Below are positions 1-64,000 of a DNA stretch of 64,000 nt, piece by piece. The stretch covers positions 100,708 through 164,707 of the forward strand of contig JAPMXV010000041.1 of assembly GCA_026936335.1 (NCBI GenBank), read 5' to 3'. Below the pieces are notes generated by a model. The model did not search any database, was not told the origin of the DNA, and was given only the letters and a program-made list of their open reading frames with translations. The DNA is from Mantamonas sphyraenae STR306. Taxonomy: Eukaryota > Protista > CRuMs. Made by a program: the position numbers and the translations under genes. Numbering within the stretch: the stretch's first letter is position 1; each line of letters opens with the position of its first letter.

Positions 1-2455
1 GGTAAACACGCCCATCTTGAGTGTTTCCATGTCCGCCACATCCGCCTGCACCACCAATCCGCCGTGGCTGTTTGCCGTCACTCCCATGGACTCCAGTGTG
101 GCATCGATGTCCGCCTGTTCAAACACGCCGCCGGCGACGCTGAGGCGAGCCACGTACAGGACGAGGGCCTCCGGGTGCGGGATGCCCAGCTTGCCACCCT
201 GTTCCAGGTACAGGAGCATGCGCACGGTGGCAATGGTGTCGTCCGGGTGCACACGCACGGTGACGTGTTGCTCGTGGCCGTCCACGGTGGTGACGGTGAT
301 GGGCAGGGAGACGCCACGCACACCCACCGAGGGCAACTCGCGTGCCACACTGGCATGCTCACGCACCACACTGGCCAGAAAGTTGTCGGGTCGCTTGAGC
401 AGGAGGGCACCGTTGCATCGAAGGATGTCCGAGCGCAGGATGGTGGGTGCGTCGTACTCCGGGTAGGTGGGATCGTGACCCACCACAATGTGTGCCGCCA
501 GCTCCTCGGCATACTCCGGGTTGCTGTCCACCAGGTCCATAAACTGCATCATGTCCTGTCCAAACACGTTGATCTGCATCTGGGCCTCGGGTTCGTCGTC
601 CTTGAAGAAGGAGGTGAAGAAGTTGTCCTCCGCCACCTCTGCGTTGGCAAACCAGTTCACAAACTGGTACAACGCACGCTGGGCCACGGCCTCGCTAAAG
701 TCCCCGCTGCCACTCAGCATGTCGTTGAACTCGTCGATGCTGGGCGGCATGTCGTCAAACACCACCTTTTCAAACGAGGGCAACACCGTGTCCGTGCCCG
801 CCGCGTGGTGGGCCACAAACCCGGCGTAGCGTTCGTCCACCAGATTCACACGGATACGCGTGTAGCCCTCCAGACGCAACCGGTTCAGGATGCGCCAGTC
901 CGTCTGCAGCAGGTTGCTGCTCAGCGAGGTGTACACCAGTCGCGCGCCGCCGTCCTCCTGCGGGTTGGGGCAGGCGGCACGCGCAGCCTCCACCACCTTG
1001 CGTTCGTACGCGTCATGCAACAGCGCAAAGTCCGTGTAGACATACGGCGGATCCAGCAGGTACTCGCGCAGGTACGCCAGGGGACGCAGGGTAAAGTCTG
1101 CGCAGCTGTCCATCACATACTTGGCCATGTGCACACGCGGCGTGGCCTCCACACGGAACAGGTTGGCCACGCGGTCCACAAACACCTCGTCCAAAGGATA
1201 CATCTCCACGCAGACGGCCAGGCCCACCACGTCCGAATCGCCCGTGCTCGACGTGTGCGGGCCCGCACGGAACTTCCAGCGGCGCGACTGCAGATGTGCA
1301 GCCTTGGGTTGCACCACAGCCACCTCCACAGGGCGTCCGTCCTCGTCCGTGGGTCCGTGCAGCCACTGGCGATTCAGCCGGTTGATGTCCACCTCCGAGA
1401 AGCCGGCCAGGCGAGCCACGTGGTCCGCCAGCTGCGACACGTGCAGACGCTCGCCCGTGACACGGCACGCCACAAACTCGTACGCATCCATGTCATCCAC
1501 CATGCCTGCGTTGGCGCCGCCTCCGTTGGATGAGTTGTTGGAGGAAGAAGACCCTCCACCGCCGCCGCCGCCCTGTGCATCCTCGCGTGCTGTCAGCATG
1601 CGTTCGGTGAGCTCGTCGTCCTCGTCGTCTGCCAACCAGCAGCCTGCGTCAAAGTGACGCACGGTGCTGCCCTGCGACGCGTCGCCACAGAGTTGCACCA
1701 GCACGACGGCGTCCAGGTGCCATCCGGGTGTCATGCCCGAGTTGTCGTGGCCGATGCGCAGGCGACGGATGGGTGCCAGCAGGTACGGCAGACGCAACTC
1801 CACGTGGTTCACCTGGCCGCGCGCAAACATATCTCCGTCGCCCAGGGCCTGCAGCAGCGAATCGCCGCCTGCGTTGGTGTGTGTCACGCCGTTGCTTGTG
1901 CTGTGCTTGCCGTTCAGTGTGTACGTGTCCGACGTCACGCCCTGCTCGTCCACAAACGCCACAAACACGTGTGCGCTGGTGCCCGCGAGGAACTTGTCAC
2001 TGGTGCGGATCGCAAGGTGCACCACCGTCTCCCCCTCGTTCGGACGCATCACACTGTCCACCTGGATGCCCATCAGGTCTGTGTTGCTGTTGCTGTCTCC
2101 ACCCTGTTGTTGCTGCTGCTGCTGCTGCTGTTCATCGTCGTCGTCGTCGCCACCAAACATGCTTGCAAATGAGTCCACCAACGACGACTTGCGCCTCTCC
2201 TGCTGCTGGCCGTCCACTGGTGCCTCTGCACTGCTTGCTGGCACACTCAGGCTGTTGGTACTTGCCGACGCTTGCTGCGACTTGTCATGTGCTGCTGCCG
2301 CCTGCGCCTGTGCCGCCTGTGCTGCGCCTGCATCGGCTGTCGCCGTGCTTGCCTCCTCACCGTTCGTTCGGCTGCTGTCGCTGCTGCTGCCGCCAAAAAA
2401 GCCAGCAAACGAATCCACCAACGACGTCTCTTCTTCCTTTGCAGCTGCTGCCTGT

Positions 2456-2487
<32 letters not shown>

Positions 2488-4745
2488 CTGCTGCTGCTGC
2501 TGTGCCTGGACGTCACTCGGTTGCTCCAACGGTGCGTTGCCCGTTGCCTGTGCCTGTTGCAGAGCCAGCTGTTGGTGCAGAGGGTTCGACGACGAATCCA
2601 CACTCGCGTGTTGTGGCACCTGCCCCACCGGCTCAGCCACGGGTTCGGGTTCGTCAAACGGGTTGCTCGAGCCCAGCGAGAACCCTGCAAAGATGCCACC
2701 TCCCTGGGCGTTGTTGTTGTTGGTGTTGTTGGTGTTGGTGGTGGTGTTGGTGGTGGGGATGGACGAGGAGGCGGTGGAGGTTGCATGCGACTCGATTGCC
2801 GTCTGCTGGTGGTGCTGGTGGTGCTGGTGCTGCTGGTGCTGCTGCGGGGTGCTGGTGTTGCTCTGCACCACCGTGGTGGAAGCCACGGATTCGTTGGCAC
2901 GCACCACAGCATCCTCAATGCTTGCACTCCACTGCAGGTAGTCCTCCATGCCCAGGGCCCTGAAGCTGCGCACCTTGGTGCCGGCGTCAAAGTTGAACTG
3001 AAACTTGTCGTCCTGCATGGACAGACCCGTGCCTGCAAGCGGCACCGTCAGCTTGTGTGCCAAGCTGCCCTCCTTCTTGTCTTCCTTGTACACCTCCAGT
3101 GCCGTCTCAAACAGCCGGCAGTACCGGTCCTTCCAGATGATCTTGTTGCTGCGTGTCTCACACCGCTGCTTCAGCACACCCTCCACAAGCACCTGCTGAC
3201 CCGTGTGGTCCATCTCACTCACGTCATCTGATCCCGATCCCACCGACAGCATGCTCATCGTCGAGTCCATGCGCTCCACACGTCCCAACGGTCCCTGACG
3301 GACACTCGGCGACCACCCACCATTCGCCTCGTCACCCCCAGCACCTCCAGCACCACCATTGACTGCACCGGACGCAACCTGGTTCTTCTGCGCCTCAAGG
3401 TACGCAGGCCACACCTGAACAAAGGGCGACTTGCTGTCCACTCCCTGCAGACCCAGCGGGTTCTTGCCCACAAGCACCTTGGGGCACTCGTTGCCTCGGT
3501 TGTAGAACAGTTCAAAGTCCGCCGGCAGCGATGTCAGCTGGTTCGACGACACATCCAATGTCTGCAGCTTGGGCAGCGAGCCAAACCCTTCTGGAAGCGC
3601 TGTCAGCTGGTTTTTGGCACCAGCAGCTTTTTCAGCGATTCAATGTGGGCCATGCCCGCAGGAATCGACGTCAACTTGTTCCCACTCAGGCTGTGTGTGT
3701 GTGTGTGTGTGTGTGTGTGCATGTGTGCATGTGTGCATGCGTGTGTGTGGGTGTCGTTGATGCAAACACAGTCACCCCGCATATGTGTGTCAGCATGGGA
3801 CGTTTGTTCGCCGACACGGCGCCAATCCTGGAGTCGCCAACTCACCGCAAATCAGTCATGCGTTCCAACAGCTCAAAGCTCGACGGCAACTCTGTCAGAC
3901 CGTTCTTCTCCAGGTTCAACAGCTGTGTATGGCACATATGCAGTGTGTGCGAGTCAGCATGTGTGCATGTGTGCCTGCATGCCTGCGAAAAACGCGCCAA
4001 CAGGGTGGCTCCCTCTGCTGCGAATTTTCGCTCCCGGTCCCGAGGCAACTCACCAGGATGTGCGTGGCCTCTGCAATCTCCTCTGGAATATGCGTGATCT
4101 CATTGGATGCCAGACGCAGACGCTTGAGTCCCTTGAGGTGCACCACCTCCAACGGGAAGCTGTGTGTGCGCATGTGCGTGTCAGCAAACGCAGGTCAAGA
4201 CCCACCGCGTCGCAAAGAGAGAGGGCTTCACCAATGTTGCCTTTTGCCGCCTTTCGTGCCTCCGTTCTGCCTCATGCACACCTACCTGCTCAGTCGGTTG
4301 TTGTTCAAATCCAACACCTCCAACTTGCTCAGCTCGAGAATGCGTTCGTCGACCGATTCGATCTCGTTGTTGGCCAAATCGAGCTGCTTGAGGTCTGCGC
4401 ATTTCGGTGTCCCCGTGTCAGCGAATCCTCCCGTCGTGTGCCACTTCCGGCCCCCGGTGCTCTCGTCCATGCATTGTGCTGCGCATGCAATCTCATCCAA
4501 CATCGCATCACCCGTCCATCCACACAACCTACCAGTGAGTTCAAACACCTCGTCAGGGATGCTCTTGAGCCCTCTGTCGTTGATTTTCAGCTTGCGGGTT
4601 CTAAATCGACGTTTGTCAGCCACCGTTCGTACCAGAGCACCCCTCCCGTCCTCTTCCGTCCCGCTTCTCTCCTTTGCCACATCCCTCCACATCCCCGTCC
4701 CACTCACTTCTTGGCTGCCGCCAGTTCCTCAGCAAACGCAGACAT
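1..4745 (-). CDS. Large multi-exon LRR + PH + PLAT/LH2 domain protein; 3' end runs off the window
   Basis: ATG at 4745 (MSAFAEELAAAKK). LRR exons (LKQLDLANNEIESVD, LRLASNEITHIP, LNLEKNGLTELP, LDVSSNQLTSLP). PH domain at ~2900-3200 (VEGVLKQ..IWKDRYCRL..QWSASIEDAV). PLAT at ~1640-2030 (IRTSDKFLAGTSAHVFV..LRIGHDNSGMTPGWHLD). One apparent homopolymer frameshift near 3612. Confidence 0.75.
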
Positions 4746-4981
4746 GGTGTCGTTTGGCGATGCGATGGAAGGGGAAAATCTGTGGTGGCAACTCCGCCCT
4801 CCCTTTCCACTCCATTCTGCTCTGCTTCTCCAGGGTGGTTCCCAACCCAACATCGAAATCACAGGTGTGCGTTGCATGCACATGTAACAATGAGCCCTTG
4901 CACAAGTTGGGTTTTCATCGATTTCCTGTTGACGTGATTTCAAAAACCCCCCCCCCCCTCACCCGTACCAAGCGGCTGTGC

Positions 4982-5884
4982 TCATGCGTTGACACTTGCT
5001 TCATCGACGCCATCGTAGCCACGTGGGCCACCTGTGATGAGGCGAAGGAAAAGGTGTTTCCACAGGAGGAGGTTCTCCTGGGTGGTGCCGAGGACGATAA
5101 AGACGTCGAGGCCGATGGACGAGAGGGCAATGGCATGGCCCAACTCCAACGCAAACACAGGATCCTTTGGATGAAAGGCCTGATAGGCACGGTGCACAAA
5201 CATGGTGATGAAGATGGCAAAAAACACAAAGACAAACACCACGTGCCTGCCAAAGGTGAACCGGTCCACCTGGGTGACGTTGTGAATCTTGACCATGACG
5301 GCAGTCCACAGGACGGTGCCCACCAGCAGGAGGAGGCCCATGACGGCGTAGAAGAAGGAAAACTGGATGCTGCCCTCTTTCACGCCTTTGATCCAACACC
5401 ACAAGCCCAGGTAGCCCATGTTGTCCGTAAACATGGGCACTAGGGTTAGTAGCACGGGGAAGCCCAGTGAGAAGATAAGGAAGCGCTTCTCGTTGCGGTT
5501 GTCCGTGTGGAACTGCTCGCGGCAGATCAGGTCGTACAGGTTGACCACGATGCAGAACCACCAGCAGATTGTGGACGTGCCCATGTACTGAATAAAGAAC
5601 GCCTGCGTGAGACACAGTGCATTGTTGGTCACCAGCGCACCGTAGCCTGAAAACTGCGGGATGGTCAGGGCCGCGCTCAGGGCGCACGCAGGCAGCGCAA
5701 AGTACAACGAAAGCCGCTGCGGGTATCTCCTCTTGCGTTCAAACACAAGGTAGGTGAGGACCACAAAGGCACTGGTGATGAGCGAGGCCACAGAGATCAC
5801 CTCGTAGGTGTGTTTCAGCAAAAGTTGCTCGTCTTGCGTGAACGGCGTCGGAGGCATCTGTTCCGCCCCACCCGGCTGTGACAT
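4982..5884 (-). CDS. 7TM GPCR, Dictyostelium cAMP-receptor (CAR/Crl)-like
   Basis: Single exon, 300 aa from MSQPGG. Seven hydrophobic segments; motifs LCLTQAFFIQY and GYLGLWCWI. Confidence 0.75.
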   Translation of the reverse strand: MSQPGGAEQMPPTPFTQDEQLLLKHTYEVISVASLITSAFVVLTYLVFERKRRYPQRLSLYFALPACALSAALTIPQFSGYGALVTNNALCLTQAFFIQYMGTSTICWWFCIVVNLYDLICREQFHTDNRNEKRFLIFSLGFPVLLTLVPMFTDNMGYLGLWCWIKGVKEGSIQFSFFYAVMGLLLLVGTVLWTAVMVKIHNVTQVDRFTFGRHVVFVFVFFAIFITMFVHRAYQAFHPKDPVFALELGHAIALSSIGLDVFIVLGTTQENLLLWKHLFLRLITGGPRGYDGVDEASVNA

Positions 5885-6030
5885 GATGATCAATGTGTGT
5901 GCTAATGTGTCGGATTGTGTGTGTGTGTGTGGATCGAGTGTCGATGAAATGGGTTGGATTGACAACGGCAACAACCACCTTTCTTTCTTTCTTCTCCCTC
6001 TCATTTCCTCCCCATCACCACCAATCATCA

Positions 6031-6675
6031 TCATCCGAAAAGCTTCATGTAGCAATCGGAGCAATACGGGTGGCCCTTGGCGTCGTCGTGGTATTCCTGG
6101 CCTGCAAGGAGGCTGTTGCACAGGTGGCAGAGAAAGTGCTCGGGGTGCCACTTCTTGCCCAGTGCGGTGACACATTTGCCCTGGATGGCCTGGTTGCAGC
6201 CACCACAGATGGTGCCTGCAAAGCTGTTGTAGTGTGTGGCACAGTAGGGGAACCCATCGCGTTCGTAAAAGGTGCCCGATGTAAAGGGACCATTGCAGGT
6301 GGCGCAGACAAAGTGTTCCGGGTGCCACGTCTTGCCCAGCGCGTTCACAAGCTCCCCCACAATGGGCATGAGACACTTGGCACAGCGTTGCGAGTACATC
6401 TGATGGAAGCACGACTCACAGTACGCCTGCTCGTCACGCTCGTAAAAGGTGGCCCCGTTGAACGGCGTGGCACACTCGGCACACGCAAAGTGCTCCACGT
6501 GCCAATACTTGTTCATGGCAATGATGGAACCCTCCATCACCGGCTGGTGGCATCCCGCACAACGTGGGCTAAACAGCTCCGTGTAGCATTCCTCACAGTA
6601 CGGCTTGTTCTCATTTGCATAGAACGTCACCTGGCCCAAATCCCGGTTGCACGCCTGGCAGCTGAAGCACGCCTG

Positions 6676-6720
<45 letters not shown>

Positions 6721-7789
6721 CCCATCACACAACCACCAAATCCACACACCCCATTTTGTGTACAGCCATCCACACAGCCCCGTTTCGTGTCAGTGGCGCT
6801 CACCAGGGAGAGAGGGGCTTCTTTGAGACTCGGGATTCTCCACACACGAAAAAAAAATGGGGACAAGCTAAAAAAGGGCCACGTACGTTATGCCACGACT
6901 GTTCCAGAGCCTCGAGACAGGGACCAACGATGTTCTGTTGGCATTTGCCACAGGTCTTGACGCCTGTCTGGGACTTGACGGTGCTCATGTCCTTGTCCAG
7001 GCCGCTGAGGATGCTGTCCAGAGCCGTTCCGCCTCCGCTGCTTGCCTGCGTCTCGTTGAGCTTCTGCAGTGGCGTGCTGCCTCCACCATTGCTGGCAGAG
7101 TTCAGCAACGAGTCCAGCTCAGACACCTGCGGCTTGATCTGTCCTGCACTGCTCAGCAAGGCGTCCAAATCGCTGCCGCTGTTGCTGCTCATTGTTGTTG
7201 TTGTCGTCGTCGTCGTCGGCTTGCTCCCACCACCACCACCACTCAGTGAGCCCATCAGAGCATCCAATTCACTGCTCCCTCCACGGCTGCTTGCGCCTGC
7301 GCTGCTCGTCGTCGTCGTCGTCGTCGTCGTCTTGTTGTTTGTGCTGCTTCCGCCGCTCAGCGAGCCCATCAGGGCGTCCAGTTCGCTACTGCTGCTGCTG
7401 CTGTTGTTGCTTGCCTTGGTCGTCGTGGTACCACCACCACCACCACCACCACCTCCTCCTCCTCCACCCAATGACCCCATCAGTGCGTCCAGTTCACTGC
7501 TTCCGCCGCTGCTGGCCGTGTTTCCGCTTGGGCTCTTTCCGCCTCCAAGCGACCCCATCAACGCATCCAACTCGCTGCCTCCTCCCGACGGCTTCGGCGG
7601 CGCCACGTTCGGTCGCTGTCCCGCTCCTGTTCCGCCACTGCCCAGCGAACTCATCAGTGCGTCGAGCTCGTCACCGCCTCCACCTCCTCCGGGTGCAGGC
7701 GGGGGCATGTTCGGTCGCGACCCCGCAGCCGACGCGGTGTTGCCGCTTTTGCCTTGCAGACTGCCCAGAAGTGCATCCAAATCAGACAT
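6031..7789 (-). CDS. PXN: Paxillin-like protein (LD motifs + 4 LIM domains), one intron ~6675-6886
   Basis: N-terminal (E/D)LDAL(L/M)xSL repeats; four C-terminal LIM domains (e.g. ALGKTWHPEHFVC, ALGKKWHPEHFLC). Confidence 0.88.
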
Positions 7790-7930
7790 CGTGTGTGCGT
7801 TTGTGCGTGTGTAGGTGATGTGACGTGATGTGATGTGATGTGATGTGTGTGCTTGGGAGCAGCAGCAAGAAAACGCAATTCAGAATGATTGCCGGCGTCG
7901 TCGCAGCCATACGAATCTTCCCTCACAAAC

Positions 7931-10900
7931 ATGAGCCGTGCGGAGAGGGAAAGATGGGACGGTGTCGTGCAACTGTCCCAGCAGCTGGTCATGAATCTGA
8001 GCGGCCTGGACCCACACGAGGACCAGGGTGACTTTGTCACGGCCACTCACTTTGTCCTCGACAACCTGGACAACCACACGTTTCTCGACGTCGACCCACA
8101 CAAGCAGCGCAAACTGTATTCAGGGTGAGTTTTGAACCGCACAACCAAGCCGGAATTGCCCGCTGGTTCCTGACACACGCGAGTTTGCTCCAAATCCGAA
8201 CTCCGCACACAGCCTCGTCGACAAGCTCTCTTTGCAGGGCCACGAGAGCAAGAGCAACCGCCTGGCTCAGCTCCTGGCCGAATTTGCACACACAGATGTA
8301 CATACAGAAATCTCGAGGGTATGTGTGAAAGGTGGAAAGGGCAGAAACGTGCGTCGCGGCGCGGCGAAACACTCACCCTCGTTTTTGGCGCCATCCACGT
8401 ACAGGACGCCCCCAGCGCCATTCTGATGCTTCTCCACCTGCTCTCCAACAACCCAGGCGGTTTACTGGCAGGCGACCGTGCCACAGAGGTGACAGATGCT
8501 GCCGCACATGTACAGGAGGGCAGCGGGAAGCCGGACAACGAGCGAGACGGAGATCAGCCGAAAGCCATGGTGTTTGCCACGCCACTGCCACGCCACACAC
8601 TGCGCACACGGATTGAAGAGTTGGCAGAAGAGGCACGTCAGGCAGCACTGGAGGCCGAAGAGGAGGCCGAGGAGGACGTATGGTCAGACGAGAGCGAGTT
8701 GTCTGATTGGGGATCGCTGACGTCTCATGAGGAGGAGGAGGAAGAGGAAGAGGAGGAGGTCGATGATGAAGTTGCGGCCGGCAAAGATGCTTTGGGGCGA
8801 CTGGATGACTCGGTGGAGATTACATTGGACGACAAGGCTGATGCAAAGGTGATGGAAGGAGATCCGGGGCGGGTTCAAGATGGGGAGAAGCAACAGGACT
8901 GGTTTGTGGACTTGGAGAGGAGGAGACACATGAGGCAAAGGGTGCAACCTGGATTCTGGAAGACGAGCAAAGGACCAGGGAGCAGCAGGGCGGCACAGGC
9001 AAGATGGATGGAGCTGCAAAAGAATGCCATGTGGAGCAGCGCGGTGTTGCTGAGACATCCAGAGTTGACACAGGCTGCATGTGACGCAGGCATGTCGGAC
9101 GTGTTTGAGGTGGGCGAACGCAAGGTGATGGAGGAGCGTGTGCTGGTGAGGCAAGTGTGCGACATGTTGGCAGACGTGCAGACGGATCTGTTTGCGTGGG
9201 AGGAGCAGGCGCAACGGTATGTGGTGCGCAACCAAGGCGTGCAGTTGGCGCACGTGTCTGCACGCGCGGTGGAACAGTGTCTGTCGCCGCTGTTGGACAT
9301 GGGGTCGCGCGTGGCACAGCTGCGCGTGTTTGTGCGAGACGCAAACGATCCGTACAGCGACAAGAGCAGCGTGCTGCAAGGGTTTGCCCAGGGCATTGCG
9401 CACGTGTTTGCTCTGTTCCAACACGATCTGGAAGTGCTACAGCGGCGCGCACGTCACCTGACCGCGTCTGGAGCGGCGTCCAGCGCATCGGAGGATGTGC
9501 ACAACATGCGCGCCTACGAGAGTGTGGCACAGCGGCGCATGTGCAGCACACTGATGGGGCTGCACACGTGTCTGGCAGACTGGGAGCGGGACTGGGCGCA
9601 CCTGCACGCCCTGTACATGGCGTCGTATGTGGATCTGGCACACATGTTGGCCGGGGATATGCATGCAGACGAACACAAGGTGACGTACTTTGACGACTAT
9701 GGGGACGTGATGCGGTCAGCGCACACGCTGCAGGTGCTGTACGACGACGTGCAGGGCCTGAGCACGGCGGCGCCTGCGGGCACGTCGCACACGCTTGCAT
9801 TTAGCATGCACGTGTTTCTCTGCGCCCTGCGTCCCTATGTGGACATCATGGACACGTGGCTGTACGACGGCACCCTGAACGACCCCAAGCGCGAGTTTTT
9901 TGTGCAACAACGCAGCGATGTGCAGCCACGTTCGCTGGAGTATTGGAAGCAGGCGTTCATGCTGCCGCTGCACTCGTTTGGCGCCAGGTCGCAGTCGGGT
10001 GTGGCATGGGGCTCGTTGGGCTCGCTGGTGCCTTCGTTCATGCACAAGCTGGCCGTGTGTGTGCTGGTGGTGGGCAAATCGGCACATTTGGTGCAACTTA
10101 TCGACGACGTGCCACTCAGCATACACAAGCACTTTGGGCAGGACTTGTCACGCAGCAACCTGGCGGATCTGAGCGGCATGAGTGCCGAACGGGGCGCGTT
10201 GGGCAGGGTTTCCCTGAACGCCTTGTTTGTGACCTCGCTGTGCAGTATGGTGGAAGACATAGCCAGCGTCGGTGAGGTGGAAGTGAGCGTGAGGGACGAG
10301 TCTGAGGAGGAGGAGGAGGAGGAGGAGGATGACGAGTCGGTGGAAGTGATTGAGATCGAAGAGGTGGTGGACGAGAGCGGAACAGACGTAGCAGTAGCAC
10401 AGCAAGACGAGGTGCAAGGGTTGTTTGCGCGTGCCGATGGCCTGGCACCCATCGCTACGCTGGCCACCCGGTGTGATGCAGGTGACCTGTTGGACGTGTC
10501 GTCGTGGACGGCTGCTCAAACGCACGAGGCCAGTTTGGCCGCATGGATGGACAAGACGCAAGAGACGCTGTGGGTGACACGGACAGTGGACAGTCACGGT
10601 GCACACAATGGGAACAAGCAGGAAGAGGGACAGCGGCTGGGTGAGACGTGGCTCGCGCAGGAGGAGATCGGAGAGGTGAGTGTGCAGACGTTGATGCGCT
10701 GGATGCAAACATGTGGGGGCTCTGCGTGGTTCAGTGCACGCCAAGTGGTGGACCAGTGTCTCGGCAAACACATCTGGAAACGGTACGGGGAGATCAGTCC
10801 GTCTCTGGTCCAGCTCATGTTCCAGGAATGCGAGCTGGAGGGCCATCTGGAAGTGCTCGCGGACGTGCTGTTGCACCAAGCGGGACCCGCCATGCACCAT

Positions 10901-11719
10901 TTTGGCTGCGGACTGTTTACGTTGGTGCAGCGTGGCAGCGACGCGTGGCGTGACGAGTACCTGCTGAACGAACAGCTGCAGGAGTCGGTGCAGGTGTTTG
11001 TGGACGACCCGTTTGTGGATCTGGAACAAGGGCCCAGCCACAGGTTGTTGATGGTGACGGTGCACGAAGAGGTGGAGGTGGATGTGGCCGGTGCAGGGCT
11101 GTTTGATTGCATCGAAGTGGACATGCAGACGGAATGGCCGTTGAATTTGGTGATCAACGTGCCGGCCATGGCCATGTACAACCAGGTGCACAGGTTGGTG
11201 CTGGAGGTGAAACTGGCCAAGTGGCAGCTGGACGAGAGTCTGCCCAGCAAGGTGAGTGGACTGAAGGGTCGCCGGCGGGCAGGCGACGCCCTGGTGCACA
11301 GGCTGGAACTATTGCGTCACCGTATGCTGCACTTTGTAGACACCCTGTACGGCTTTGTGTTGGACCAGGTGGTTAACCTGCAGCGGGTGCAGTTCAAGGA
11401 GGAATTGCAGGCGGCTCGCGATCTGGACCAGCTGCTTGCGGCGCACCAGGACTACCTGGAGCGATGCCTTTACGTGTGCTTTCTCACAGACAAGCACGCA
11501 CCTCTGCTGCGTGCGCTGCGTGTCATCCTGTCCCAGTGTGCACGCATGCGATCACTGTACGTGCGGCAATGCGCACAGCGGGATGGCCAGGATGCGGAGG
11601 AGCGACGCAAGGTGCGCACGCAGCTGCAACAGCTGGAGGCGGACCATGCGCGCTGGAGTGAGTTTGTCATGGGGCTGCTTGCACGTGTGGGAAGTGGCTT
11701 GGCGGTGTTGTTGGGATGA
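7931..11719 (+). CDS. TUBGCP5: Gamma-tubulin complex component, GCP5-like; short 5' introns
   Basis: GRIP-type motifs RPYVDIMDTWLYDGTLNDPKREFFV, WPLNLVI, HQDYLERCLYVCFL. Acidic N-terminal region (DVWSDESELSDW) resembles GCP5. Confidence 0.78.
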
Positions 11720-11782
11720 TTGTCAAAGTCAATGGAAGTTGCTCGCACAGCGAACCAGCGAAACCAATTCGTTTGTGCAGTC

Positions 11783-14700
11783 ATGGTGCGTGATGGTGCA
11801 GGGTGTGTGGTTTGTGGTTTGTGTGGATGTGTGTCGCTAACATGTGCGGTGTGCGTGTGTGTGTGTGTGCAGTCGCACGGGATCCAGCAATTCAGCGAAG
11901 AGGAGCAGGAGAAGTTGCTGAAAGATTGCAGCTCGACGGTCAAGGCGCAGGGGTACTACATGAAGCGGTGTCTGGTGAGTGCGCAGCGTGGCCATGTTGC
12001 TGCAGAGTGGATGATTCGAGGGCAGGGCACGAGAAAGAGCACAGAAGCTTACATTGAACTGTGTGCATGGACAGGACGCGCACAAGCTGATGGATGCGCT
12101 GAAGCACGCGAGCAACATGATCGCCGAGCTGCGCACGTCGATGCTCAGCCCCAAGAACTACTACCACGTGTGTAGGTTGAGAATTGTGGCTACGGTGGCC
12201 TTGTGGTCATGTGTTGCCCGTCTGGCATTGTGTGGTGTGCATGGACGGTGGCGCCAGAGTCCACGCAAGCCCCAGCTGGGGTCTTTTTCCCTCCCTGGGT
12301 TTGGCGCACCCTGCACGCACATGACGACGCCGTGTGGCCTCTTGATTGGGTGTAACGCAGGCGTGAGATGCATAGGCACAGGGTAGCAGGGACATGTGGT
12401 CGTGTGCATGCGTGTGTGTGGCGCATACGGGAACCGGAGGCGGGAGGCTGACACGGCATTTTCTACGCTGGGCCCCACTTCTGGGCGACATACCACACAA
12501 CGGCGGGGTCGTGTGCACACGAAATGGTGTGTGTGTGGAACGGCGTGTGTGTGTGTGTGCGTGTGTGTGTGTGTATGACCACAGACTGCCTTGTGTTTGA
12601 CGAGCTGAACCTGCTGGAGCAGTATCTGGTGGAGGAGCAGAAGCGAGGCAAGCGCATTGCGGAGCTGTACGAGGTGGTTCAGTACGCAGGCAACATCCTG
12701 CCGCGTCTGTACCTCCTGGTCACGGTGGGCTCCGTGTACATCCGTTCACAGGAGGCACCAGCCAAGGACATCCTGCGTGACATGGTGGAAATGTGTCGCG
12801 GCGTGCAGCATCCCACACGAGGCCTGTTTCTGCGCAACTATCTGCTCACGCTGTGCAAGGACAAGCTGCCGGACACCAACTCGGCATACATTGGCAAGGG
12901 AGGCGACGTGAACGACAGCGTGGATTTCATCCTGCTCAACTTTGTGGAGATGAACAAGCTGTGGGTGCGCTTGCAGCACCAGGGCGCCGTCAAGGACCGC
13001 CAGCGACGCGAGACGGAACGCAAGGACCTGCAGTTGCTGGTGGGCACGAACCTTCGTCGTCTGTCCGATCTGGAGGGTGTGACACCGGAGTTGTACGAGA
13101 ACACGATCCTGCCGTCGATTCTGGAGGAGATCATCCGCTGCAAGGATGTCATCTCGCAGGAGTACATCATGGAAATCATTTCGCGTGTGTTTCCCGACCA
13201 CTTCCACCTGCGTACCATCGACCAATTCCTGGGGGCGTGCACGCAGCTGCAGAGCGCGGTGGATCTGCGTCGCATCATCACCTCGCTGATCGACCGCCTG
13301 GCCAATTACATCAAGACCACGGAGAACAAGTCGGCCATTCCGGACGACCTCTTTGCCACCTTTTCGTCCTACGTCAACAAGGTCATCCAGTCGCGTCCCA
13401 AGATGCCCATGAGTGACATGCTTGCCCTGCAGGGCAGTCTGCTGAGCCTTGTGTTGAGCACGAGTGAGTTTGTTTGGTGGGGAAGGGGGGAAAGGGGGGA
13501 AGGGTGAGTGTGTGATTAGGGCCCCCACTGACACAGGCAGCGCACAAAAGACCCCGATCGCATCGACTACGTGGACGGGATCCTGGAGTTTACGACGACC
13601 ATCCTGGGCAAGCTGCCAGAAAAGAGGCTGGAGAGCTCGACGTGCATCTCTCTGGTGAAGCAGATGCTGATGAGCCCGCTGGCGACGTACAAGAACATCC
13701 TGACGGTGCTGGATCTGTCGCACTACGGCAAAACGTTGGAGTATCTGGACTTTTACACGCGGCGCGACGTGGCGGTGGCGCTGTGCAACACGGCCATCCG
13801 GTACCACAAGACTCTGGAGGACCCTGAAAAGGTGCACTTCCTGTTTACGTACGTCAACGTGCTGCTGGAGGACCAGGACGACTTTTCGGATGCCATCTAC
13901 GACGACGAGGACTTTGCAGAGGACTTGGTGCTGACAGCCAAACTGGTGAACCTGCTGTACTCGGAGTCGCCGGAAACGATGTACAGCTTGCTGAAGGTGG
14001 CCAAGTCGCACCTGAAGAATGGCGGGGAGCGTCGTGTGCGCAGCACCATGTTGCCGCTGCTGTTCCGCTCGCTGATGCTCACCAACCTGATTGAGGAGGC
14101 CAACGGAGAGGAAGAGGGCAGTGCCGGGGTGGCATCGCAGAAGGCATACAAGTTCATGTCGGACTGCGTGACGGCAGTGTCGGAGGTGGATGCGTTCCTG
14201 GGCATCAAGATGATGCTGCAGTGTGCGCAGAACGCGGCGTCGTTGTCGTACGAGGACATTGCGTACGACTTTATGGAGCAGGCCTTCCTTGTGTACGAGG
14301 GAGAGAACGAAATCAAGTGGCAGTACGACGCCGTGGTGCTGATGATCTCGTCGCTGCAGGCGATGAGCGGGTTCAGCACCGAGTCGTACGAGGCGTTGGC
14401 ACAGAGTGCGGCCGGGTATGCCATCAAGCTGCTGCGTAAGCCGGACCAAAGCAAGGCAGTGTGTCTGGCCACACATCTGTACTGGACGGCGGAGGACAGC
14501 GACGGGGAAGGGGGCTACCACGACGCAAAGACGGTGTTGAAGCTGTTGCAAAAGTCGATGCGTGTGGCAGACAAGTGGGTGGATCCCAAGGTGCAATTCC
14601 AACTGTTTGCAGAGATCCTCAACCGCTTCCTGTACTACTTTGAGGCGGGCAACGAAGAGGTGGCAGAGTATGTGAACCAGCTGATCGAGCTGATCGACAC

Positions 14701-14839
14701 CAAGATGGAGAGCTACACAGAGGCCGCGGAGGATCTGGACGAGGTCAAGGACTTTGTGAGCAACACCATGCGGTATGTGAAGAGCAAGCAGGAGGGAGAG
14801 GAGGCTGCCAAGTGGAAGGCGATTGTGGTGGGAGCATGA
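11783..14839 (+). CDS. VPS35: Retromer subunit VPS35, multi-exon
   Basis: [63 protein letters not shown] at 14886-14891. Confidence 0.95.
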
Positions 14840-14914
14840 GCATGAGCATGAGAGCTGTATTTTTCGTTTGTGCGTGAACGCACTCAATAAATGCACTCAA
14901 ACTCACATAAAATA

Positions 14915-15063
14915 CTTGACCATGTCCAAAAGTCGGCTTACTTCGGGACAAATGGCTCCCAGGGCATCGTTGCTGTCTGCCCTGGGCACACCGAGCGGTG
15001 GCTTGCGCTCGGTGATCTTCGCAGCTCCAGTCGTCGATGGAACTGCCCTCACATCCTGTTCAC
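14915..15063 (-). ncRNA. Putative omegaRNA scaffold of Fanzor 1
   Basis: Four consecutive stems: 15021-15029/15038-15046, 14989-14997/15006-15014, 14958-14966/14978-14986 and 14920-14955. Mismatches resolve as G-U pairs only on the minus strand. Confidence 0.68.
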
Positions 15064-18000
15064 TCACCCTTCCGTACCGGTGGTGACTTGATCATTGGAC
15101 GTGGCTGTGGCTGCTGCTTCCTTCTGTCTGCTGAATGGCATGGGTCGTTGTCCCGATTTGATTTGTTCAACAATGATCCAGAAGAATGCTTCGCAGGAGT
15201 GCTGGTCTCGCTGCATCGCCACGTGCAATGGAATGTCCTCGTCGTTGTGGATTTCCCGTTGCAGCAGCGCAAACAACGTCTGCTTTCTGGTGTGGTGATT
15301 GCGCGACTGGTAGCCGCATGTTTTGCAGAACTGGAGCCTGCCCAGGGGTTTGCGCGACACATTGGTGTTGAAGCTGAGTGTCGTTCCACACCTGTGCACA
15401 CTGGATGTGCCATACTCGTCCAGGTCCTTGACCACGTTGTAGTACACGGCCAGCTTGTCCAACACGTCGCCCGTCCGTCCGCCGAGGCTTGATTGTTTCT
15501 TTCCTCCCACCACCAGCACGTGCTGTTTTGGCATCCCTCTGTTGGCCATGAGTTTCTGTGTCTCTTCGATTGACCGTTGCAGGAACTGCGCCTGGATACG
15601 CGTGCCATGCCTCCGTCGTCGCATCTCGTTGTGCGTCATCGTCGGGATCGTCATCTGGAACACCTTGTTGTTGTGTGTCCACATGAGAACCCATGTGTCC
15701 CGTGTGACGCCCCAATCCACCAAGGCGAACAAGGTGTCGTTGACAATGGACACCCACTTCTCCTCCTTCACGGTGTCTCCGTCGTTGCCACCGGGGTCAT
15801 CGACAGCACCAGCATCCACCTCGCTCTCCTGTGCCTCGCCCTCGTAGTTGCCGCCTGTATCGTCGTCTCTGCCCTGTGCACTGTCCGTCCCTGGTGCCGC
15901 ACCCACTTCACCTTGTTGTGTCTCCCTCGACGCCGACCCGATCGTATGAAACTTGCTGACCCCCCGGGACCCAACGTTCCGTCCAAGGTCCCGCAGGCGC
16001 CCATACTCCGACTTGTTCACGAAGGGAGCCATCCATACGGGCAGGGTGTTGGAATACTGCAGGATGTTGGTCGCTGCTGTGAACAGTGGTCCGGAAACCT
16101 TGTTGAGTCGGTTTTTCCCAGTGTCCTTGTCGCTGCTCTTGTTGTTCTTCGCTCGCGTTTGCATCTCTGCCTTGATACGCCAGAGATGGGTCAAACACTC
16201 ATGCTCAATCTTGGCCACCAGTGCGCTGTGCGTCTCGGTGTCGTTGTGGGCGAGCGGGTCTTGGACCAAGGTTTTAGGATAGAACACGATCGCGGCTGTC
16301 CCGGCCGACGATACGTGCGTCGTACCTTTCCAGTGGTGCAGCTGAGTAGGACGCATTCGCATCACGGCTGTCGTGTTGGCCGCAACGCTCGCAAACATGT
16401 CGTCGAACAGCGAGGTCGCGTCCTCGCCCAACGACGCCCACCACCTCGACACTGCACAGCGCACCTTTTCGGGGAACTTGCCTTTGTGCGTCTTCCACAG
16501 CTCCAGCACTCTCTTCCAGGTTGCTGTGCTGATCGAAAGCGCCTTGCCGTTCTCTCCCAGCGTCACAGCTGCCTTCACTGCCTGCCATTGTGTGTCGTTC
16601 TCCAGCAGGAATGGGATCAGCATCGTCTTGGCGTCCTCCGGAGCGAGCATCATCCCCACATCCGCCTCCTCCAGTGTAAGCTGCGGCAGCAGGTTGTGCA
16701 GGATGCAAAGCGGCGCGTTTGCCAACGCTTTCGCCTTGTGCCCCTTGCTCTCGGTCGCAAGCATCGTGCCGTTCGGATCGATGGCCTTCAGCAGCTCCCT
16801 CGCCTTCAACAACAGCATGCGGTAGCTCCTGGATCGTCTGATCTCACCCGCCTTGGTCACTGCCTGTGTTTGCGCGTTTGTCCGTTTCTGCGCCGCTTCA
16901 GCTGCGTGGGCATCGTAGGCAAACCCCAGGGCAGCCTTGCACACACCATGGCGTGTGAATGCCTTGTGAACGCCCCCGTTTGGGTGTTCTTCACTTGATG
17001 CGTCGACAGCTGCAAGCAGGGCAGCCTCGCGGATACCCTGCGCTCCCGGTTCTTGTGCTTCAGCGTAATTAACCAGCAGAGTCACGTACAAAAGCGCCCT
17101 CTTGCTGGTCACCACTTGCTTGAGCCTCGACGTCACCATGTTGGCCAGGAGCCAGCGCATGCGAGTGGCCGCAGCACCCAGGTGGCTGATGTCTGGGGCA
17201 GTGCAGTCCACGCTGCATGTGTTGCCGCCGTCCTTGCTCACAATGCGTCCTGTCATCCTGTCCACGTACAGTTGTCCCTTCACCTTTGTCAGGACATCCC
17301 ACACGAGGCCATCTTTTGACGCACTGGTCATGTACTTGACGGCAGTTTCAATTTGGGTTTGGTTGCATCCCTGAAGGACACCGACAACCGCATTGACAGC
17401 CGTCAGCACACATGGGACAATGTCGTTGTATGTGTCCGCCAGGCGCTGAAGAAGCTGGTCTTCGCTTTCGAGAGCGTGGAACCCGAGGTCACCGAGTTGG
17501 GCGACATTGTGAATTGCCCCAAGGCCAATGGGAATGGTGGTGTCTTTCACGCCTGCGTCGGTCATAGCAGTTTGGATGAACTCGGTCACGTCCTGGATCA
17601 ACAGGTCCTGGTCATCTGGTGGAGGCGCGCTTCTTGAGGTGCGTTTGCGAGGGCGTCGCTGCAGTTGCGTCGTGTCGTGCTCAACGCTCTCCTTTGGCAT
17701 GTCATCCAGCGAGCCTATGGCATGGGCAATGCGTTCTTCGCCTTCGTGTGCTCCTGTGTGAAACGCCGCCGCGGTTTGAGTTTCGTCGTACAGCGAATTC
17801 TCTGCCAAGCTGTTCAGGTCTGCCTCGGTGAACTCGATTACCTTTTCGAAGGTATTGATGTCGTGCAGGAGCACACGTGCAGAGCAGTGCCCATTCAACG
17901 CATCGGCTTGTGCCCTGAGGACCCGCTGGAGTGTGACCACCTGTGAGTGCGCCACGCCCATCTCTACGCCGCTGGAATCCACATGACCCTTTGCTGCAAG

Positions 18001-20834
18001 GTTCTCAGCCATATAGTCCACCAGGTAGTCCCAGACGTGGTGTCTGAACGCCTCCATGTCCATCGCGGCTGCAGTCCCTTTGCCTGGGTTCTGAACGTGT
18101 TCGGCGCGGAGTGTGGCCAGATTATGAAAGACACTCACGGCCTTGTCGTCCTCGTCATGCATGATGGATGCCAATGCCATCTCTGGCTCCTCCAGCTTGA
18201 GGTAGAGCTCCATCTTTCCAGACAGCGTGGCTGTGGCGCTGTGAAGCGGACGGTGTGGGAGGATGAACCTGGCACCGCCGTCGACAAACAGAGCCGTCCG
18301 CACGGCCGCGCACATGCACGCCCGCCCGCTTGTGCTCTTGATGGCCTTGCCACCCGATACAATTTCGATGTTGATCTCTGCCCCGTTCAGTTCGCCACAT
18401 AGAAGCAGCAACGTCCCGAGCCACTGCTTTGCCCGTGGAGACGTCGAGTGCAGCCTGAAAACGGTGTTGTCCGTGCTGTTTCTGAGCAGCTGTACGATGG
18501 TGGCTTCGTCGGCTGGGGTGTGTTTCTTCAAGGCCTTGGCGAGCCTGAAGTAGGGCCTCATCTGCCCCGCCTTCTTGCCGTTGTAACTCCACATCCTGCT
18601 CGACGAGATGAGCAAACGGCGCTGCATGCTCGCTGTCACGCCTGGGGCACCTTCGATGATGGCGTCATGAGTTGCGATCCCCAAACACACGCAAGCCTGT
18701 GTTGTTTTGTCCGGCCCACCGACCTTTCCGAACGCGTACGAGCCCAAATCCACCACGTCGATGTACTCCCGCTTGTCCGCTTCCTTGTCATTCTTCTCTT
18801 TGTTGGCCTTTTCTTCTTTCGCCTTCTTCTCCTTGGCCGTCACCAGCTGTTCAAGCGCCTTTTGCGACGTGGTGGGTTTGCCCGGCAGGGCACCGCGTAA
18901 CGCCGCAAATCCTTGTTCATCCTTTTCCTTGGCACCCTTCTTGAGCATGTTGTCGCCAAACGTGTAGCAGACAACGTGCACCTGGTGTGCAGCACCGTTG
19001 TTTCCACGCACATACATCATCTTTGCGTTGGCGAGCGAGTACTCCAGCTGGCCAACCAAGTACTCTTCGCTCGCCTGCAGGCAGGCCTGTTTCTCCTTTT
19101 CGCGCTGGTTCTGTTGCTGCTCTCGCCTCTTTTCTGCAGCACGCCTTTTCTTGTTCCGCTTGCCACGGCCACCGCCACTTGCTTTGCGCCGCTTGTTGGA
19201 GTTGCTCCCCGTTTCTCTGGTGGGAACGGCGGGCATGGGCAACCTGGTGATTGACGACTCGTGTGGACGCACCGGCGCAGCAGCAGCAGCGTATGAGCAT
19301 GGCTCCGTGGTCCCGACTGTCGCGTGGACGACACCAGGCAAATTGGGTGTCCACTCGACCGAGCTAATGGCGTCGTCGTTGAACTCGAGCCACGTTCCTG
19401 TGTGGATACGCACCATTGCAATGTAATGACCGGCGTTGGCATCTTCGGATGGGTGGTACAGCATCACAGTGTGCACTTGCGCCGCAACTTTCACAGCCAG
19501 GTTGCTGGCAACAACTGCGCCGTTTTCGTATCTTCCGTGGTTGTACGTGTACACAGCAGTGGGCGTGGAGCGCAACTCAGTCGTACTCTTGCCCTGGATC
19601 GCGGGCTTACTCTTGCCTTGGATCGGGGTCTGTGGGCACTCGCTGCAGTTCCATTCAAACGTCCCGCCTTGGGTAATTGGATGAACCGGATGATCAAGGA
19701 AGAATGCCTCTGTTTTGCGCGACGAGAGCTCGTGCTTGCACTCCGGGCAAACGGCATCCGACCTCACAACGACGACGCCACAAGGCAGCGCCCCGAGGTC
19801 GTCCAGGGGGGTGTCTTCGCGTACCGCTTCGAGTACCCCATCCACGAATTGTGTGTGCCCTTGGATGAACTCTCCGAGTGTTAAGAGTCTGGGAAGGGAC
19901 AGTGTGTGTTGGCTATGGTCAGCGACGGAACGGCGTTGTTGGAACGACGATCGCCAAAACTTACGCCTCTGTGGACGCCTGTTGCTTGCGCATCTTTTCT
20001 CCGCGCTCGGTGGAGAACCACGCATGGAGCAGAATTGCGGCCTTGGAGGCCGCGTCCTCGTCGTTGCGTCCGTTCCCCATCATGTGTGACCACAGACACA
20101 AGAGAGAGCGGAGTTGCCAAGTGCGCTGAATTGTCTGAGTGCTCCAGTCGCAGATGCCTCTGCCGAGTGCAATTAGGAGGACACGTACGGCCACAGTCAT
20201 GTAGCACAGTACCGCGCGCACGTTGCTGTGTTGGTGGTAGGGGAGGGGAGGGTGTGTGTTGGTGATTTGGGGAGGGGAAAAGAGTGCACCTTGCACGCTG
20301 CACGCCAGAGGATGACACCACGGGAAATGCTTACCGGATACCGCGACGTGCATTCAACATGTGTTCCACCACGGGGTTGGCCCCAGCAGAGTACTCTCCC
20401 TCGTCGTCAGCACCCAACGTCTCGAAGAGAAACCCGACAACACTCTGGTCGATTTGGGGCGCAAACTCCTCACACAGACCGTTCACGGCGGAATGGATGG
20501 TCTGCGGTGCATCTTGTTCCTGTGCAGGCGTGCCCCCAGTGTCTACTACAACAGGTGTCAGCGCTTGGCGCGCAGCCGAAAAACGAAAACACAGGCAGGA
20601 TAACGCACAGCTGCGCTCCAAAAACGCAAAACACGCTGATGGGGTGCTAGATTGCCAATCAAACTCATCACTGGTCGGCTCCTGATGGTGATGGTGACTC
20701 CCGACATCGGGAGGTGTCGGTGCGAAAGTCGATTCGTTCTCCGCGGCGCCAGCTGCCGCCAGCATCCGTTCTGCCACCCTTCTTGACCGGCGAGGCCCAG
20801 TTGGGGCAGTGTTGCCCGGCGTCTCGTCACTCAT
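15064..20834 (-). CDS. Spliced USP(C19)-like peptidase - Fanzor fusion, ~1861 aa; exons 20834-20335, 20225-19965, 19888-15064
   Basis: GTAAG..CAG introns join in frame. Cys box GIRNVRAVLCYMT, QQASTEA, two CxxC, His box GHYIAMVR..WLEFNDD. RuvC-I ALVDWG, DEYGTS-x3-RC, CKTC, RuvC-III QRDQHS. Confidence 0.85.
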
Positions 20835-21530
20835 GGTGTTGCGTGCCGGGTGGATACGTTGTCGACGCCCGCGCCAAAATCCGAATCCTGAATCCAACCC
20901 ATTCTCATATCCACCTTCATGCTGCATTTCCGACACGTACATACACTACAGGACACGGAGATTAGATACCGGAGTTGTATGACATAGCTGGTGGTGTCAG
21001 ATGCACCCGCCTGGGGAGCCGCCAATTCGATGTGCGCTTGCGCTCGTCCAGTCGATTCATGGGTCGTGAATCCATACCACGCGCACGCCAAACATACGCG
21101 GAGTATCTACATACCCGCTCTGGTCATCGGTAATCATCCAGCCAGTGTGGAACGAGATTGGCCAAGGCTGCACGCCGTGCCAATTTCAGCGCACTGGTCC
21201 GGCGCCCTCAACCCTTGTCAGCGACCTGTGCTTCAGTCAGTGAATGCACGCTCACGGCCCGTAGCAGCAGATCAGATCAGCTGCCGTGTTTACCCGGATG
21301 CAGTTGTTTTGGTTTCCCGGACGTCGCACGGGAAGACAACAGCAGCAAGCGAGGCGGATGATGTGCAAACCCCGTGATAGTGTGGATCTTTATCGGTGTG
21401 CACGAGGCCCCTACGGTGCCGTGTCTCACTCAAACAGACGTCATCGACGGGAACACAAGCCGTAAATGCTGTGCAATTTCATCGCAGGTGTGCCAAGCCG
21501 TCCCGTCGTTCTTTTGCCACCTGGAGAGTT

Positions 21531-22462
21531 CCATGTCGGTTGTGGGATGCCCGGGATGGTGTACAAGGAGCGTGGGACACCGTGCCGGTGGTTGCGTTGG
21601 AGATCGGCAGCGAATGACCCCGGCGCTGGACAACCTTCCCATTGCGTCCCTTTCGTAATTCAAAGTGTGCTCCATGTCGGTTGTGGGATGCCCAGGATAG
21701 TATACAGGGAGTGTGGGACGCCGGGTTGATGCTGGCGTTGGAGATCGGTGTGGTGAATGATTCGTGTGCAGAACAGCCCTGCCATTCCGTTCGAACCGAG
21801 GTTGGTAGAGTGTTCCATGTCGGTTGTGGGATGCCCGGGATGGTATACAGGGAGTGTGGGACACCGGGTTGATGCTGGCGTTGGAGATCGGTGTGGTGAA
21901 TGATTCGTGTGCAGAACAGCCCTGCCATTCCGTTCGATCCGAGGTTGGTAGAGTGTTCCATGTCGGTTGTGGGATGCCCAGGATAGTATACAGGGAGTGT
22001 GGGACGCCGGGTTGATGCTGGCGTTGGAGATCGGTGTGGTGAATGATTCGTGTGCAGAACAGCCCTGCCATTCCGTTCGAACCGAGGTTGGTAGAGTGTT
22101 CCATGTCGGTTGTGGGATGCCCGGGATGGTATACAGGGAGTGTGGGACACCGGGTTGATGCTGGCGTTGGAGATCGGTGTGGTGAATGATTCGTGTGCAG
22201 AACAGCCCTGCCATTCCGTTCGATCCGAGGTTGGTAGAGTGTTCCATGTCGGTTGTGGGATGCCCAGGATAGTATACAGGGAGTGTGGGACGCCGGGTTG
22301 ATGCTGGCGTTGGAGATCGGTGTGGTGAATGATTCGTGTGCAGAACAGCCCTGCCATTCCGTTCGATCCGAGGTTGGTAGAGTGTTCCATGTCGGTTGTG
22401 GGATGCCCGGGATGGTATACAGGGAGTGTGGGACACCGGGTTGATGCTGGCGTTGGAGATCG
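21531..22462. repeat. 143-bp tandem array (~6.5 units) with alternating A/B variants
   Basis: Units start at 21531 (diverged, 141 bp), 21672, 21815, 21958, 22101, 22244 and 22387 (truncated). Confidence 0.95.
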
Positions 22463-22599
22463 TGCAGGGTTTTCACATATTGTGCTTGGTTCACTCCCCA
22501 CATGAGCCGCTTTCCAAACGCAGAGCATGGTGGTCTATGGCAGCCTTGTGCAGATGTCCACGCGATGATGATGCCGCCATGGCCTTTCTTGGAGAGGTG

Positions 22600-23177
22600 T
22601 CGACGCCCGGTTTTACGACGACCTCCACACTCGCAGGTCGACTCCAGTCTCGTCGGCCCACACTATATTCTTTGCGCGCATTCGTGCATCTGTGCGCTGC
22701 AGCCGTTCAAACTCGCGCCGCCGCATACGCACGTGCGGCTTCTCTTTCAGCTGAGAGATTCTTCAACTTTTTCAGTCGCAACTGATGCCGTTGGCAGAAT
22801 ATACACAGTGTAGCCAGGGAAACTCGAAGATGGAATTGTCTCGTCAAAGCCAGCCGCATCTCATCAAGATACGAGGCACTGTGCTTCGCTATACGGCGGA
22901 CAAGGGATCGTTTGTGGTGCGCCTGCAATTTTCTGGCCGCCCACCGGCACGAAGTGGAGTTGCCACACCTCCTGTGACACGAAACTGGGCAACGTACTTG
23001 TGCACAGCACCTACGCTGACCTTCCAGTGCAAGGCTACCTGCTTCATTGATTGCGGGGTTTGCGTTCAGGTAGCCGTTTACTATGTTGAGACGCATCGCT
23101 TCCGGGATGGCTGAACCAGACTTGTACACCCCACCGTGTGTGTTGATCTTGAACGTTGGGTTCATTGCACTGGGCAT
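22600..23177 (-). pseudogene. Degenerate, truncated IS630/Tc1-like transposase
   Basis: Across at least 3 frameshifts: INTHGGVYKSG, HTH SMKQVALHWKVSVGAVHKYV..GGRP, YLDEM..VSLATL, first catalytic motif NIVWADETG. Second D and E not found. Homologous to the transposase at 44740-45760. Confidence 0.8.
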
Positions 23178-23608
23178 GTTGGTTTGGTGACAATTGCTGA
23201 TCCGTCAGGTTGGCGTCTGGTGCGCCTTGTCCATCACACCTGCTTGACATCCCTTCTCGTCCACACAATGCATTATTCGCAAGGATTCATTGTTTCCATT
23301 GTATAGATGACTTTGGTAAGCTTCTTTCAGTGCACGTGGAAACCGAGGGGGAGTGGGAACGATTGGCCGATAGAGCACAGCCATGAGCACACGCCAAACC
23401 GGGGTGTGAACATCTCTGTGATCACAAAGAACCCACAGAGGAGTGATATCATGCCTCGGTGAACATTCTATGTGTTTCTGGGCGTTGTTCTCGGTGGTGG
23501 AGCCATGTTCACGCTCAATTGCAACCAACTGAGCGCGAGTGTCGTGGCAAACAAAAAAATCGCAATCGAAGGGGCACCATTGAGCAGATCGACTTGTGGG
23601 CAGCGGTG

Positions 23609-25228
23609 ATGGGAAACAGTAGTGAGGACAAACAACGCCGTGGACACGCGGGCGATGATGAAGATGAGGATGCGGTGGAAGACGTTGATCTCCACGATGA
23701 TGATGATGATGATGATGTTGATCGTGTCATGAGGTTGGAACGCAGGCCACCAGAGGATCGACGTGGCATGGCGTATTGGGTGTTTGTGCTCCTGGGTGCG
23801 GGCTTCCTGTACCCGTGGAACATCTTCATCACGGCGGTGGACTTTTTCCAGTTTCGATACCCGCGGGTGGGGATTGAGTTTGCCTTTTCGTTGGCGTACA
23901 TGTTGCCTGTGTTTGTGTTTCTGGGTGTCATGGTGCGCTACGGCAACCGGTTTACATTCACCAAGCGCATCCTGCCTGGGTTTGTGTTGTGGTTTGGCAT
24001 CCTGCTGGTGGTGCCGTGGCTGAACAACGAGCCGAGCCTGTTGGCCTCTGGATTCGCCCTCACCTTTACTCTGATCTGCATGGTGCTCATTGGTGTGGGC
24101 GACGCCATTGTGCAATCCTCTTTGTATGGGATGGCCGGTCTGTTTCCGCCCATCTACTCGCAAGCCATCCAGGCGGGCAACGGCGTGGCTGGCACCAGCG
24201 TGGCTCTGCTGCGCATCGTCACCAAGGCCTCCATGCCGGCCAACGAACAGGGGCTCATCGAATCCACCTACCTCTACTTTTACCTGGGCGCCTTTGTGAT
24301 GATCCTCTGTGTTCTGGGCTACCTGTGGCTCATACGCATGCCGTTTGTGCAGTTTTACCTGCAGCGAGCGCAGGCAGGAGGAGACGACACAGCAGCGTCG
24401 GCGGCGTCGGGCGACACGTTGGCGCTGGAGGACATGACACATACACACAGCAGGCACACAGAGACAAGCGACGGGTACTTGGAGGGGGAAGGAGCAGGTG
24501 GGGTCGATGAGGACAGCGACCAGGTGGGCCTGGTGGCCACGGGAGGAGGGGATTCCATGGTGGGGCTTGCCAAGGCGGAGGAAAAGGAGGCAGCAGCTCG
24601 GTTGAGGATGGCAGACACGTTGAATTACAGACGCATCATACGAGCCATTGCAGTGGATGCTTGCACCGTGTTCTTTGTGTTTTTTGTCACCCTCATGCTG
24701 TTTCCGGGCATGGTGACGCTGGTGAAGAGCACCGACGAGAGCGTGGGTGATTGGTGGCCTGTCATCACCATTGTAGGTTGGGGACACAGGGGAGAAAGGG
24801 GGAATGGGGGAAGATGCATGTCAACACACATCTGACACAACACACACACACATGCACACATGCACACATGCACACAGGCATTGTTTGATGTCAGTGATCT
24901 TGTGGGCAAATCCCTGCCTGCACAGGAGTGGGCTCGTCGTCCAAGCAGACGTACGGTGGCATGGGTGGCATTGTTGCGAGTGGCATTCATTCCCGTGTTT
25001 GTGCCCATGGCCCTGGGGTACATGGTGAACGACGTGCTGTTTGTGCTGCTCATGCTTGTCTTTGGCCTCTCCAACGGCTACTGCACAAGTCGTGCCATGT
25101 CCAATGGTCCCCAGAACGTACGTGTTCACGAACGTGAGCTTGCTGGCATCATCATGTCCTTTGCCCTCGTCGGTGGGTTGACCTTTGGGGCAATTGCGGG
25201 CGCGGTGATCAACGCCTCGATGGTGTAG
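23609..25228 (+). CDS. Equilibrative nucleoside transporter (SLC29/ENT), one intron ~24773-24878
   Basis: LGAGFLYPWNIFITAVDFF, GNGVAG, VTLMLFPG, FGLSNGY. Confidence 0.9.
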
Positions 25229-25233
25229 AGTGT

Positions 25234-26271
25234 TCAAACATCCACCAACATACGATCCAAATCAGGGGCATCTGCCACCGACCACAGTTTGCCCTCGTTT
25301 GCAATGAGCAAGTGTGTGAGCTGTTGGTCGAAGCGAGCCTTGATGCGACCAAACTCCATCACCGTTTTGGGTGCCTCCTGTTGCCAGAGACGGTCAAACC
25401 GGCCCATACAATAGGCATAAATGGCATGCAATTGCTCCACAGTGCATCCATGGTGGATGAGATGCGGTCGCAGTTGTCCCGTGTGAAGCAACGTGTGAAC
25501 CGCAGCCGTAAAATTGATCCCTGTGATTGCCAGTGGGTACCATGACACTCCCGAACTGCCCTGATCACTGTTGCTGTGCTTCAACAGTGTGTGTGCCAAT
25601 CGTGGATACTCGATGGCCAGTGTGTGCAGCTGTTCCAACCCAAACACGCCCGTGCCCCGGAAATCCGTCGTCGGGTCGGACCCTTGGAACCCAATGTCTG
25701 GCCACTCCTGCATGTGTACAACAGAGAGGGTGGATTGTGTGTGTGTGTGTGTGTGCATTGGTGTGAGTGAGTGTGGGCGGGGGGGGGGGCTCAAAGGACT
25801 CACCTGACCAAGTCGCTCTTGGCGCGGGTTGGCCGGTTGCAGGGCCGTCCACAACTCCTCCAGCATGGCTTCGTGGTTGGGGTCGTCCCATGACACGGGG
25901 GTGGCCATTTGTGCTTGGACGTGTGCCACAAGGAGGGCGTGTTGGTGATGAAGGGTGAGAATGTCCGCCAGAACTTCGGTGGCCATTTGGCGTTCGTCGG
26001 GCTGGAGGTTTGCGGCGTGTGCAGATATGAAGGAGGCCACAGAGGTGTCGATGTCGACGAGAGGCACGTGTATGCGCATGGTGGAGTGGAGTGGATGTGC
26101 CGGAGGCAACAGTGGAGGCAGACGGAGGGCTTTGGTGGCTGTGGACAGGCGGGAATTGATCAGCAGCCGCACCGCAAGGTTTCGACCCGTGGTCACCGTC
26201 ACCGCCCAGTCGAGCAGGCGTAGGAACCATGCCAATAACCAAGAGCGCAAGGCAGCAAGGGAATCGAGCAT
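25234..26271 (-). CDS. ELMO/CED-12 domain protein (ELMOD), one intron ~25708-25803
   Basis: WPDIGFQGSDPTTDFRGTGVFGL, WYPLAITGIN, VMEF. Confidence 0.88.
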   Translation of the reverse strand: MLDSLAALRSWLLAWFLRLLDWAVTVTTGRNLAVRLLINSRLSTATKALRLPPLLPPAHPLHSTMRIHVPLVDIDTSVASFISAHAANLQPDERQMATEVLADILTLHHQHALLVAHVQAQMATPVSWDDPNHEAMLEELWTALQPANPRQERLGQVSPLSPPPRPHSLTPMHTHTHTQSTLSVVHMQEWPDIGFQGSDPTTDFRGTGVFGLEQLHTLAIEYPRLAHTLLKHSNSDQGSSGVSWYPLAITGINFTAAVHTLLHTGQLRPHLIHHGCTVEQLHAIYAYCMGRFDRLWQQEAPKTVMEFGRIKARFDQQLTHLLIANEGKLWSVADAPDLDRMLVDV

Positions 26272-26349
26272 GAGTGTGTGAGAGGGGGAGGGGGGGGGGA
26301 GGGGAAGGTGAGTGTTGTGGTGGCTGCGATGGGGGCGTCAACACATTCA

Positions 26350-27141
26350 ATGAGCAGTAACACCGAGGAGAAGAGAGAGGAGACGGAAGAGGAGCAAGTG
26401 GAGGAGGAGGAGCAGGAGAAGGAGCAGGAGGAGGTGGTAGTGGTGGATGCCGATGAGGCTTGGAGTCAGTTTGAACGCGGGTTCCGAGCTTTGTTGGACT
26501 GCTGGGCTGTGTTGAACCTTGCCATGGAGTTGAACTGGGGTGGCATGGACAAGGAGTTGGCAGAGGAGAACAAAGAGTACAATGTGGTGTACCTGTTGGA
26601 CATATTCAAGGACAGCGAGGGCAAAATCGGAGCCACAGAGGTGGAAGGGTGGCTGATCACCATCATGGCGGAGGATTACAACACCAGCGTGGAGGACGGA
26701 TCGGCACTCATCATTGCACAGGATGCGGTGGACATGTATGTGGCGTGTCACAAGCGTGGGGACTATACGGCGGTGGAAAAGGCTGTGGAACGAGCCGGAA
26801 GAGTGAATGTGCGCAGTTTGGTGCAGGAAAGCGTGGCAGACAAGGGCATGGGAGAGGAGGATGAAGACGACACAGAGAATGGGGACAGGGATGATGGACA
26901 GGATGATGTGCACCACCAGGGACAGAGTAGCAGTGGTGGTAGAGGTGGAGGTGATGGTAGTGGTGGTGAGGGGCAGGAGCACACTGTGGTGGTGAGTGTG
27001 GATGATGGGGACGAACAGGTGGATGGACAAGTGCAAGAGGGAAATGACACACAGTCGCAGTCCACACTGACGGAGGAGGAGATTGAGGAGGGGTGGGAGG
27101 AGGTGAAACCCAAAAAGCGAAAGGGGCGACGCAAACGGTGA
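26350..27141 (+). CDS. TSR2: Pre-rRNA processing protein TSR2 (WGG domain)
   Basis: WAVLNLAMELNWGG, YNTSVEDGS, C-terminal EGWEEVKPKKRKGR. Confidence 0.85.
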   Translation: MSSNTEEKREETEEEQVEEEEQEKEQEEVVVVDADEAWSQFERGFRALLDCWAVLNLAMELNWGGMDKELAEENKEYNVVYLLDIFKDSEGKIGATEVEGWLITIMAEDYNTSVEDGSALIIAQDAVDMYVACHKRGDYTAVEKAVERAGRVNVRSLVQESVADKGMGEEDEDDTENGDRDDGQDDVHHQGQSSSGGRGGGDGSGGEGQEHTVVVSVDDGDEQVDGQVQEGNDTQSQSTLTEEEIEEGWEEVKPKKRKGRRKR

Positions 27142-27280
27142 ATGAAACACTTGTTTGTTGGACGAGGATGCATTGTTTACGTACACTGTGGGAAAGGGCG
27201 GGAGGGGGGTTGGGGGGGGGGAGGCATGTGATGCTTTGCTGCTCAAAGCACGAAAACCGAGTTTGCGGGATTCGAGTGAT

Positions 27281-27556
27281 TCACAAAGCACTCTCCAGAT
27301 AGATCCCGGACTCGCTGTACATCATCATCTCATCAGTACGTCGTCGTGCACGTCGCCTGGCCATATGAGAGAAGAACACCATGATGGACATGACGAGGAG
27401 CATCACGGCGGCGCCAATGAATCCCGCGCCCATGATGAAGTCGTCCTGCATCAGATAGAAAATCCCCAACGCCAATCCTGCCAGAGCAGCACCCAACAGG
27501 AACAGGCACATGAGCATGATGGGTTGGATGAGAAACAAGATGATCCGTTTGAACAT
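27281..27556 (-). CDS. Small 2-TM membrane protein, paralog 1
   Basis: 91 aa; RIILFLIQP, two hydrophobic helices, Arg-rich tail. Confidence 0.6.
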   Translation of the reverse strand: MFKRIILFLIQPIMLMCLFLLGAALAGLALGIFYLMQDDFIMGAGFIGAAVMLLVMSIMVFFSHMARRRARRRTDEMMMYSESGIYLESAL

Positions 27557-27832
27557 GGCGACGGCTGGCTGGCTTTTGGGTTGGCGTGTGCATCGTCGCC
27601 GTGGCGATTGCGCATCGCATGCATGCATGCATGGGCCATTGGACATCCCTTATAGTGGATGATGTGGCATTTATCCATGGACTTTGGTGGAAGGGGGGGG
27701 GCGGGGGGGGAAGTGGGAGAGGGTGTGCAACCACGTGTGCCGTTGGAAATGATGGGGAATTGAACCCATGAGCGTGTGTGTATGTACTCATTCAGTTTAT
27801 GTGTGGGTGTGTGTGGCGATGGCACGGTGGGT

Positions 27833-28078
27833 TCAGGAAACACGTTGCAAAATCTCCGTTCTGCGTTGTCTTCGCCTGCGGCTGTAAATGTACCCACACA
27901 TGATGACGAGGATGCTGGCACCGCATATGATGAGCAGGATGCCAAGGCCAAAGTCGCTGGTGGCTGCGAGGTACGCTCCTCCGCCAAGGCAACCGAGCGC
28001 GGCGCCGAGTAGGACCAGCAGCACAATGACAACCGGACGGAGAAAGAACTGGATGAGACGTTGAAGGGCACTGGCCAT
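27833..28078 (-). CDS. Small 2-TM membrane protein, paralog 2
   Basis: 81 aa; LQRLIQFFLRP, same pattern. Confidence 0.6.
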   Translation of the reverse strand: MASALQRLIQFFLRPVVIVLLVLLGAALGCLGGGAYLAATSDFGLGILLIICGASILVIMCGYIYSRRRRQRRTEILQRVS

Positions 28079-28093
28079 TTGTACCACCACGTG

Positions 28094-28129
<36 letters not shown>

Positions 28130-28137
<8 letters not shown>

Positions 28138-29010
28138 GAGCGATGGGCACGCAAGCGCATCGTCTGGGACACACACAAGTGCATTGAATCCATCTCATTC
28201 TCATTCTCATCCTACCCTTTCTCCACAGTGTAAAGTGTGGCCAATCGCAATGCCATGCTGTGCTTGCCCACCTTGAGCTCGTCTTTCATTCCCACCAAAT
28301 TCCGTGTGTGGGTCACCTGGGTGCACACCACCACCTGCGTCCTTGCCGCAACGTGTCTCCAACCGCGTTGTACCTTGTGGCGACACCCATGCATGTGTGT
28401 GACCAGCAGGGAGGGTCGTTTCACGACACCGCGCAAGTGTTGTGGGTGGCCCTCTGTTCTGCTGCGATTCTCATCTCTCGTTCCTCACGTGCAAGACTGA
28501 TGCGGAAAAACAGATTCATCATTGCAAAGATGAGGAGGATGACACCGGCAATGATGGTGGGGACACCGACGACAAGATCATCGATAGCAGCAAAATAAAC
28601 ACCCACACCGATGCCAGCCAGCGAGACAGCCAGAAGCAACAGCACCATGAGCGTGGCTGGACGACACAGCATTTCAATCAGACGTGACAGTGGGTTTGCC
28701 ATGATTGTGTGTCGTGTGTGGGCGATGGGCACGCAAGCGCGGCACCCGTCTTTCCCTCGCTGGTTCTGCATTCACATCACCCGAACACAAGTGTATTCCT
28801 TCCTTCTCATTCTCATCCTACTCTTTCTCCACAGTGTAAAGTGTGCGTGGCCAATCCCGATGCCATGCGGTGCTTGCCCACCGTTGACCTCGTCTTTCAT
28901 TCCCACCAAATTCTGTGTGTGGGTCACCTGGGTGCACACCACCACCTGCGTCCTTGCCACACATGCCACAGCCACAACACACCCCCGGTCGCGCTGTACC
29001 TTGCGGCCAC
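28130..29010. repeat. Local duplication of intergenic DNA in the membrane-protein array (~28130-28390 vs ~28720-29010)
   Basis: Shared blocks such as ttctccacagtgtaaagtgtg and tctttcattcccaccaaatt..gggtcacctgggtgcacaccaccacctgcgtccttgcc. Confidence 0.85.
28421..28702 (-). CDS. Small 2-TM membrane protein, paralog 3
   Basis: 93 aa; MANPLSRLIEMLCRPATLMVLLLLA. Confidence 0.65.
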   Translation of the reverse strand: MANPLSRLIEMLCRPATLMVLLLLAVSLAGIGVGVYFAAIDDLVVGVPTIIAGVILLIFAMMNLFFRISLAREEREMRIAAEQRATHNTCAVS

Positions 29011-29059
29011 ACCCTCGCAAAGGCCTGCCCATCAGCAGGAGGCGGGTCTTCCCACTCTT

Positions 29060-29308
29060 CTACATCCCAACGACCATCATGTTCCTTTCGGCACGTGCAC
29101 GACGTATACGGAACATCATGAGTGCCAATACAAAGACAAGGAGGGTGACACCGGCAATGATGATGGTGACACCGACGACGAAATCACCGGTGGTAGAAAA
29201 GTACGCGCCAACACCGATGCCAGCCAGCGAGGCAGCCAGAAGCAACAGCACCATGAGCGTGGCTGGACGACAGAAGAATCGAATGAGACGTGACAGTGGG
29301 TTTGCCAT
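29060..29308 (-). CDS. Small 2-TM membrane protein, paralog 4
   Basis: 82 aa; MANPLSRLIRFFCRPATLMVLLLLA, closely similar to paralog 3. Confidence 0.65.
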   Translation of the reverse strand: MANPLSRLIRFFCRPATLMVLLLLAASLAGIGVGAYFSTTGDFVVGVTIIIAGVTLLVFVLALMMFRIRRARAERNMMVVGM

Positions 29309-29447
29309 GATTGTGTGGGTGCGGCGGCGGCGGGTGGAAGGTCTCCTCCTTCCGTCTGCGCGAGCCACCAGCACACAGGAGGACGAGTGATGACGGAGGG
29401 TATGGATGAGAAATGCAGTCATGGTATATTCCACAGACTGTGGTGTG

Positions 29448-29768
29448 TCACTTGACTTTGAGTGGATTGGCAGCAACCACGACGGCAGCTTGCCCTCCTT
29501 CTTCTTCGTCGTCGTCGTCGTCGTCGTCCACGGGTCCCTGGCGACGGATGTTGCAGAGAAAGACCATGGAAGCAATGGCACACAAGACCACACCACCAAA
29601 GATCATGCCCAGCGCAGCCACAAGGTCCACCAGGGCCAGTGCGTACCCACCCAACCCCAACCCCAGTGCCACCACAAACATGAACAGCACACACAGGTTC
29701 ATGGGACGCAGGAAGCATCGTCCAATGCGGTGTAGGCTTCCCTCATTGCTTCCTCTGTTTCCCGCCAT
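29448..29768 (-). CDS. Small 2-TM membrane protein, paralog 5
   Basis: 106 aa; LHRIGRCFLRP, two TM helices, acidic tail. Confidence 0.55.
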   Translation of the reverse strand: MAGNRGSNEGSLHRIGRCFLRPMNLCVLFMFVVALGLGLGGYALALVDLVAALGMIFGGVVLCAIASMVFLCNIRRQGPVDDDDDDDEEEGGQAAVVVAANPLKVK

Positions 29769-29833
29769 GTTGGCACCCCACGCGCTGCACAGACAACACA
29801 ACCAACACACCAACTTTCGCGTCCCTTCCGGCC

Positions 29834-32800
29834 ATGTCATCGTCGTCGTCGTCGTCGTCGAGAAGCAATGACACGTACACTGCCATGTTTGTGCCGATGA
29901 TGGACAAACTGTGTGGCAAGGGTACCGCCGACGAGTATGATCAGGGCGACGGCGCAGGCGAGGCCTTTGACGCCTTTTACAACGTTGCCAAACGCTTTGC
30001 CAAGGGCAATCTCGACGGAGGTAAGTCAACACAGGGCATCACAGGGCCACCCTACGCACATCCACATGCCCATCTACACCGGGTTCTATCCACCACCCTC
30101 GCGAGGACCCCTTGCTTTTTCTCACCGCGTCATTCCGTCCTATCCCTGGCCCCCCCACACAGGTGTAGCGGCCATGGCCAAGTGCACCGTGGCTGTTCTC
30201 AAGGTGCTTAGTGCACACGCATCTCCAGACCTGCTACGACGCAGCAACAGCAGCGAATACGTCGTCAAGTGCGTTGTTGGGTCGAGTTTTTTTTGCGTGA
30301 CTTTGGTTCTGAGTGTGCCAAACTCCACTTTCCTCCTCACACCCGTCCACCTCTCCCCCCCATCCCACCTACCCCTCATCTCTGCACATAGGAACATGAT
30401 GGAGTACCTGCGCAAGGTGCTCACCATCCTTACCACCAAGGAAAAGTTCACCCGGCTGCTCCTCGAAGCAGATGGGGCACCCCTGCAGGAGTTTTTGTCC
30501 ACCCTCACCCAGAATCTGGTGGAGATCTCCACCCGTGCTGCCTCCTCCGAGGCCACACGCATCGAATGCATGCAGAGCATCCGATCCATATGCAGTATGT
30601 GTGCTTTCCTCGTGTGTGCACACGTCCCACCCCAGACACCCACCTCCTCACCCCTCTCTTCCCCCCCCCCCCCCCAGCGCTGGGTCTCTCTTTGACACAG
30701 AACCATCAGGACAAGTATCCATCGTTCCCATACACCATCCCAGTGGGACCCTTCCTGCCAGCAGCTGTGGAGCCGAGCATGTCGCAGTGGCTGCGTGAAG
30801 AGACGCTGAAAACGCTGCAGGAGCTGGCCGCCATCTCGCCAGCAATGCACCATACGGTGGTTGCGTCACTGGCCACCTATGGAGCCGATTATTACGCCTT
30901 TGACGTGTTCTGGTCATTGGATGGTGCGTCGAACGAGGAGGCGGTGCAGATACTGCTGGACCGCACGCGCAAGGGCCTGCAAACGGAAAACGCCAGTGTG
31001 CCGCGTGAGGTGGCACAGAGCATGCACCAGGCCATCCGAAAGGGCGTGTTGGTGGTGAACCAACACGTGCAGCTGCTCACGGACGTGTTGCACGTGTGTG
31101 CGCAGATCCAGAGCGAGTACAAGACAGACAATCGGGACTACGAATACTCGCAGGAGGCGTTGGAACTGCTGGACGACTGCATTGCACAGGAGCCCAACGA
31201 GGCAGCGTTCCTGCGCATGGCCACCAACCCGTTGACGTTGGAATCGTTGGATGTGATTGTGGGCCAGAGCAGCGGGTACACGGAGGCCACCTGGAAGCAG
31301 GTGTTGTTGCCCTTTATCAACCAGCGTCTGGACATGATGCAACTCAGTGGCGTCAGTGGCGAACAGATGGAACAGCAGGTGATTGACCTGTTGCGAGAGG
31401 CCGCACGCATCTTTTACATCAACCAGGACCAAACCCCCAGCGTGGAGATGGGCGAGGCGTTGTACCTGGCGGTCTTGGAAGCCATGCGACACGGCTACGC
31501 AGAGACGGAACGCTTCTCCGAGCTGGCGGCCAAGATGATCACGTATCACATTGCGGAGAATGCTGCCACGTGGTTGCGGCATGCCGTCAACCCACGCGTG
31601 TGCCATCGACACATGGTCACACGTGCGGTGGGTGAGATTGTCTTTGCCCTCCTGGGTATGGAGAGCACAGCCACGTACAACGAAGTGCAACAGGTCAGCG
31701 AGGCACAGCAACACGCCGTCCTGCAGGTGGTGGCCACCATTGGCAACGTGCCAGGCTTTGCCCTCTTTGAAGAGATTGCCGTCATGTACGGTCCCTACCT
31801 GGCCAACCACGAGGACATTGTGGCTCTCAGCATCCAAACCATGGACGGGCTCGTCAACCATCTGCTGCAACAAACCCAGTGGACGGTGGAACAGGCCGCG
31901 TCTGTCAAGTGGATGAACGATCTCGTGCGCGCCCTAGCCATCCGCCTGACGCCTGCCAACGCCCCTGCCCTCTTTGAACTGGCCCTCAAGACCATGAGCA
32001 TGCTTCCGTTGGGACACAGCACCGCGTACGGCGACGAAACCCTGACTGTGATTATTCGCAAGGTGCCCCACGGCGTGCCTCTGTCCATGGGGGCCGTCCA
32101 CACCGCCCTGCGCACCTGTGGCGAAGAGACACGGTATGCACTGACCGAGTTTGTGCCCCACCTCTGCCTGCAAGACCCCTCGCCTGCGGTGCGTGCCCAA
32201 GCCATGCGTGTGTTGATCACCCGTCCCGAACTGTTGCCCTCGTACGCCGATCACATTGTCAAGGCTTGCACGCCGGGCGAACGCACCGAAACCAACGGCG
32301 ATCTGTACCTGCACGAAAACGAAATGGCCCTTGCCAGCGCCCCGCTGCTGGGCCTGCTGGCCGTGATCCATCCGCCGGCCATTGGCACGTGTGTGCACAT
32401 GCTGCTGGAGGCGGCGCGCATCTCGGCCCTGAACGATCCGGAGAACAAGCCGGCCAAGGAGGTGACGGATGGTCTTGCGCGTGTGGCTCGCGAAGCAAAC
32501 TCGGCCAGTCTGATCGAGTGGTTGGGACAGAAGAAGGGCGGTGGGATGGGACTGCTGCCCACGCTGGTGGAGATGTCCGAGGCCTGGGCCGTGTTTGCCA
32601 ACACGTTGCAGGAACAGGAGGTGCTCACACACTCCATGCTCACGGGCTACAGCCTGGTGGGCGGTGCCAAACAGGCGCGCAAGTACCAAGCCGACCAGAC
32701 CAAGGAGCTTCTGGAACGCATGCAGAGCTACTTTGAGCAGGACAACCTGTTGGATTCCTTGCGATGTTGTCATCATCTGCGCACCCGCGACCAGGAGGTG

Positions 32801-33290
32801 TTTCTGGCACAGGCGTACGGTTTCCTCACGGAGCAACTCATGCCGGAGATTGCACGCAGGCTGCTGCCCACACCCATGAAGGACAGCCTGGGTGCATTGG
32901 TGTTCCACGACGACGACCTGGACAACTACGACCAGACGATGCGTGTGTTGAAGGAGCTGCAATCGCTGTTTCCAACAGAGGCGGAACAGGTGCTGCAGGT
33001 GGGCCAGCGCATCAGCGATCTCAACCAGGGCATGGTCCTCCAACGCTACCTCAGCATTGGCAACATCACAGGCGCACGCAAGTTTCTACGTGAGGCCGAA
33101 CACGACCCTCGCCTGGCCATGCTCGTCGACAACGCCACCGAACTCAAGCCCAGGGTGGCCAAAATGGAGAATGCCAACCAGAGGGAGGAGTATGCCCCAC
33201 GCACAAGCTCGTCAGACACCTCTGCATCGGCCTCGGGTGTCGGCATGCCTTCCTCAACCACCCCACTCCTCACTGTGCCCGATTATGGTG

Positions 33291-33324
<34 letters not shown>

Positions 33325-33733
33325 GAGCAACAACACGGACGCATTTGACGACGGCTTTGACCCCTGGGCTGCCATCCAGAACCTGAATGTGGAGCAGATG
33401 TCTCCCAAGGATTCGCAGCCGCGCCTGGTGAACCAAGCCCAAGGCCTCGACGATGGCGAGCAGCAGACGACGAGCTCCAAGCTGCAGACCAAGAGGGCCA
33501 AGGCATCCAACAGCAACGATGGCAATCTTGTGGAGATGACCTCGTTCAACAGCGAGGACACAGAAGATGCCCTCGAGGAGGACGACATTGTGCTGTGGGG
33601 CGTCCTCGCAGACGAAGACGGCAGCGGCAGCGCAGCGAGCTCCCGCAACCCGTTCAGCAGCAAGCGAGCGCCCAAGAAGAAGGGCAAGAAGGGAAAGAAG
33701 TATTCCTCCAGCGACAAGCTGCTGGCTGCGTAG
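29834..33733 (+). CDS. Large alpha-helical (ARM/HEAT-like) protein of unknown function, several 5' introns
   Basis: ~1000 aa main exon with host-like codon usage; short upstream exons with GT..AG introns; no family recognised. Confidence 0.65.
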
Positions 33734-33885
33734 ATATCCAATGCGGTAGAGAGGAGAGTCTTCTGGAACCAGTAAATTTTGATTCATGTTCAAATCTCGG
33801 CGTGTCGTCTTGGCGTGGATTTTCGTGTGAATCAAAATTTCCCGGTTTACATTCAACCTTGCCTGTGCGTTCCTTTACACACTCC

Positions 33886-34419
33886 TCACAACTTGAGCAC
33901 CAGGTCGCCGTCTGCAAGCATGACCTTGTTTTCGTCTGCCATGCGCTGCAGCAGGCGGCGCGCGACCGCCTCGGAGAACACAGGCATGGAACGGCGACGT
34001 GTGCGGTTGACCTCTTCGACGAGGGCAGGCACACCGATGGAGTCTGTGCGCAGAGAGGTAAACGCACGCGATGCCAGCTTGCTAAACTCGGCGTAGCGTG
34101 CGTTGGCCTCTTCGTCGCCAGCGTTCCTCTGCTGCGAGCTGCTGCGTCCGCGGATTCCTCGCCCCCTGCTTGTGCTCACCTCTGTCTGCATGTCGTCACC
34201 ATCGTCATCGTCATCATCATCGTCGTCGTCATCGTCCTCCTCTGTTTGCACGGTCTTGCGCATGGGATTGGCCACGCCACGGCGTCGAGGCTGCGAGTTG
34301 TCTTGGTCGTCGTCATCGTCGTCGTCGTCGTCGTCGTCATCGTAGCCACTGCCTTGCGCATTGCCTCCCAGGTCATACACATCGTCGCCATCCCCACCAA
34401 GGGCCTGGCGTCCAATTCG

Positions 34420-34452
<33 letters not shown>

Positions 34453-37053
34453 GCTGCTACTGCTGCTGCGTGCAGAAGCGTCAGCGTCGTTGAACAGGGC
34501 AAACTTGAGGATCTCAGCAGCCACAGTGGCATCCTCCTTTTCCACCTTGCCCGAGAGACGCAGGCGTGCGTGTGCAGTGGCCAGACGGATGAGACACTCG
34601 AGGGTACGCACGGTGATGGGCAGCGTCTTTGTGGTTTCAATGTTGCGCAGGTTGGCGTACTCCTCGGCCAGGACCTCGCTGGTCTCCTGCTGCAGCTCGG
34701 GCTTGATGCGTGCCTTTGCATACGCAATGTACTTCTTCATAAAGTCCACCTTGAGGACGGTGTTCTTGGGGCGTCCGGGCATGCTGTTGTCATACATGGC
34801 CTCCTCGTGGTTGTCGTCCTCCTCATCATCCCCTTCGGCCTGTGCCTCTTCGCCCGTGTCCTCCAGTCGGTTCTCCATGCGTGTGTGTGCACTTGCGTCC
34901 TTGTTCTTGTCCTTGAACAGGTGCATCTTCAACACGTGTGCGCTGATCTCTCTGTCCAGCGTGGCGTCGATGTTGTCCAACACAATGAAGAGCAGATCGA
35001 AACGTGAGAGCAACGAGTCGGGCAGTCCAATGTTCTCGTGAGGAGTGCGCTCCCTGTTGTACTGGCCATACACAGGGTTTGCCGCAGCCACCACACTGCA
35101 TCGTGCATGCAACTCGGCATGGATTCCGGCCTTGGCAATCGTCACTGTTTGCTGTTCCATCACCTCGTGGATGGCCACTCGGTCGTTGTCACCCATCTTG
35201 TCAAACTCATCCACACACACCACGCCACGATCCGCCAGCACAAACGCACCTGCCTCCAGGCGCCGTTCACCCGTCTCTGGATCGGTGGTCACGGCTGCAG
35301 TGAGACCCACCCCTGAGGAGCCTCGACCTGTGGTGTTGATGGCCAACGGGGCCAGATGGAGCACAAAGCGAAGCAGCTGCGACTTGGCCGTGGACGGATC
35401 ACCCACCATGAGCATGTTGAGATCACCACGCAGATGGGTGCCATTGGGCAGTGTCTTTTCCTCACCACCCAGCAGCAACAGCAACACCGCCTTTTTCATG
35501 TACTCGTGGCCGTAGATGCTCGGCGCCACACTCTGACACATAAAATCCAGCAGTTCGCCCTGGTTGCCTGCCTTGGCCTGAGCCAGACCCAGGATGCGTG
35601 ACACGTCGTCACTCTCCAACACAGCTGCACTCTGTTCCTTGCTCTTTTTGATCACCTGGTTGGCAATCAGCAGCGTGCGAAACACGCCACTGCTGCTTCC
35701 CTTGGCATACGTGGGTCCAATCGCACGGTAGATACCCACCAACCGCACTCGGTCCCCTGGCTTCACAGAGTCCACCAGGTCGTCCGTCAGCACAGCCTGG
35801 CAGCTGCGCGGCAGCTGGCCCGCAGGTGCATGTTCGGGCATCTCCTGCAACTGGATGTACTGGTTGTCCGTGTACTCGCAATGTCCATACTCCGTCGTCA
35901 ATGGCTGGTCGTTCTCGTCCTGTGTGTCACACACATAGTCGTCGGCCAATCGTCAGTGGGTGTCCGTGCCGGGGGGGTCCGTGTCAGAGAGCGTCGTTTG
36001 TCAAAAAGCACGGCCAATTTGTGTGCACCCCCCCCCGTCGGCTTGTAACCACCCGTCTCCAGGGCCACGATGCCACTGCCAACACTGGACAATGCACCCA
36101 TGGCATACAAACTCACCTTGGTCGGGTATGTAGAAAGCGTCGGAGCGCCGACGAGCGACGTGGCGTCACGGTAGGTGCGTGAAAGGAACGAGTTGCCCGT
36201 CTCCGAGTAGTGCACCGACTTGGCAATGCGCGGCCGCACAAGCGACACTATGTGACATGCACACACACACACACACACACACACGTGACCCAACGTTCTG
36301 TGTCAGTCGCTCGTCCTATGTGGCCCCCTTTTCCCTCCCCTGCATGCCTGCCTACGCCGTACGTGCGCCGACCTGTCAAAAGCGGAGAGGGCTTGATCAC
36401 ACCTCCGCACTTTTGGCAGGCGCCCCCCTCCCGCCCTGCCATCATCCATCCTCACCACGTACCTTTGGTCACAATGCCCTCCAATGCAACCATCTTGGAC
36501 ACAAAGTGGCTGTCGAGCTGCCGCGGCGTAACCAGGTGCGAGACAAAGGAGCCTTCGAAGCCGACGTGAAACTCGCGCACCGTCTTGGCATAATCCGGAT
36601 AGTTTGCCTTCATAAAGTCTGACAGGCCCTCTTCAAACGCACGAATGTACTCCACAGGTTTGTTCAGCACTCCCTGTGCCAGGTCTGTGTTGAAGTCCCG
36701 CAGGTCGTTCAGGTTCACCGTCAGACGGTTCTCGTTCTCCTCCATCATGGCGTCGATTTTCAACGCGTACGGCGAATTGCCCTGTCCCCGCACATGGACG
36801 CATGTACACCACACATGTCAGTCATCACCGGTTGGTCCATGGGCATATGTGGCACCACGTGGCATGCCCTGGCTGTGGATGGCCTCCAGTGCGGCACAAA
36901 GCGGGGTCCAAGACAAGCGACACGCGCGTGGTGATCATGCGCCAACCAAGCAGCGTAGAAAACCCCCCCAAAACTCACCTCTTGGTCAAGAAACTCGGCA
37001 AAGGCACTCTTGATGGACTCGTCCACCTCGTACAGGTCAGTGGCGGATGTCAT
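33886..37053 (-). CDS. MCM3: DNA replication licensing factor MCM3, multi-exon
   Basis: QEMPEHAPAGQLPRS, GDPSTAKSQLLR, TTGRGSSGVGLTAAVTTDPETGERRLEAGA, VDEFDKM, SRFD. Confidence 0.95.
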
Positions 37054-37099
37054 TGTCTGCAACAAGGTGTGTGGGCTGGGTGCGATGGCGCGTATTGTA

Positions 37100-37199
37100 T
37101 TGGCCACATGGCTGTGCACATGGCCTTTGGCTAGTCGATGCACCACATGGTGCGACAAGGTAGTATGGGTAAGCCTGTGGATTTGGATCTGTAGGCCGA
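37100..37199 (-). ncRNA. Putative omegaRNA scaffold of Fanzor 2
   Basis: Stems 37102-37110/37117-37125 (two G-U pairs on the minus strand only), 37134-37156 and ~37172-37197, between the Fanzor stop codon and the terminal TA. Confidence 0.55.
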
Positions 37200-40100
37200 T
37201 CATTTGCCTCCTTCGTCGCTTGGTACCCTTTGTCGCTTGGGAGCATGCTGTTGTGGTTGTGACCCACCCGAATCCTCTTCTTCCCCCACTTCCTCATCTC
37301 TTCTCTTCTTGCTTCTCTCGCCTGCCTTGTCTGCTGCCTTGCGTTGCACCTTGATTTTCTTTGTTGGCTTCTCCATCCAGACGCCTGTGACAAAGAAGAG
37401 CATCTGCCGCCAGAAGATGCAGTGTGCAGAGCCTCGGTCTCTCTGAACTGCCTGGTGCAAGTTGTGCTCACCCTCGCCCTCCATCTCTTTGCATGCGTGC
37501 CGTTGTGCAAAGCGTTTGAGCTGCTTGGTGGCGTCAAACATGTTGGAGTCGATGTCCGACAGGCAGTGGCTGCTGCACGTCCGCCATCGCCCAAACTTCT
37601 CAGCGCCAAAGTCGTCCAAGTTGTCGACAGCGCTGCCACAGAAGCACTGCTGCGATGTATACCTCTCGTCTGCTGCAATGACGACAAAGTGGTTGGCCAG
37701 CATCTCCCGCATCTCCTGCGATTTCCCGCGTCCGCCAAACGTCTTTGTCGGCTGCAGCACAATCACCTGCTCCAGGCCCAGATGCGCGCGGAACTTGTGG
37801 ATCACGGAGATCATCTCACGCACGCCTGCCATCCTTCGTTTGCGAAACGTTGCGTACTGCGCACGCATGTGCTTCGCATCCTTGTGCAAATCTTTTCCGA
37901 AGACACGTTGCTTGTACTCCTCCTTGAAGTCCGTGTACGACGCCAGCACTCGGTCCTGCCCTGCCTTGTGTGCCTGCACATCGTGGCTGTCCAGGGGCAA
38001 GGTGGCCACATACAGCTGGCCGTCCCGCACAAAGATCGCCTCGACCCAGTCGCGTCCACGACCAGGGTCAATGCTGATCCACAGCACCTTGCGTGCATGC
38101 TCAAGGACTGCGTATCCATTCTTGGCAAAGGCCTTGACCTGCTCGACCAAGCCACGCTTCGGAACGGGGTACTTCGGGAAACCGGGAGCAATCTTCTGGA
38201 TCTCGGTCGTCCACGTGTCTGGCATGCCCGTGGGCTTCAGCACGGCCAGGGCAATCAGCGCGTTCTTCTTGGGGTCCAGCAGAAGGGGCAGGAGATGAGC
38301 CATCCTTGGCCTGATCAATGTTGCGAGGCTCGCCGGTGAAGGCAGGAGAGTGTGAACTCTTGGTGGCTGTAACACAAACGCTCGTCTGTACTTGCCCTGA
38401 GCGGCGATTCCACCAGAGAGCATGCGCATGCTGCTGGCGCTGACGTTCTTCAGCAGGCACCTTGCGTTTTTCGTGCCAACGCCGCGCGTGAGCATGAGTA
38501 TTGACTTCACGGGAACTGTTCGCAGCGGCCGTTTCCCTGCCCAGTGCTTGTTGGGCAGATCCTCGTCACTGTTGTTTTCTGGCATGCGACGAGCATACCG
38601 ACACCGATACACTGCCTGCTTGAGCCATTTAGGGAGACTCGGGATGGCCTCATCCGTCAAAACCCACTCGCGTTCTTTCAGTGCATTCCACCAACCCGGA
38701 TTGGCGTCCGACTTGGCGTTCGGGTTTGCGTCTGGGGGGTCGTTTGGGTTGGCGTCCGGGTTGGCGTCCGGGTTGGCGTCCGGGTTGGCGTCCGGGTTGG
38801 CGTCCGGGTTGGCGTCTTGGGGGTCATCTGGGTTGGCATTCCCGTTCGGCTTTCCATGGGCTTTCCACCTTGCTTCCATGGTGTTCACAAAGATCTTAAA
38901 CGCGTACGTCTTGACGGAGTACGCGCCGAAGACGAACTGGCCGCCAATGTCAACCGGACCGGGAAACATCGCGTCAACACAGTCCAATGATGCTGCTGTC
39001 GATGCAATGGCGCGCTTTGCTTGTGTGCTTTTGAGATTGGTCTTCAGGTCGGGCTTGAGCATCACATCCAACAGCACAGACAACGCGTCCCGTTTGCCAC
39101 GCACGTGCTTGCCGAGTTGATCCGAGAGACTTGCGCACACCTCCTCGTACGGGTCCCATGGAGGTACACCTTGTGAGCGCTGCGCATCCACAGAGAGCTG
39201 CGCATCCACGGAGGACTCCTGCACATCCATGGATGACTCCACATCCACAGAGGGCAGCACATCCACGGAGGACTCCTGCACATCCATGGATGACTCCACA
39301 TCCACAGAGGGCAGCACATCCACGGAGGACTCCTGCACATCCATGGATGACTCCACATCCACAGAGGGCAGCACATCCACGGAGGACTCCTGCACATCCA
39401 TGGATGACTCCACATCCACAGAGGGCAGCACATCCACGGAGGACTCCTGCACATCCATGGATGACTCCACATCCACAGAGGGCAGCACATCCACGGAGGA
39501 CTCCTGCACATCCATGGAGGGCCCCTGGACCTCCACTGAAGAGTGAGCAGCAGCCGCGGCAGCAGCCTTTGTGGCCTTGTGGATGGGCTGAGAGAACACA
39601 AAGTCACGTGTGTCCTTTGTCGACACCTGGTGGGTTTGGAACGCCTTCTTGGTCTTTGCATAGCTTGTACGCATGAGCGCGGCGACGCTGGCCACGATGG
39701 CGGACATGGGCAGCTCGCTGGGCGCCCCGTTCCTCATCAGCGCCACGATCATCGGGTAGGCACACAAGGAGATGGCCGACTGCAGGCTGCCATTGAAGGC
39801 ACGAGCGATGTCATTGGCCATGCTCGACACGGGCGCCTCCGAAAGATCCACCTTCAGACGCGTGACCATGAAGGAAAAGTCGAAACCATGTTGACCATCG
39901 CCCGCCTTCTGTATCCCGTTCCTGGTAAATCGTACAGACTTGAGCTCCTCTGGGGTGTCCACGTTCTCCTTGAGTACCTTGAGGTTGTGCGTCGCCACTG
40001 TGCGCAGGGCCGTGAACGCTTCGAGCAGGTAGAAGGGCTTCACGCGGCTGTGATCTTCCACCATCCCGTCGACCACCATCCCGTCAATCATCGTCTGATC

Positions 40101-43100
40101 CTCTGTTGGCAGCTCCGCCTCGTCCAGCTCCGACTCATCCAGCTCCACCTCATCCAGCTCCGCCTCCCCCTGCTCGTCGCTGCCATCCACCGATTGCTGA
40201 CGTCCATGGGGCGCAGTGAACCATGCAGTTGGGTCCTTTTTCACCTCTGGAATCACCTGGTCGACGAACCATGCTCGAAGCAAGGCTGTTTGCACGAGCA
40301 TACAGTCCGCCAATGCTCCAAGCACGTCAGCCTCGCTCTTTCCAAGCCCACGCACGTTCGCCTCCAGCTTCAGATTCTTCTTGAGATCGCTTTGGTACTC
40401 AACAAAGTCGTGCTCCCTGATCGCCGTGGCCGAAGGCAGCAGCGTGGCGAAATCAAAACCGTGCGGAATCCACACGGGTCGCCCACGCCGGCTTCCCTTC
40501 ACGTCATCCTTGTCATAAAAAGCATCCTTGAGCGGCGTCAATGTCTCGCCCTCTGTTGTTGCCCCTGTCTGGAGCGCCACCTCGAATAGGTCCGCACGGG
40601 TCGCTGATGATGGGGTCGCAGGAGGGCGAAGCACTTGGCCATCCTTCCGCAGGAGCACTGCCAGTTGTTTCTCGTGCCGTGCTGTGATCACATGTGGAAC
40701 AGATGTCCACCTTTTAACGGCCTCACGGGAACCGAGTGACTCCTCCTTGTTCTTTTTGAAGACAGATGCATCAAAGCCAGCAGGAATCTCCTCCACAAGC
40801 TGCTCGATTTCGGCTTCAGTTGCCGTCAGCAGGTAGGGCACCGCACAGTCCTCCTCGTCCGGCTCCGTGGCGTCCTCCTGGCCCACCATGGCCTTCGCAA
40901 CATCCTTGTGAATGCCCTGTGCGAGATGGAATGGCATCTCCTGCACGTGCAGCGTCCCTTCCCGTGCACTGTGGCCACGCCCGAGCTTGTACTCCATATG
41001 CATACGGGTGTCATCGGTGTTCTTCAGCTCTGGCTTGTGGTTGTAGGTGATGTTGACCTCAGTCAAGCCCAATGCTTGTGCCAACTCCTCCACTGAGCGC
41101 GGTTTCGGCTTGGCCTGCGTACACAGTCTGCTGAACGACTCCATCACGGTCTGCGCGCGTTGATGATCGAGACCATGCACTCCTCCAAGCCGCTGGCAGA
41201 CTGCTTGCGCCAAGGCGACGGCCGACATCGGACCATGGTCACGTTCGGTCTCCTCCAGACCCACCGTGAGCAGCTGCTGCCTCAGCGCTTCAGTCTCTTC
41301 TTCCTTCTTTTCGTCGTCACTCTTGATCGATGATTTCCCTCGCGATTTGGTCTTTGTCGTCTTCCCCTTTTTGGGCTTCTTCTTGACTCCCTTGGCCCAG
41401 GTTATCAGTTTCCATGAGGTCGCTTTGGCGTGCACTTTCTTCGTGTCCACCACATGGGCGTTGAAGATGTTGACAACCCGCAGCCCCGGAGCTGACCCAT
41501 GGAGTGCGAGGCCAGCCATGAGACGCCCCTCGCGGTGGCACAGAACGACATCGTCCTCGGCCTTGACCTGGTTTTTGGCGGCCTGCTTTCTGACGGCCTT
41601 ATTCTGACGGCCTGGTTTGTGACGAACTCGTCCAGTGACATCGTTGCCACTTGATGGGCAGCAAGGTAGTCGCGCATCACTGGCGCCAGGGTGGTGACAG
41701 TGGCACGAGCGGCGAACGCTCGCTGCTTGGCGTTGGAGAAGGTGTCCTGGGACGCAGCTGCACTCAGTTGCTGGTAGAAGCGTTGCAGCTCGGCTGGCGT
41801 GGCTCGACCTGCAAACAGTGCGGCTGTGGACACGACGTCGTCCACAACCACAACCGTGCGAGTCGAGAACAGCTTGCTCAATCTGGGCAACACAGTGTCG
41901 AGGATCGTGGTGACCCATTGCCAGGCAGAGGTGAACGTGGCGGGATGCGTGATGGTATGGTCGGAGAGGTGCAAGTAGCGAGCGGCGAGGCTGCTGAGGC
42001 CAACGTACACTGCGGCAAGGCGGGTTCCCCCCGACCCAGCGACGCCACGCTGCACACCACCCTCCACGCCCTCGTTGACAGCAGAGTCAGCCAAAGGTGG
42101 GGGTTGCCAGTTGTCGTTCAACACGTCCAGACACTTGGCGGTCACTGGCGTCTTGTCGCCGCTTGAAGTCGGAAGCTGTGTCAGCTGCCCTGCTGCCGAT
42201 GTCTGCGTGGCGGGCACACGGTTGAAACGGAGCCCACGCACAGATGCGGTTGACCCGGCAACCTGCACCCGAGTCGAAGGTGGCCGTCCCAGAGGCGCTG
42301 GTGTTGTCCCACGAGCCCGTGCAGCGTGCGCGTACAAACGCCTTCCAGCAGCTGAGGTGGAGCTCTCCTTGCTCTGCATCACAACTCGCGGGCCCCTGAT
42401 GGCCATGGGCTTGCGGAACACGTTTGATTTGTTGTCGAGAGCCACGGTGCCCATGGCAGACGGCAACCGCCACTCCTTTTCCGGTTGAGACTTGAGGAAG
42501 ACCAGTTTGAAACCCGTGGGCGCAAGCTCAGGCGCTGGCCACTCCTCGTCAGTCAGCTGCTGCGCAAGGTCATTGTACACACGGAATTTCCCTTCCGCCA
42601 GTGGAAGCCATGCCGTGTAGTGGGCCCCTTTGAAACAGAGCACCCCGAAGGGCACTTGCTGCTCTTGCTCCGGCAGGCCCTCGCCCACACGCTGCTGGAG
42701 TGCTCCTCGCTCCGCAAGCTTTGCAACCCCTGCGGCGTCCGCTGGCGGGGGGGTACCACCATGCAACATCTGGATGGGGAATCCAGAGTCGAATGCGACC
42801 TCGAGGCGGTGATGGAAATCTGCCGAGTCACCCCACAGGTCGTCGCCCCCCGCGAGCGCTGTAGCGGCAAGGAAGAGATCGTTGCAGGCCACGGCATACA
42901 TGTCGTCGTCACAGAACATGGCCATGCACCAGGTCTGCCGCAGAAGGGCCGTGTTGACGACGCTGGGGTCTGTGTGTGCCGGCGCAAAGAAGAGGGGCGG
43001 GTGAGCAATCGGGTCAGCGGGATTGAGTGCGGTTTGAGCTTACCTTGCTCCCCAGGCTCAGGCCCCAACTGGGTCGGGTCGTTCCCGCCTGTCGTTACCT

Positions 43101-43419
43101 CCAGCCATGCGAGAAGGTACTTGCACATGGACGTTCGCAGAGGTGGAGAGGCGCGCACAGCAGTTGAATAGGACGACACCCAGCATGCCACCTTCGCGGT
43201 GTTGACACCGTTGACGTTGGCGTACCCTTGCATGTCACCTTCGGGCTCGCCCAGATTTGCAGGTAGTCTTGTTCGTGGTGTGTACAGGGAAATCGACTCG
43301 TTGTCGGCCACACAGGTCGGACACACCAGCGACACGTGAGATCGGGCTGACGTTACCCAGCACACCATGAGCACTGTCTCGTTGTTGCAGCTATGGTGCT
43401 GACACTTCAGAATCGACAT
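37200..43419 (-). CDS. Spliced USP-like peptidase - Fanzor fusion, ~2043 aa when a 14-bp insertion at ~41600 is removed; exons 43419-43044, 42969-37200
   Basis: Cys box GYANVNGVNTAKVACWVSS, spliced GEQDPS, His box GAHYTAWL..FRVYND. RuvC-I WISIDPG, ADERYTSQQCFC, CSSHC, RuvC-III QRDRGSAHCI. As assembled, the frame is broken at 41588-41613. Confidence 0.82.
38697..38840 (-). repeat. 12-bp coding repeat (NPDA)n in Fanzor 2
   Basis: gggttggcgtcc tandem units. Confidence 0.9.
39203..39520 (-). repeat. 57-bp coding tandem repeat (SMDVQESSVDVLPSVDVES) x ~5.5 in Fanzor 2
   Basis: Five identical 19-aa units plus a partial unit. Confidence 0.95.
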
Positions 43420-44739
43420 TCTACACTCTTGAAACTATTGACTCCACCCGCGCACTTGGGCCAGCCGCCGCTTTTCAGAGCAGGTCAGTTGTCAAACGTC
43501 AAGCCTCGCGCCTCGCTGTCAAATGCCGCAGAAAGCTTGTTGCCCTCTCCGACGACGCCCCCGAGCACTTGCACACAGTTCACAAGCCCCATCCTACACA
43601 GTCCTACGCACATCACTTGCTGCTCTGGAAGGGCCCCGCGCACGCCGTGCCGACGAGAACATCGAAACGCACGTTGGCCGTTTGCCGGCACAGAGAGGTT
43701 GAGATCCTGCAGTTCACAGTCGCTGAGGAGCACAGTGGCCCATGTAACGATGTTGAGGAACAGATGGAACAGAAGCTGGACCTGGACGACCAGGAGGGCG
43801 AGGAAGGTGGGGTGCTGCTTTCGCAGGCGTTGCACGTCACAATAGAGTCTCGGCTGTTTTGTACCTGGCAAACTCAATCCAGCAGGAGATAGATCACCGA
43901 GGAGGGGTTGAAAGGTAGGAGGCATGGCCACAACGCCAAGAAAAATTGATGAGTGGCTAGAAGTTGCCGCGTCGTCGCGCTGCGTCGTCGCCTCTACATG
44001 CAAATGTGGGTGTGATGTGCTGTCCCCGTTTTCAGTATGCTCCCTGTACGACGCCCGATTGCCCACCAAACCGGCAGACGCAGCGCTGGGCACCGCACGG
44101 GCAAAAGAGTGATGCTTCGTTGCCGTCGCGTGACCAGCAAGTGGCACACGTCCACAGGAACCAAACAGAGTCAAGTGGAAAGGCTGTGCGACTACACCAA
44201 GACACTACAGCAGGAAGCGCCCCTTGCCGTGGGGCCTTGGCCGTCCTCTACGACACAAAGAACCGCCTTGTCAGGCTACGTGAAAATCAGGTTGTGAATC
44301 CACGGTATCGGGCTTCACACGCTGTCTCATGGTGTTTGTAGATACATATTGGGACATGGGTCTGCTGAGGGGAGACGCATGTGCACAATAATTGTACTGG
44401 GTGTCAAGGGGTGCATCTCAACGGCGTCAACCTGCATGCTGCTCCTCCCACGGGTGTTGGAGCCAAAACCAGAGGACCATGTGGCATGATGACTGTATGC
44501 AGGCGTTCCATGGATTGTTTATGCACGGGGCGCATGGTACTGTTCGCAAAGCCCGGTTGCAACGGGGTCGCTCCTGACTGAGGAGACTGCTGCCAGGGGA
44601 GGTGGGCACTATCCACGCCTTGTAGGTGCCCCACTTAGCCCTCCCTGCTTCTCTTTGAGCCCCCCCGACACAAAGATGGCAATGGGAGTACGGGTTTTTC
44701 AGCACCAGCGTGCGCCCTGAATGGCTACGCTCCACGATC

Positions 44740-45760
44740 CTACATGCGGTACCCGCAGTGATGGACCCAGTTCCTCACATCAGCAGCCGTAACATGCCCC
44801 AATGCAGTACAGATCGCCGCGAAAGTGCAAATGTCCACTCGATGAAATTCCCTGCGGAGGACCGCCTTGAACTTGCTAAACATGAGCTCGATGGGGTTGA
44901 GCGTAGGTGTGCAAGGCGGGAGAAACTCGACATCCACCCCATACCAGGTGCACAGCTGGCGTACAGCATCGCCTTTGTGGATGGAGCAGTTGTCCATGAC
45001 CCAGAACTGTTTGGCGGCAATCTCGCATGCGGGGCAAGAGGTCTTGCTCCAGGAACTCCATAAACAGCTGCCGGTTGTATGACCCCTCTCGCATTGTGTA
45101 CGCTACCAGTGGCGAGCGCCCACCGGTGCTGATGGCCGCCAGCACGCTGATGCGCTTTTGCTTGGGATGGTTCTCCACAACGACCGCTGGTTGCCCACGT
45201 TTCGCACGACCATATCTCCTGTAGCACACTCTGTTGTTCACTGCAGTTTCGTCCAAGAAGACCACGTTCGGCGCTCGGAACACACCGCGAATCCTCATTG
45301 CTCGAGTAAACTCGCGTGTGCGCGCCACGGTGGATTCCCTGAACCGTTGCTTGGCGATAGCACTCACCTTCTTGCGAGTCAGTCCCATGCGCGCACAAGA
45401 ACGGCGAATTGTGGACAGAGATACCACCTTGTTGCGATGAAGAGCAACGGCTACTTGCAACTCGTCCAGGTACAGTCGCGGATCATCGGCCACCTGTTCA
45501 GCAATGAATTGGTCGTCATTGGCATCCAGGAGACGCCTGAACGGTGGTTGGGCCACAAGAGGGCGTACATGGCCCATGGCTCGGTGTTGACGTACAATCT
45601 TGGACACGACGGAAGGAGACACACCGAGAGCCTCCGCTGTGCCTCTGCACGAAGGACGCAAGCTGGATTGGTAGTGAAAGAGAATGCATTCTCGTTTGTC
45701 CGCCGAAAAGGCTTTGCCGTGGATGTATGACCCACCCGTTGCATTCGTTTTGACGGTCAT
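44740..45760 (-). CDS. IS630/Tc1-mariner DD34E transposase, frameshifted near 45000
   Basis: [45 protein letters not shown], then in another frame [21 protein letters not shown] (34 residues between D and E). Confidence 0.92.
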
Positions 45761-45814
45761 TTTTGTTTTGCGTTGCTGACCACAGCGCGCGGAACGCCAC
45801 AATACAAAGGAGCG

Positions 45815-48354
45815 ATGCGCTTGATCAAAACTGCCACATGCAACCTGAACCAGTGGAGCCTGGACTTTGAAGGCAACCTGGAACGGACGATGAAAAGCAT
45901 CCAGGTAGCCAAGGATCGTGGGTGCACCGTGCGTCTGGGGCCGGAACTGGAGCTGTGAGTTGGGTTGAGTGATCGGAACCAGGAATTGCACACGAGGTCC
46001 GTGCGTGCGGGGAAGGCAGGGCTAACACAGGAGGGCGGATGGACAACGCACGTGACTGTGGGATGTGTGGCGGATGTGTGTGTGCATGTGCGTGGCAGGT
46101 GTGGATACGGGTGTCAGGACGCGTTTCTGGAGGGAGACACAGTTCGGCACTCATGGGAGAGTCTTGCGACGTTGCTGGCCAGCGACGTCACAAACGACAT
46201 CGTGTGCGATATTGGCATGCCTGTCATCCACAGATCGGTAAGTGGGACGTGTGGGGGGTGGTGATGTGTGACCATTGTGGTGGGCAAGGGGCGGACAGCC
46301 CCCCGAGTCCCGGGCAAGAAGAAGCGAGGAAGACTTGACGACAGGACGCGTTTGCGGCGTCGGGTCGCAGTAACGCTCACACGTACATTGCCATGGGTGT
46401 GGTTTGTGACCACGCGTGTGCCCGTGTCCCACAGGTGCGCTACAACTGCCGTGTGTTTTGCCTGAATGGCAAGATCCTGTTGATCCGGCCCAAGATCTTC
46501 TTGGCGTCCGACGGCAACTACCGCGAGCAGCGCTATTTCACGGCGTGGCCCAACCGGCGGACGGTGGAGCAGCACCAGCTGCCGCAGGCGATTGCCGAAC
46601 TGACAGGGCAGTCGACGGTGCCATTTGGAGAGGCGTACCTGCAGCTGAGTGACACGAGCCTGGGAACAGAGTTGTGTGAAGAACTGTTCACGCCCGACTC
46701 CCCACACATCCAACTGGCCAACAACGGCGTGGAAATCATCCTCAACGGAAGTGGGTCGCATCACCAGCTGCGCAAGCTGGACACGCGTGTCAACCTCATC
46801 CTGAGTGCTGTGCGCAAGTGCGGCGGCTTGTACATGTACGCCAACCAGCAGGGTTGCGACGGCGACCGTCTCTACTACGACGGCTGTGCCATGATTGCCA
46901 GCAACGACGTCCTGCTTGCTCAGGCCTCACAGTTTTCCATGCGCGATGTCGAGGTCATTGACGCCGTGGTCGACCTGGACGAGATTGTGTCCTACCGAGC
47001 CGCCGTCATTTCACGCTCCCATCAGGCATCCATTGCCGAACGCATCCCCAGCGTGGTGGTGGACTTTCGTGCCTGTTGTCCCATGAGCTCTTCCATGACC
47101 ATGGTGGCCACCAAGCCTATCGAGGTGTTTTACCACACCCCGGAGGAAGAGATTGCCCTCAGCCCAGCCTGCTGGCTGTGGGATTACTTGCGTCGCTCGG
47201 GCCTTTCGGGCTTCTTTGTGCCCCTGAGCGGCGGTGCAGACAGCGCCTCTGTGGCGGCCATTGTCGGCTCCATGTGTCAGCTTGTGGTGCAGCAGGTGGA
47301 GGCCGGCAACGAGGAGGTGATCAAGGATGTGGAGCGAGTGGTTGGCCGTGTGCCGTCTGCACCCGAAGAGATGGCCAACAGTGTGTTGGTCACATGCTAC
47401 ATGGGCACCACCAACAGTTCCGACGACACGCGTGGTCGTGCCGAGCGTCTGGCGAAGGAAATCGGCGCCTTCCACAAGGAGGTTACCATCGACGAGGTGA
47501 CGGGTGCACTGGAGAAGCTGTTTACGGACAACTTTGGCCTGAAACCCAAGTTCAAGGTGCACGGGGGAAGTGAGGTGGAGAACCTGGCCTTGCAGAACAT
47601 CCAAGCACGCAGCAGGATGGTGATTGCGTACTACTTTGCCCAGCTGGTGCAATGGTCGCGTGGCGAACGTGGAGGTCTGCTGGTGCTGAGCAGTGCCAAT
47701 GTGGACGAGTCGTTGCGTGGCTACATGACCAAGTATGACTGCTCGTCGGGCGATCTGAACCCGATCGGGTCGATTTCCAAGACGGATCTCAAACGCTTTC
47801 TGCACTGGGCCAGTTTGCGTCTGGGCTACTCGACACTGAGTGAAATTGCAGGCGCTCCGCCCACCGCCGAACTGGAGCCCATCACCAGCAACTACACACA
47901 GACAGACGAGGAGGACATGGGCATGAGCTACGAGGAGCTGTCGTTCTACGGGCGCCTGCGCAAGATTTCCCGCTGTGGCCCCTACGAGATGTATCTGCGC
48001 CTGCTGTCCATCTGGTCATCGTTGCCAGCCGAAGAGGTGGCCAACAAGGTCAAGTTCTTCTTCCGCATGTATGCCATCAACCGGCACAAGACGACGACGT
48101 TGACGCCAGCGCTGCACATGGAAACGTACTCGCCGGATGACAACCGGTACGACTTGCGCCAGTTCCTGTACAGTCGCATGCACTGGCAGTATCGCAAGAT
48201 TGACGAGCATGTGGCCAAGCTGCGCGAGATGGGCTGTGCCGAGCAGGACCGGCGCAAGTGCAACCACGAGCTGCAGGTTGGCGCGGGCACACGCGGAGAC
48301 GGCCGCGTCGTTGGCGTTCACAACCACAGTGGCGTGTTGTTGGCCAAACTGTGA
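45815..48354 (+). CDS. NADSYN1: Glutamine-dependent NAD+ synthetase, 2 introns
   Basis: [65 protein letters not shown]. Confidence 0.96.
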
Positions 48355-48458
48355 TGCAACCATGAATGAATTGCAAGTGCAAACTTGAGACACACAGCAC
48401 ATGCAGAGGATGCCGCGCGAGTGGCGCCAGCTCACCCCACGTCATGTCATCGACAGCC

Positions 48459-50261
48459 ATGTCGTCCTCATCGTCCGGAGAGCAGCTACCGATGGAGGCG
48501 GAAGGGTCTGCTGCGGATGGGCAGAAGGAGCAGGAGGCACAGGAGGAGACGCTGCCGTATGTGGAGACGCTGGTGTTTGCCTCCCAAGTGGGCAGTGCAC
48601 AAAAGCACCTCCACAGGCTACCAATACTTCTTCAACGAAGAGACGGGTGAGAGCCAGTACCTGCCGCCACAGGGCACGTCGCGCAAGCGCAAGCGGGACG
48701 ACGGCGAGGCAGACGATGCGTCGCAGCCTGCCATGTCCGCCGTCTCGGCCGCGGCCTTCCCGTCCTTTGCTGCCGCCTCTCGCTCCGACGAACGCATCGA
48801 GATAAGACCCAGTGCAGCGCGCAAGACGGTGCTTCCCTTTGATGCGTCGGGCTTGAGCAAGAAACAGTGAGTTGTGGGGCGCTCAATTGGCCTGGAGGGC
48901 CGCCGGGGCGCGTTGGATCGTGAGCGAGTGGGAGAGAGGGATGGCTGACACACGCCGGAACCGTCTGGCACCCCCCCCCCTGCACGGCACTGGCACACCC
49001 CGTTTCCCTGTCCATGTCATTCGTCACGCATCCATGCGACAGGGATCTCATGGCGTTGCAGTACTTTCAAAACGTCAACCTGCTGCGCGAGAGGCAGCTG
49101 CAGCAGGAGGAAGCGCGAGCACAGCTTGCTGGGGCGGCCGAATACGTGGAGGACTGTCCGCACATGGGTGTGCTGCGACGAAACCAGGTGAGGCAGCTGC
49201 AGCGTGTGCTGACACGCGTGTGTCAGGACCTTTACATGCCCAAGGACCCCAGCAACTCGCTGCAGCGCTTCCTGTTTGTACAGAAATTCTTTGAGGTGGG
49301 TGGAGACCCCATCCTGCCGCAGCTGGCGTACAACGACGTGTCGCTGAAGAAGGAGATTGGAAGGCGATGTAGGGACCAGGACGAGGTTGCACGGCAGCTG
49401 GAGGAGGTGTTTGAAACGGCTGCGAGCACGCTGTGCGAGAAGCTGTTGCAGGAGGTGCACTGCTCGATTCTGGAGGACGCCGGAGGACGTTGCTGGAGCA
49501 AACGGCCCGTGCGAGTGATGGAATCGGAAAAAGGGGAGGAGACGGCACTGTCTGTGGACTTTGATGGCACGTCGGTGGTGGTGAGTGTGGATTCGCACGC
49601 GTCGCTTGTGAGGCGGTACCAGAACGAGGGCCATGCGGAGGAGGAGTTCAACAGGCGCTTGTTTTGTGTGGCCATGCGCTACCACACGTTTGGTGGCAAC
49701 ATTTACCACACGTGTCTCACGCCCGACGTGATGGCATACCTGCGTGCGACGTGGGACACAGACACCGAGTGCTTTGCGTCGCCGTTCAACGTGCAGCTGG
49801 AACACTACTGCAGCATGTTTGTGGACACCGACGTGTACTTTGGCTCCAAAGGCTCCTTCTACGACTGGCACACCAGCAGCGGCTCGTGCCTGGTGCATCC
49901 GCCGGCAATTGAGGAGCTGACCCAGAGTGCTTGCGAACACATGGAGAGCATGCTGGAAGAGGCGTCGCGCAACGACCAGCCACTCATGTTTATTGTCATT
50001 CTGCCGGCGTGGAACGACATGGTGGCCTGGAAAATGCTGCTGGACAGCGCGTTCTTCCGCAAGCAGCTCATTGTCGAAAAGATGAAGCACCAGTTTATCG
50101 ACGGCTCGGTGCGTCCTCGTCGTTTCCCGTATCTGACCGCAGACTCGGACACAGGCGTGTTCTTCCTGCAGACCGATGCCGCTGCGGCCAAGTGGGTGGT
50201 GTCCGACGAGGCCACTCAGGGTCTCCTTGACCAGTTTGCGAGGGTGCGCAAGACCGTATGA
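48459..50261 (+). CDS. PCIF1: PCIF1/CAPAM-like protein (WW domain + cap adenosine N6-methyltransferase domain); start uncertain
   Basis: WW domain LPPKWAVHKS..YFFNEETGESQYLPP; ECFASPFN, YCSMFVDTDVYFGSKGSF, FIVILPAW, FFLQ. Confidence 0.8.
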
Positions 50262-50263
50262 TT

Positions 50264-50824
50264 TCAATACAGCGACAGGTGTCCCGTGACATCTTCCATC
50301 ATCCACTCTGGGCCAAGGATGGCCAACACGGTCGTTGTTCCGGGGTCCACTTGCGTGCGGCCGGCGTCGCGAATCACCGTCGTGGGCAGATTGCGTGCTT
50401 TGGCCGACTTGTGCACTGCACGAAACTCGTCCATGGAGTCGACACGCACGACCACCTTTTTCACACCGTTGGCACGCCAGAACAGGTTCAGACGGTTGCC
50501 AAGGGCGCCCCAATTGGGCAGTTTCTCGACCAGGTCGACGGCTGCGTGCGAACATTGCGCCGCCAGCTTTCCCGCGCCCATGTTCAGATCCTTGCGTGCC
50601 ACGAGGATCATCTTGCATGCACCGACAAATGTGCTGTCGAGTTTGGGCACCTCTTTTTCCAGACTGAGCTGCAGAGCGAGCTGCAACTCTTCGTCGTCGT
50701 CGTCCCCGTCGTCCTCTTCCTCTTCCTCGTCGTCGTCGTCGTCGTCGTCCTCCTTTGTCTCCTCCACGTGTTTCTCCACGTCGACGACCACTTCTGTGTC
50801 GCTGCCGCTTGTGGTGCTGCTCAT
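50264..50824 (-). CDS. PTH2: Peptidyl-tRNA hydrolase 2 family protein
   Basis: KMILVARKDLNMGAGKLAAQCSHA, DAGRTQVDPG, VTGHLSLY. Confidence 0.92.
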   Translation of the reverse strand: MSSTTSGSDTEVVVDVEKHVEETKEDDDDDDDEEEEEDDGDDDDEELQLALQLSLEKEVPKLDSTFVGACKMILVARKDLNMGAGKLAAQCSHAAVDLVEKLPNWGALGNRLNLFWRANGVKKVVVRVDSMDEFRAVHKSAKARNLPTTVIRDAGRTQVDPGTTTVLAILGPEWMMEDVTGHLSLY

Positions 50825-50903
50825 GTCCAGGAGAGGGTGGGTTCTGCGCTGGATGCGCCAACGCACGTGTGTGTGACTGGAAGGGGGGACATCAAACGCA
50901 GCC

Positions 50904-51934
50904 ATGGACACGTACAACATCATCAAAAAGATTGGGGAGGGCTCCTACGGCCAGGTGTTTCTGGTGCGCTCGATTGCGGACAACCGTCAGTACTGCGTGA
51001 AGAAGATCAGCCTGCACAATCTGCCTGCCAAGGAGAGGGAAGCCACCGATTTGGAAATCAAGCTGCTGTCTCGCTTGGACCATCCCAACATCGTTTCGTA
51101 CCGCGAGTCGTTTGTGGAACGCAAGCAGCTGCACCTTGTGATGGCCTTTTGCGAGTGCGGCGACCTCTACGAGTCGCTCAAGGCACGCAAGGCCCAGGGC
51201 AAGGAACTGACAGAAGACGAGGTCCTGGACTGGTTTATCCAAATTGCACTGGCTCTCAAGTATCTGCACACACGCTGCATTCTGCACCGCGATCTCAAGC
51301 CGCAGAACATCTTTCTCACAAACAAAGAGCGAATCATCAAGCTAGGTGAGTGGAGGCTGCCACGTGGGCATGGCCATGTGCAGTGGTACATCGGATGGGA
51401 GGGAGTGACCATGGGCAAAACGAGCAGGCGCACCGCGCTGACACGAACGCGAGTCAATTCCGTCGCTGCGGAAACGGTTTGCTCTTAGGCGACTTTGGCA
51501 TTGCCAAGTTGCTGGACAACCAGGAAGACCTTGCGCAGACGATGATTGGGACGCCGTACTACATGTCACCCGAGGTGCTGCAGTACTCGCCGTACTCGTT
51601 TGCAAGCGACATCTGGAGCTTGGGGTGCATCTTGTACGAGATGTGCACCTTTTCGCACGCCTTCAACGCAAAGAGCATCGACGGCCTGGCTCGAAAGGTG
51701 ATCAGCGGCAAGACTCCGTCGCTGCCGTCACGCTTCTCCAAGGAACTGCGTCTGCTGTGTGCCTCAATGTTGGCCAAGTCGCCCAACCAGAGGCCGTCCA
51801 TCGAGTCGATTCTGGCCAAAGGGTTCATCAAGAAACACATCCAGCGATTCCTGGAGCGCAACGAACCGTCGGCGTCGTCAGCGTCGTCCTCAGGGTCGTC
51901 ATCGTCATCGTCCACTTCCTCCTCTGCTGAAAAG

Positions 51935-51976
<42 letters not shown>

Positions 51977-53108
51977 GCACCGCGCAAGAAGAGCAGCAAC
52001 AGCGGCGGAGGCGGCAGCAAAGAAGGGCGTGCCGTGGGCCCGTCAGCCGGAGCCATGCGGCGACGCAAAGTGTGCACAAGCAACCGCCTCGGGATCCAAA
52101 GCGAGCGCTGAAGCTGAAGGAGCAGCAGCTGCAGGAGAAGCTGCGCAAGGCGCGGGAGGAGAAAGCCAGGCTGGAAGCGGAGCGAGAGGCACAACGGCAA
52201 TCGCGGGAGGAGCGACGACAGGCGCTGCTGGCACGCAAAGAGGCAAATGACATTGCAAGTAGGCAGGCGCAACAGCTGGAGGCGTTGCGGGAGCAGCGCA
52301 AGACACTGGATAGCGAGGTGAGCGTGTCGGGGATTGACATCAAGCAGATCCGCAGGTCCAGGGCACGGTCAAAGTCACGCAAGGACTCGGAGACGCAAAA
52401 GGAGCGGCCGCAACAGGAAAGGGATGAGGCGGATCGTGCAGGAGAGGAATGTGAAGAGTTGGAGCAGGAGTTGCTCAAGACACAGACACAGCTGGCGGCG
52501 TTGGAGACGGAACAGGGCAAGGAGGACGATCAGGGCCAGGGGATGAATGACACCGAGGAAGAAAACGAGGAAGAAGTGGGATCGGAGGAGGTGGGCAAGG
52601 AGGAAGAAGGCGGGAGTGAGGAGGAGGAAGAGTCGGACGAGGAGTTTTGACTTTCCTGTAGAGACCAATGAGGGAGGGTATGGGGAGACGGCGTGGTGTA
52701 CGACGAGTCGGACGAAGAGTACGAGGATGGGGTCATGGAATTGCCCTCGCTGCTGACTCAGTACGGCAGCGAGGTGACGGTGAGCGAGATGTTTGGGATC
52801 TACGAGGAAGCAAACGTGCGAAGGTCGCTGGAGGCGCTGCAGTTTGAACAGCGCGGCCTGGACGACGAGGAAGTGAGTGTATTCAAGGGCAATCCCAGCG
52901 AGCAGAGGCCCGCTCGCATCGAGAAGCTGACGGAGGAGCTGCTTGCGCTGGTGAGCAAGGAGGTGCTGACGAGCTCAAGAGCAACCCGGACAAGGTTTCG
53001 TTGCATGTGGACGCGTCGATGGTGACTGCGGTGCACGACAAGATCAGCACGTTGGTGTTTCTCATTGATTTGGGCAACGTGATGGTGAGCCGTGACGAGG
53101 AAGAATGA
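50904..53108 (+). CDS. NIMA-related (NEK) Ser/Thr kinase with coiled-coil tail; intron ~51346-51488, apparent frameshifts, end approximate
   Basis: IGEGSYG, HPNIVSYRESF, HRDLKPQNIFL, GDFGIAK, IGTPYYMSPE. Confidence 0.88.
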
Positions 53109-53193
53109 AGCTGGATGCGGACCCTGCGATGGGATTGATTTGCGTGTGCTGTGTCTCTCCTTGCTGCTGGACCACCTTGAGATGATGGGTTGA

Positions 53194-54443
53194 TCACTTG
53201 CTGTTGCTGCTGTTGCTGCTCTTGTCCTCGATGGCGCTCTCTCCCTGGGCGTTGTCACCGAGCTTGGCCGCAAGCTCTTCCTTGACCTTGGCCTCCATGG
53301 CGCGGATGTCCTCGATGGTCATTCCGTGCCACTCGTCCAGCCAGCAGAACAACTGGCGGTGGAACTTGGTGAACATGTCCAGCGTGAAGCCGTGGATGAA
53401 GTTTTCCACCTTGGTCTGGAAGCCCCAGTATTGGAAGCGGGCGGTCACCAGCTTGTAGCAGCACATCAGCGGCTTGGCCTCCTTCTCCCAGCCCTCCTCC
53501 AGCGGTCCACGGCCTGTCTTTTCCGAATGGTACAGTGCCGGTCCTCCTCTTCCTTGTACTCGTTGGTGTATTCTGCCGAGATGTCGATGTTCACCACCTC
53601 GCGCTGCTTCAGCGTGTCCTCGTCGAGCTTGTGCACCTGTGGGTTGTGCGTTGTGTAACGGCGTGTGCCACGGCGAATGGCCACACACGTACGATGTGTG
53701 GTGCACACGTGTGGATGCATGTGTGAGCGGCAGCGCGACGTCGACGGAGTTTGCGAGGCAGCAATTTGGGATCAAGTGGGCCTGAGTGGGGCCGTGCAGC
53801 GTGCCGGTGGGCAACTCACGTTCTCCTGGGTGCCGTCGTCGTCGCAATGCCAGGTCTCAATGCGCACCTCAAACTTCTCGCCAAGGTAGACAAGGTGCTG
53901 GACTGTGGGACGGAAAGGAAGCCGGAGTGAGTCCGGAGTTGTTCCTTGCGCACCGACCCTCTTTGGCGCTGTGTGGGCACACGCACCGGTCTCGCAGTAC
54001 GGGAAGGCGTTCCAGGCCTCCTCTTCCAGCTTGAGAGCATCGGCCGGAGCGAGGGCGGCCAGCCAGCCCGGGATCTTGGAACCCAGGTGGTAAATCTTGT
54101 GGGTGTACTGGCCCTTGCCTCCATGGGCCTCGTCTTCGAACGGCTCGTTCTTCAGCACCTCCACACCCTCGCTGTCGTCCGTGGCGTCTGCGCTTGCGCG
54201 AGCCACAGCGTACAGCTGTCCGATGTGGTACTCCTCCGTGGTCATGGGCATCAGAACGCGACTGTGGCGTGTGTGGAGGCACAAGCAGAGCCGAACGTGT
54301 TTTGGTGTTAGCGATCAGCTTCACACGGGCCCAAAACAACACAGGCCCAGAAAGGCGTGTGTTGCAAAAGGGGAAACGGAATGCAGGCGCATTTTCCTCG
54401 TGGGCTGGGGACCAACGCACTATTCCTTGATTGTACTCGACAT
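53194..54443 (-). CDS. Phosphatidylinositol transfer protein (PITP, START-like), multi-exon
   Basis: EEYHIGQLY, GVEVLKNEPF, GQYTHKIYHL, EEAWNAFPYC, FHRQLFCWLDEW. Confidence 0.92.
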
Positions 54444-54519
54444 TGTGAGTGTGTGTGTGGGTTTTGCTGGAGCTGCGCGCGGCAGCCTGAGCACTGCAAA
54501 ACCCGAACAACCAGACACG

Positions 54520-55150
54520 ATGGCCGACGTGCAGGCACTGCAGCCGCAAGACATCCTTCCTACGTGGTGGTGGCCCTCATGGTCCTGTACACCATCCGCT
54601 TCTTCTTGAGCGGGTCTGCCACCAGCAAGAAGAGCACAGCACAAAAGGCGGCAAGAAGAAGGAGGAGAAGAAGGTGGGTGGAGCCCAGGGAGGGTGGCAT
54701 GCACTCGCAGCCCATGGCCATGCCTGTGTTGAGCACACAAACGGACCTGTGCATTGGCGCACAGGCAAGCGGTGTGGGTCGATCGGGAGACCCACCGTGT
54801 GTGTGTGTGTGTGTGCAAAGCGCATGGACGTGGAAAGTTCACGAAGAGCAGGCGAACTGACACGCTCCACACAGACATACACACGCGCAGAGGTGGCCAA
54901 GCACAACAAACGCGACGACCTGTGGCTGATCATTGACAACAAGGTGTACGACGTCACCGAGTACGTGGATGATCACGTGGGTGAAGATGCCATCCTCAAC
55001 AACCCGGGCAAGGACAACACCCAGGGCTTCTACGGCGACCAACACCCGAGCAAGGCCTTTGACATTGTCCACGACTACTACATTGGCGACCTGGACAAGT
55101 CGGAGTGGCAGGAGGATGACGAGGAGACCAAGCGCCGCAAGGCAGAGTAA
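54520..55150 (+). CDS. Cytochrome b5 domain protein with N-terminal TM segment
   Basis: EVAKHN..DLWLIIDNKVYDVTEYVDDHVG..HPSKA..YYIGDL. Confidence 0.8.
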
Positions 55151-55191
55151 ACTGACTTCTTCATTCCATTCACTGCATTTGTCATGTGCAT

Positions 55192-56981
55192 TCATGCCCA
55201 CGAACCACCGCCAATGCCCTTGAGCATCATCACACGTTCCTCGGAAAAGTCCTTCATGGCATAGCGGATCCCCTCGCGGCCGAGACCCGAGTCTTTGACG
55301 CCGCCGTACGCCTGTGCGTCGACGCGTACGCTGGGCACGTCGCCAATGACCACGCCACCCACCACCATGTTTTCAAAGGCGTAAAAGGCGTTCTGCAGGT
55401 TGTTGGTGAACACACCAGCCTGGAGGCCAAACACACTGTCGTTGACCAGCTCCACGGCCTGTTCAAAGGTCTTGAAGCTGGTGAGCACAGCCACGGGACC
55501 AAACACCTCGTCATCAACCACACGCAGACCCTTGGTGTCGATGCCATCCACGTCCACCAGGGTGGCCTCGTAGAACTGACCCTTGCGGTTTCCGCCTGCA
55601 ATGATGGTGCCTCCACGCTCGACAGCCTCCTGCACCCACTCGTCGCAGCGCTTGGCGTCGTTCTCTGTAATCATGGGGCCAATGAAAGTCTCCGGGTCGC
55701 GAGGATCGCCCATCTTGAGCTCACTGGCAGCCGCGGCCAGCTTCTCCTTGAGTTCGTCGTAAATGTCCACGTGGGCCAGGATGCGCTGCACGCCAATGCA
55801 CGACTGGCCACTTTGGTAGAATGCACCAATCATGATGCGCTTGACGGCAGCGTCGATGTCTGCGTCTGCATCCACCACACACGCGGCGTTGCCTCCAAGC
55901 TCCAGCACCACCTTTTTCTTGCCTGCACGCTCCTTCATGCTCCATCCCACTCCGGGCGAACCGGTGAAGCTCAACACTTCGATGCGCTCGTCGGTGGTCA
56001 GCAGATCACCGGCCTCTCGCGAGCACGGCAGGATGGAAAACGCCCCCTTGGGCAGATCCGTCTTGGCCAGCATCTCGCCCATGAGAAGGGCGCCAATGGG
56101 CGTGCGAGACGCAGGCTTGAGCACAAACGACGAACCGGCGGCGATGGCAGGCGCAATCTTGTGTGCGGCAAGGTTGATGGGAAAGTTGAAGGGCGAAATC
56201 ATGCCAATAGGGCCGATCGGGAACCGGCGTGTGATGCTCTGGAATCCATGTGCACGACTGGAAATGTCCATGGGTGCCCACTCGCCATAGTTGCGCACTG
56301 CCTCCTCAGCCGCAATGGTGAACGTGTCGATGGCACGCGTCACCTCTCCTCGTGCGTCCCTGTGTCCAAAGGCTTGGGTGTCAACACTCTCTACCCTCTC
56401 TGTCCCTCTCTCTCTCTCTCTGCGTGTGTGTATGTATCATGCACGCGTGCCCACCACTCACTTGATCGGCTTGCCTGCTTCGATGCACAGGGCCTGCGAA
56501 AGCTCCTCGTGGCGTTCGCGCAGCTGCTCCACCACCGAGAGCAGGATCTCCTTGCGCTTGTAGGATGGCAGTTTGGCCATCTCTTTTTGGCTGCCACGGC
56601 TGCGTCGATGGCTTCGTTGACCATGTCGGCGTCAGCCACAGCCACCTTGGTGGCCACCTGGGAAGCGGAGAGTTTCTGTGCGTCAGCTGCGGAGTGTTCC
56701 GGCTATCCAGAGTGCAGTGCACACGCATGTGCATATGGGTGGTCCCGGCACAGGCGTGGGAAACGCCCATATGCACGCAAGCCTGCAGGAAAGCGGATTC
56801 GTCCCGGGTGCGCTTTTCCGCTTTGACCAAAGCCGGAAAAAGACAAGAAAAAAGAACGCACCTTGCCCGTGAACTTGTCCACCACTTCCAGGTCGGTGTT
56901 GGGACTCTGTGCCTCGTTGGCCAGGTACAACGGGTATGTTTCTGCCAGGTTGATCTTTTCGATTTGTTCCGTCTTGCTCAT
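55192..56981 (-). CDS. Bacterial-like aldehyde dehydrogenase (ALDH21 / succinic semialdehyde dehydrogenase-like), 2 introns
   Basis: YPLYLANEA..DLEVVDKFTG, ISPFNFP, SFTGS, LELGGN, FYQSGQSCIGVQR, EVFGP, YGGVKDSGLGREG. Confidence 0.88.
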
Positions 56982-57044
56982 GATGGGCTGGAAAAGCGTG
57001 TTTTCGAGTGCCTGCGCCGACGCCACAACGCAAAAAGCATCTCC

Positions 57045-59072
57045 ATGAGCAGCAGCAGCAGCAGCAGCAGCAACGACAACGTCGAAGAGACAATCAAAGC
57101 ATCCGACCTTTTCGTAAAGTGTCTGGAGAACGAAGGCGTGGAGTTTGTCTTTGGTCTGCCAGGCGAGGAGAACGCCGATTTCATCATGTCTGTGGAGGCA
57201 AGCGAGCAGATCAAGACCATCATTGTGCGCCATGAGCAGGTGGCCGCATTCATGGCTGATGTGCACGGACGTCTGACTGGCACCTGCGCCGTGTGCTTTG
57301 GGTATGTGTGTGCACTTTGTCCTGTAGCCGGAATTGGGCAAGGTTGCCTTTTCAGCGGAGACTTTGTAGCGAAAAATCCTGACATTTCGTTCGCCCCACG
57401 CCACCAGCACCCTGGGGCCCGGAGCAACCAACCTCCTCACCGGCGTGGCTGACGGCAACATGGACCGCGCGCCCATGATTGTGGTGACTGGCCAGGCAGA
57501 CACGTTGCGTCTGCACAAGGAGTCGCATCAGGCCATGGATGTTGTGTGTGAGTTGCCACCCTTCTGAGCACAATTCCACTGCCGCTGCCACTACCATTCA
57601 TGTGTACAGTCACTGACAGGCATCCATCCATCAACCCTCTTCACAGCCATGTTTGACCCGGTGACAAAGTGGGCCCAGCCTGTGCGTCACCCGAAGAACA
57701 TCCCCGAGATTGTTCGCAAGGCGTTCAAGCTTGCCACCACGGAAAAGCCAGGTGCGTGCCACATCGAGCTCAGCGAAAACATCGCTGGCATGGAAACGGC
57801 GTTCCAGAAGCCCTTGTCTGCGAAAAAGGTGCGTCGTCCGGGCGCCGACGACAAGATTGCCGACCAGGCGTTTGAGCTGCTGCGCAACAGCAAGAAGCCC
57901 GTCATCCTTGCTGGCAACGGATGTGTGCGCAAGCGAGCTTCCAAACAGCTGCGTCTCTTCTGCGAGGCCACAGGGATCCCCGTGATCAACACCTTTATGG
58001 CCAAGGGCTGTGTGGACATGGACGCAGACTACGCCCTCTTCACCGTGGGTCTCCAGCAGAAGGACTACAGCAACTATGTGCTGGACGAAAGTGATTGCAT
58101 CCTGGCCATTGGCTACGACCTGGTGGAGTACCATCCGCGCCTTTGGAACCCCGACTGCGACAAGCGCATCATCCACATCGACTTTCTCGCCGCAGAGGTC
58201 GACCGCCACTACGAGGTTGAGCTGGAGATTGTGGGAGACCTGTCACACAGCCTGTGGCAGCTGAACGAGCGTGTGGCCAAGGTCAAGGCTGGCGAGCTGG
58301 ACTTTGACTTTTCCCTGGCTGCAGAGATGCGCCAGGCTCTCCTGGACGACTTTGCCACCTACAAAGACGACGACACGGCGGTGATCAAGCCGCAAAAGGT
58401 GTTGTGGACGTTCGTCAGGTCATGGGCCCCGAAGACATCCTGCTGAGTGATGTGGGCGCACACAAGATGTGGATTGCTCGCTACTACCAATGCCACGAGC
58501 CAACACCTGCCTCATCAGCAACGGCTTCTGCTCCATGGGTTTTGCCCTGCCCGGTGCCATGGCTGCCAAGCTGCTGTATCCGGAGCGACGTGTGCTGGCC
58601 ATCTGCGGTGACGGTGGCTTCCTCATGAACTCGCAGGACATGGAAACCGCGGTGCGCTACGGCATCAACATCGTGGGTGATGGTGTGGGTCGATGGAGGC
58701 TACAACCTGATCAAGTGGAAGCAGCAGAACCACTTCAAGGGCAAGCATTCCAACCTTGGCTTTGGCAACCCGGACTTTCTCAAGTTTGCCGACGCCTTTG
58801 GCTGGGACGGATACATGGTCGAGCGTAGCACAGACCTGGCCGACACGCTCGAGAAGGCATTGTATGTTGGCAGAGTAGGGAGACAAAGAGATGACGTTCC
58901 TGTTGCCGGCACTCACACACTCCCACCCCCACCCCTCCCCTCCCGCACACACACACACACATACACAACCCACAGCTCCACCAACAAGCCTTCTCTCGTT
59001 GCTCTCAACATCGACTACGGGGAGAACCCGAAGCTGACGGAGCGCCTGGGCAACATTCGGGTGCGCGTGTGA
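57045..59072 (+). CDS. ThDP-dependent acetolactate-synthase-like enzyme, probably 2-oxoglutarate decarboxylase type; 3 introns, apparent frameshifts
   Basis: LFVKCLENEGVEFVFGLPGEEN, RHEQ, HKESHQ, DVGAHKMWIAR, SNGFCSMG, GDGGFLMNSQ, IKWKQ, FGNPDF. Confidence 0.85.
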
Positions 59073-59742
59073 TTCCTCTCCCTACCTGTTGGCAGAGGGA
59101 TGACGATGATGCAACAAATTCCCTCGGCTTGCCCTTCTGCGCATTGGCTCTCTCTTGCTGTCTCTGTTTCTGTTTGGCGTGGATGGAGGTGTACAACTCG
59201 CTCTTGCCGAAGCGCCCTGCACTTGGGGCCCAGCTCAGCATGCTTGCCCGCTCGTCCACTTCCACCGCTTGTGTGAGCTGTGACACAAACTCGGGGTTGC
59301 GAAAGTCCTTGCGCTGCTCGAGTGTGGCATTGAAATCCTGCGGCTTGCTCAGAAACGTTGCGATGCGCTCTTGCAACGCCGGTGCAGCTTCCTCCTCCGG
59401 CACAGGTGGCAGGAATCGGTCGATGAGTTCCTGTTGGTGAGCGCTGGGCACGAATTCGTCACCCAGTGTCTTGTCCAGCGTCGACACGTGTGTCTCGTCG
59501 GGTGGAATCACCTCTCCCGTCTCTTCCTGCTCCTCCTGCGTCTCTGTGTGTGCACTCACGTCGCCTGGCTCCTCAATAGCCGCCTCCACTTCCTCTTCTG
59601 AGTTTCTTTCGCCCTGTGTGTCTCCATTCTCCTTTGGTGGCTCAGACGCCACCTCGGTGTCCATGCGCTCCCCGCCGTCAGGCTCTGCTTCCGAGTCAGA
59701 CGAGTCCTCCGAGCCGTAGCCCTTGAGCATGGAGATGGACAT
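59069..59742 (-). CDS. SAP30BP/HCNGP-like protein; 3' end uncertain
   Basis: GYGSED start; LPPVP..LQERI..FNATLEQRKDFRNPEF. Confidence 0.72.
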
Positions 59743-59818
59743 GGTCTGTACACGCGCGACTGCCCTTTGTGCACAACAACTGCGTTTCCACTGCGCACGT
59801 CTGCGCAGAACAATCACC

Positions 59819-60545
59819 ATGTCCCGCCTTCCGCTGCTCCTTTCCATCCTCCTCCTCCTCCTCCTGGCCTCTCTGGCGGAAGCAACGGCGTCCGACGACG
59901 GAAGCAGTGCAGAGGATACACCAACTTCTGACCCGCATGCAGAGGTTGTCCAACTGGCACAGGAAATGGGTCTGCAGCCAGAACAGGTGATTGATCCTGA
60001 CGATCTGAGAGCGCATGCGAGAGCAGGTGGACCAGCAGGGTGATTCCAAGCAATCACAACACTCTGTGGCCGATGTAACTTTGCCCGAGGCATACGTGGC
60101 GGCGTTTGAGATCACCCACCGCAACAAACCAGGCAAAGATCTTGGTCGCGAGTACTTTGACGCTGCAAACGGCGTGCACATGGTGTCTGTGCTGGCTGCC
60201 AGCCACGCTCATGGCACTTCTGCGTCAACGCAGAACACGTGGGTGCACCACTTTGTGCAGCTGGGCAAGAAGCGCGTGCGGCAAACGGCCGAAACCTTTT
60301 GCGCCGAAACGGCTCTGCAGCTGGCACCGTTGGCAGCCAACGTCACCTCAGAACATCCCATCGACGTGCGCAGCGACTCGATGCGACTGCAGTACACCCA
60401 TTTGCAACGTCACAGTCTGCGTCCATCCGACGCGGTCGTGCGCGAGAAACTCGACGCTCATTCGCGGTGTTCCAACGCCCCAAGCTCACTCCATTTGGAT
60501 GCATTGCACGAGTATCTTGCACTGCGTGCTCACGTAGCCCCGTAG
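59819..60545 (+). CDS. Hypothetical secreted protein
   Basis: Signal-peptide-like MSRLPLLLSILLLLLLASLAEA; continues in a second frame (intron or frameshift). Confidence 0.4.
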
Positions 60546-60587
60546 CTTCTTTTTGTACAAAAATTTTCACGTCTCACCGTTCTCACT

Positions 60588-62398
60588 TCACTCGTCGTCA
60601 AACACGCTTCGCAGCGACAGGCCCAATCGCTCCTTGATCTCTTTCTGGGAGAGCATGGGCAGCTCGCGGGCAAGCACAGTGACCACATCTTCCGCTGCAC
60701 TGCTGGCAAGGTTGTGGCCGCAGTTGACGGCACGCTGGTAGGCCTTGACAAATTTGGGCAGGACAAGACGGGTACGTTCAGCGCCCAGAGAGGCACACAG
60801 CAGGGGCAGCTGCTTCCACACGGTTTCCAACAGGTACGGGTAGTGCACAAAAGGCATGTCCAGGTCAGCAATATCCGCCAGGGTGTCGATGTGCTCCATG
60901 GCGGCGTCTGCATACCCATTTGCTGCCACCTCACGCAGCAGATACACGGCTCCATCGGTGCTCTCCCAGGGCTCCTTCTCGCGCGTGAAACCGTGGTCCA
61001 TGCAGCCTGCGCCACGTGCCAGCTTGGGTGCCAACGAGCCGCAGGAAAACATGGGCTGGTCCGAGTGCAGCGCCTTGTCGTTGTCGCGTGCGGCCTTGGA
61101 GCTGCCGGCCACACCAAAAACTGCGTCACATTGTCCAACCCAGCCATGCTGACGCTGTCTTCGGGCTGGTCGTACACAGCACGCAGGAGCTCGTCCAGCA
61201 CAGGACCCACGCGCTCCATGGCCTCATCGCCGTACGCACGCACCACCTTGCCCAAGGACACGGCGCTGTTCTCGCGCACACTCCAGATGTTGTCGCTGAG
61301 GTGAGCAATCCACAGGTGGTAGAGCTCGTCCAGCACCTCGCGCGACTCCTCTTTGCAGGCGGCCACAAAGCTGCCTGTAGCGTTGCAGGCTGCATCGCGT
61401 ACAGGCCAGCTGGCATCGCGGAAGCAATCCAGCAGGGCAGTGAGCATGGTGGGCACATGTGCACGCACTGCATCGGCGTCAATCTTGGTGGCCAGTTCGG
61501 CCATGCAGTGGCAGGCTGCCTCGCGCACCGCATGGTTGTCCTCGCTCAGGTTGGCCATCAGCTCACGCACAGCCACAGACGCATGAAGCGCACCTGGCTC
61601 AGTTGTCATGCCAGGCCGTCTGCAATCAGCCCTGCCAGCAGCTTCCACAAACGATTCCTTTGTGTCGCTGTCCACCACATGGGCATCGTCGCACACGTAA
61701 GTGGCCGATCTCGCGTACAAAGCGGTTGCTGTGCTGTACACTGATCTCCACCAGTCCCAGCATCTGTTCGTCACCTCGCCCCGTGCCTCTGTGTCCAGAC
61801 CGCGCAGGATCGACTGCAGCGCCTTCAGCGACGTCTCCAAACACTTCCAGCCTTCTCGGTATCGTGCATCATGCTCGTTCCAGCACCCTACACTCATGCC
61901 TCACCATAAAACCACGCGGCGACACGCGTCCGCTCAGCGGGCCGTCGGTGCCAAACGTCCCGTCCTGTTCCGCCTTCCAATTTCTGTACCATCCTCCTCC
62001 TCTGGTCACCTCTGCCACACCTCCATGTTGCTTTCGATCGACTCGTACAAGCGCTTTGCATCTGGTTGCAGCAAGTCCACGCCCAGGGTGCGCGCAAGCT
62101 CAAAGCAGGCACTCGCACAACGCGTTGCGCACACGCACCTCTTCATGCTCCAGATACCGTCCACGTAATCCACAACACGCTCCAGCCATTCGATGTCCCG
62201 CTTTCCTTTGTCGTCCAGTGGCACCACGGCCTGTGTAGCGTGCGTGCGGCGCGTGTGAGTCAAATTCCGCAATGCACACGGTTGGAGTACCCGTTCCGGC
62301 CTTTCACTCACCTTGGCTGCATTGAAACCGCTCTGCAGCTGTTCCCACTCGCCGTTGTTGGCCAGCATGCTCAGCACCGCTTCCTGGATCGTTGCCAC
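60588..62398 (-). CDS. Conserved HEAT-repeat protein, introns and apparent frameshifts
   Basis: NHAVREAACHC, DASWPVRDAAC, HLSDNIWSVRENSA, FSCGSLAPKL..GCMDHGF..PWESTDG. Confidence 0.7.
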
Positions 62399-62690
62399 AT
62401 CCTTTGCGCCTGCTCCTGCTTAGCCACATCCTCTCGGTCGTCGCTTCGCGCTGAGAGCCACTCGAGCCATGATAAGCAGTGTTCCAGCTTGCGTTGAGCC
62501 TTGTCACGCGTCAAATGCATATGATCGCCAATCACGAAAGATGGCTGTCAATGTCCACGGTGGAAGCGTTCATCGATGTTGCAGTGGTGGAGAATCAGAA
62601 TGGGATCGACTTGCCGTGGTGGGCCAGCGCCGTTGCCGCCACCAAAACAGACCCCCCCACCCTCGCCGGAAAGCCAGCGCAACCGCGACC

Positions 62691-64000
62691 ATGGAAGGAG
62701 AGTATTATGATTTGTCTCGAGACAACCAGCGAGTTAACATGCGCAACGGCGACTTCTACCCGGGACTCGCCACGAGCACAGGTGATGCCGTGCACATGAA
62801 TCACAGCCGCCAAAGCTCAACGGCAACCCAGAAACCGAAAGTGGGTCTCTTGTCCATGGCCGCCCGTTCGCCGACAAGTGGTGGTGACGCCAACACGTGA
62901 TGACGGCAAGGTGGCTTGCCGCGCCTGCACGGTGTGGAGATTCGAATGGCGACTGCGACTTTATTTCGGACCGCACGCATCGCTTCGGTAGGTTTTGTGG
63001 GACATTGCGTCAGCGTCCATCTGAATGTCCTTGCCCTGTTGTCCTGTTGCGTCGTCGTGTGATTTGTTGTGCCTATGCTCTGTACAGGCTCGCGTAGGGC
63101 GCCGGAAGGCGGAAAAACCCTCTCCGCGGCAGAATTCATTCCGCCCTTTTGCGCGCGATGTGGCGTTTCCTGCGCGTCGCAGCGGCACTGACAATGACGA
63201 TGCACGTGGACGCGCAAACACACCCTCTCAGTTGGCACTGAAGCACCGGTCGGACAAGACACAGCACTCGCGGCTGATCCTGTTCTGCGGGTCGCCGATG
63301 AACGTGGAGGCCAAGCCGCTGAAGAAGCTGGCGACAGATCTGCGCAAGGCCGGCGTGGCAGTGGATGTCATCTCCATGGCGAGAACGAACAGAACGACGA
63401 GGTGCTCCAGGAGTTTGTCAACAAGGTGGCAGGCGAGTCGTCCCGCTTCCTGAGTGTGGAGGCGCACAAGGACGTGTGCGACGCTCTCCGCAACGCAAAC
63501 ATGCTCTACGACGTGGACAGCGGCCTGGGCGGGCTCGGAGGAGGCGGAGGTGACATGGGCGGCAAGTGGCATGGATGTGGAGGGACTCTCTGGCGCAGGT
63601 GGAGGCATGCAGTTTGAAGAGTTTTGGCGGCTTCAACCCCAACCTGGATCCGGAAATGGCCGCGGCCATGCAGGAGTCCATCCGCGAGGCACAACAGCGC
63701 GCAGAGGCAGAGGCCACCCAGGCATCTCTGGATGAGGCCAACAACAACAGCAACAGCAACAGCAACAACAACACAGACACAGAGGGCAGCAACAACGACA
63801 CAATGGATGTGGAGGACAAGGCAGATGCAGGCCAAAGCACCACAACCACAACCACAAGCACATCGGGTGGCACGGGCTGAGGACGACGATGAGGAGGACG
63901 ACGAGGAAGAGGACGACGAAGATGACGAGAACGAGGCGATGCAGAGGGCGTTGCAAATGTCGCTTGCTGGCGGGGCGTCCAACTCACACAGCGGCAACAA
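62691..64000 (+). CDS. RPN10: 26S proteasome subunit RPN10/PSMD4 (VWA + UIMs), frameshifted in this assembly, runs off the window
   Basis: ESIMICL, MRNGDFYP, LALKHR, RLILFCGSP, VAVDVIS, PNLDPEMAAAMQES, EAMQRALQMS. Confidence 0.82.

Follow-up and report, generated by a model that had tools for sequence, protein, structure and literature searches.

Two IS630/Tc1-type elements predicted to encode an enlarged Fanzor1-like nuclease fused to a USP-like protease domain

Fanzor1 nucleases have been described inside Mariner/IS630 transposons, as in PGv-1 and PUl-1 (Bao and Jurka 2013, PMC3627910), and IS630-linked TnpB/Fanzor genes are known from giant viruses (PMC10691335). In the OMEGA family the empty allele is cut by Fanzor together with its RNA, and the element is then restored by repair (PMC13565253, PMC10432273). 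DNA transposons that carry ubiquitin or SUMO proteases are likewise known, with OTU/Ulp1 in Ginger1, Ulp1 in Mutator, OTU in Helitron and peptidase C19 on a Trichomonas transposase, and for the OTU, Ulp1 and C19 domains on transposases a role in repair has been proposed (PMC2836005). The two elements described here, A and B, resemble Ginger1, Mutator, Helitron and the Trichomonas case in being DNA transposons with a protease for ubiquitin-like proteins, but whereas the protease is joined there to the transposase or the Helitron protein, in A and B it would be joined to an RNA-guided nuclease.

The window, by which we mean the whole 64-kb stretch of DNA that was analysed, is gene-dense eukaryotic sequence with a GC content of about 58%, and its source looks like a unicellular eukaryote. 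Both elements (Table 1) are flanked by eukaryotic housekeeping genes, the neighbours being VPS35 and a nucleoside transporter gene for A, and MCM3 and NAD synthetase for B. The original prediction had described two insertions about 14 kb apart that share gene order and strand, and this is borne out: all the motifs that it quoted are found on the minus strand, those of the transposases at 23147 (A) and 45748 (B), and those of the giant-protein patches at 16500, 16443 and 16338 in A and at 38870, 38693 and 38549 in B. It had also seen no obvious DNA similarity between the two; none came to light when the ends were aligned locally, nor when ends and spacers were searched by blastn against the window. 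No further copies of the elements were found, and no empty alleles. We favour, with some reserve, the reading that A and B diverged long ago within one IS630/Tc1 (Mariner-type) lineage with an enlarged Fanzor1-like OMEGA nuclease to which a USP domain is fused. The evidence base consists of two loci and their sequence alone.

Table 1. Features of elements A and B, in window coordinates
Feature	Coordinates	Strand	Remarks
Element A	about 23.2-14.9 kb	minus	transposase, then giant gene
A degenerate IS630/Tc1 transposase	22470..23177	-	paired-like N-terminus, first catalytic Asp
A 143-bp tandem array	21524..22462	.	6.6 copies, 92% matches; inside catalytic half of the transposase
A giant gene, predicted exon 1	20335..20834	-	low complexity; canonical GTAAG donor, codon signal
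A giant gene, exon 2	19965..20225	-	candidate catalytic Cys codon 20204-20206, divergent Cys box
A giant gene, exon 3	15064..19888	-	1607 stop-free codons: USP boxes 2-6, NLS, middle, Fanzor1-like RuvC
A USP/C19 fingers and His box	19340..19888	-	two CxxC; His codon 19426-19428; Asn-Asp at +16/+17
A Fanzor1-like RuvC and zinc finger	15100..15771	-	Asp 15715-15717, alternative Glu 15415-15417, Asp 15205-15207
A candidate omegaRNA scaffold	14915..15050	-	four hairpins; ends just before TA at 14913-14914
Element B	45.8-37.1 kb	minus	transposase, then giant gene
B probable left end	45761..45804	-	at 45802; sole TA from transposase ATG to NAD synthetase ATG (45815)
B IS630/Tc1 transposase	44740..45760	-	DD34E spacing; one 1-nt frameshift near 45010
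B giant gene, predicted exon 1	43044..43419	-	Cys-rich N-terminus; candidate catalytic Cys 43183-43185
B giant gene, exon 2	37200..42969	-	USP-like His box, frameshift, long middle, Fanzor1-like RuvC
B Fanzor1-like RuvC and zinc finger	37323..38150	-	DPG Asp 38067-38069, alternative Glu 37665-37667, Asp 37437-37439
B 3' non-coding stretch	37095..37199	-	three small hairpins; possible omegaRNA

With the Mariner/IS630 Fanzor1 elements A and B share an upstream DDE transposase, a rearranged RuvC, a zinc finger with the RD motif, a probable TA target and, in A, a structured 3' end. They differ in the size of the predicted protein (1861-2048 aa, against 600-700 aa in most Fanzor1; PMC11423790), the added N-terminal USP-fold domain, the missing TDG motif, the altered zinc ligands and the undetected terminal repeats. 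The expectation that Fanzors are usually far shorter than 1800 aa is matched by 122 viral Fanzor1 ORFs, the longest of which has 851 aa and none of which (0/122) contains a USP domain. An IS630/Tc1 transposase lies nearby at 39 of the 119 viral Fanzor1 loci that were fetched, so that the layout is unremarkable and what is new is the fusion. The conserved layout pointed out originally is present in both elements, but IS630/Mariner-Fanzor1 elements were already described. The solved Fanzor1 structures SpuFz1, GtFz1 and PpFz1 have the RuvC topology predicted for A and B, and the added domain of PpFz1 is a 100-aa FRI insertion that binds cyclophilin, with no catalytic protease fused there.

A DDE domain with DD34E spacing and an N-terminal HTH, which together mark IS630-Tc1-mariner transposases, are found in B, and A holds only a remnant of them. 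The B protein matches Pfam DDE_3 and the NCBIfam IS630 models (E 1.8e-18 and 5e-11), the pieces of the frameshifted gene having been searched apart. The frameshift consists of a single surplus base near 45010. The best relatives of the B transposase in databases share 27-36% identity with it, and the two named ones are fungal. The predicted homology of the two transposases holds at 26% identity over 141 aa (E 8e-6). With at least four frameshifts or stops within its first 570 nt, the A transposase is a dead pseudogene, and element A is now non-autonomous. Two contigs carrying transposase homologs were examined, and the giant gene is absent from both.

The giant gene of A is modelled from the DNA as three exons with introns of 109 and 76 nt (GTAAG...CAG) and matching phases, giving a protein of 1861 aa and an ORF with no disruptions in 5586 nt. 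That of B is modelled in the same manner as two exons with a 74-nt intron, giving about 2048 aa. The modelled introns are canonical and their positions differ between A and B, and when each segment is scored by a codon model that was trained on host genes, the modelled frame always comes out ahead, with a host-like signal along all exons. The B gene is broken by one missing base near 41610, within a 15-nt tandem repeat; element B is either recently broken or carries two assembly indels. A tiny intron that would restore the B reading frame was dismissed, since it lacks a consensus donor and the introns of the models span 74-109 nt. For homology searches the spliced models were used by single exon and the frameshifted genes by piece.

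Both C-termini are predicted, from sequence, to be Fanzor1-like RuvC nucleases. The D-E-D triad is intact in A and B, with the Glu in the alternative (rearranged) position just before the zinc finger, a feature that defines Fanzors (PMC10530073, PMC13565253). RuvC-I reads DPG, itself a Fanzor criterion (PMC10711439), in B and DWG in A. In both zinc fingers RD is invariant and the second pair is present, while the first pair is shortened to CxC in B and HxC in A; three residues past the last catalytic Asp, where nearly all controls have an Asn, another residue is found. Fanzor1 profiles were built from natural sequences because standard libraries barely detect the nuclease (Pfam TNB matches B at E 0.004). 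The control set consisted of viral-contig loci fetched by motif and confirmed against the solved Fanzor1 structures at E below 1e-63, and since these had been picked by their DExxTS motif, the region downstream of it was also scored by itself; there A reaches 20.8 bits, while no shuffle exceeds 5.5. Of the 331 window ORFs, A and B score best on the Fanzor1 profile, with E 3e-5 and 6e-3 and the third ORF at 2.8, and a profile-profile comparison of the A and B pair with 23 Fanzor1 gives Prob 86 and E 5e-6 over 210 columns from RuvC-I to RuvC-III. Profile scores favour Fanzor1 over Fanzor2/TnpB.

The RuvC phylogeny proposed as a check depends in part on the alignment. In a curated tree of 117 columns A and B are sisters (92/92, with long branches) on the Fanzor1 side (99/99), where each also falls when placed alone; in a tree from an automatic alignment, by contrast, the pair lies outside core Fanzor1, and a sister position is compatible with the data (p-AU 0.44). 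Taken with the profile, profile-profile and triad results, the curated tree supports the original assignment of a Fanzor-type RuvC to both giant proteins. The TDG motif of the WED domain, present in 22 of 23 Fanzor1 controls, is absent from A and B, and a Fanzor1 profile of the N-lobe (WED/REC) has no match in either; we therefore call them Fanzor1-like rather than canonical Fanzor1. The two giant proteins had been said to align only in patches. This stands for the RuvC region, with 24% identity over 154 aa (E 5e-5, z 10.3 against shuffles) and several derived traits in common (the first zinc pair is shortened, RD is preceded by an insert, and there is a terminal FW), but the W/H patches, which are co-linear in a MAFFT alignment of A and B, score z 0.6 by themselves. 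A single-sequence AlphaFold model was poor (pLDDT 36), and fold searches with it gave weak RNase H-like matches only. An alignment-assisted model reached pLDDT 61, with SpuFz1 as the best Foldseek match (E 2e-4, partly circular); being biased by the Fanzor1 rows in the alignment, this model serves as a compatibility check only.

Judged from sequence, there is good support for a USP fold in A, and B is likely to have one too. Pfam UCH matches the beginning of exon 3 of A (E 0.001), all 35 of the 35 PDB matches of this region are USPs, and hhalign against a profile of 54 viral USPs gives Prob 88 and E 3e-6 over 167 columns that include the zinc fingers and His box. A His-box profile gives 25.4 bits for A and 7.5 bits for B, each reached by 0 of 1000 shuffles, and the B His box (His 42620-42622) ranks second among the window ORFs, with an hhalign E of 0.001. 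Both proteins have a His with Asn-Asp at +16/+17, and both read an Asn six residues ahead of the candidate Cys. The His box, zinc-ribbon fingers and box order of A are like those of USP/C19 proteins such as Ubp8, USP14, USP25/28 and the USPs of giant viruses. Relative to canonical USPs the Cys boxes of A and B are divergent: they have no profile match and miss conserved USP residues (the A box is split by an intron, and its exons were scored unjoined), and the candidate catalytic Cys residues rank 8 (A) and 79 (B) among 2936 Cys windows, which is weak. The fingers subdomain (zinc ribbon, boxes 3-4), which in USPs binds ubiquitin, is present in A, and none is seen between Cys and His in B. The prediction of a USP domain in both proteins thus fares well for A and modestly, by the His box only, for B, and because the Cys boxes are non-canonical we leave deubiquitinase activity as a candidate function.

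Those Cys boxes, together with the short protease domain of B (its Cys and His lie about 150 aa apart, those of A about 230) and the 800-1000 aa of unrelated sequence that separate protease from nuclease, would be expected if the domain were no working deubiquitinase but a relic, a scaffold, or a papain-fold protease that frees the Fanzor part from a polyprotein. We consider this unlikely, as both elements preserve Cys, His and Asn/Asp even though their RuvC domains are about 24% identical, the zinc-finger subdomain is kept in the A protease, and no cleavage motif common to A and B was seen. The middles of A and B have no detectable homology, and a P-loop considered in the B middle was rejected, Pfam and PDB giving no support. 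Comparison of the two protease regions is not significant either (z 1.5 for the His box and -0.4 for the Cys exons). The absence of significant similarity in the N-terminal and middle regions, the differing intron positions and the repeated capture of ubiquitin/SUMO proteases by transposons (PMC2836005) would all fit an independent capture of USP-like domains by A and B, with a convergent layout. The RuvC domains, however, are sisters with derived traits in common, and the unusual Asn spacing ahead of the Cys recurs in both, so that separate captures appear very improbable.

The fusion itself is best seen in A, where the His box (residue 154) and RuvC triad (1391, 1491 and 1561) of exon 3 lie in one frame of 1607 stop-free codons, a length with a chance probability of about 1e-26. 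As USP boxes 2-6 and the RuvC share this one exon, the A fusion is independent of splicing. In the B assembly the 1-nt break lies between USP and RuvC and sets them in different frames, and here the predicted fusion requires reading across the frameshift. This arrangement in B is what separate USP and Fanzor genes lying side by side would produce, but that the fusion is such an artefact of gene model or assembly is hardly credible given the single frame and uniform codon signal of A and a B break that consists of one missing base in a 15-nt repeat.

Decay within A is uneven: 570 nt of the transposase hold at least four disruptions, the 5586 nt of the giant ORF none (binomial p about 7e-5 under uniform decay). 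A dead transposase beside an intact giant ORF suggests that the A fusion is under selection, either selfish, with the element mobilised in trans, or for the host. Of the original proposal of an old, selected system, the selection is suggested by this contrast, and a single shared USP capture is not significantly supported by the protease comparison above. The survival of the 1861-codon ORF, its introns and the structured RNA beyond the transposase, along with host-like codon usage and undetected terminal repeats, might also point to a domesticated fusion, in which a host RNA-guided deubiquitinase acts in chromatin or DNA repair and the transposases are leftovers. Selfish OMEGA elements, however, can lose the transposase and retain the nuclease (PMC13565253), the nuclease triad is intact in both A and B, and B has a nearly intact transposase beside a broken giant gene; domestication accordingly seems improbable to us.

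An omegaRNA had been predicted 3' of the giant gene in both elements. In A the 150 nt past the stop codon form four hairpins with a folding z of -4.65 (0/200 shuffles), among the strongest of 90 background windows, and the candidate RNA of about 135-150 nt lies within the 75-150 nt reported for Fanzor1. In B the folding of the 3' stretch is not significant (z -1.6 to -1.9), so that the prediction is carried by A. The candidate omegaRNA has no match in Rfam. The right-end TA of A comes shortly past the AATAAA of VPS35 at 14886, and the left end of B is confined to the 54 nt between the two ATGs, which hold one TA and so support 45802. Since comparison of the ends gave no significant terminal inverted repeats at either element, the element ends, where placed, rest on TA positions and neighbouring host genes.

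Most likely, on our analysis, the A/B protein would be a homing nuclease with its own ubiquitin-editing helper. Its Fanzor1-like nuclease would owe an about three-fold larger size to a USP (C19)-fold protease at the N-terminus and to a long middle. By analogy with the family, the 3' end would be transcribed as an omegaRNA with flanking host DNA as guide, and Fanzor with this RNA would cut the transposon-free allele, upon which repair would copy the element back (restorative homing). The tethered protease may strip ubiquitin or a ubiquitin-like tag at the cut site or from the protein itself, and this could tilt repair towards homologous copying, work against silencing or make the nuclease more stable; such a helper role is modelled on the OTU, Ulp1 and C19 domains of transposases (PMC2836005). 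A bolder reading, possible though doubtful, is that the full-length protein is an RNA-guided deubiquitinase, whose omegaRNA would bring an active USP to a chosen site to edit ubiquitin on chromatin or repair factors, A possibly serving the host.

Homologs of the giant proteins were found neither among 5.8 billion proteins or 1.84 billion representatives nor by tblastn against plasmids and phages, scans of metagenome and viral contigs gave random matches only, and an exact look-up of ten window ORFs in a collection of 15 billion proteins found all of them absent. Pfam on whole ORFs, NCBIfam, PHROGs and PADLOC made no RuvC or USP call. The prokaryotic genome scan covered mostly short MAG contigs. 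Given length and word limits and thin eukaryote coverage, these blank homolog searches are compatible with existing relatives. The original prediction knew of no described USP-Fanzor fusion, and a full-text literature search, covering few subscription papers and with Repbase outside it, was blank as well; the parts of the main Fanzor papers reached by term look-up mention no protease fusion.

As far as the literature was searched, the fusion of a USP to a Fanzor is a new and surprising domain combination, the deubiquitinase on a transposase and the IS630-Fanzor1-omegaRNA layout both being known. The Fanzors known so far are compact nucleases, about 600-700 aa in length and with few domains added, and current Fanzor surveys miss a lineage of this kind, since it has no detectable relatives among the billions of database sequences searched. 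If the reading is correct, eukaryotic transposons have built RNA-guided multi-enzyme effectors in a lineage three-fold larger, and a eukaryotic OMEGA effector would be coupled to a protein-modifying enzyme. An old idea, according to which DNA repair or silencing is steered by ubiquitin/SUMO proteases that transposons carry, would thereby become directly testable, because with the protease tethered to a programmable target the site of its action would be known.

Each giant protein has a middle region of 800-1000 aa between the protease-like and nuclease parts of the predicted USP-Fanzor1-like fusion. Walker A/B-like words occur in that of element B, and A has a Walker A-like word; Pfam and PDB give no support for them. 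The giant ORF of B includes several in-frame tandem repeats, which are missing from that of A. The tandem array of A, which lies in the catalytic half of its dead transposase, appears to be amplified transposase sequence. At their N-termini, the transposases of both elements resemble the Pax paired box, that of B matching Pfam PAX with an E-value of 0.0014.

Sequence features of elements A and B (window coordinates)
Feature	Position	Strand	Location	Details
Pax-like N-terminus	23100-23177	-	A transposase
Pax-like N-terminus	45460-45760	-	B transposase
Walker A-like word	about 18600-18750	-	A
Walker A/B-like words	41615-42085	-	B middle region	Walker A Lys replaced
In-frame tandem repeat	38696-38837		B giant ORF	12-nt unit
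In-frame tandem repeat	39185-39518		B giant ORF	57-nt unit
In-frame tandem repeat	40110-40166		B giant ORF	15-nt unit
In-frame tandem repeat	41567-41624		B giant ORF	15-nt unit
Tandem array	21524-22462		A transposase, catalytic half	143-bp unit, 6.6 copies, 92% matches
Host-like codon signal	43600-43890	+	B, transposase-giant gene spacer	opposite strand

The host-like codon signal in the spacer of B possibly marks a small additional gene. The two housekeeping genes flanking element B, MCM3 and NAD synthetase, are divergently oriented, with their start codons next to the element (window 37053-37200 and 45761-45815). Host DNA makes up no more than about 160 nt of the sequence between these start codons, and transcription of both genes may now depend on B sequence. 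Between A and B, a host ORF of 1055 aa (window 30566-33733, plus strand) has no Pfam match.

USP genes are also found on viral contigs. One locus, L272, carries an ORF of 1715 aa (4806-9950, minus strand) with a USP domain at its C-terminal end and no Fanzor match. At two others, L143 and L173, genes for a transposase, a Fanzor1 and an unfused USP lie within a few kilobases of one another. These are probably ordinary giant-virus neighbours, and gene proximity of this type is a possible route towards a USP-Fanzor fusion.

Follow-up and report, generated by a model that had tools for sequence, protein, structure and literature searches.

Fanzor1 nucleases are carried by Mariner elements (PMC3627910), and Fanzor proteins usually measure 600-800 aa (PMC11423790, PMC10711439). 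DNA transposons also carry OTU, Ulp1 and C19 domains, and these transposon-borne isopeptidases have been proposed to manipulate ubiquitin and SUMO signaling at DNA breaks (PMC2836005). In human cells, a host ligase can ubiquitinate Fanzor itself, which leads to its degradation (PMC11514467). We found no published description of a fusion between a deubiquitinase (DUB) and Fanzor.

The locus described here, element 2, lies in a window (i.e., the whole 64-kb stretch of DNA that was analyzed) of a single-celled eukaryote that also contains a paralog of the same architecture, element 1. We propose that element 2 is a variant of the Tc1/mariner-Fanzor1 elements in which the highly diverged Fanzor is probably fused to a USP. 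On balance we favor, as rather probable, the reading that a cut-and-paste element of Tc1/IS630 type carries one cargo gene for a single protein of ~2,050 aa, comprising a USP-type protease and a Fanzor1-type RuvC nuclease. The positions of all features are listed in Table 1.

Table 1. Features of element 2 and their positions in the window.
Feature	Positions	Strand	Basis or content
Tc1/IS630-type DD34E transposase with paired-like HTH N-terminus	44760..45760	-	Pfam DDE_3, NCBIfam IS630
146-codon ORF	43485..43925	-	Between transposase and fusion gene; frame score +30.6 nats
Exon 1	43044..43419	-	N-terminal Cys/His cluster and USP-like Cys box
Spliceosomal intron, 74 nt	42970..43043	-	GTAAG donor, CTGAC, pyrimidine tract, CAG acceptor
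Rest of USP-like domain	42490..42969	-	DSADF helix, fingers replacement, His242, Asn258/Asp259, last strand FKLVFLK
Linker of low complexity, then the first part of the unassigned middle region (frame B)	41603..42489	-	Frame B favored down to 41603
15-nt (5-codon) tandem repeat with frameshift	41567..41624	-	TRF; unit lengths; frame switch at 41605
Middle region, ~1,150 aa, at the expected REC/WED place	38150..41602	-	Similarity to Fanzor1 WED/REC and to element 1 below detection
Fanzor-type RuvC and Zn finger	37371..38149	-	DPG, alternative Glu, CxxxC, RD; profile matches
Basic/acidic tail and stop codon	37200..37370	-	NLS-like clusters KKIK, KKRR, PKRQR; sequence only
Expected omegaRNA/right-end place	37095..37199	-	Two small hairpins, no excess folding (z -0.3); weak candidate end

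Gene layout and reading frames

An earlier note on this DNA had joined three separately listed ORFs into one gene, and this largely holds: across ~2,050 codons, codon periodicity switches frame at the intron and again at ~41605. Frames were called with a 3-periodic Markov model trained on sequence outside the tested zone, which chose correctly for 48 of the 57 pieces held out from training, and each piece of the gene scores highest in its own proposed frame. Among the listed candidates, only the intron (GTAAG...CACACACAG) that the note had also removed joins the frames with a donor and an acceptor that are both canonical. Its CTGAC is branch-like, the frame signal is absent inside it, and it is C-rich, as are the introns of element 1; host introns are G-rich (three element introns versus four host introns).

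The second switch is placed at 41605 (range 41620-41588), within a tandem repeat in which one unit measures 14 nt, one base short, at an A run near 41602. What had been taken for a 14-bp insertion is a real frame break, but it is better read as a single base missing from a 15-nt repeat unit. The predicted length, taken from coordinates, is 2048 aa with one base missing and, as first given, 2043 aa with 14 nt extra; the exons and ORF pieces were searched and folded separately. A programmed -1 frameshift at this break was rejected on the absence of a canonical slippery heptamer. A hidden intron was likewise rejected: the canonical-looking candidates would remove strongly coding sequence, and the GT/GC-AG segments of 11-14 nt are far shorter than the observed introns (74-216 nt).

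Because the frame switches fall at an intron and a repeat slip, the Cys and His boxes stand in order, 163 aa apart, and a paralog shows this arrangement in a single frame, the best reading is one USP-like/Fanzor gene with a protease shortened in the fingers region. That paralog, element 1 (~15064-20834), features an upstream Tc1-like transposase, a spliced USP N-terminus and a Fanzor RuvC, with USP and RuvC in the same ORF without a frameshift (1861 aa by coordinates). Its USP His box is clear (PDB Ubp8, E 0.003; Pfam UCH, E 0.001) and its omegaRNA candidate is strong (a four-hairpin 3' RNA, z -5.3). While the layout is common to both elements, their RuvC domains are 24% identical, and element 1 keeps CxxC fingers and encodes DWG where element 2 lacks fingers and encodes DPG. 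No similarity was detected between them beyond the RuvC and His box, so the two could be independent fusions.

The USP-like and RuvC domains

The protein begins with a Cys/His cluster, CQHHSC at 43404 and CPTC at 43323 (C6, H8, H9, C11, C20, H28, C33 and C36; aa 6-36), located ahead of the USP-like domain as previously described. No family matched this cluster, which is possibly a Zn module. The Cys box features GxxN (GYAN) at 43227 and a candidate catalytic Cys79 at 43185 (codon 43185-43183). With a custom USP profile it ranks third of 92,402 window positions under a gap tolerance that was picked after the sequence had been seen, and sixth with the canonical gap; HMMER and hhalign did not detect it. 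The His box, comprised of candidate His242 at 42622, an adjacent Tyr, Asn258/Asp259 at 42574/42571 (+16/17 from His) and the final strand FKLVFLK, is the best window site after element 1 with the same type of profile. It also matches a set of 18 viral USPs (hhalign E 6e-4, probability 28%), and the match reaches the last USP strand.

These boxes correspond to the GxxN..CW (Cys ~43184) and HY..YND (His ~42621) motifs of the earlier note. The EQD box listed with them, however, is absent from the coding frame of element 2 and occurs there in a wrong frame. DSADF (~42829) is the likely equivalent of the thumb motif QxD-A-x-E-F, and its score is at background level, as is that of NDEDA in element 1. 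In element 1, an EQD is located upstream of the Cys box.

The fingers of element 2 appear to be replaced by a short, probably helical stretch: ~57 aa separate the thumb-like helix from the palm strand, the CxxC pair is missing, as first observed, and Cys-to-His spacing is 163 aa versus 234 aa in element 1. Based on these traits, the domain would be at most an atypical, TssM-like USP. Its pieces, searched separately, were unrecognized by Pfam, NCBIfam, PDB sequence search and fold search, with zero matches of the exon pieces to Pfam UCH, UCH_1 or C98. Weak antibody-type and PRTase-type matches were discarded. Structure prediction, proposed earlier as a check, yielded palm-like strands at low confidence, but the model of the His-containing piece is unusable (pLDDT 38) and Foldseek was uninformative. 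The USP call derives from the custom profile tests, and support is moderate for USP identity and for the loss of fingers. The likeness to USPs appears weak but non-random; the His box of the domain first described as USP-like agrees with USP profiles, whereas the libraries and fold search are silent and the Cys box matches weakly, at motif level.

Judged by its sequence, the C-terminus is a Fanzor-type RuvC with an intact triad. RuvC-I encodes DPG, the motif that defines RuvC-I in Fanzor (PMC10711439), with D 38069. The RuvC-II strand QVIVLQP ends without the canonical Glu, and an alternative Glu at 37667 is located six residues before CxC (E-x6-C). The Zn finger is atypical (CxC and CxxxC, the latter at 37577) and is followed by RD with D 37439; all three triad residues agree with earlier placements (~38068, ~37666 and ~37438). 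The Bao-Jurka motif, D-x(125-275)-[TS][TS]-x-x-C4 finger-x(5-50)-RD, is present as D-x136-TS-xx-finger-x40-RD. The RuvC/finger region matches a viral Fanzor1 profile (hhalign E 1e-5, probability 82%), the RuvC is the top match of the window by HMM (E 2e-6), and the proteins behind the viral profile match SpuFz1, GtFz1 and PpFz1, with E values from 1e-53 to 1e-62. The RuvC model is of low confidence (pLDDT 44, pTM 0.48); its best Foldseek matches are 8iew, Cas12a and Cas12f (probability 0.9-0.99, E ~4e-3), along with viral RuvC. The profile comparison was with Fanzor1. Given the results for the TDG motif and the sequence 5' of the RuvC, described below, we file the nuclease as Fanzor1-like rather than as confirmed Fanzor1. 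The basic C-terminal tail is NLS-like, in agreement with the first description.

The middle region harbors in-frame repeats of 57 nt (x5.9; 39185-39518), 12 nt (x10; 38696-38816) and 15 nt (x3.8; 40110-40166). A TDG-like WED motif was not found in element 2, and the sequence 5' of its RuvC has no Fanzor1 profile match.

Transposon context and competing explanations

A Tc1/IS630 transposase that the first description did not mention is encoded upstream of the fusion gene. Its triad (D 45253, D 44994, E 44889) has D-34-E spacing, and one extra G in a G run (45002-45000) causes a frameshift in an otherwise complete gene. It matches Pfam DDE_3 (E 4e-9), with weak matches to PAX and HTH_Tnp_Tc3_2, and its two pieces match NCBIfam IS630 (E 2e-18 and 1e-10). 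The nearest relatives are ~30% identical, the two named ones being fungal, and the three contigs with such relatives that were inspected had no annotated Fanzor. The 146-codon ORF shows coding-like periodicity and has no Pfam or family match; it would be a cargo gene of small size or else an exon lying upstream.

Clear terminal inverted repeats (TIRs) and a TA duplication were not found at element 2, and the inner 30 nt are no better than random; an 8-nt TA-centered inverted match pairs 45800-45807 with 37095-37102 (chance ~0.006 for 7 pairs, post hoc). Folding across 37700-36981 shows no excess (z -1.8 at best) and there is no Rfam match, which would still allow for a short or trans-supplied omegaRNA. 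The element is flanked by MCM3 and NAD synthetase, two divergent host genes, with 55 nt between the start codons of the transposase and NAD synthetase and 147 nt from the Fanzor stop to the MCM3 start. An endogenous-virus context was rejected, as the neighbors are intron-bearing housekeeping genes. With two homopolymer runs that each slipped by a single base, and with no omegaRNA scaffold detected, this copy is either in recent decay or affected by errors of assembly.

No homologue was recovered by word-index protein search with the long ORF or piece B, exact-match queries with ten window proteins, scans of viral and metagenome loci, plasmid tblastn, or a DNA pattern of the shared motifs (four chance matches). 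A 1.84-billion HMMER search with an alignment of the two RuvC domains yielded nothing but a repeat protein, which was hit 40 times across profile positions 6-39. A USP was near Fanzor in 0 of 41 viral Fanzor-like loci.

The discontinuous frames of the assembly, in which each ORF has its own possible start and stop, would also fit two adjacent genes: a ~650-aa protease ending at 41405 and a Fanzor beginning at Met 41525 or another downstream start. We consider this very improbable. The coding signal of frame B is lost at ~41605, well ahead of its stop; that of frame C begins upstream of the long ORF's first Met (+10 versus 0 nats over 77 nt); the switch falls on a repeat unit one base short, with no intergenic space; and element 1 holds both domains in one ORF. 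Alternatively, the N-terminus may not be a USP-family DUB at all, but another papain-fold enzyme (e.g., one that self-processes and frees the nuclease from a polyprotein) or an inactive, decayed remnant. The lack of library matches, a QD-type box at background level, a Cys box with a 5-residue insertion and a Trp after Cys, and a protein unusually long for a Fanzor all lean that way. It is nevertheless unlikely in our estimate: the His box fits USP profiles, including the Tyr, ND and last strand; Gly-Gly-cutting DUBs typically have an aromatic gatekeeper following the catalytic His; and the domain of element 1 is clearly a USP, with all three catalytic candidates kept in element 2.

The ubiquitin S1 site normally includes the fingers, and the CW and HxxxW..G..DL pattern may resemble that of USPL1. 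A fingerless domain could therefore be specialized for SUMO or NEDD8, with the two paralogs acting on different ubiquitin-like signals, and SUMO proteases (Ulp1) are carried by other transposons (PMC2836005). The earlier note had suggested such a shift in substrate, but precedents oppose it and make it improbable: fingerless TssM acts selectively on ubiquitin, cross-reacts only to some extent with NEDD8 and does not react with SUMO1/2 or ISG15 (10.1101/2023.08.01.551441); SUMO-specific USPL1 retains a Zn-bound fingers domain (PMC8983731); and the pieces of element 2 have no PDB match to USPL1. Finally, element 2 might be an old, immobile insertion, i.e., a host-domesticated Fanzor gene that lacks a guide of its own or has its guide supplied in trans. 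The lack of TIRs, the tight spacing to host start codons, a GC3 close to that of host genes, the divergence of the two elements to the level of distant homologues, and the badly decayed transposase beside an intact Fanzor in element 1 would all accord with domestication. The transposase of element 2, by contrast, is complete except for one base, the introns of the elements differ in composition from those of the host, and the Fanzor gene of element 2 is frameshifted in the assembly, and we regard domestication as unlikely.

We therefore retain the transposon-borne fusion. Its protein would be ordered as a Cys/His module, a reduced USP-type protease (Cys79, His242, and Asn258 or Asp259), ~1,450 aa of expanded sequence, most of it unassignable, and the RuvC nuclease. 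In working form, it would load omegaRNA, enter the nucleus and cut guide-matching DNA, most likely at empty or excised sites, such that retention of the element would be promoted. The tethered protease would most likely remove ubiquitin itself rather than another modifier; acting in cis on Fanzor, or on proteins at the break site, it could allow escape from proteasomal turnover and blunt or steer break signaling. We offer this cis-DUB mechanism tentatively, as somewhat doubtful. It seems unlikely, though conceivable, that the native allele is intact and that the lineage maintains a family of giant, guide-targeted nucleases, each with its own DUB that edits ubiquitin at the cut site, and with fingered and fingerless paralogs tuned to different chain types or modifiers.

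If the fusion is correct, a Fanzor approximately three times the usual size that brings its own deubiquitinase would connect RNA-guided cutting with control by ubiquitin, in two very diverged forms within a single window. It would bear on how Fanzors deal with, or take advantage of, protein turnover and the signaling of breaks in eukaryotes, and the old proposal that transposons carry ubiquitin/SUMO proteases to manage DNA repair would become directly testable by comparing Cys and RuvC mutants of a single protein. Beside TssM, a fingerless USP in a eukaryote would be a second, independent case. Of the two elements, element 1 is better suited to experiments; element 2 mainly indicates that the architecture is old and variable.

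Comparison with described systems

Fanzor1 proteins (SpuFz1, GtFz1, PpFz1 and those of giant viruses) share with element 2 the DPG motif, an alternative Glu six residues before the finger, a C4 finger followed by RD, an NLS-like tail, an intron and an adjoining eukaryotic DDE transposase. Element 2 differs in its ~2,050-aa length, CxC...CxxxC finger, 40-aa insert before RD and N-terminal protease-like domain, with no TDG/WED or REC similarity detected and no omegaRNA signal in this copy. PGv-1 and PUl-1 (Bao and Jurka 2013, PMC3627910) likewise feature a Tc1/IS630-family transposase followed by a same-strand Fanzor, and PGv-1 also has a small ORF between the two. Unlike these elements, element 2 showed no clear TIR or TA duplication and harbors a giant, spliced fusion gene; the cargo of PGv-1/PUl-1-type elements is an endonuclease or methyltransferase, not a protease.

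Ginger1 (OTU/Ulp1), Mutator (Ulp1), Helitron (OTU) and the Trichomonas transposase-C19 protein (PMC2836005) combine a mobile DNA enzyme with an isopeptidase, as does element 2, but there the protease partner is a transposase or Rep/helicase rather than an RNA-guided nuclease. Burkholderia TssM, a fingerless USP, and CYLD, with truncated fingers, resemble element 2 in having USP boxes with the fingers deleted or shortened and an aromatic residue after His. Cys-His spacing is 134 in TssM, 163 in element 2, 220 in USPL1 and 234 in element 1. Because element 2 is eukaryotic, fused to a nuclease and without detected sequence similarity to TssM or CYLD, its loss of fingers was likely independent of theirs.

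Nuclease, transposase and setting of element 2

We show that element 2, the locus under study, pairs a Tc1/IS630 transposase, absent from the earlier note, with a downstream gene ending in a Fanzor nuclease. The C-terminus carries DPG (D 38069); its RuvC-II strand lacks the canonical Glu, an E (37667) stands six residues before CFC, and CSSHC and RD (D 37439) follow. This pattern of DPG, alternative Glu, finger and RD is a published Fanzor signature (PMC10711439; PMC10530073), and the C-terminus fits the Bao-Jurka motif. Both the RuvC D/E/D residues, previously called intact, and the NLS-like tail, with its basic clusters, were confirmed in the sequence. A custom Fanzor1 profile, built from giant-virus proteins fetched by motif, finds Fanzor1 proteins of solved structure at E 1e-53 to 1e-62 and matches both RuvC domains of the window at E 1e-5 in hhalign (probability 82%). 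In HMMER the same two domains are the top two window-wide (E 2e-6 and 4e-4). These profile matches are partly circular because the profile set was selected on DExxTS, though the aligned region reaches beyond that motif on either side. In a low-confidence model of the element-2 RuvC domain the strands follow the RNase H order, and the top PDB hits are RuvC domains of the Cas12 family. In-frame repeats occur within the 1,150 aa upstream, a stretch that has no TDG motif and resembles neither the WED/REC of Fanzor1 nor element 1, the paralog in the same window.

Features of the window and their coordinates
Feature	Position	Strand	Remarks
Element 2 site	37200-43419 (fusion gene)	minus	flanked by MCM3 (ATG 37053, minus) and NAD synthetase (ATG 45815, plus), two host genes that diverge
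Element 2 transposase	45760-44760	minus	Tc1/IS630 DD34E, upstream of fusion gene; complete apart from one extra G
Element 2 146-codon ORF	43485-43925	minus	between transposase and fusion gene; coding-like periodicity, hydrophobic stretch
Element 2 intron	42970-43043	minus	74 nt
Element 1 exons	20834-20335, 20225-19965, 19888-15064	minus	1861 aa by coordinates
Element 1 introns	19889-19964, 20226-20334	minus	
Element 1 hairpin region	14900-15049	minus	150 nt
Element 1 transposase	22500-23177	minus	decayed Tc1/IS630, several frameshifts
Tandem array	21524-22462		143-nt unit, 6.6 copies, 92% matches
TnpB-like stretch	~16350-16405	minus	out of frame inside element 1
GPCR	4985-6412	minus	cAMP-receptor type as in slime moulds (Pfam Dicty_CAR, E 5e-7); may hint at the host lineage
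Duplicated region	28195-29317		unannotated, two copies 606 nt apart, blocks 83-92% identical

The window is a stretch of eukaryotic chromosome at about 58% GC, densely packed with genes and containing introns, with host genes for gamma-tubulin complex, nucleoside transporter, ELMO, MCM3, NAD synthetase, PCIF1 and ALDH; a viral origin was considered and rejected, as sequence of this kind, with genes such as MCM3, ELMO and ALDH, looks neither viral nor human. The element introns are short and C-rich with a GTAAG donor (GC skew -0.3 to -0.5), whereas those checked in host genes run longer and are rich in G (+0.1 to +0.45); this difference, 3/3 versus 4/4, is a small hint that the elements may be foreign. 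Within the duplicated region, an ORF at 28611 had no match in a Pfam search.

The transposases of both elements stand head-to-head with a host gene, which for element 1 is the nucleoside transporter. Transposase and NAD synthetase start codons at element 2 are just 55 nt apart (45760-45815), so the promoter of NAD synthetase must share sequence with either the end of the transposon or its coding part. The 146-codon ORF, which has no Pfam match, is possibly a third gene of element 2 or an upstream exon. No convincing TIRs of element 2 were found, the sole hint being an 8-nt TA-centred inverted match (45800-45807 and 37095-37102). At the putative 3' ends of both elements (37098-37110 and 14910-14922, minus strand), a terminal stem is followed by a CATG..G.CAA-like sequence and TA, which could weakly mark their right ends.

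Gene model of the fusion

The earlier note had joined three ORFs, which overlap, into one gene by removing an intron and a 14-bp insertion; a single gene is the best reading, the intron is upheld, and the insertion is better read as one missing base. Frames were called with a 3-periodic Markov model whose training set was long ORFs from beyond the tested zone (held-out accuracy 48/57). The calls favour the frame of the first ORF (A) in 43419-43045, none in 43043-42970, that of the second (B) to about 41605 and that of the third (C) thereafter. The first switch is the intron, with GTAAG donor, CTGAC, pyrimidine tract and CAG acceptor, the sole one of the listed frame-joining candidates that is canonical at both ends. 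The second (41620-41588) lies inside a tandem repeat (15-nt unit, 3.9 copies), one unit of which is 14 nt; a base missing from the A run near 41602 is the simpler explanation, giving 2048 codons versus 2043 with the insertion. The 77 nt upstream of frame C's first Met show the signal of that frame (+10.3 vs -0.1), which argues against two separate genes. No canonical slippery site for programmed frameshifting is present at this switch.

Protease-like domain and the paralog

From its His box, Cys box and the spacing between them, the element-2 N-terminus is most likely a shortened USP-like domain, a reading we consider probable, with the protease call itself marginal. All tests of the fusion protein were run on its separate pieces; Pfam, NCBIfam and PDB sequence searches left the protease pieces unrecognised, and a single-sequence fold was unusable. 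With profiles built from 73 viral USPs, the His box ranks 3/697 in HMMER (E 0.31 window-wide); a scan that tolerates gaps places it second to element 1 alone (31.0, against 24.7 for the top background site), and in hhalign it aligns at E 6e-4 as far as the last USP strand. The Cys box, missed by HMMER and hhalign with USP profiles, ranks 3rd among 92,402 positions when the gap is left free and 6th when it is canonical, the gap range having been set post hoc. What is likely to be the thumb box does not rise above background, and the EQD previously attributed to this domain is not in the coding frame. Cys79 lies 163 aa from His242, compared with 234 in element 1, 220 in USPL1 and 134 in fingerless TssM, and Asn258/Asp259 follow the His by 16/17.

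The evidence for a USP-Fanzor is stronger in element 1. Its Cys box is divided by the first of two introns (Cys 20206; His at 19428), the CxxC fingers are kept, the His box matches Ubp8 and Pfam UCH, and RuvC-I reads DWG in place of DPG. His box and RuvC share one ORF, and element 1 demonstrates that the genome has a USP-Fanzor fusion that needs no frame repair. The two elements are alike just in RuvC (24%) and the His-box pattern, which suggests an old duplication or parallel fusions. Four consecutive hairpins right after the element-1 stop codon (MFE -64.6, z -5.3, 0/200 shuffles as good; no Rfam match) form a strong omegaRNA candidate. For element 2, the 147 nt that separate the Fanzor stop from MCM3 show no more folding than shuffled sequence (z -0.3). 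The tandem array, with two alternating variants and no variable spacers, occupies the expected place of the C-terminal half of the element-1 transposase. The TnpB-like stretch, resembling finger plus RD (HMM E 0.07), is probably due to chance.

State of the copy and proposed role

Two homopolymer slips and the lack of a guide scaffold mark this copy of element 2 as either recently inactivated or mis-assembled. By analogy with Fanzor biology, its protein would direct guided cutting in the nucleus and favour retention of the element. The tethered isopeptidase might remove ubiquitin in cis and so shield the fusion from turnover; in human cells, Fanzor is degraded through a host ligase (PMC11514467). 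Alternatively, it might change break signalling, a role already suggested for the OTU, Ulp1 and C19 domains carried by other DNA transposons (PMC2836005). The earlier suggestion that a fingerless domain might prefer another ubiquitin-like substrate is unsupported and, though it may hold, is not the favoured reading: TssM, which has no fingers, is ubiquitin-selective, and USPL1, which has them, is SUMO-specific.

Sequence searches found no homologue outside the window, and ten window proteins looked up in a collection of 15 billion were all absent from it. In the literature, incompletely covered, no deubiquitinase fusion with Fanzor or TnpB came to light. Mariner-Fanzor1 elements and protease-carrying transposons are already known, each separately.
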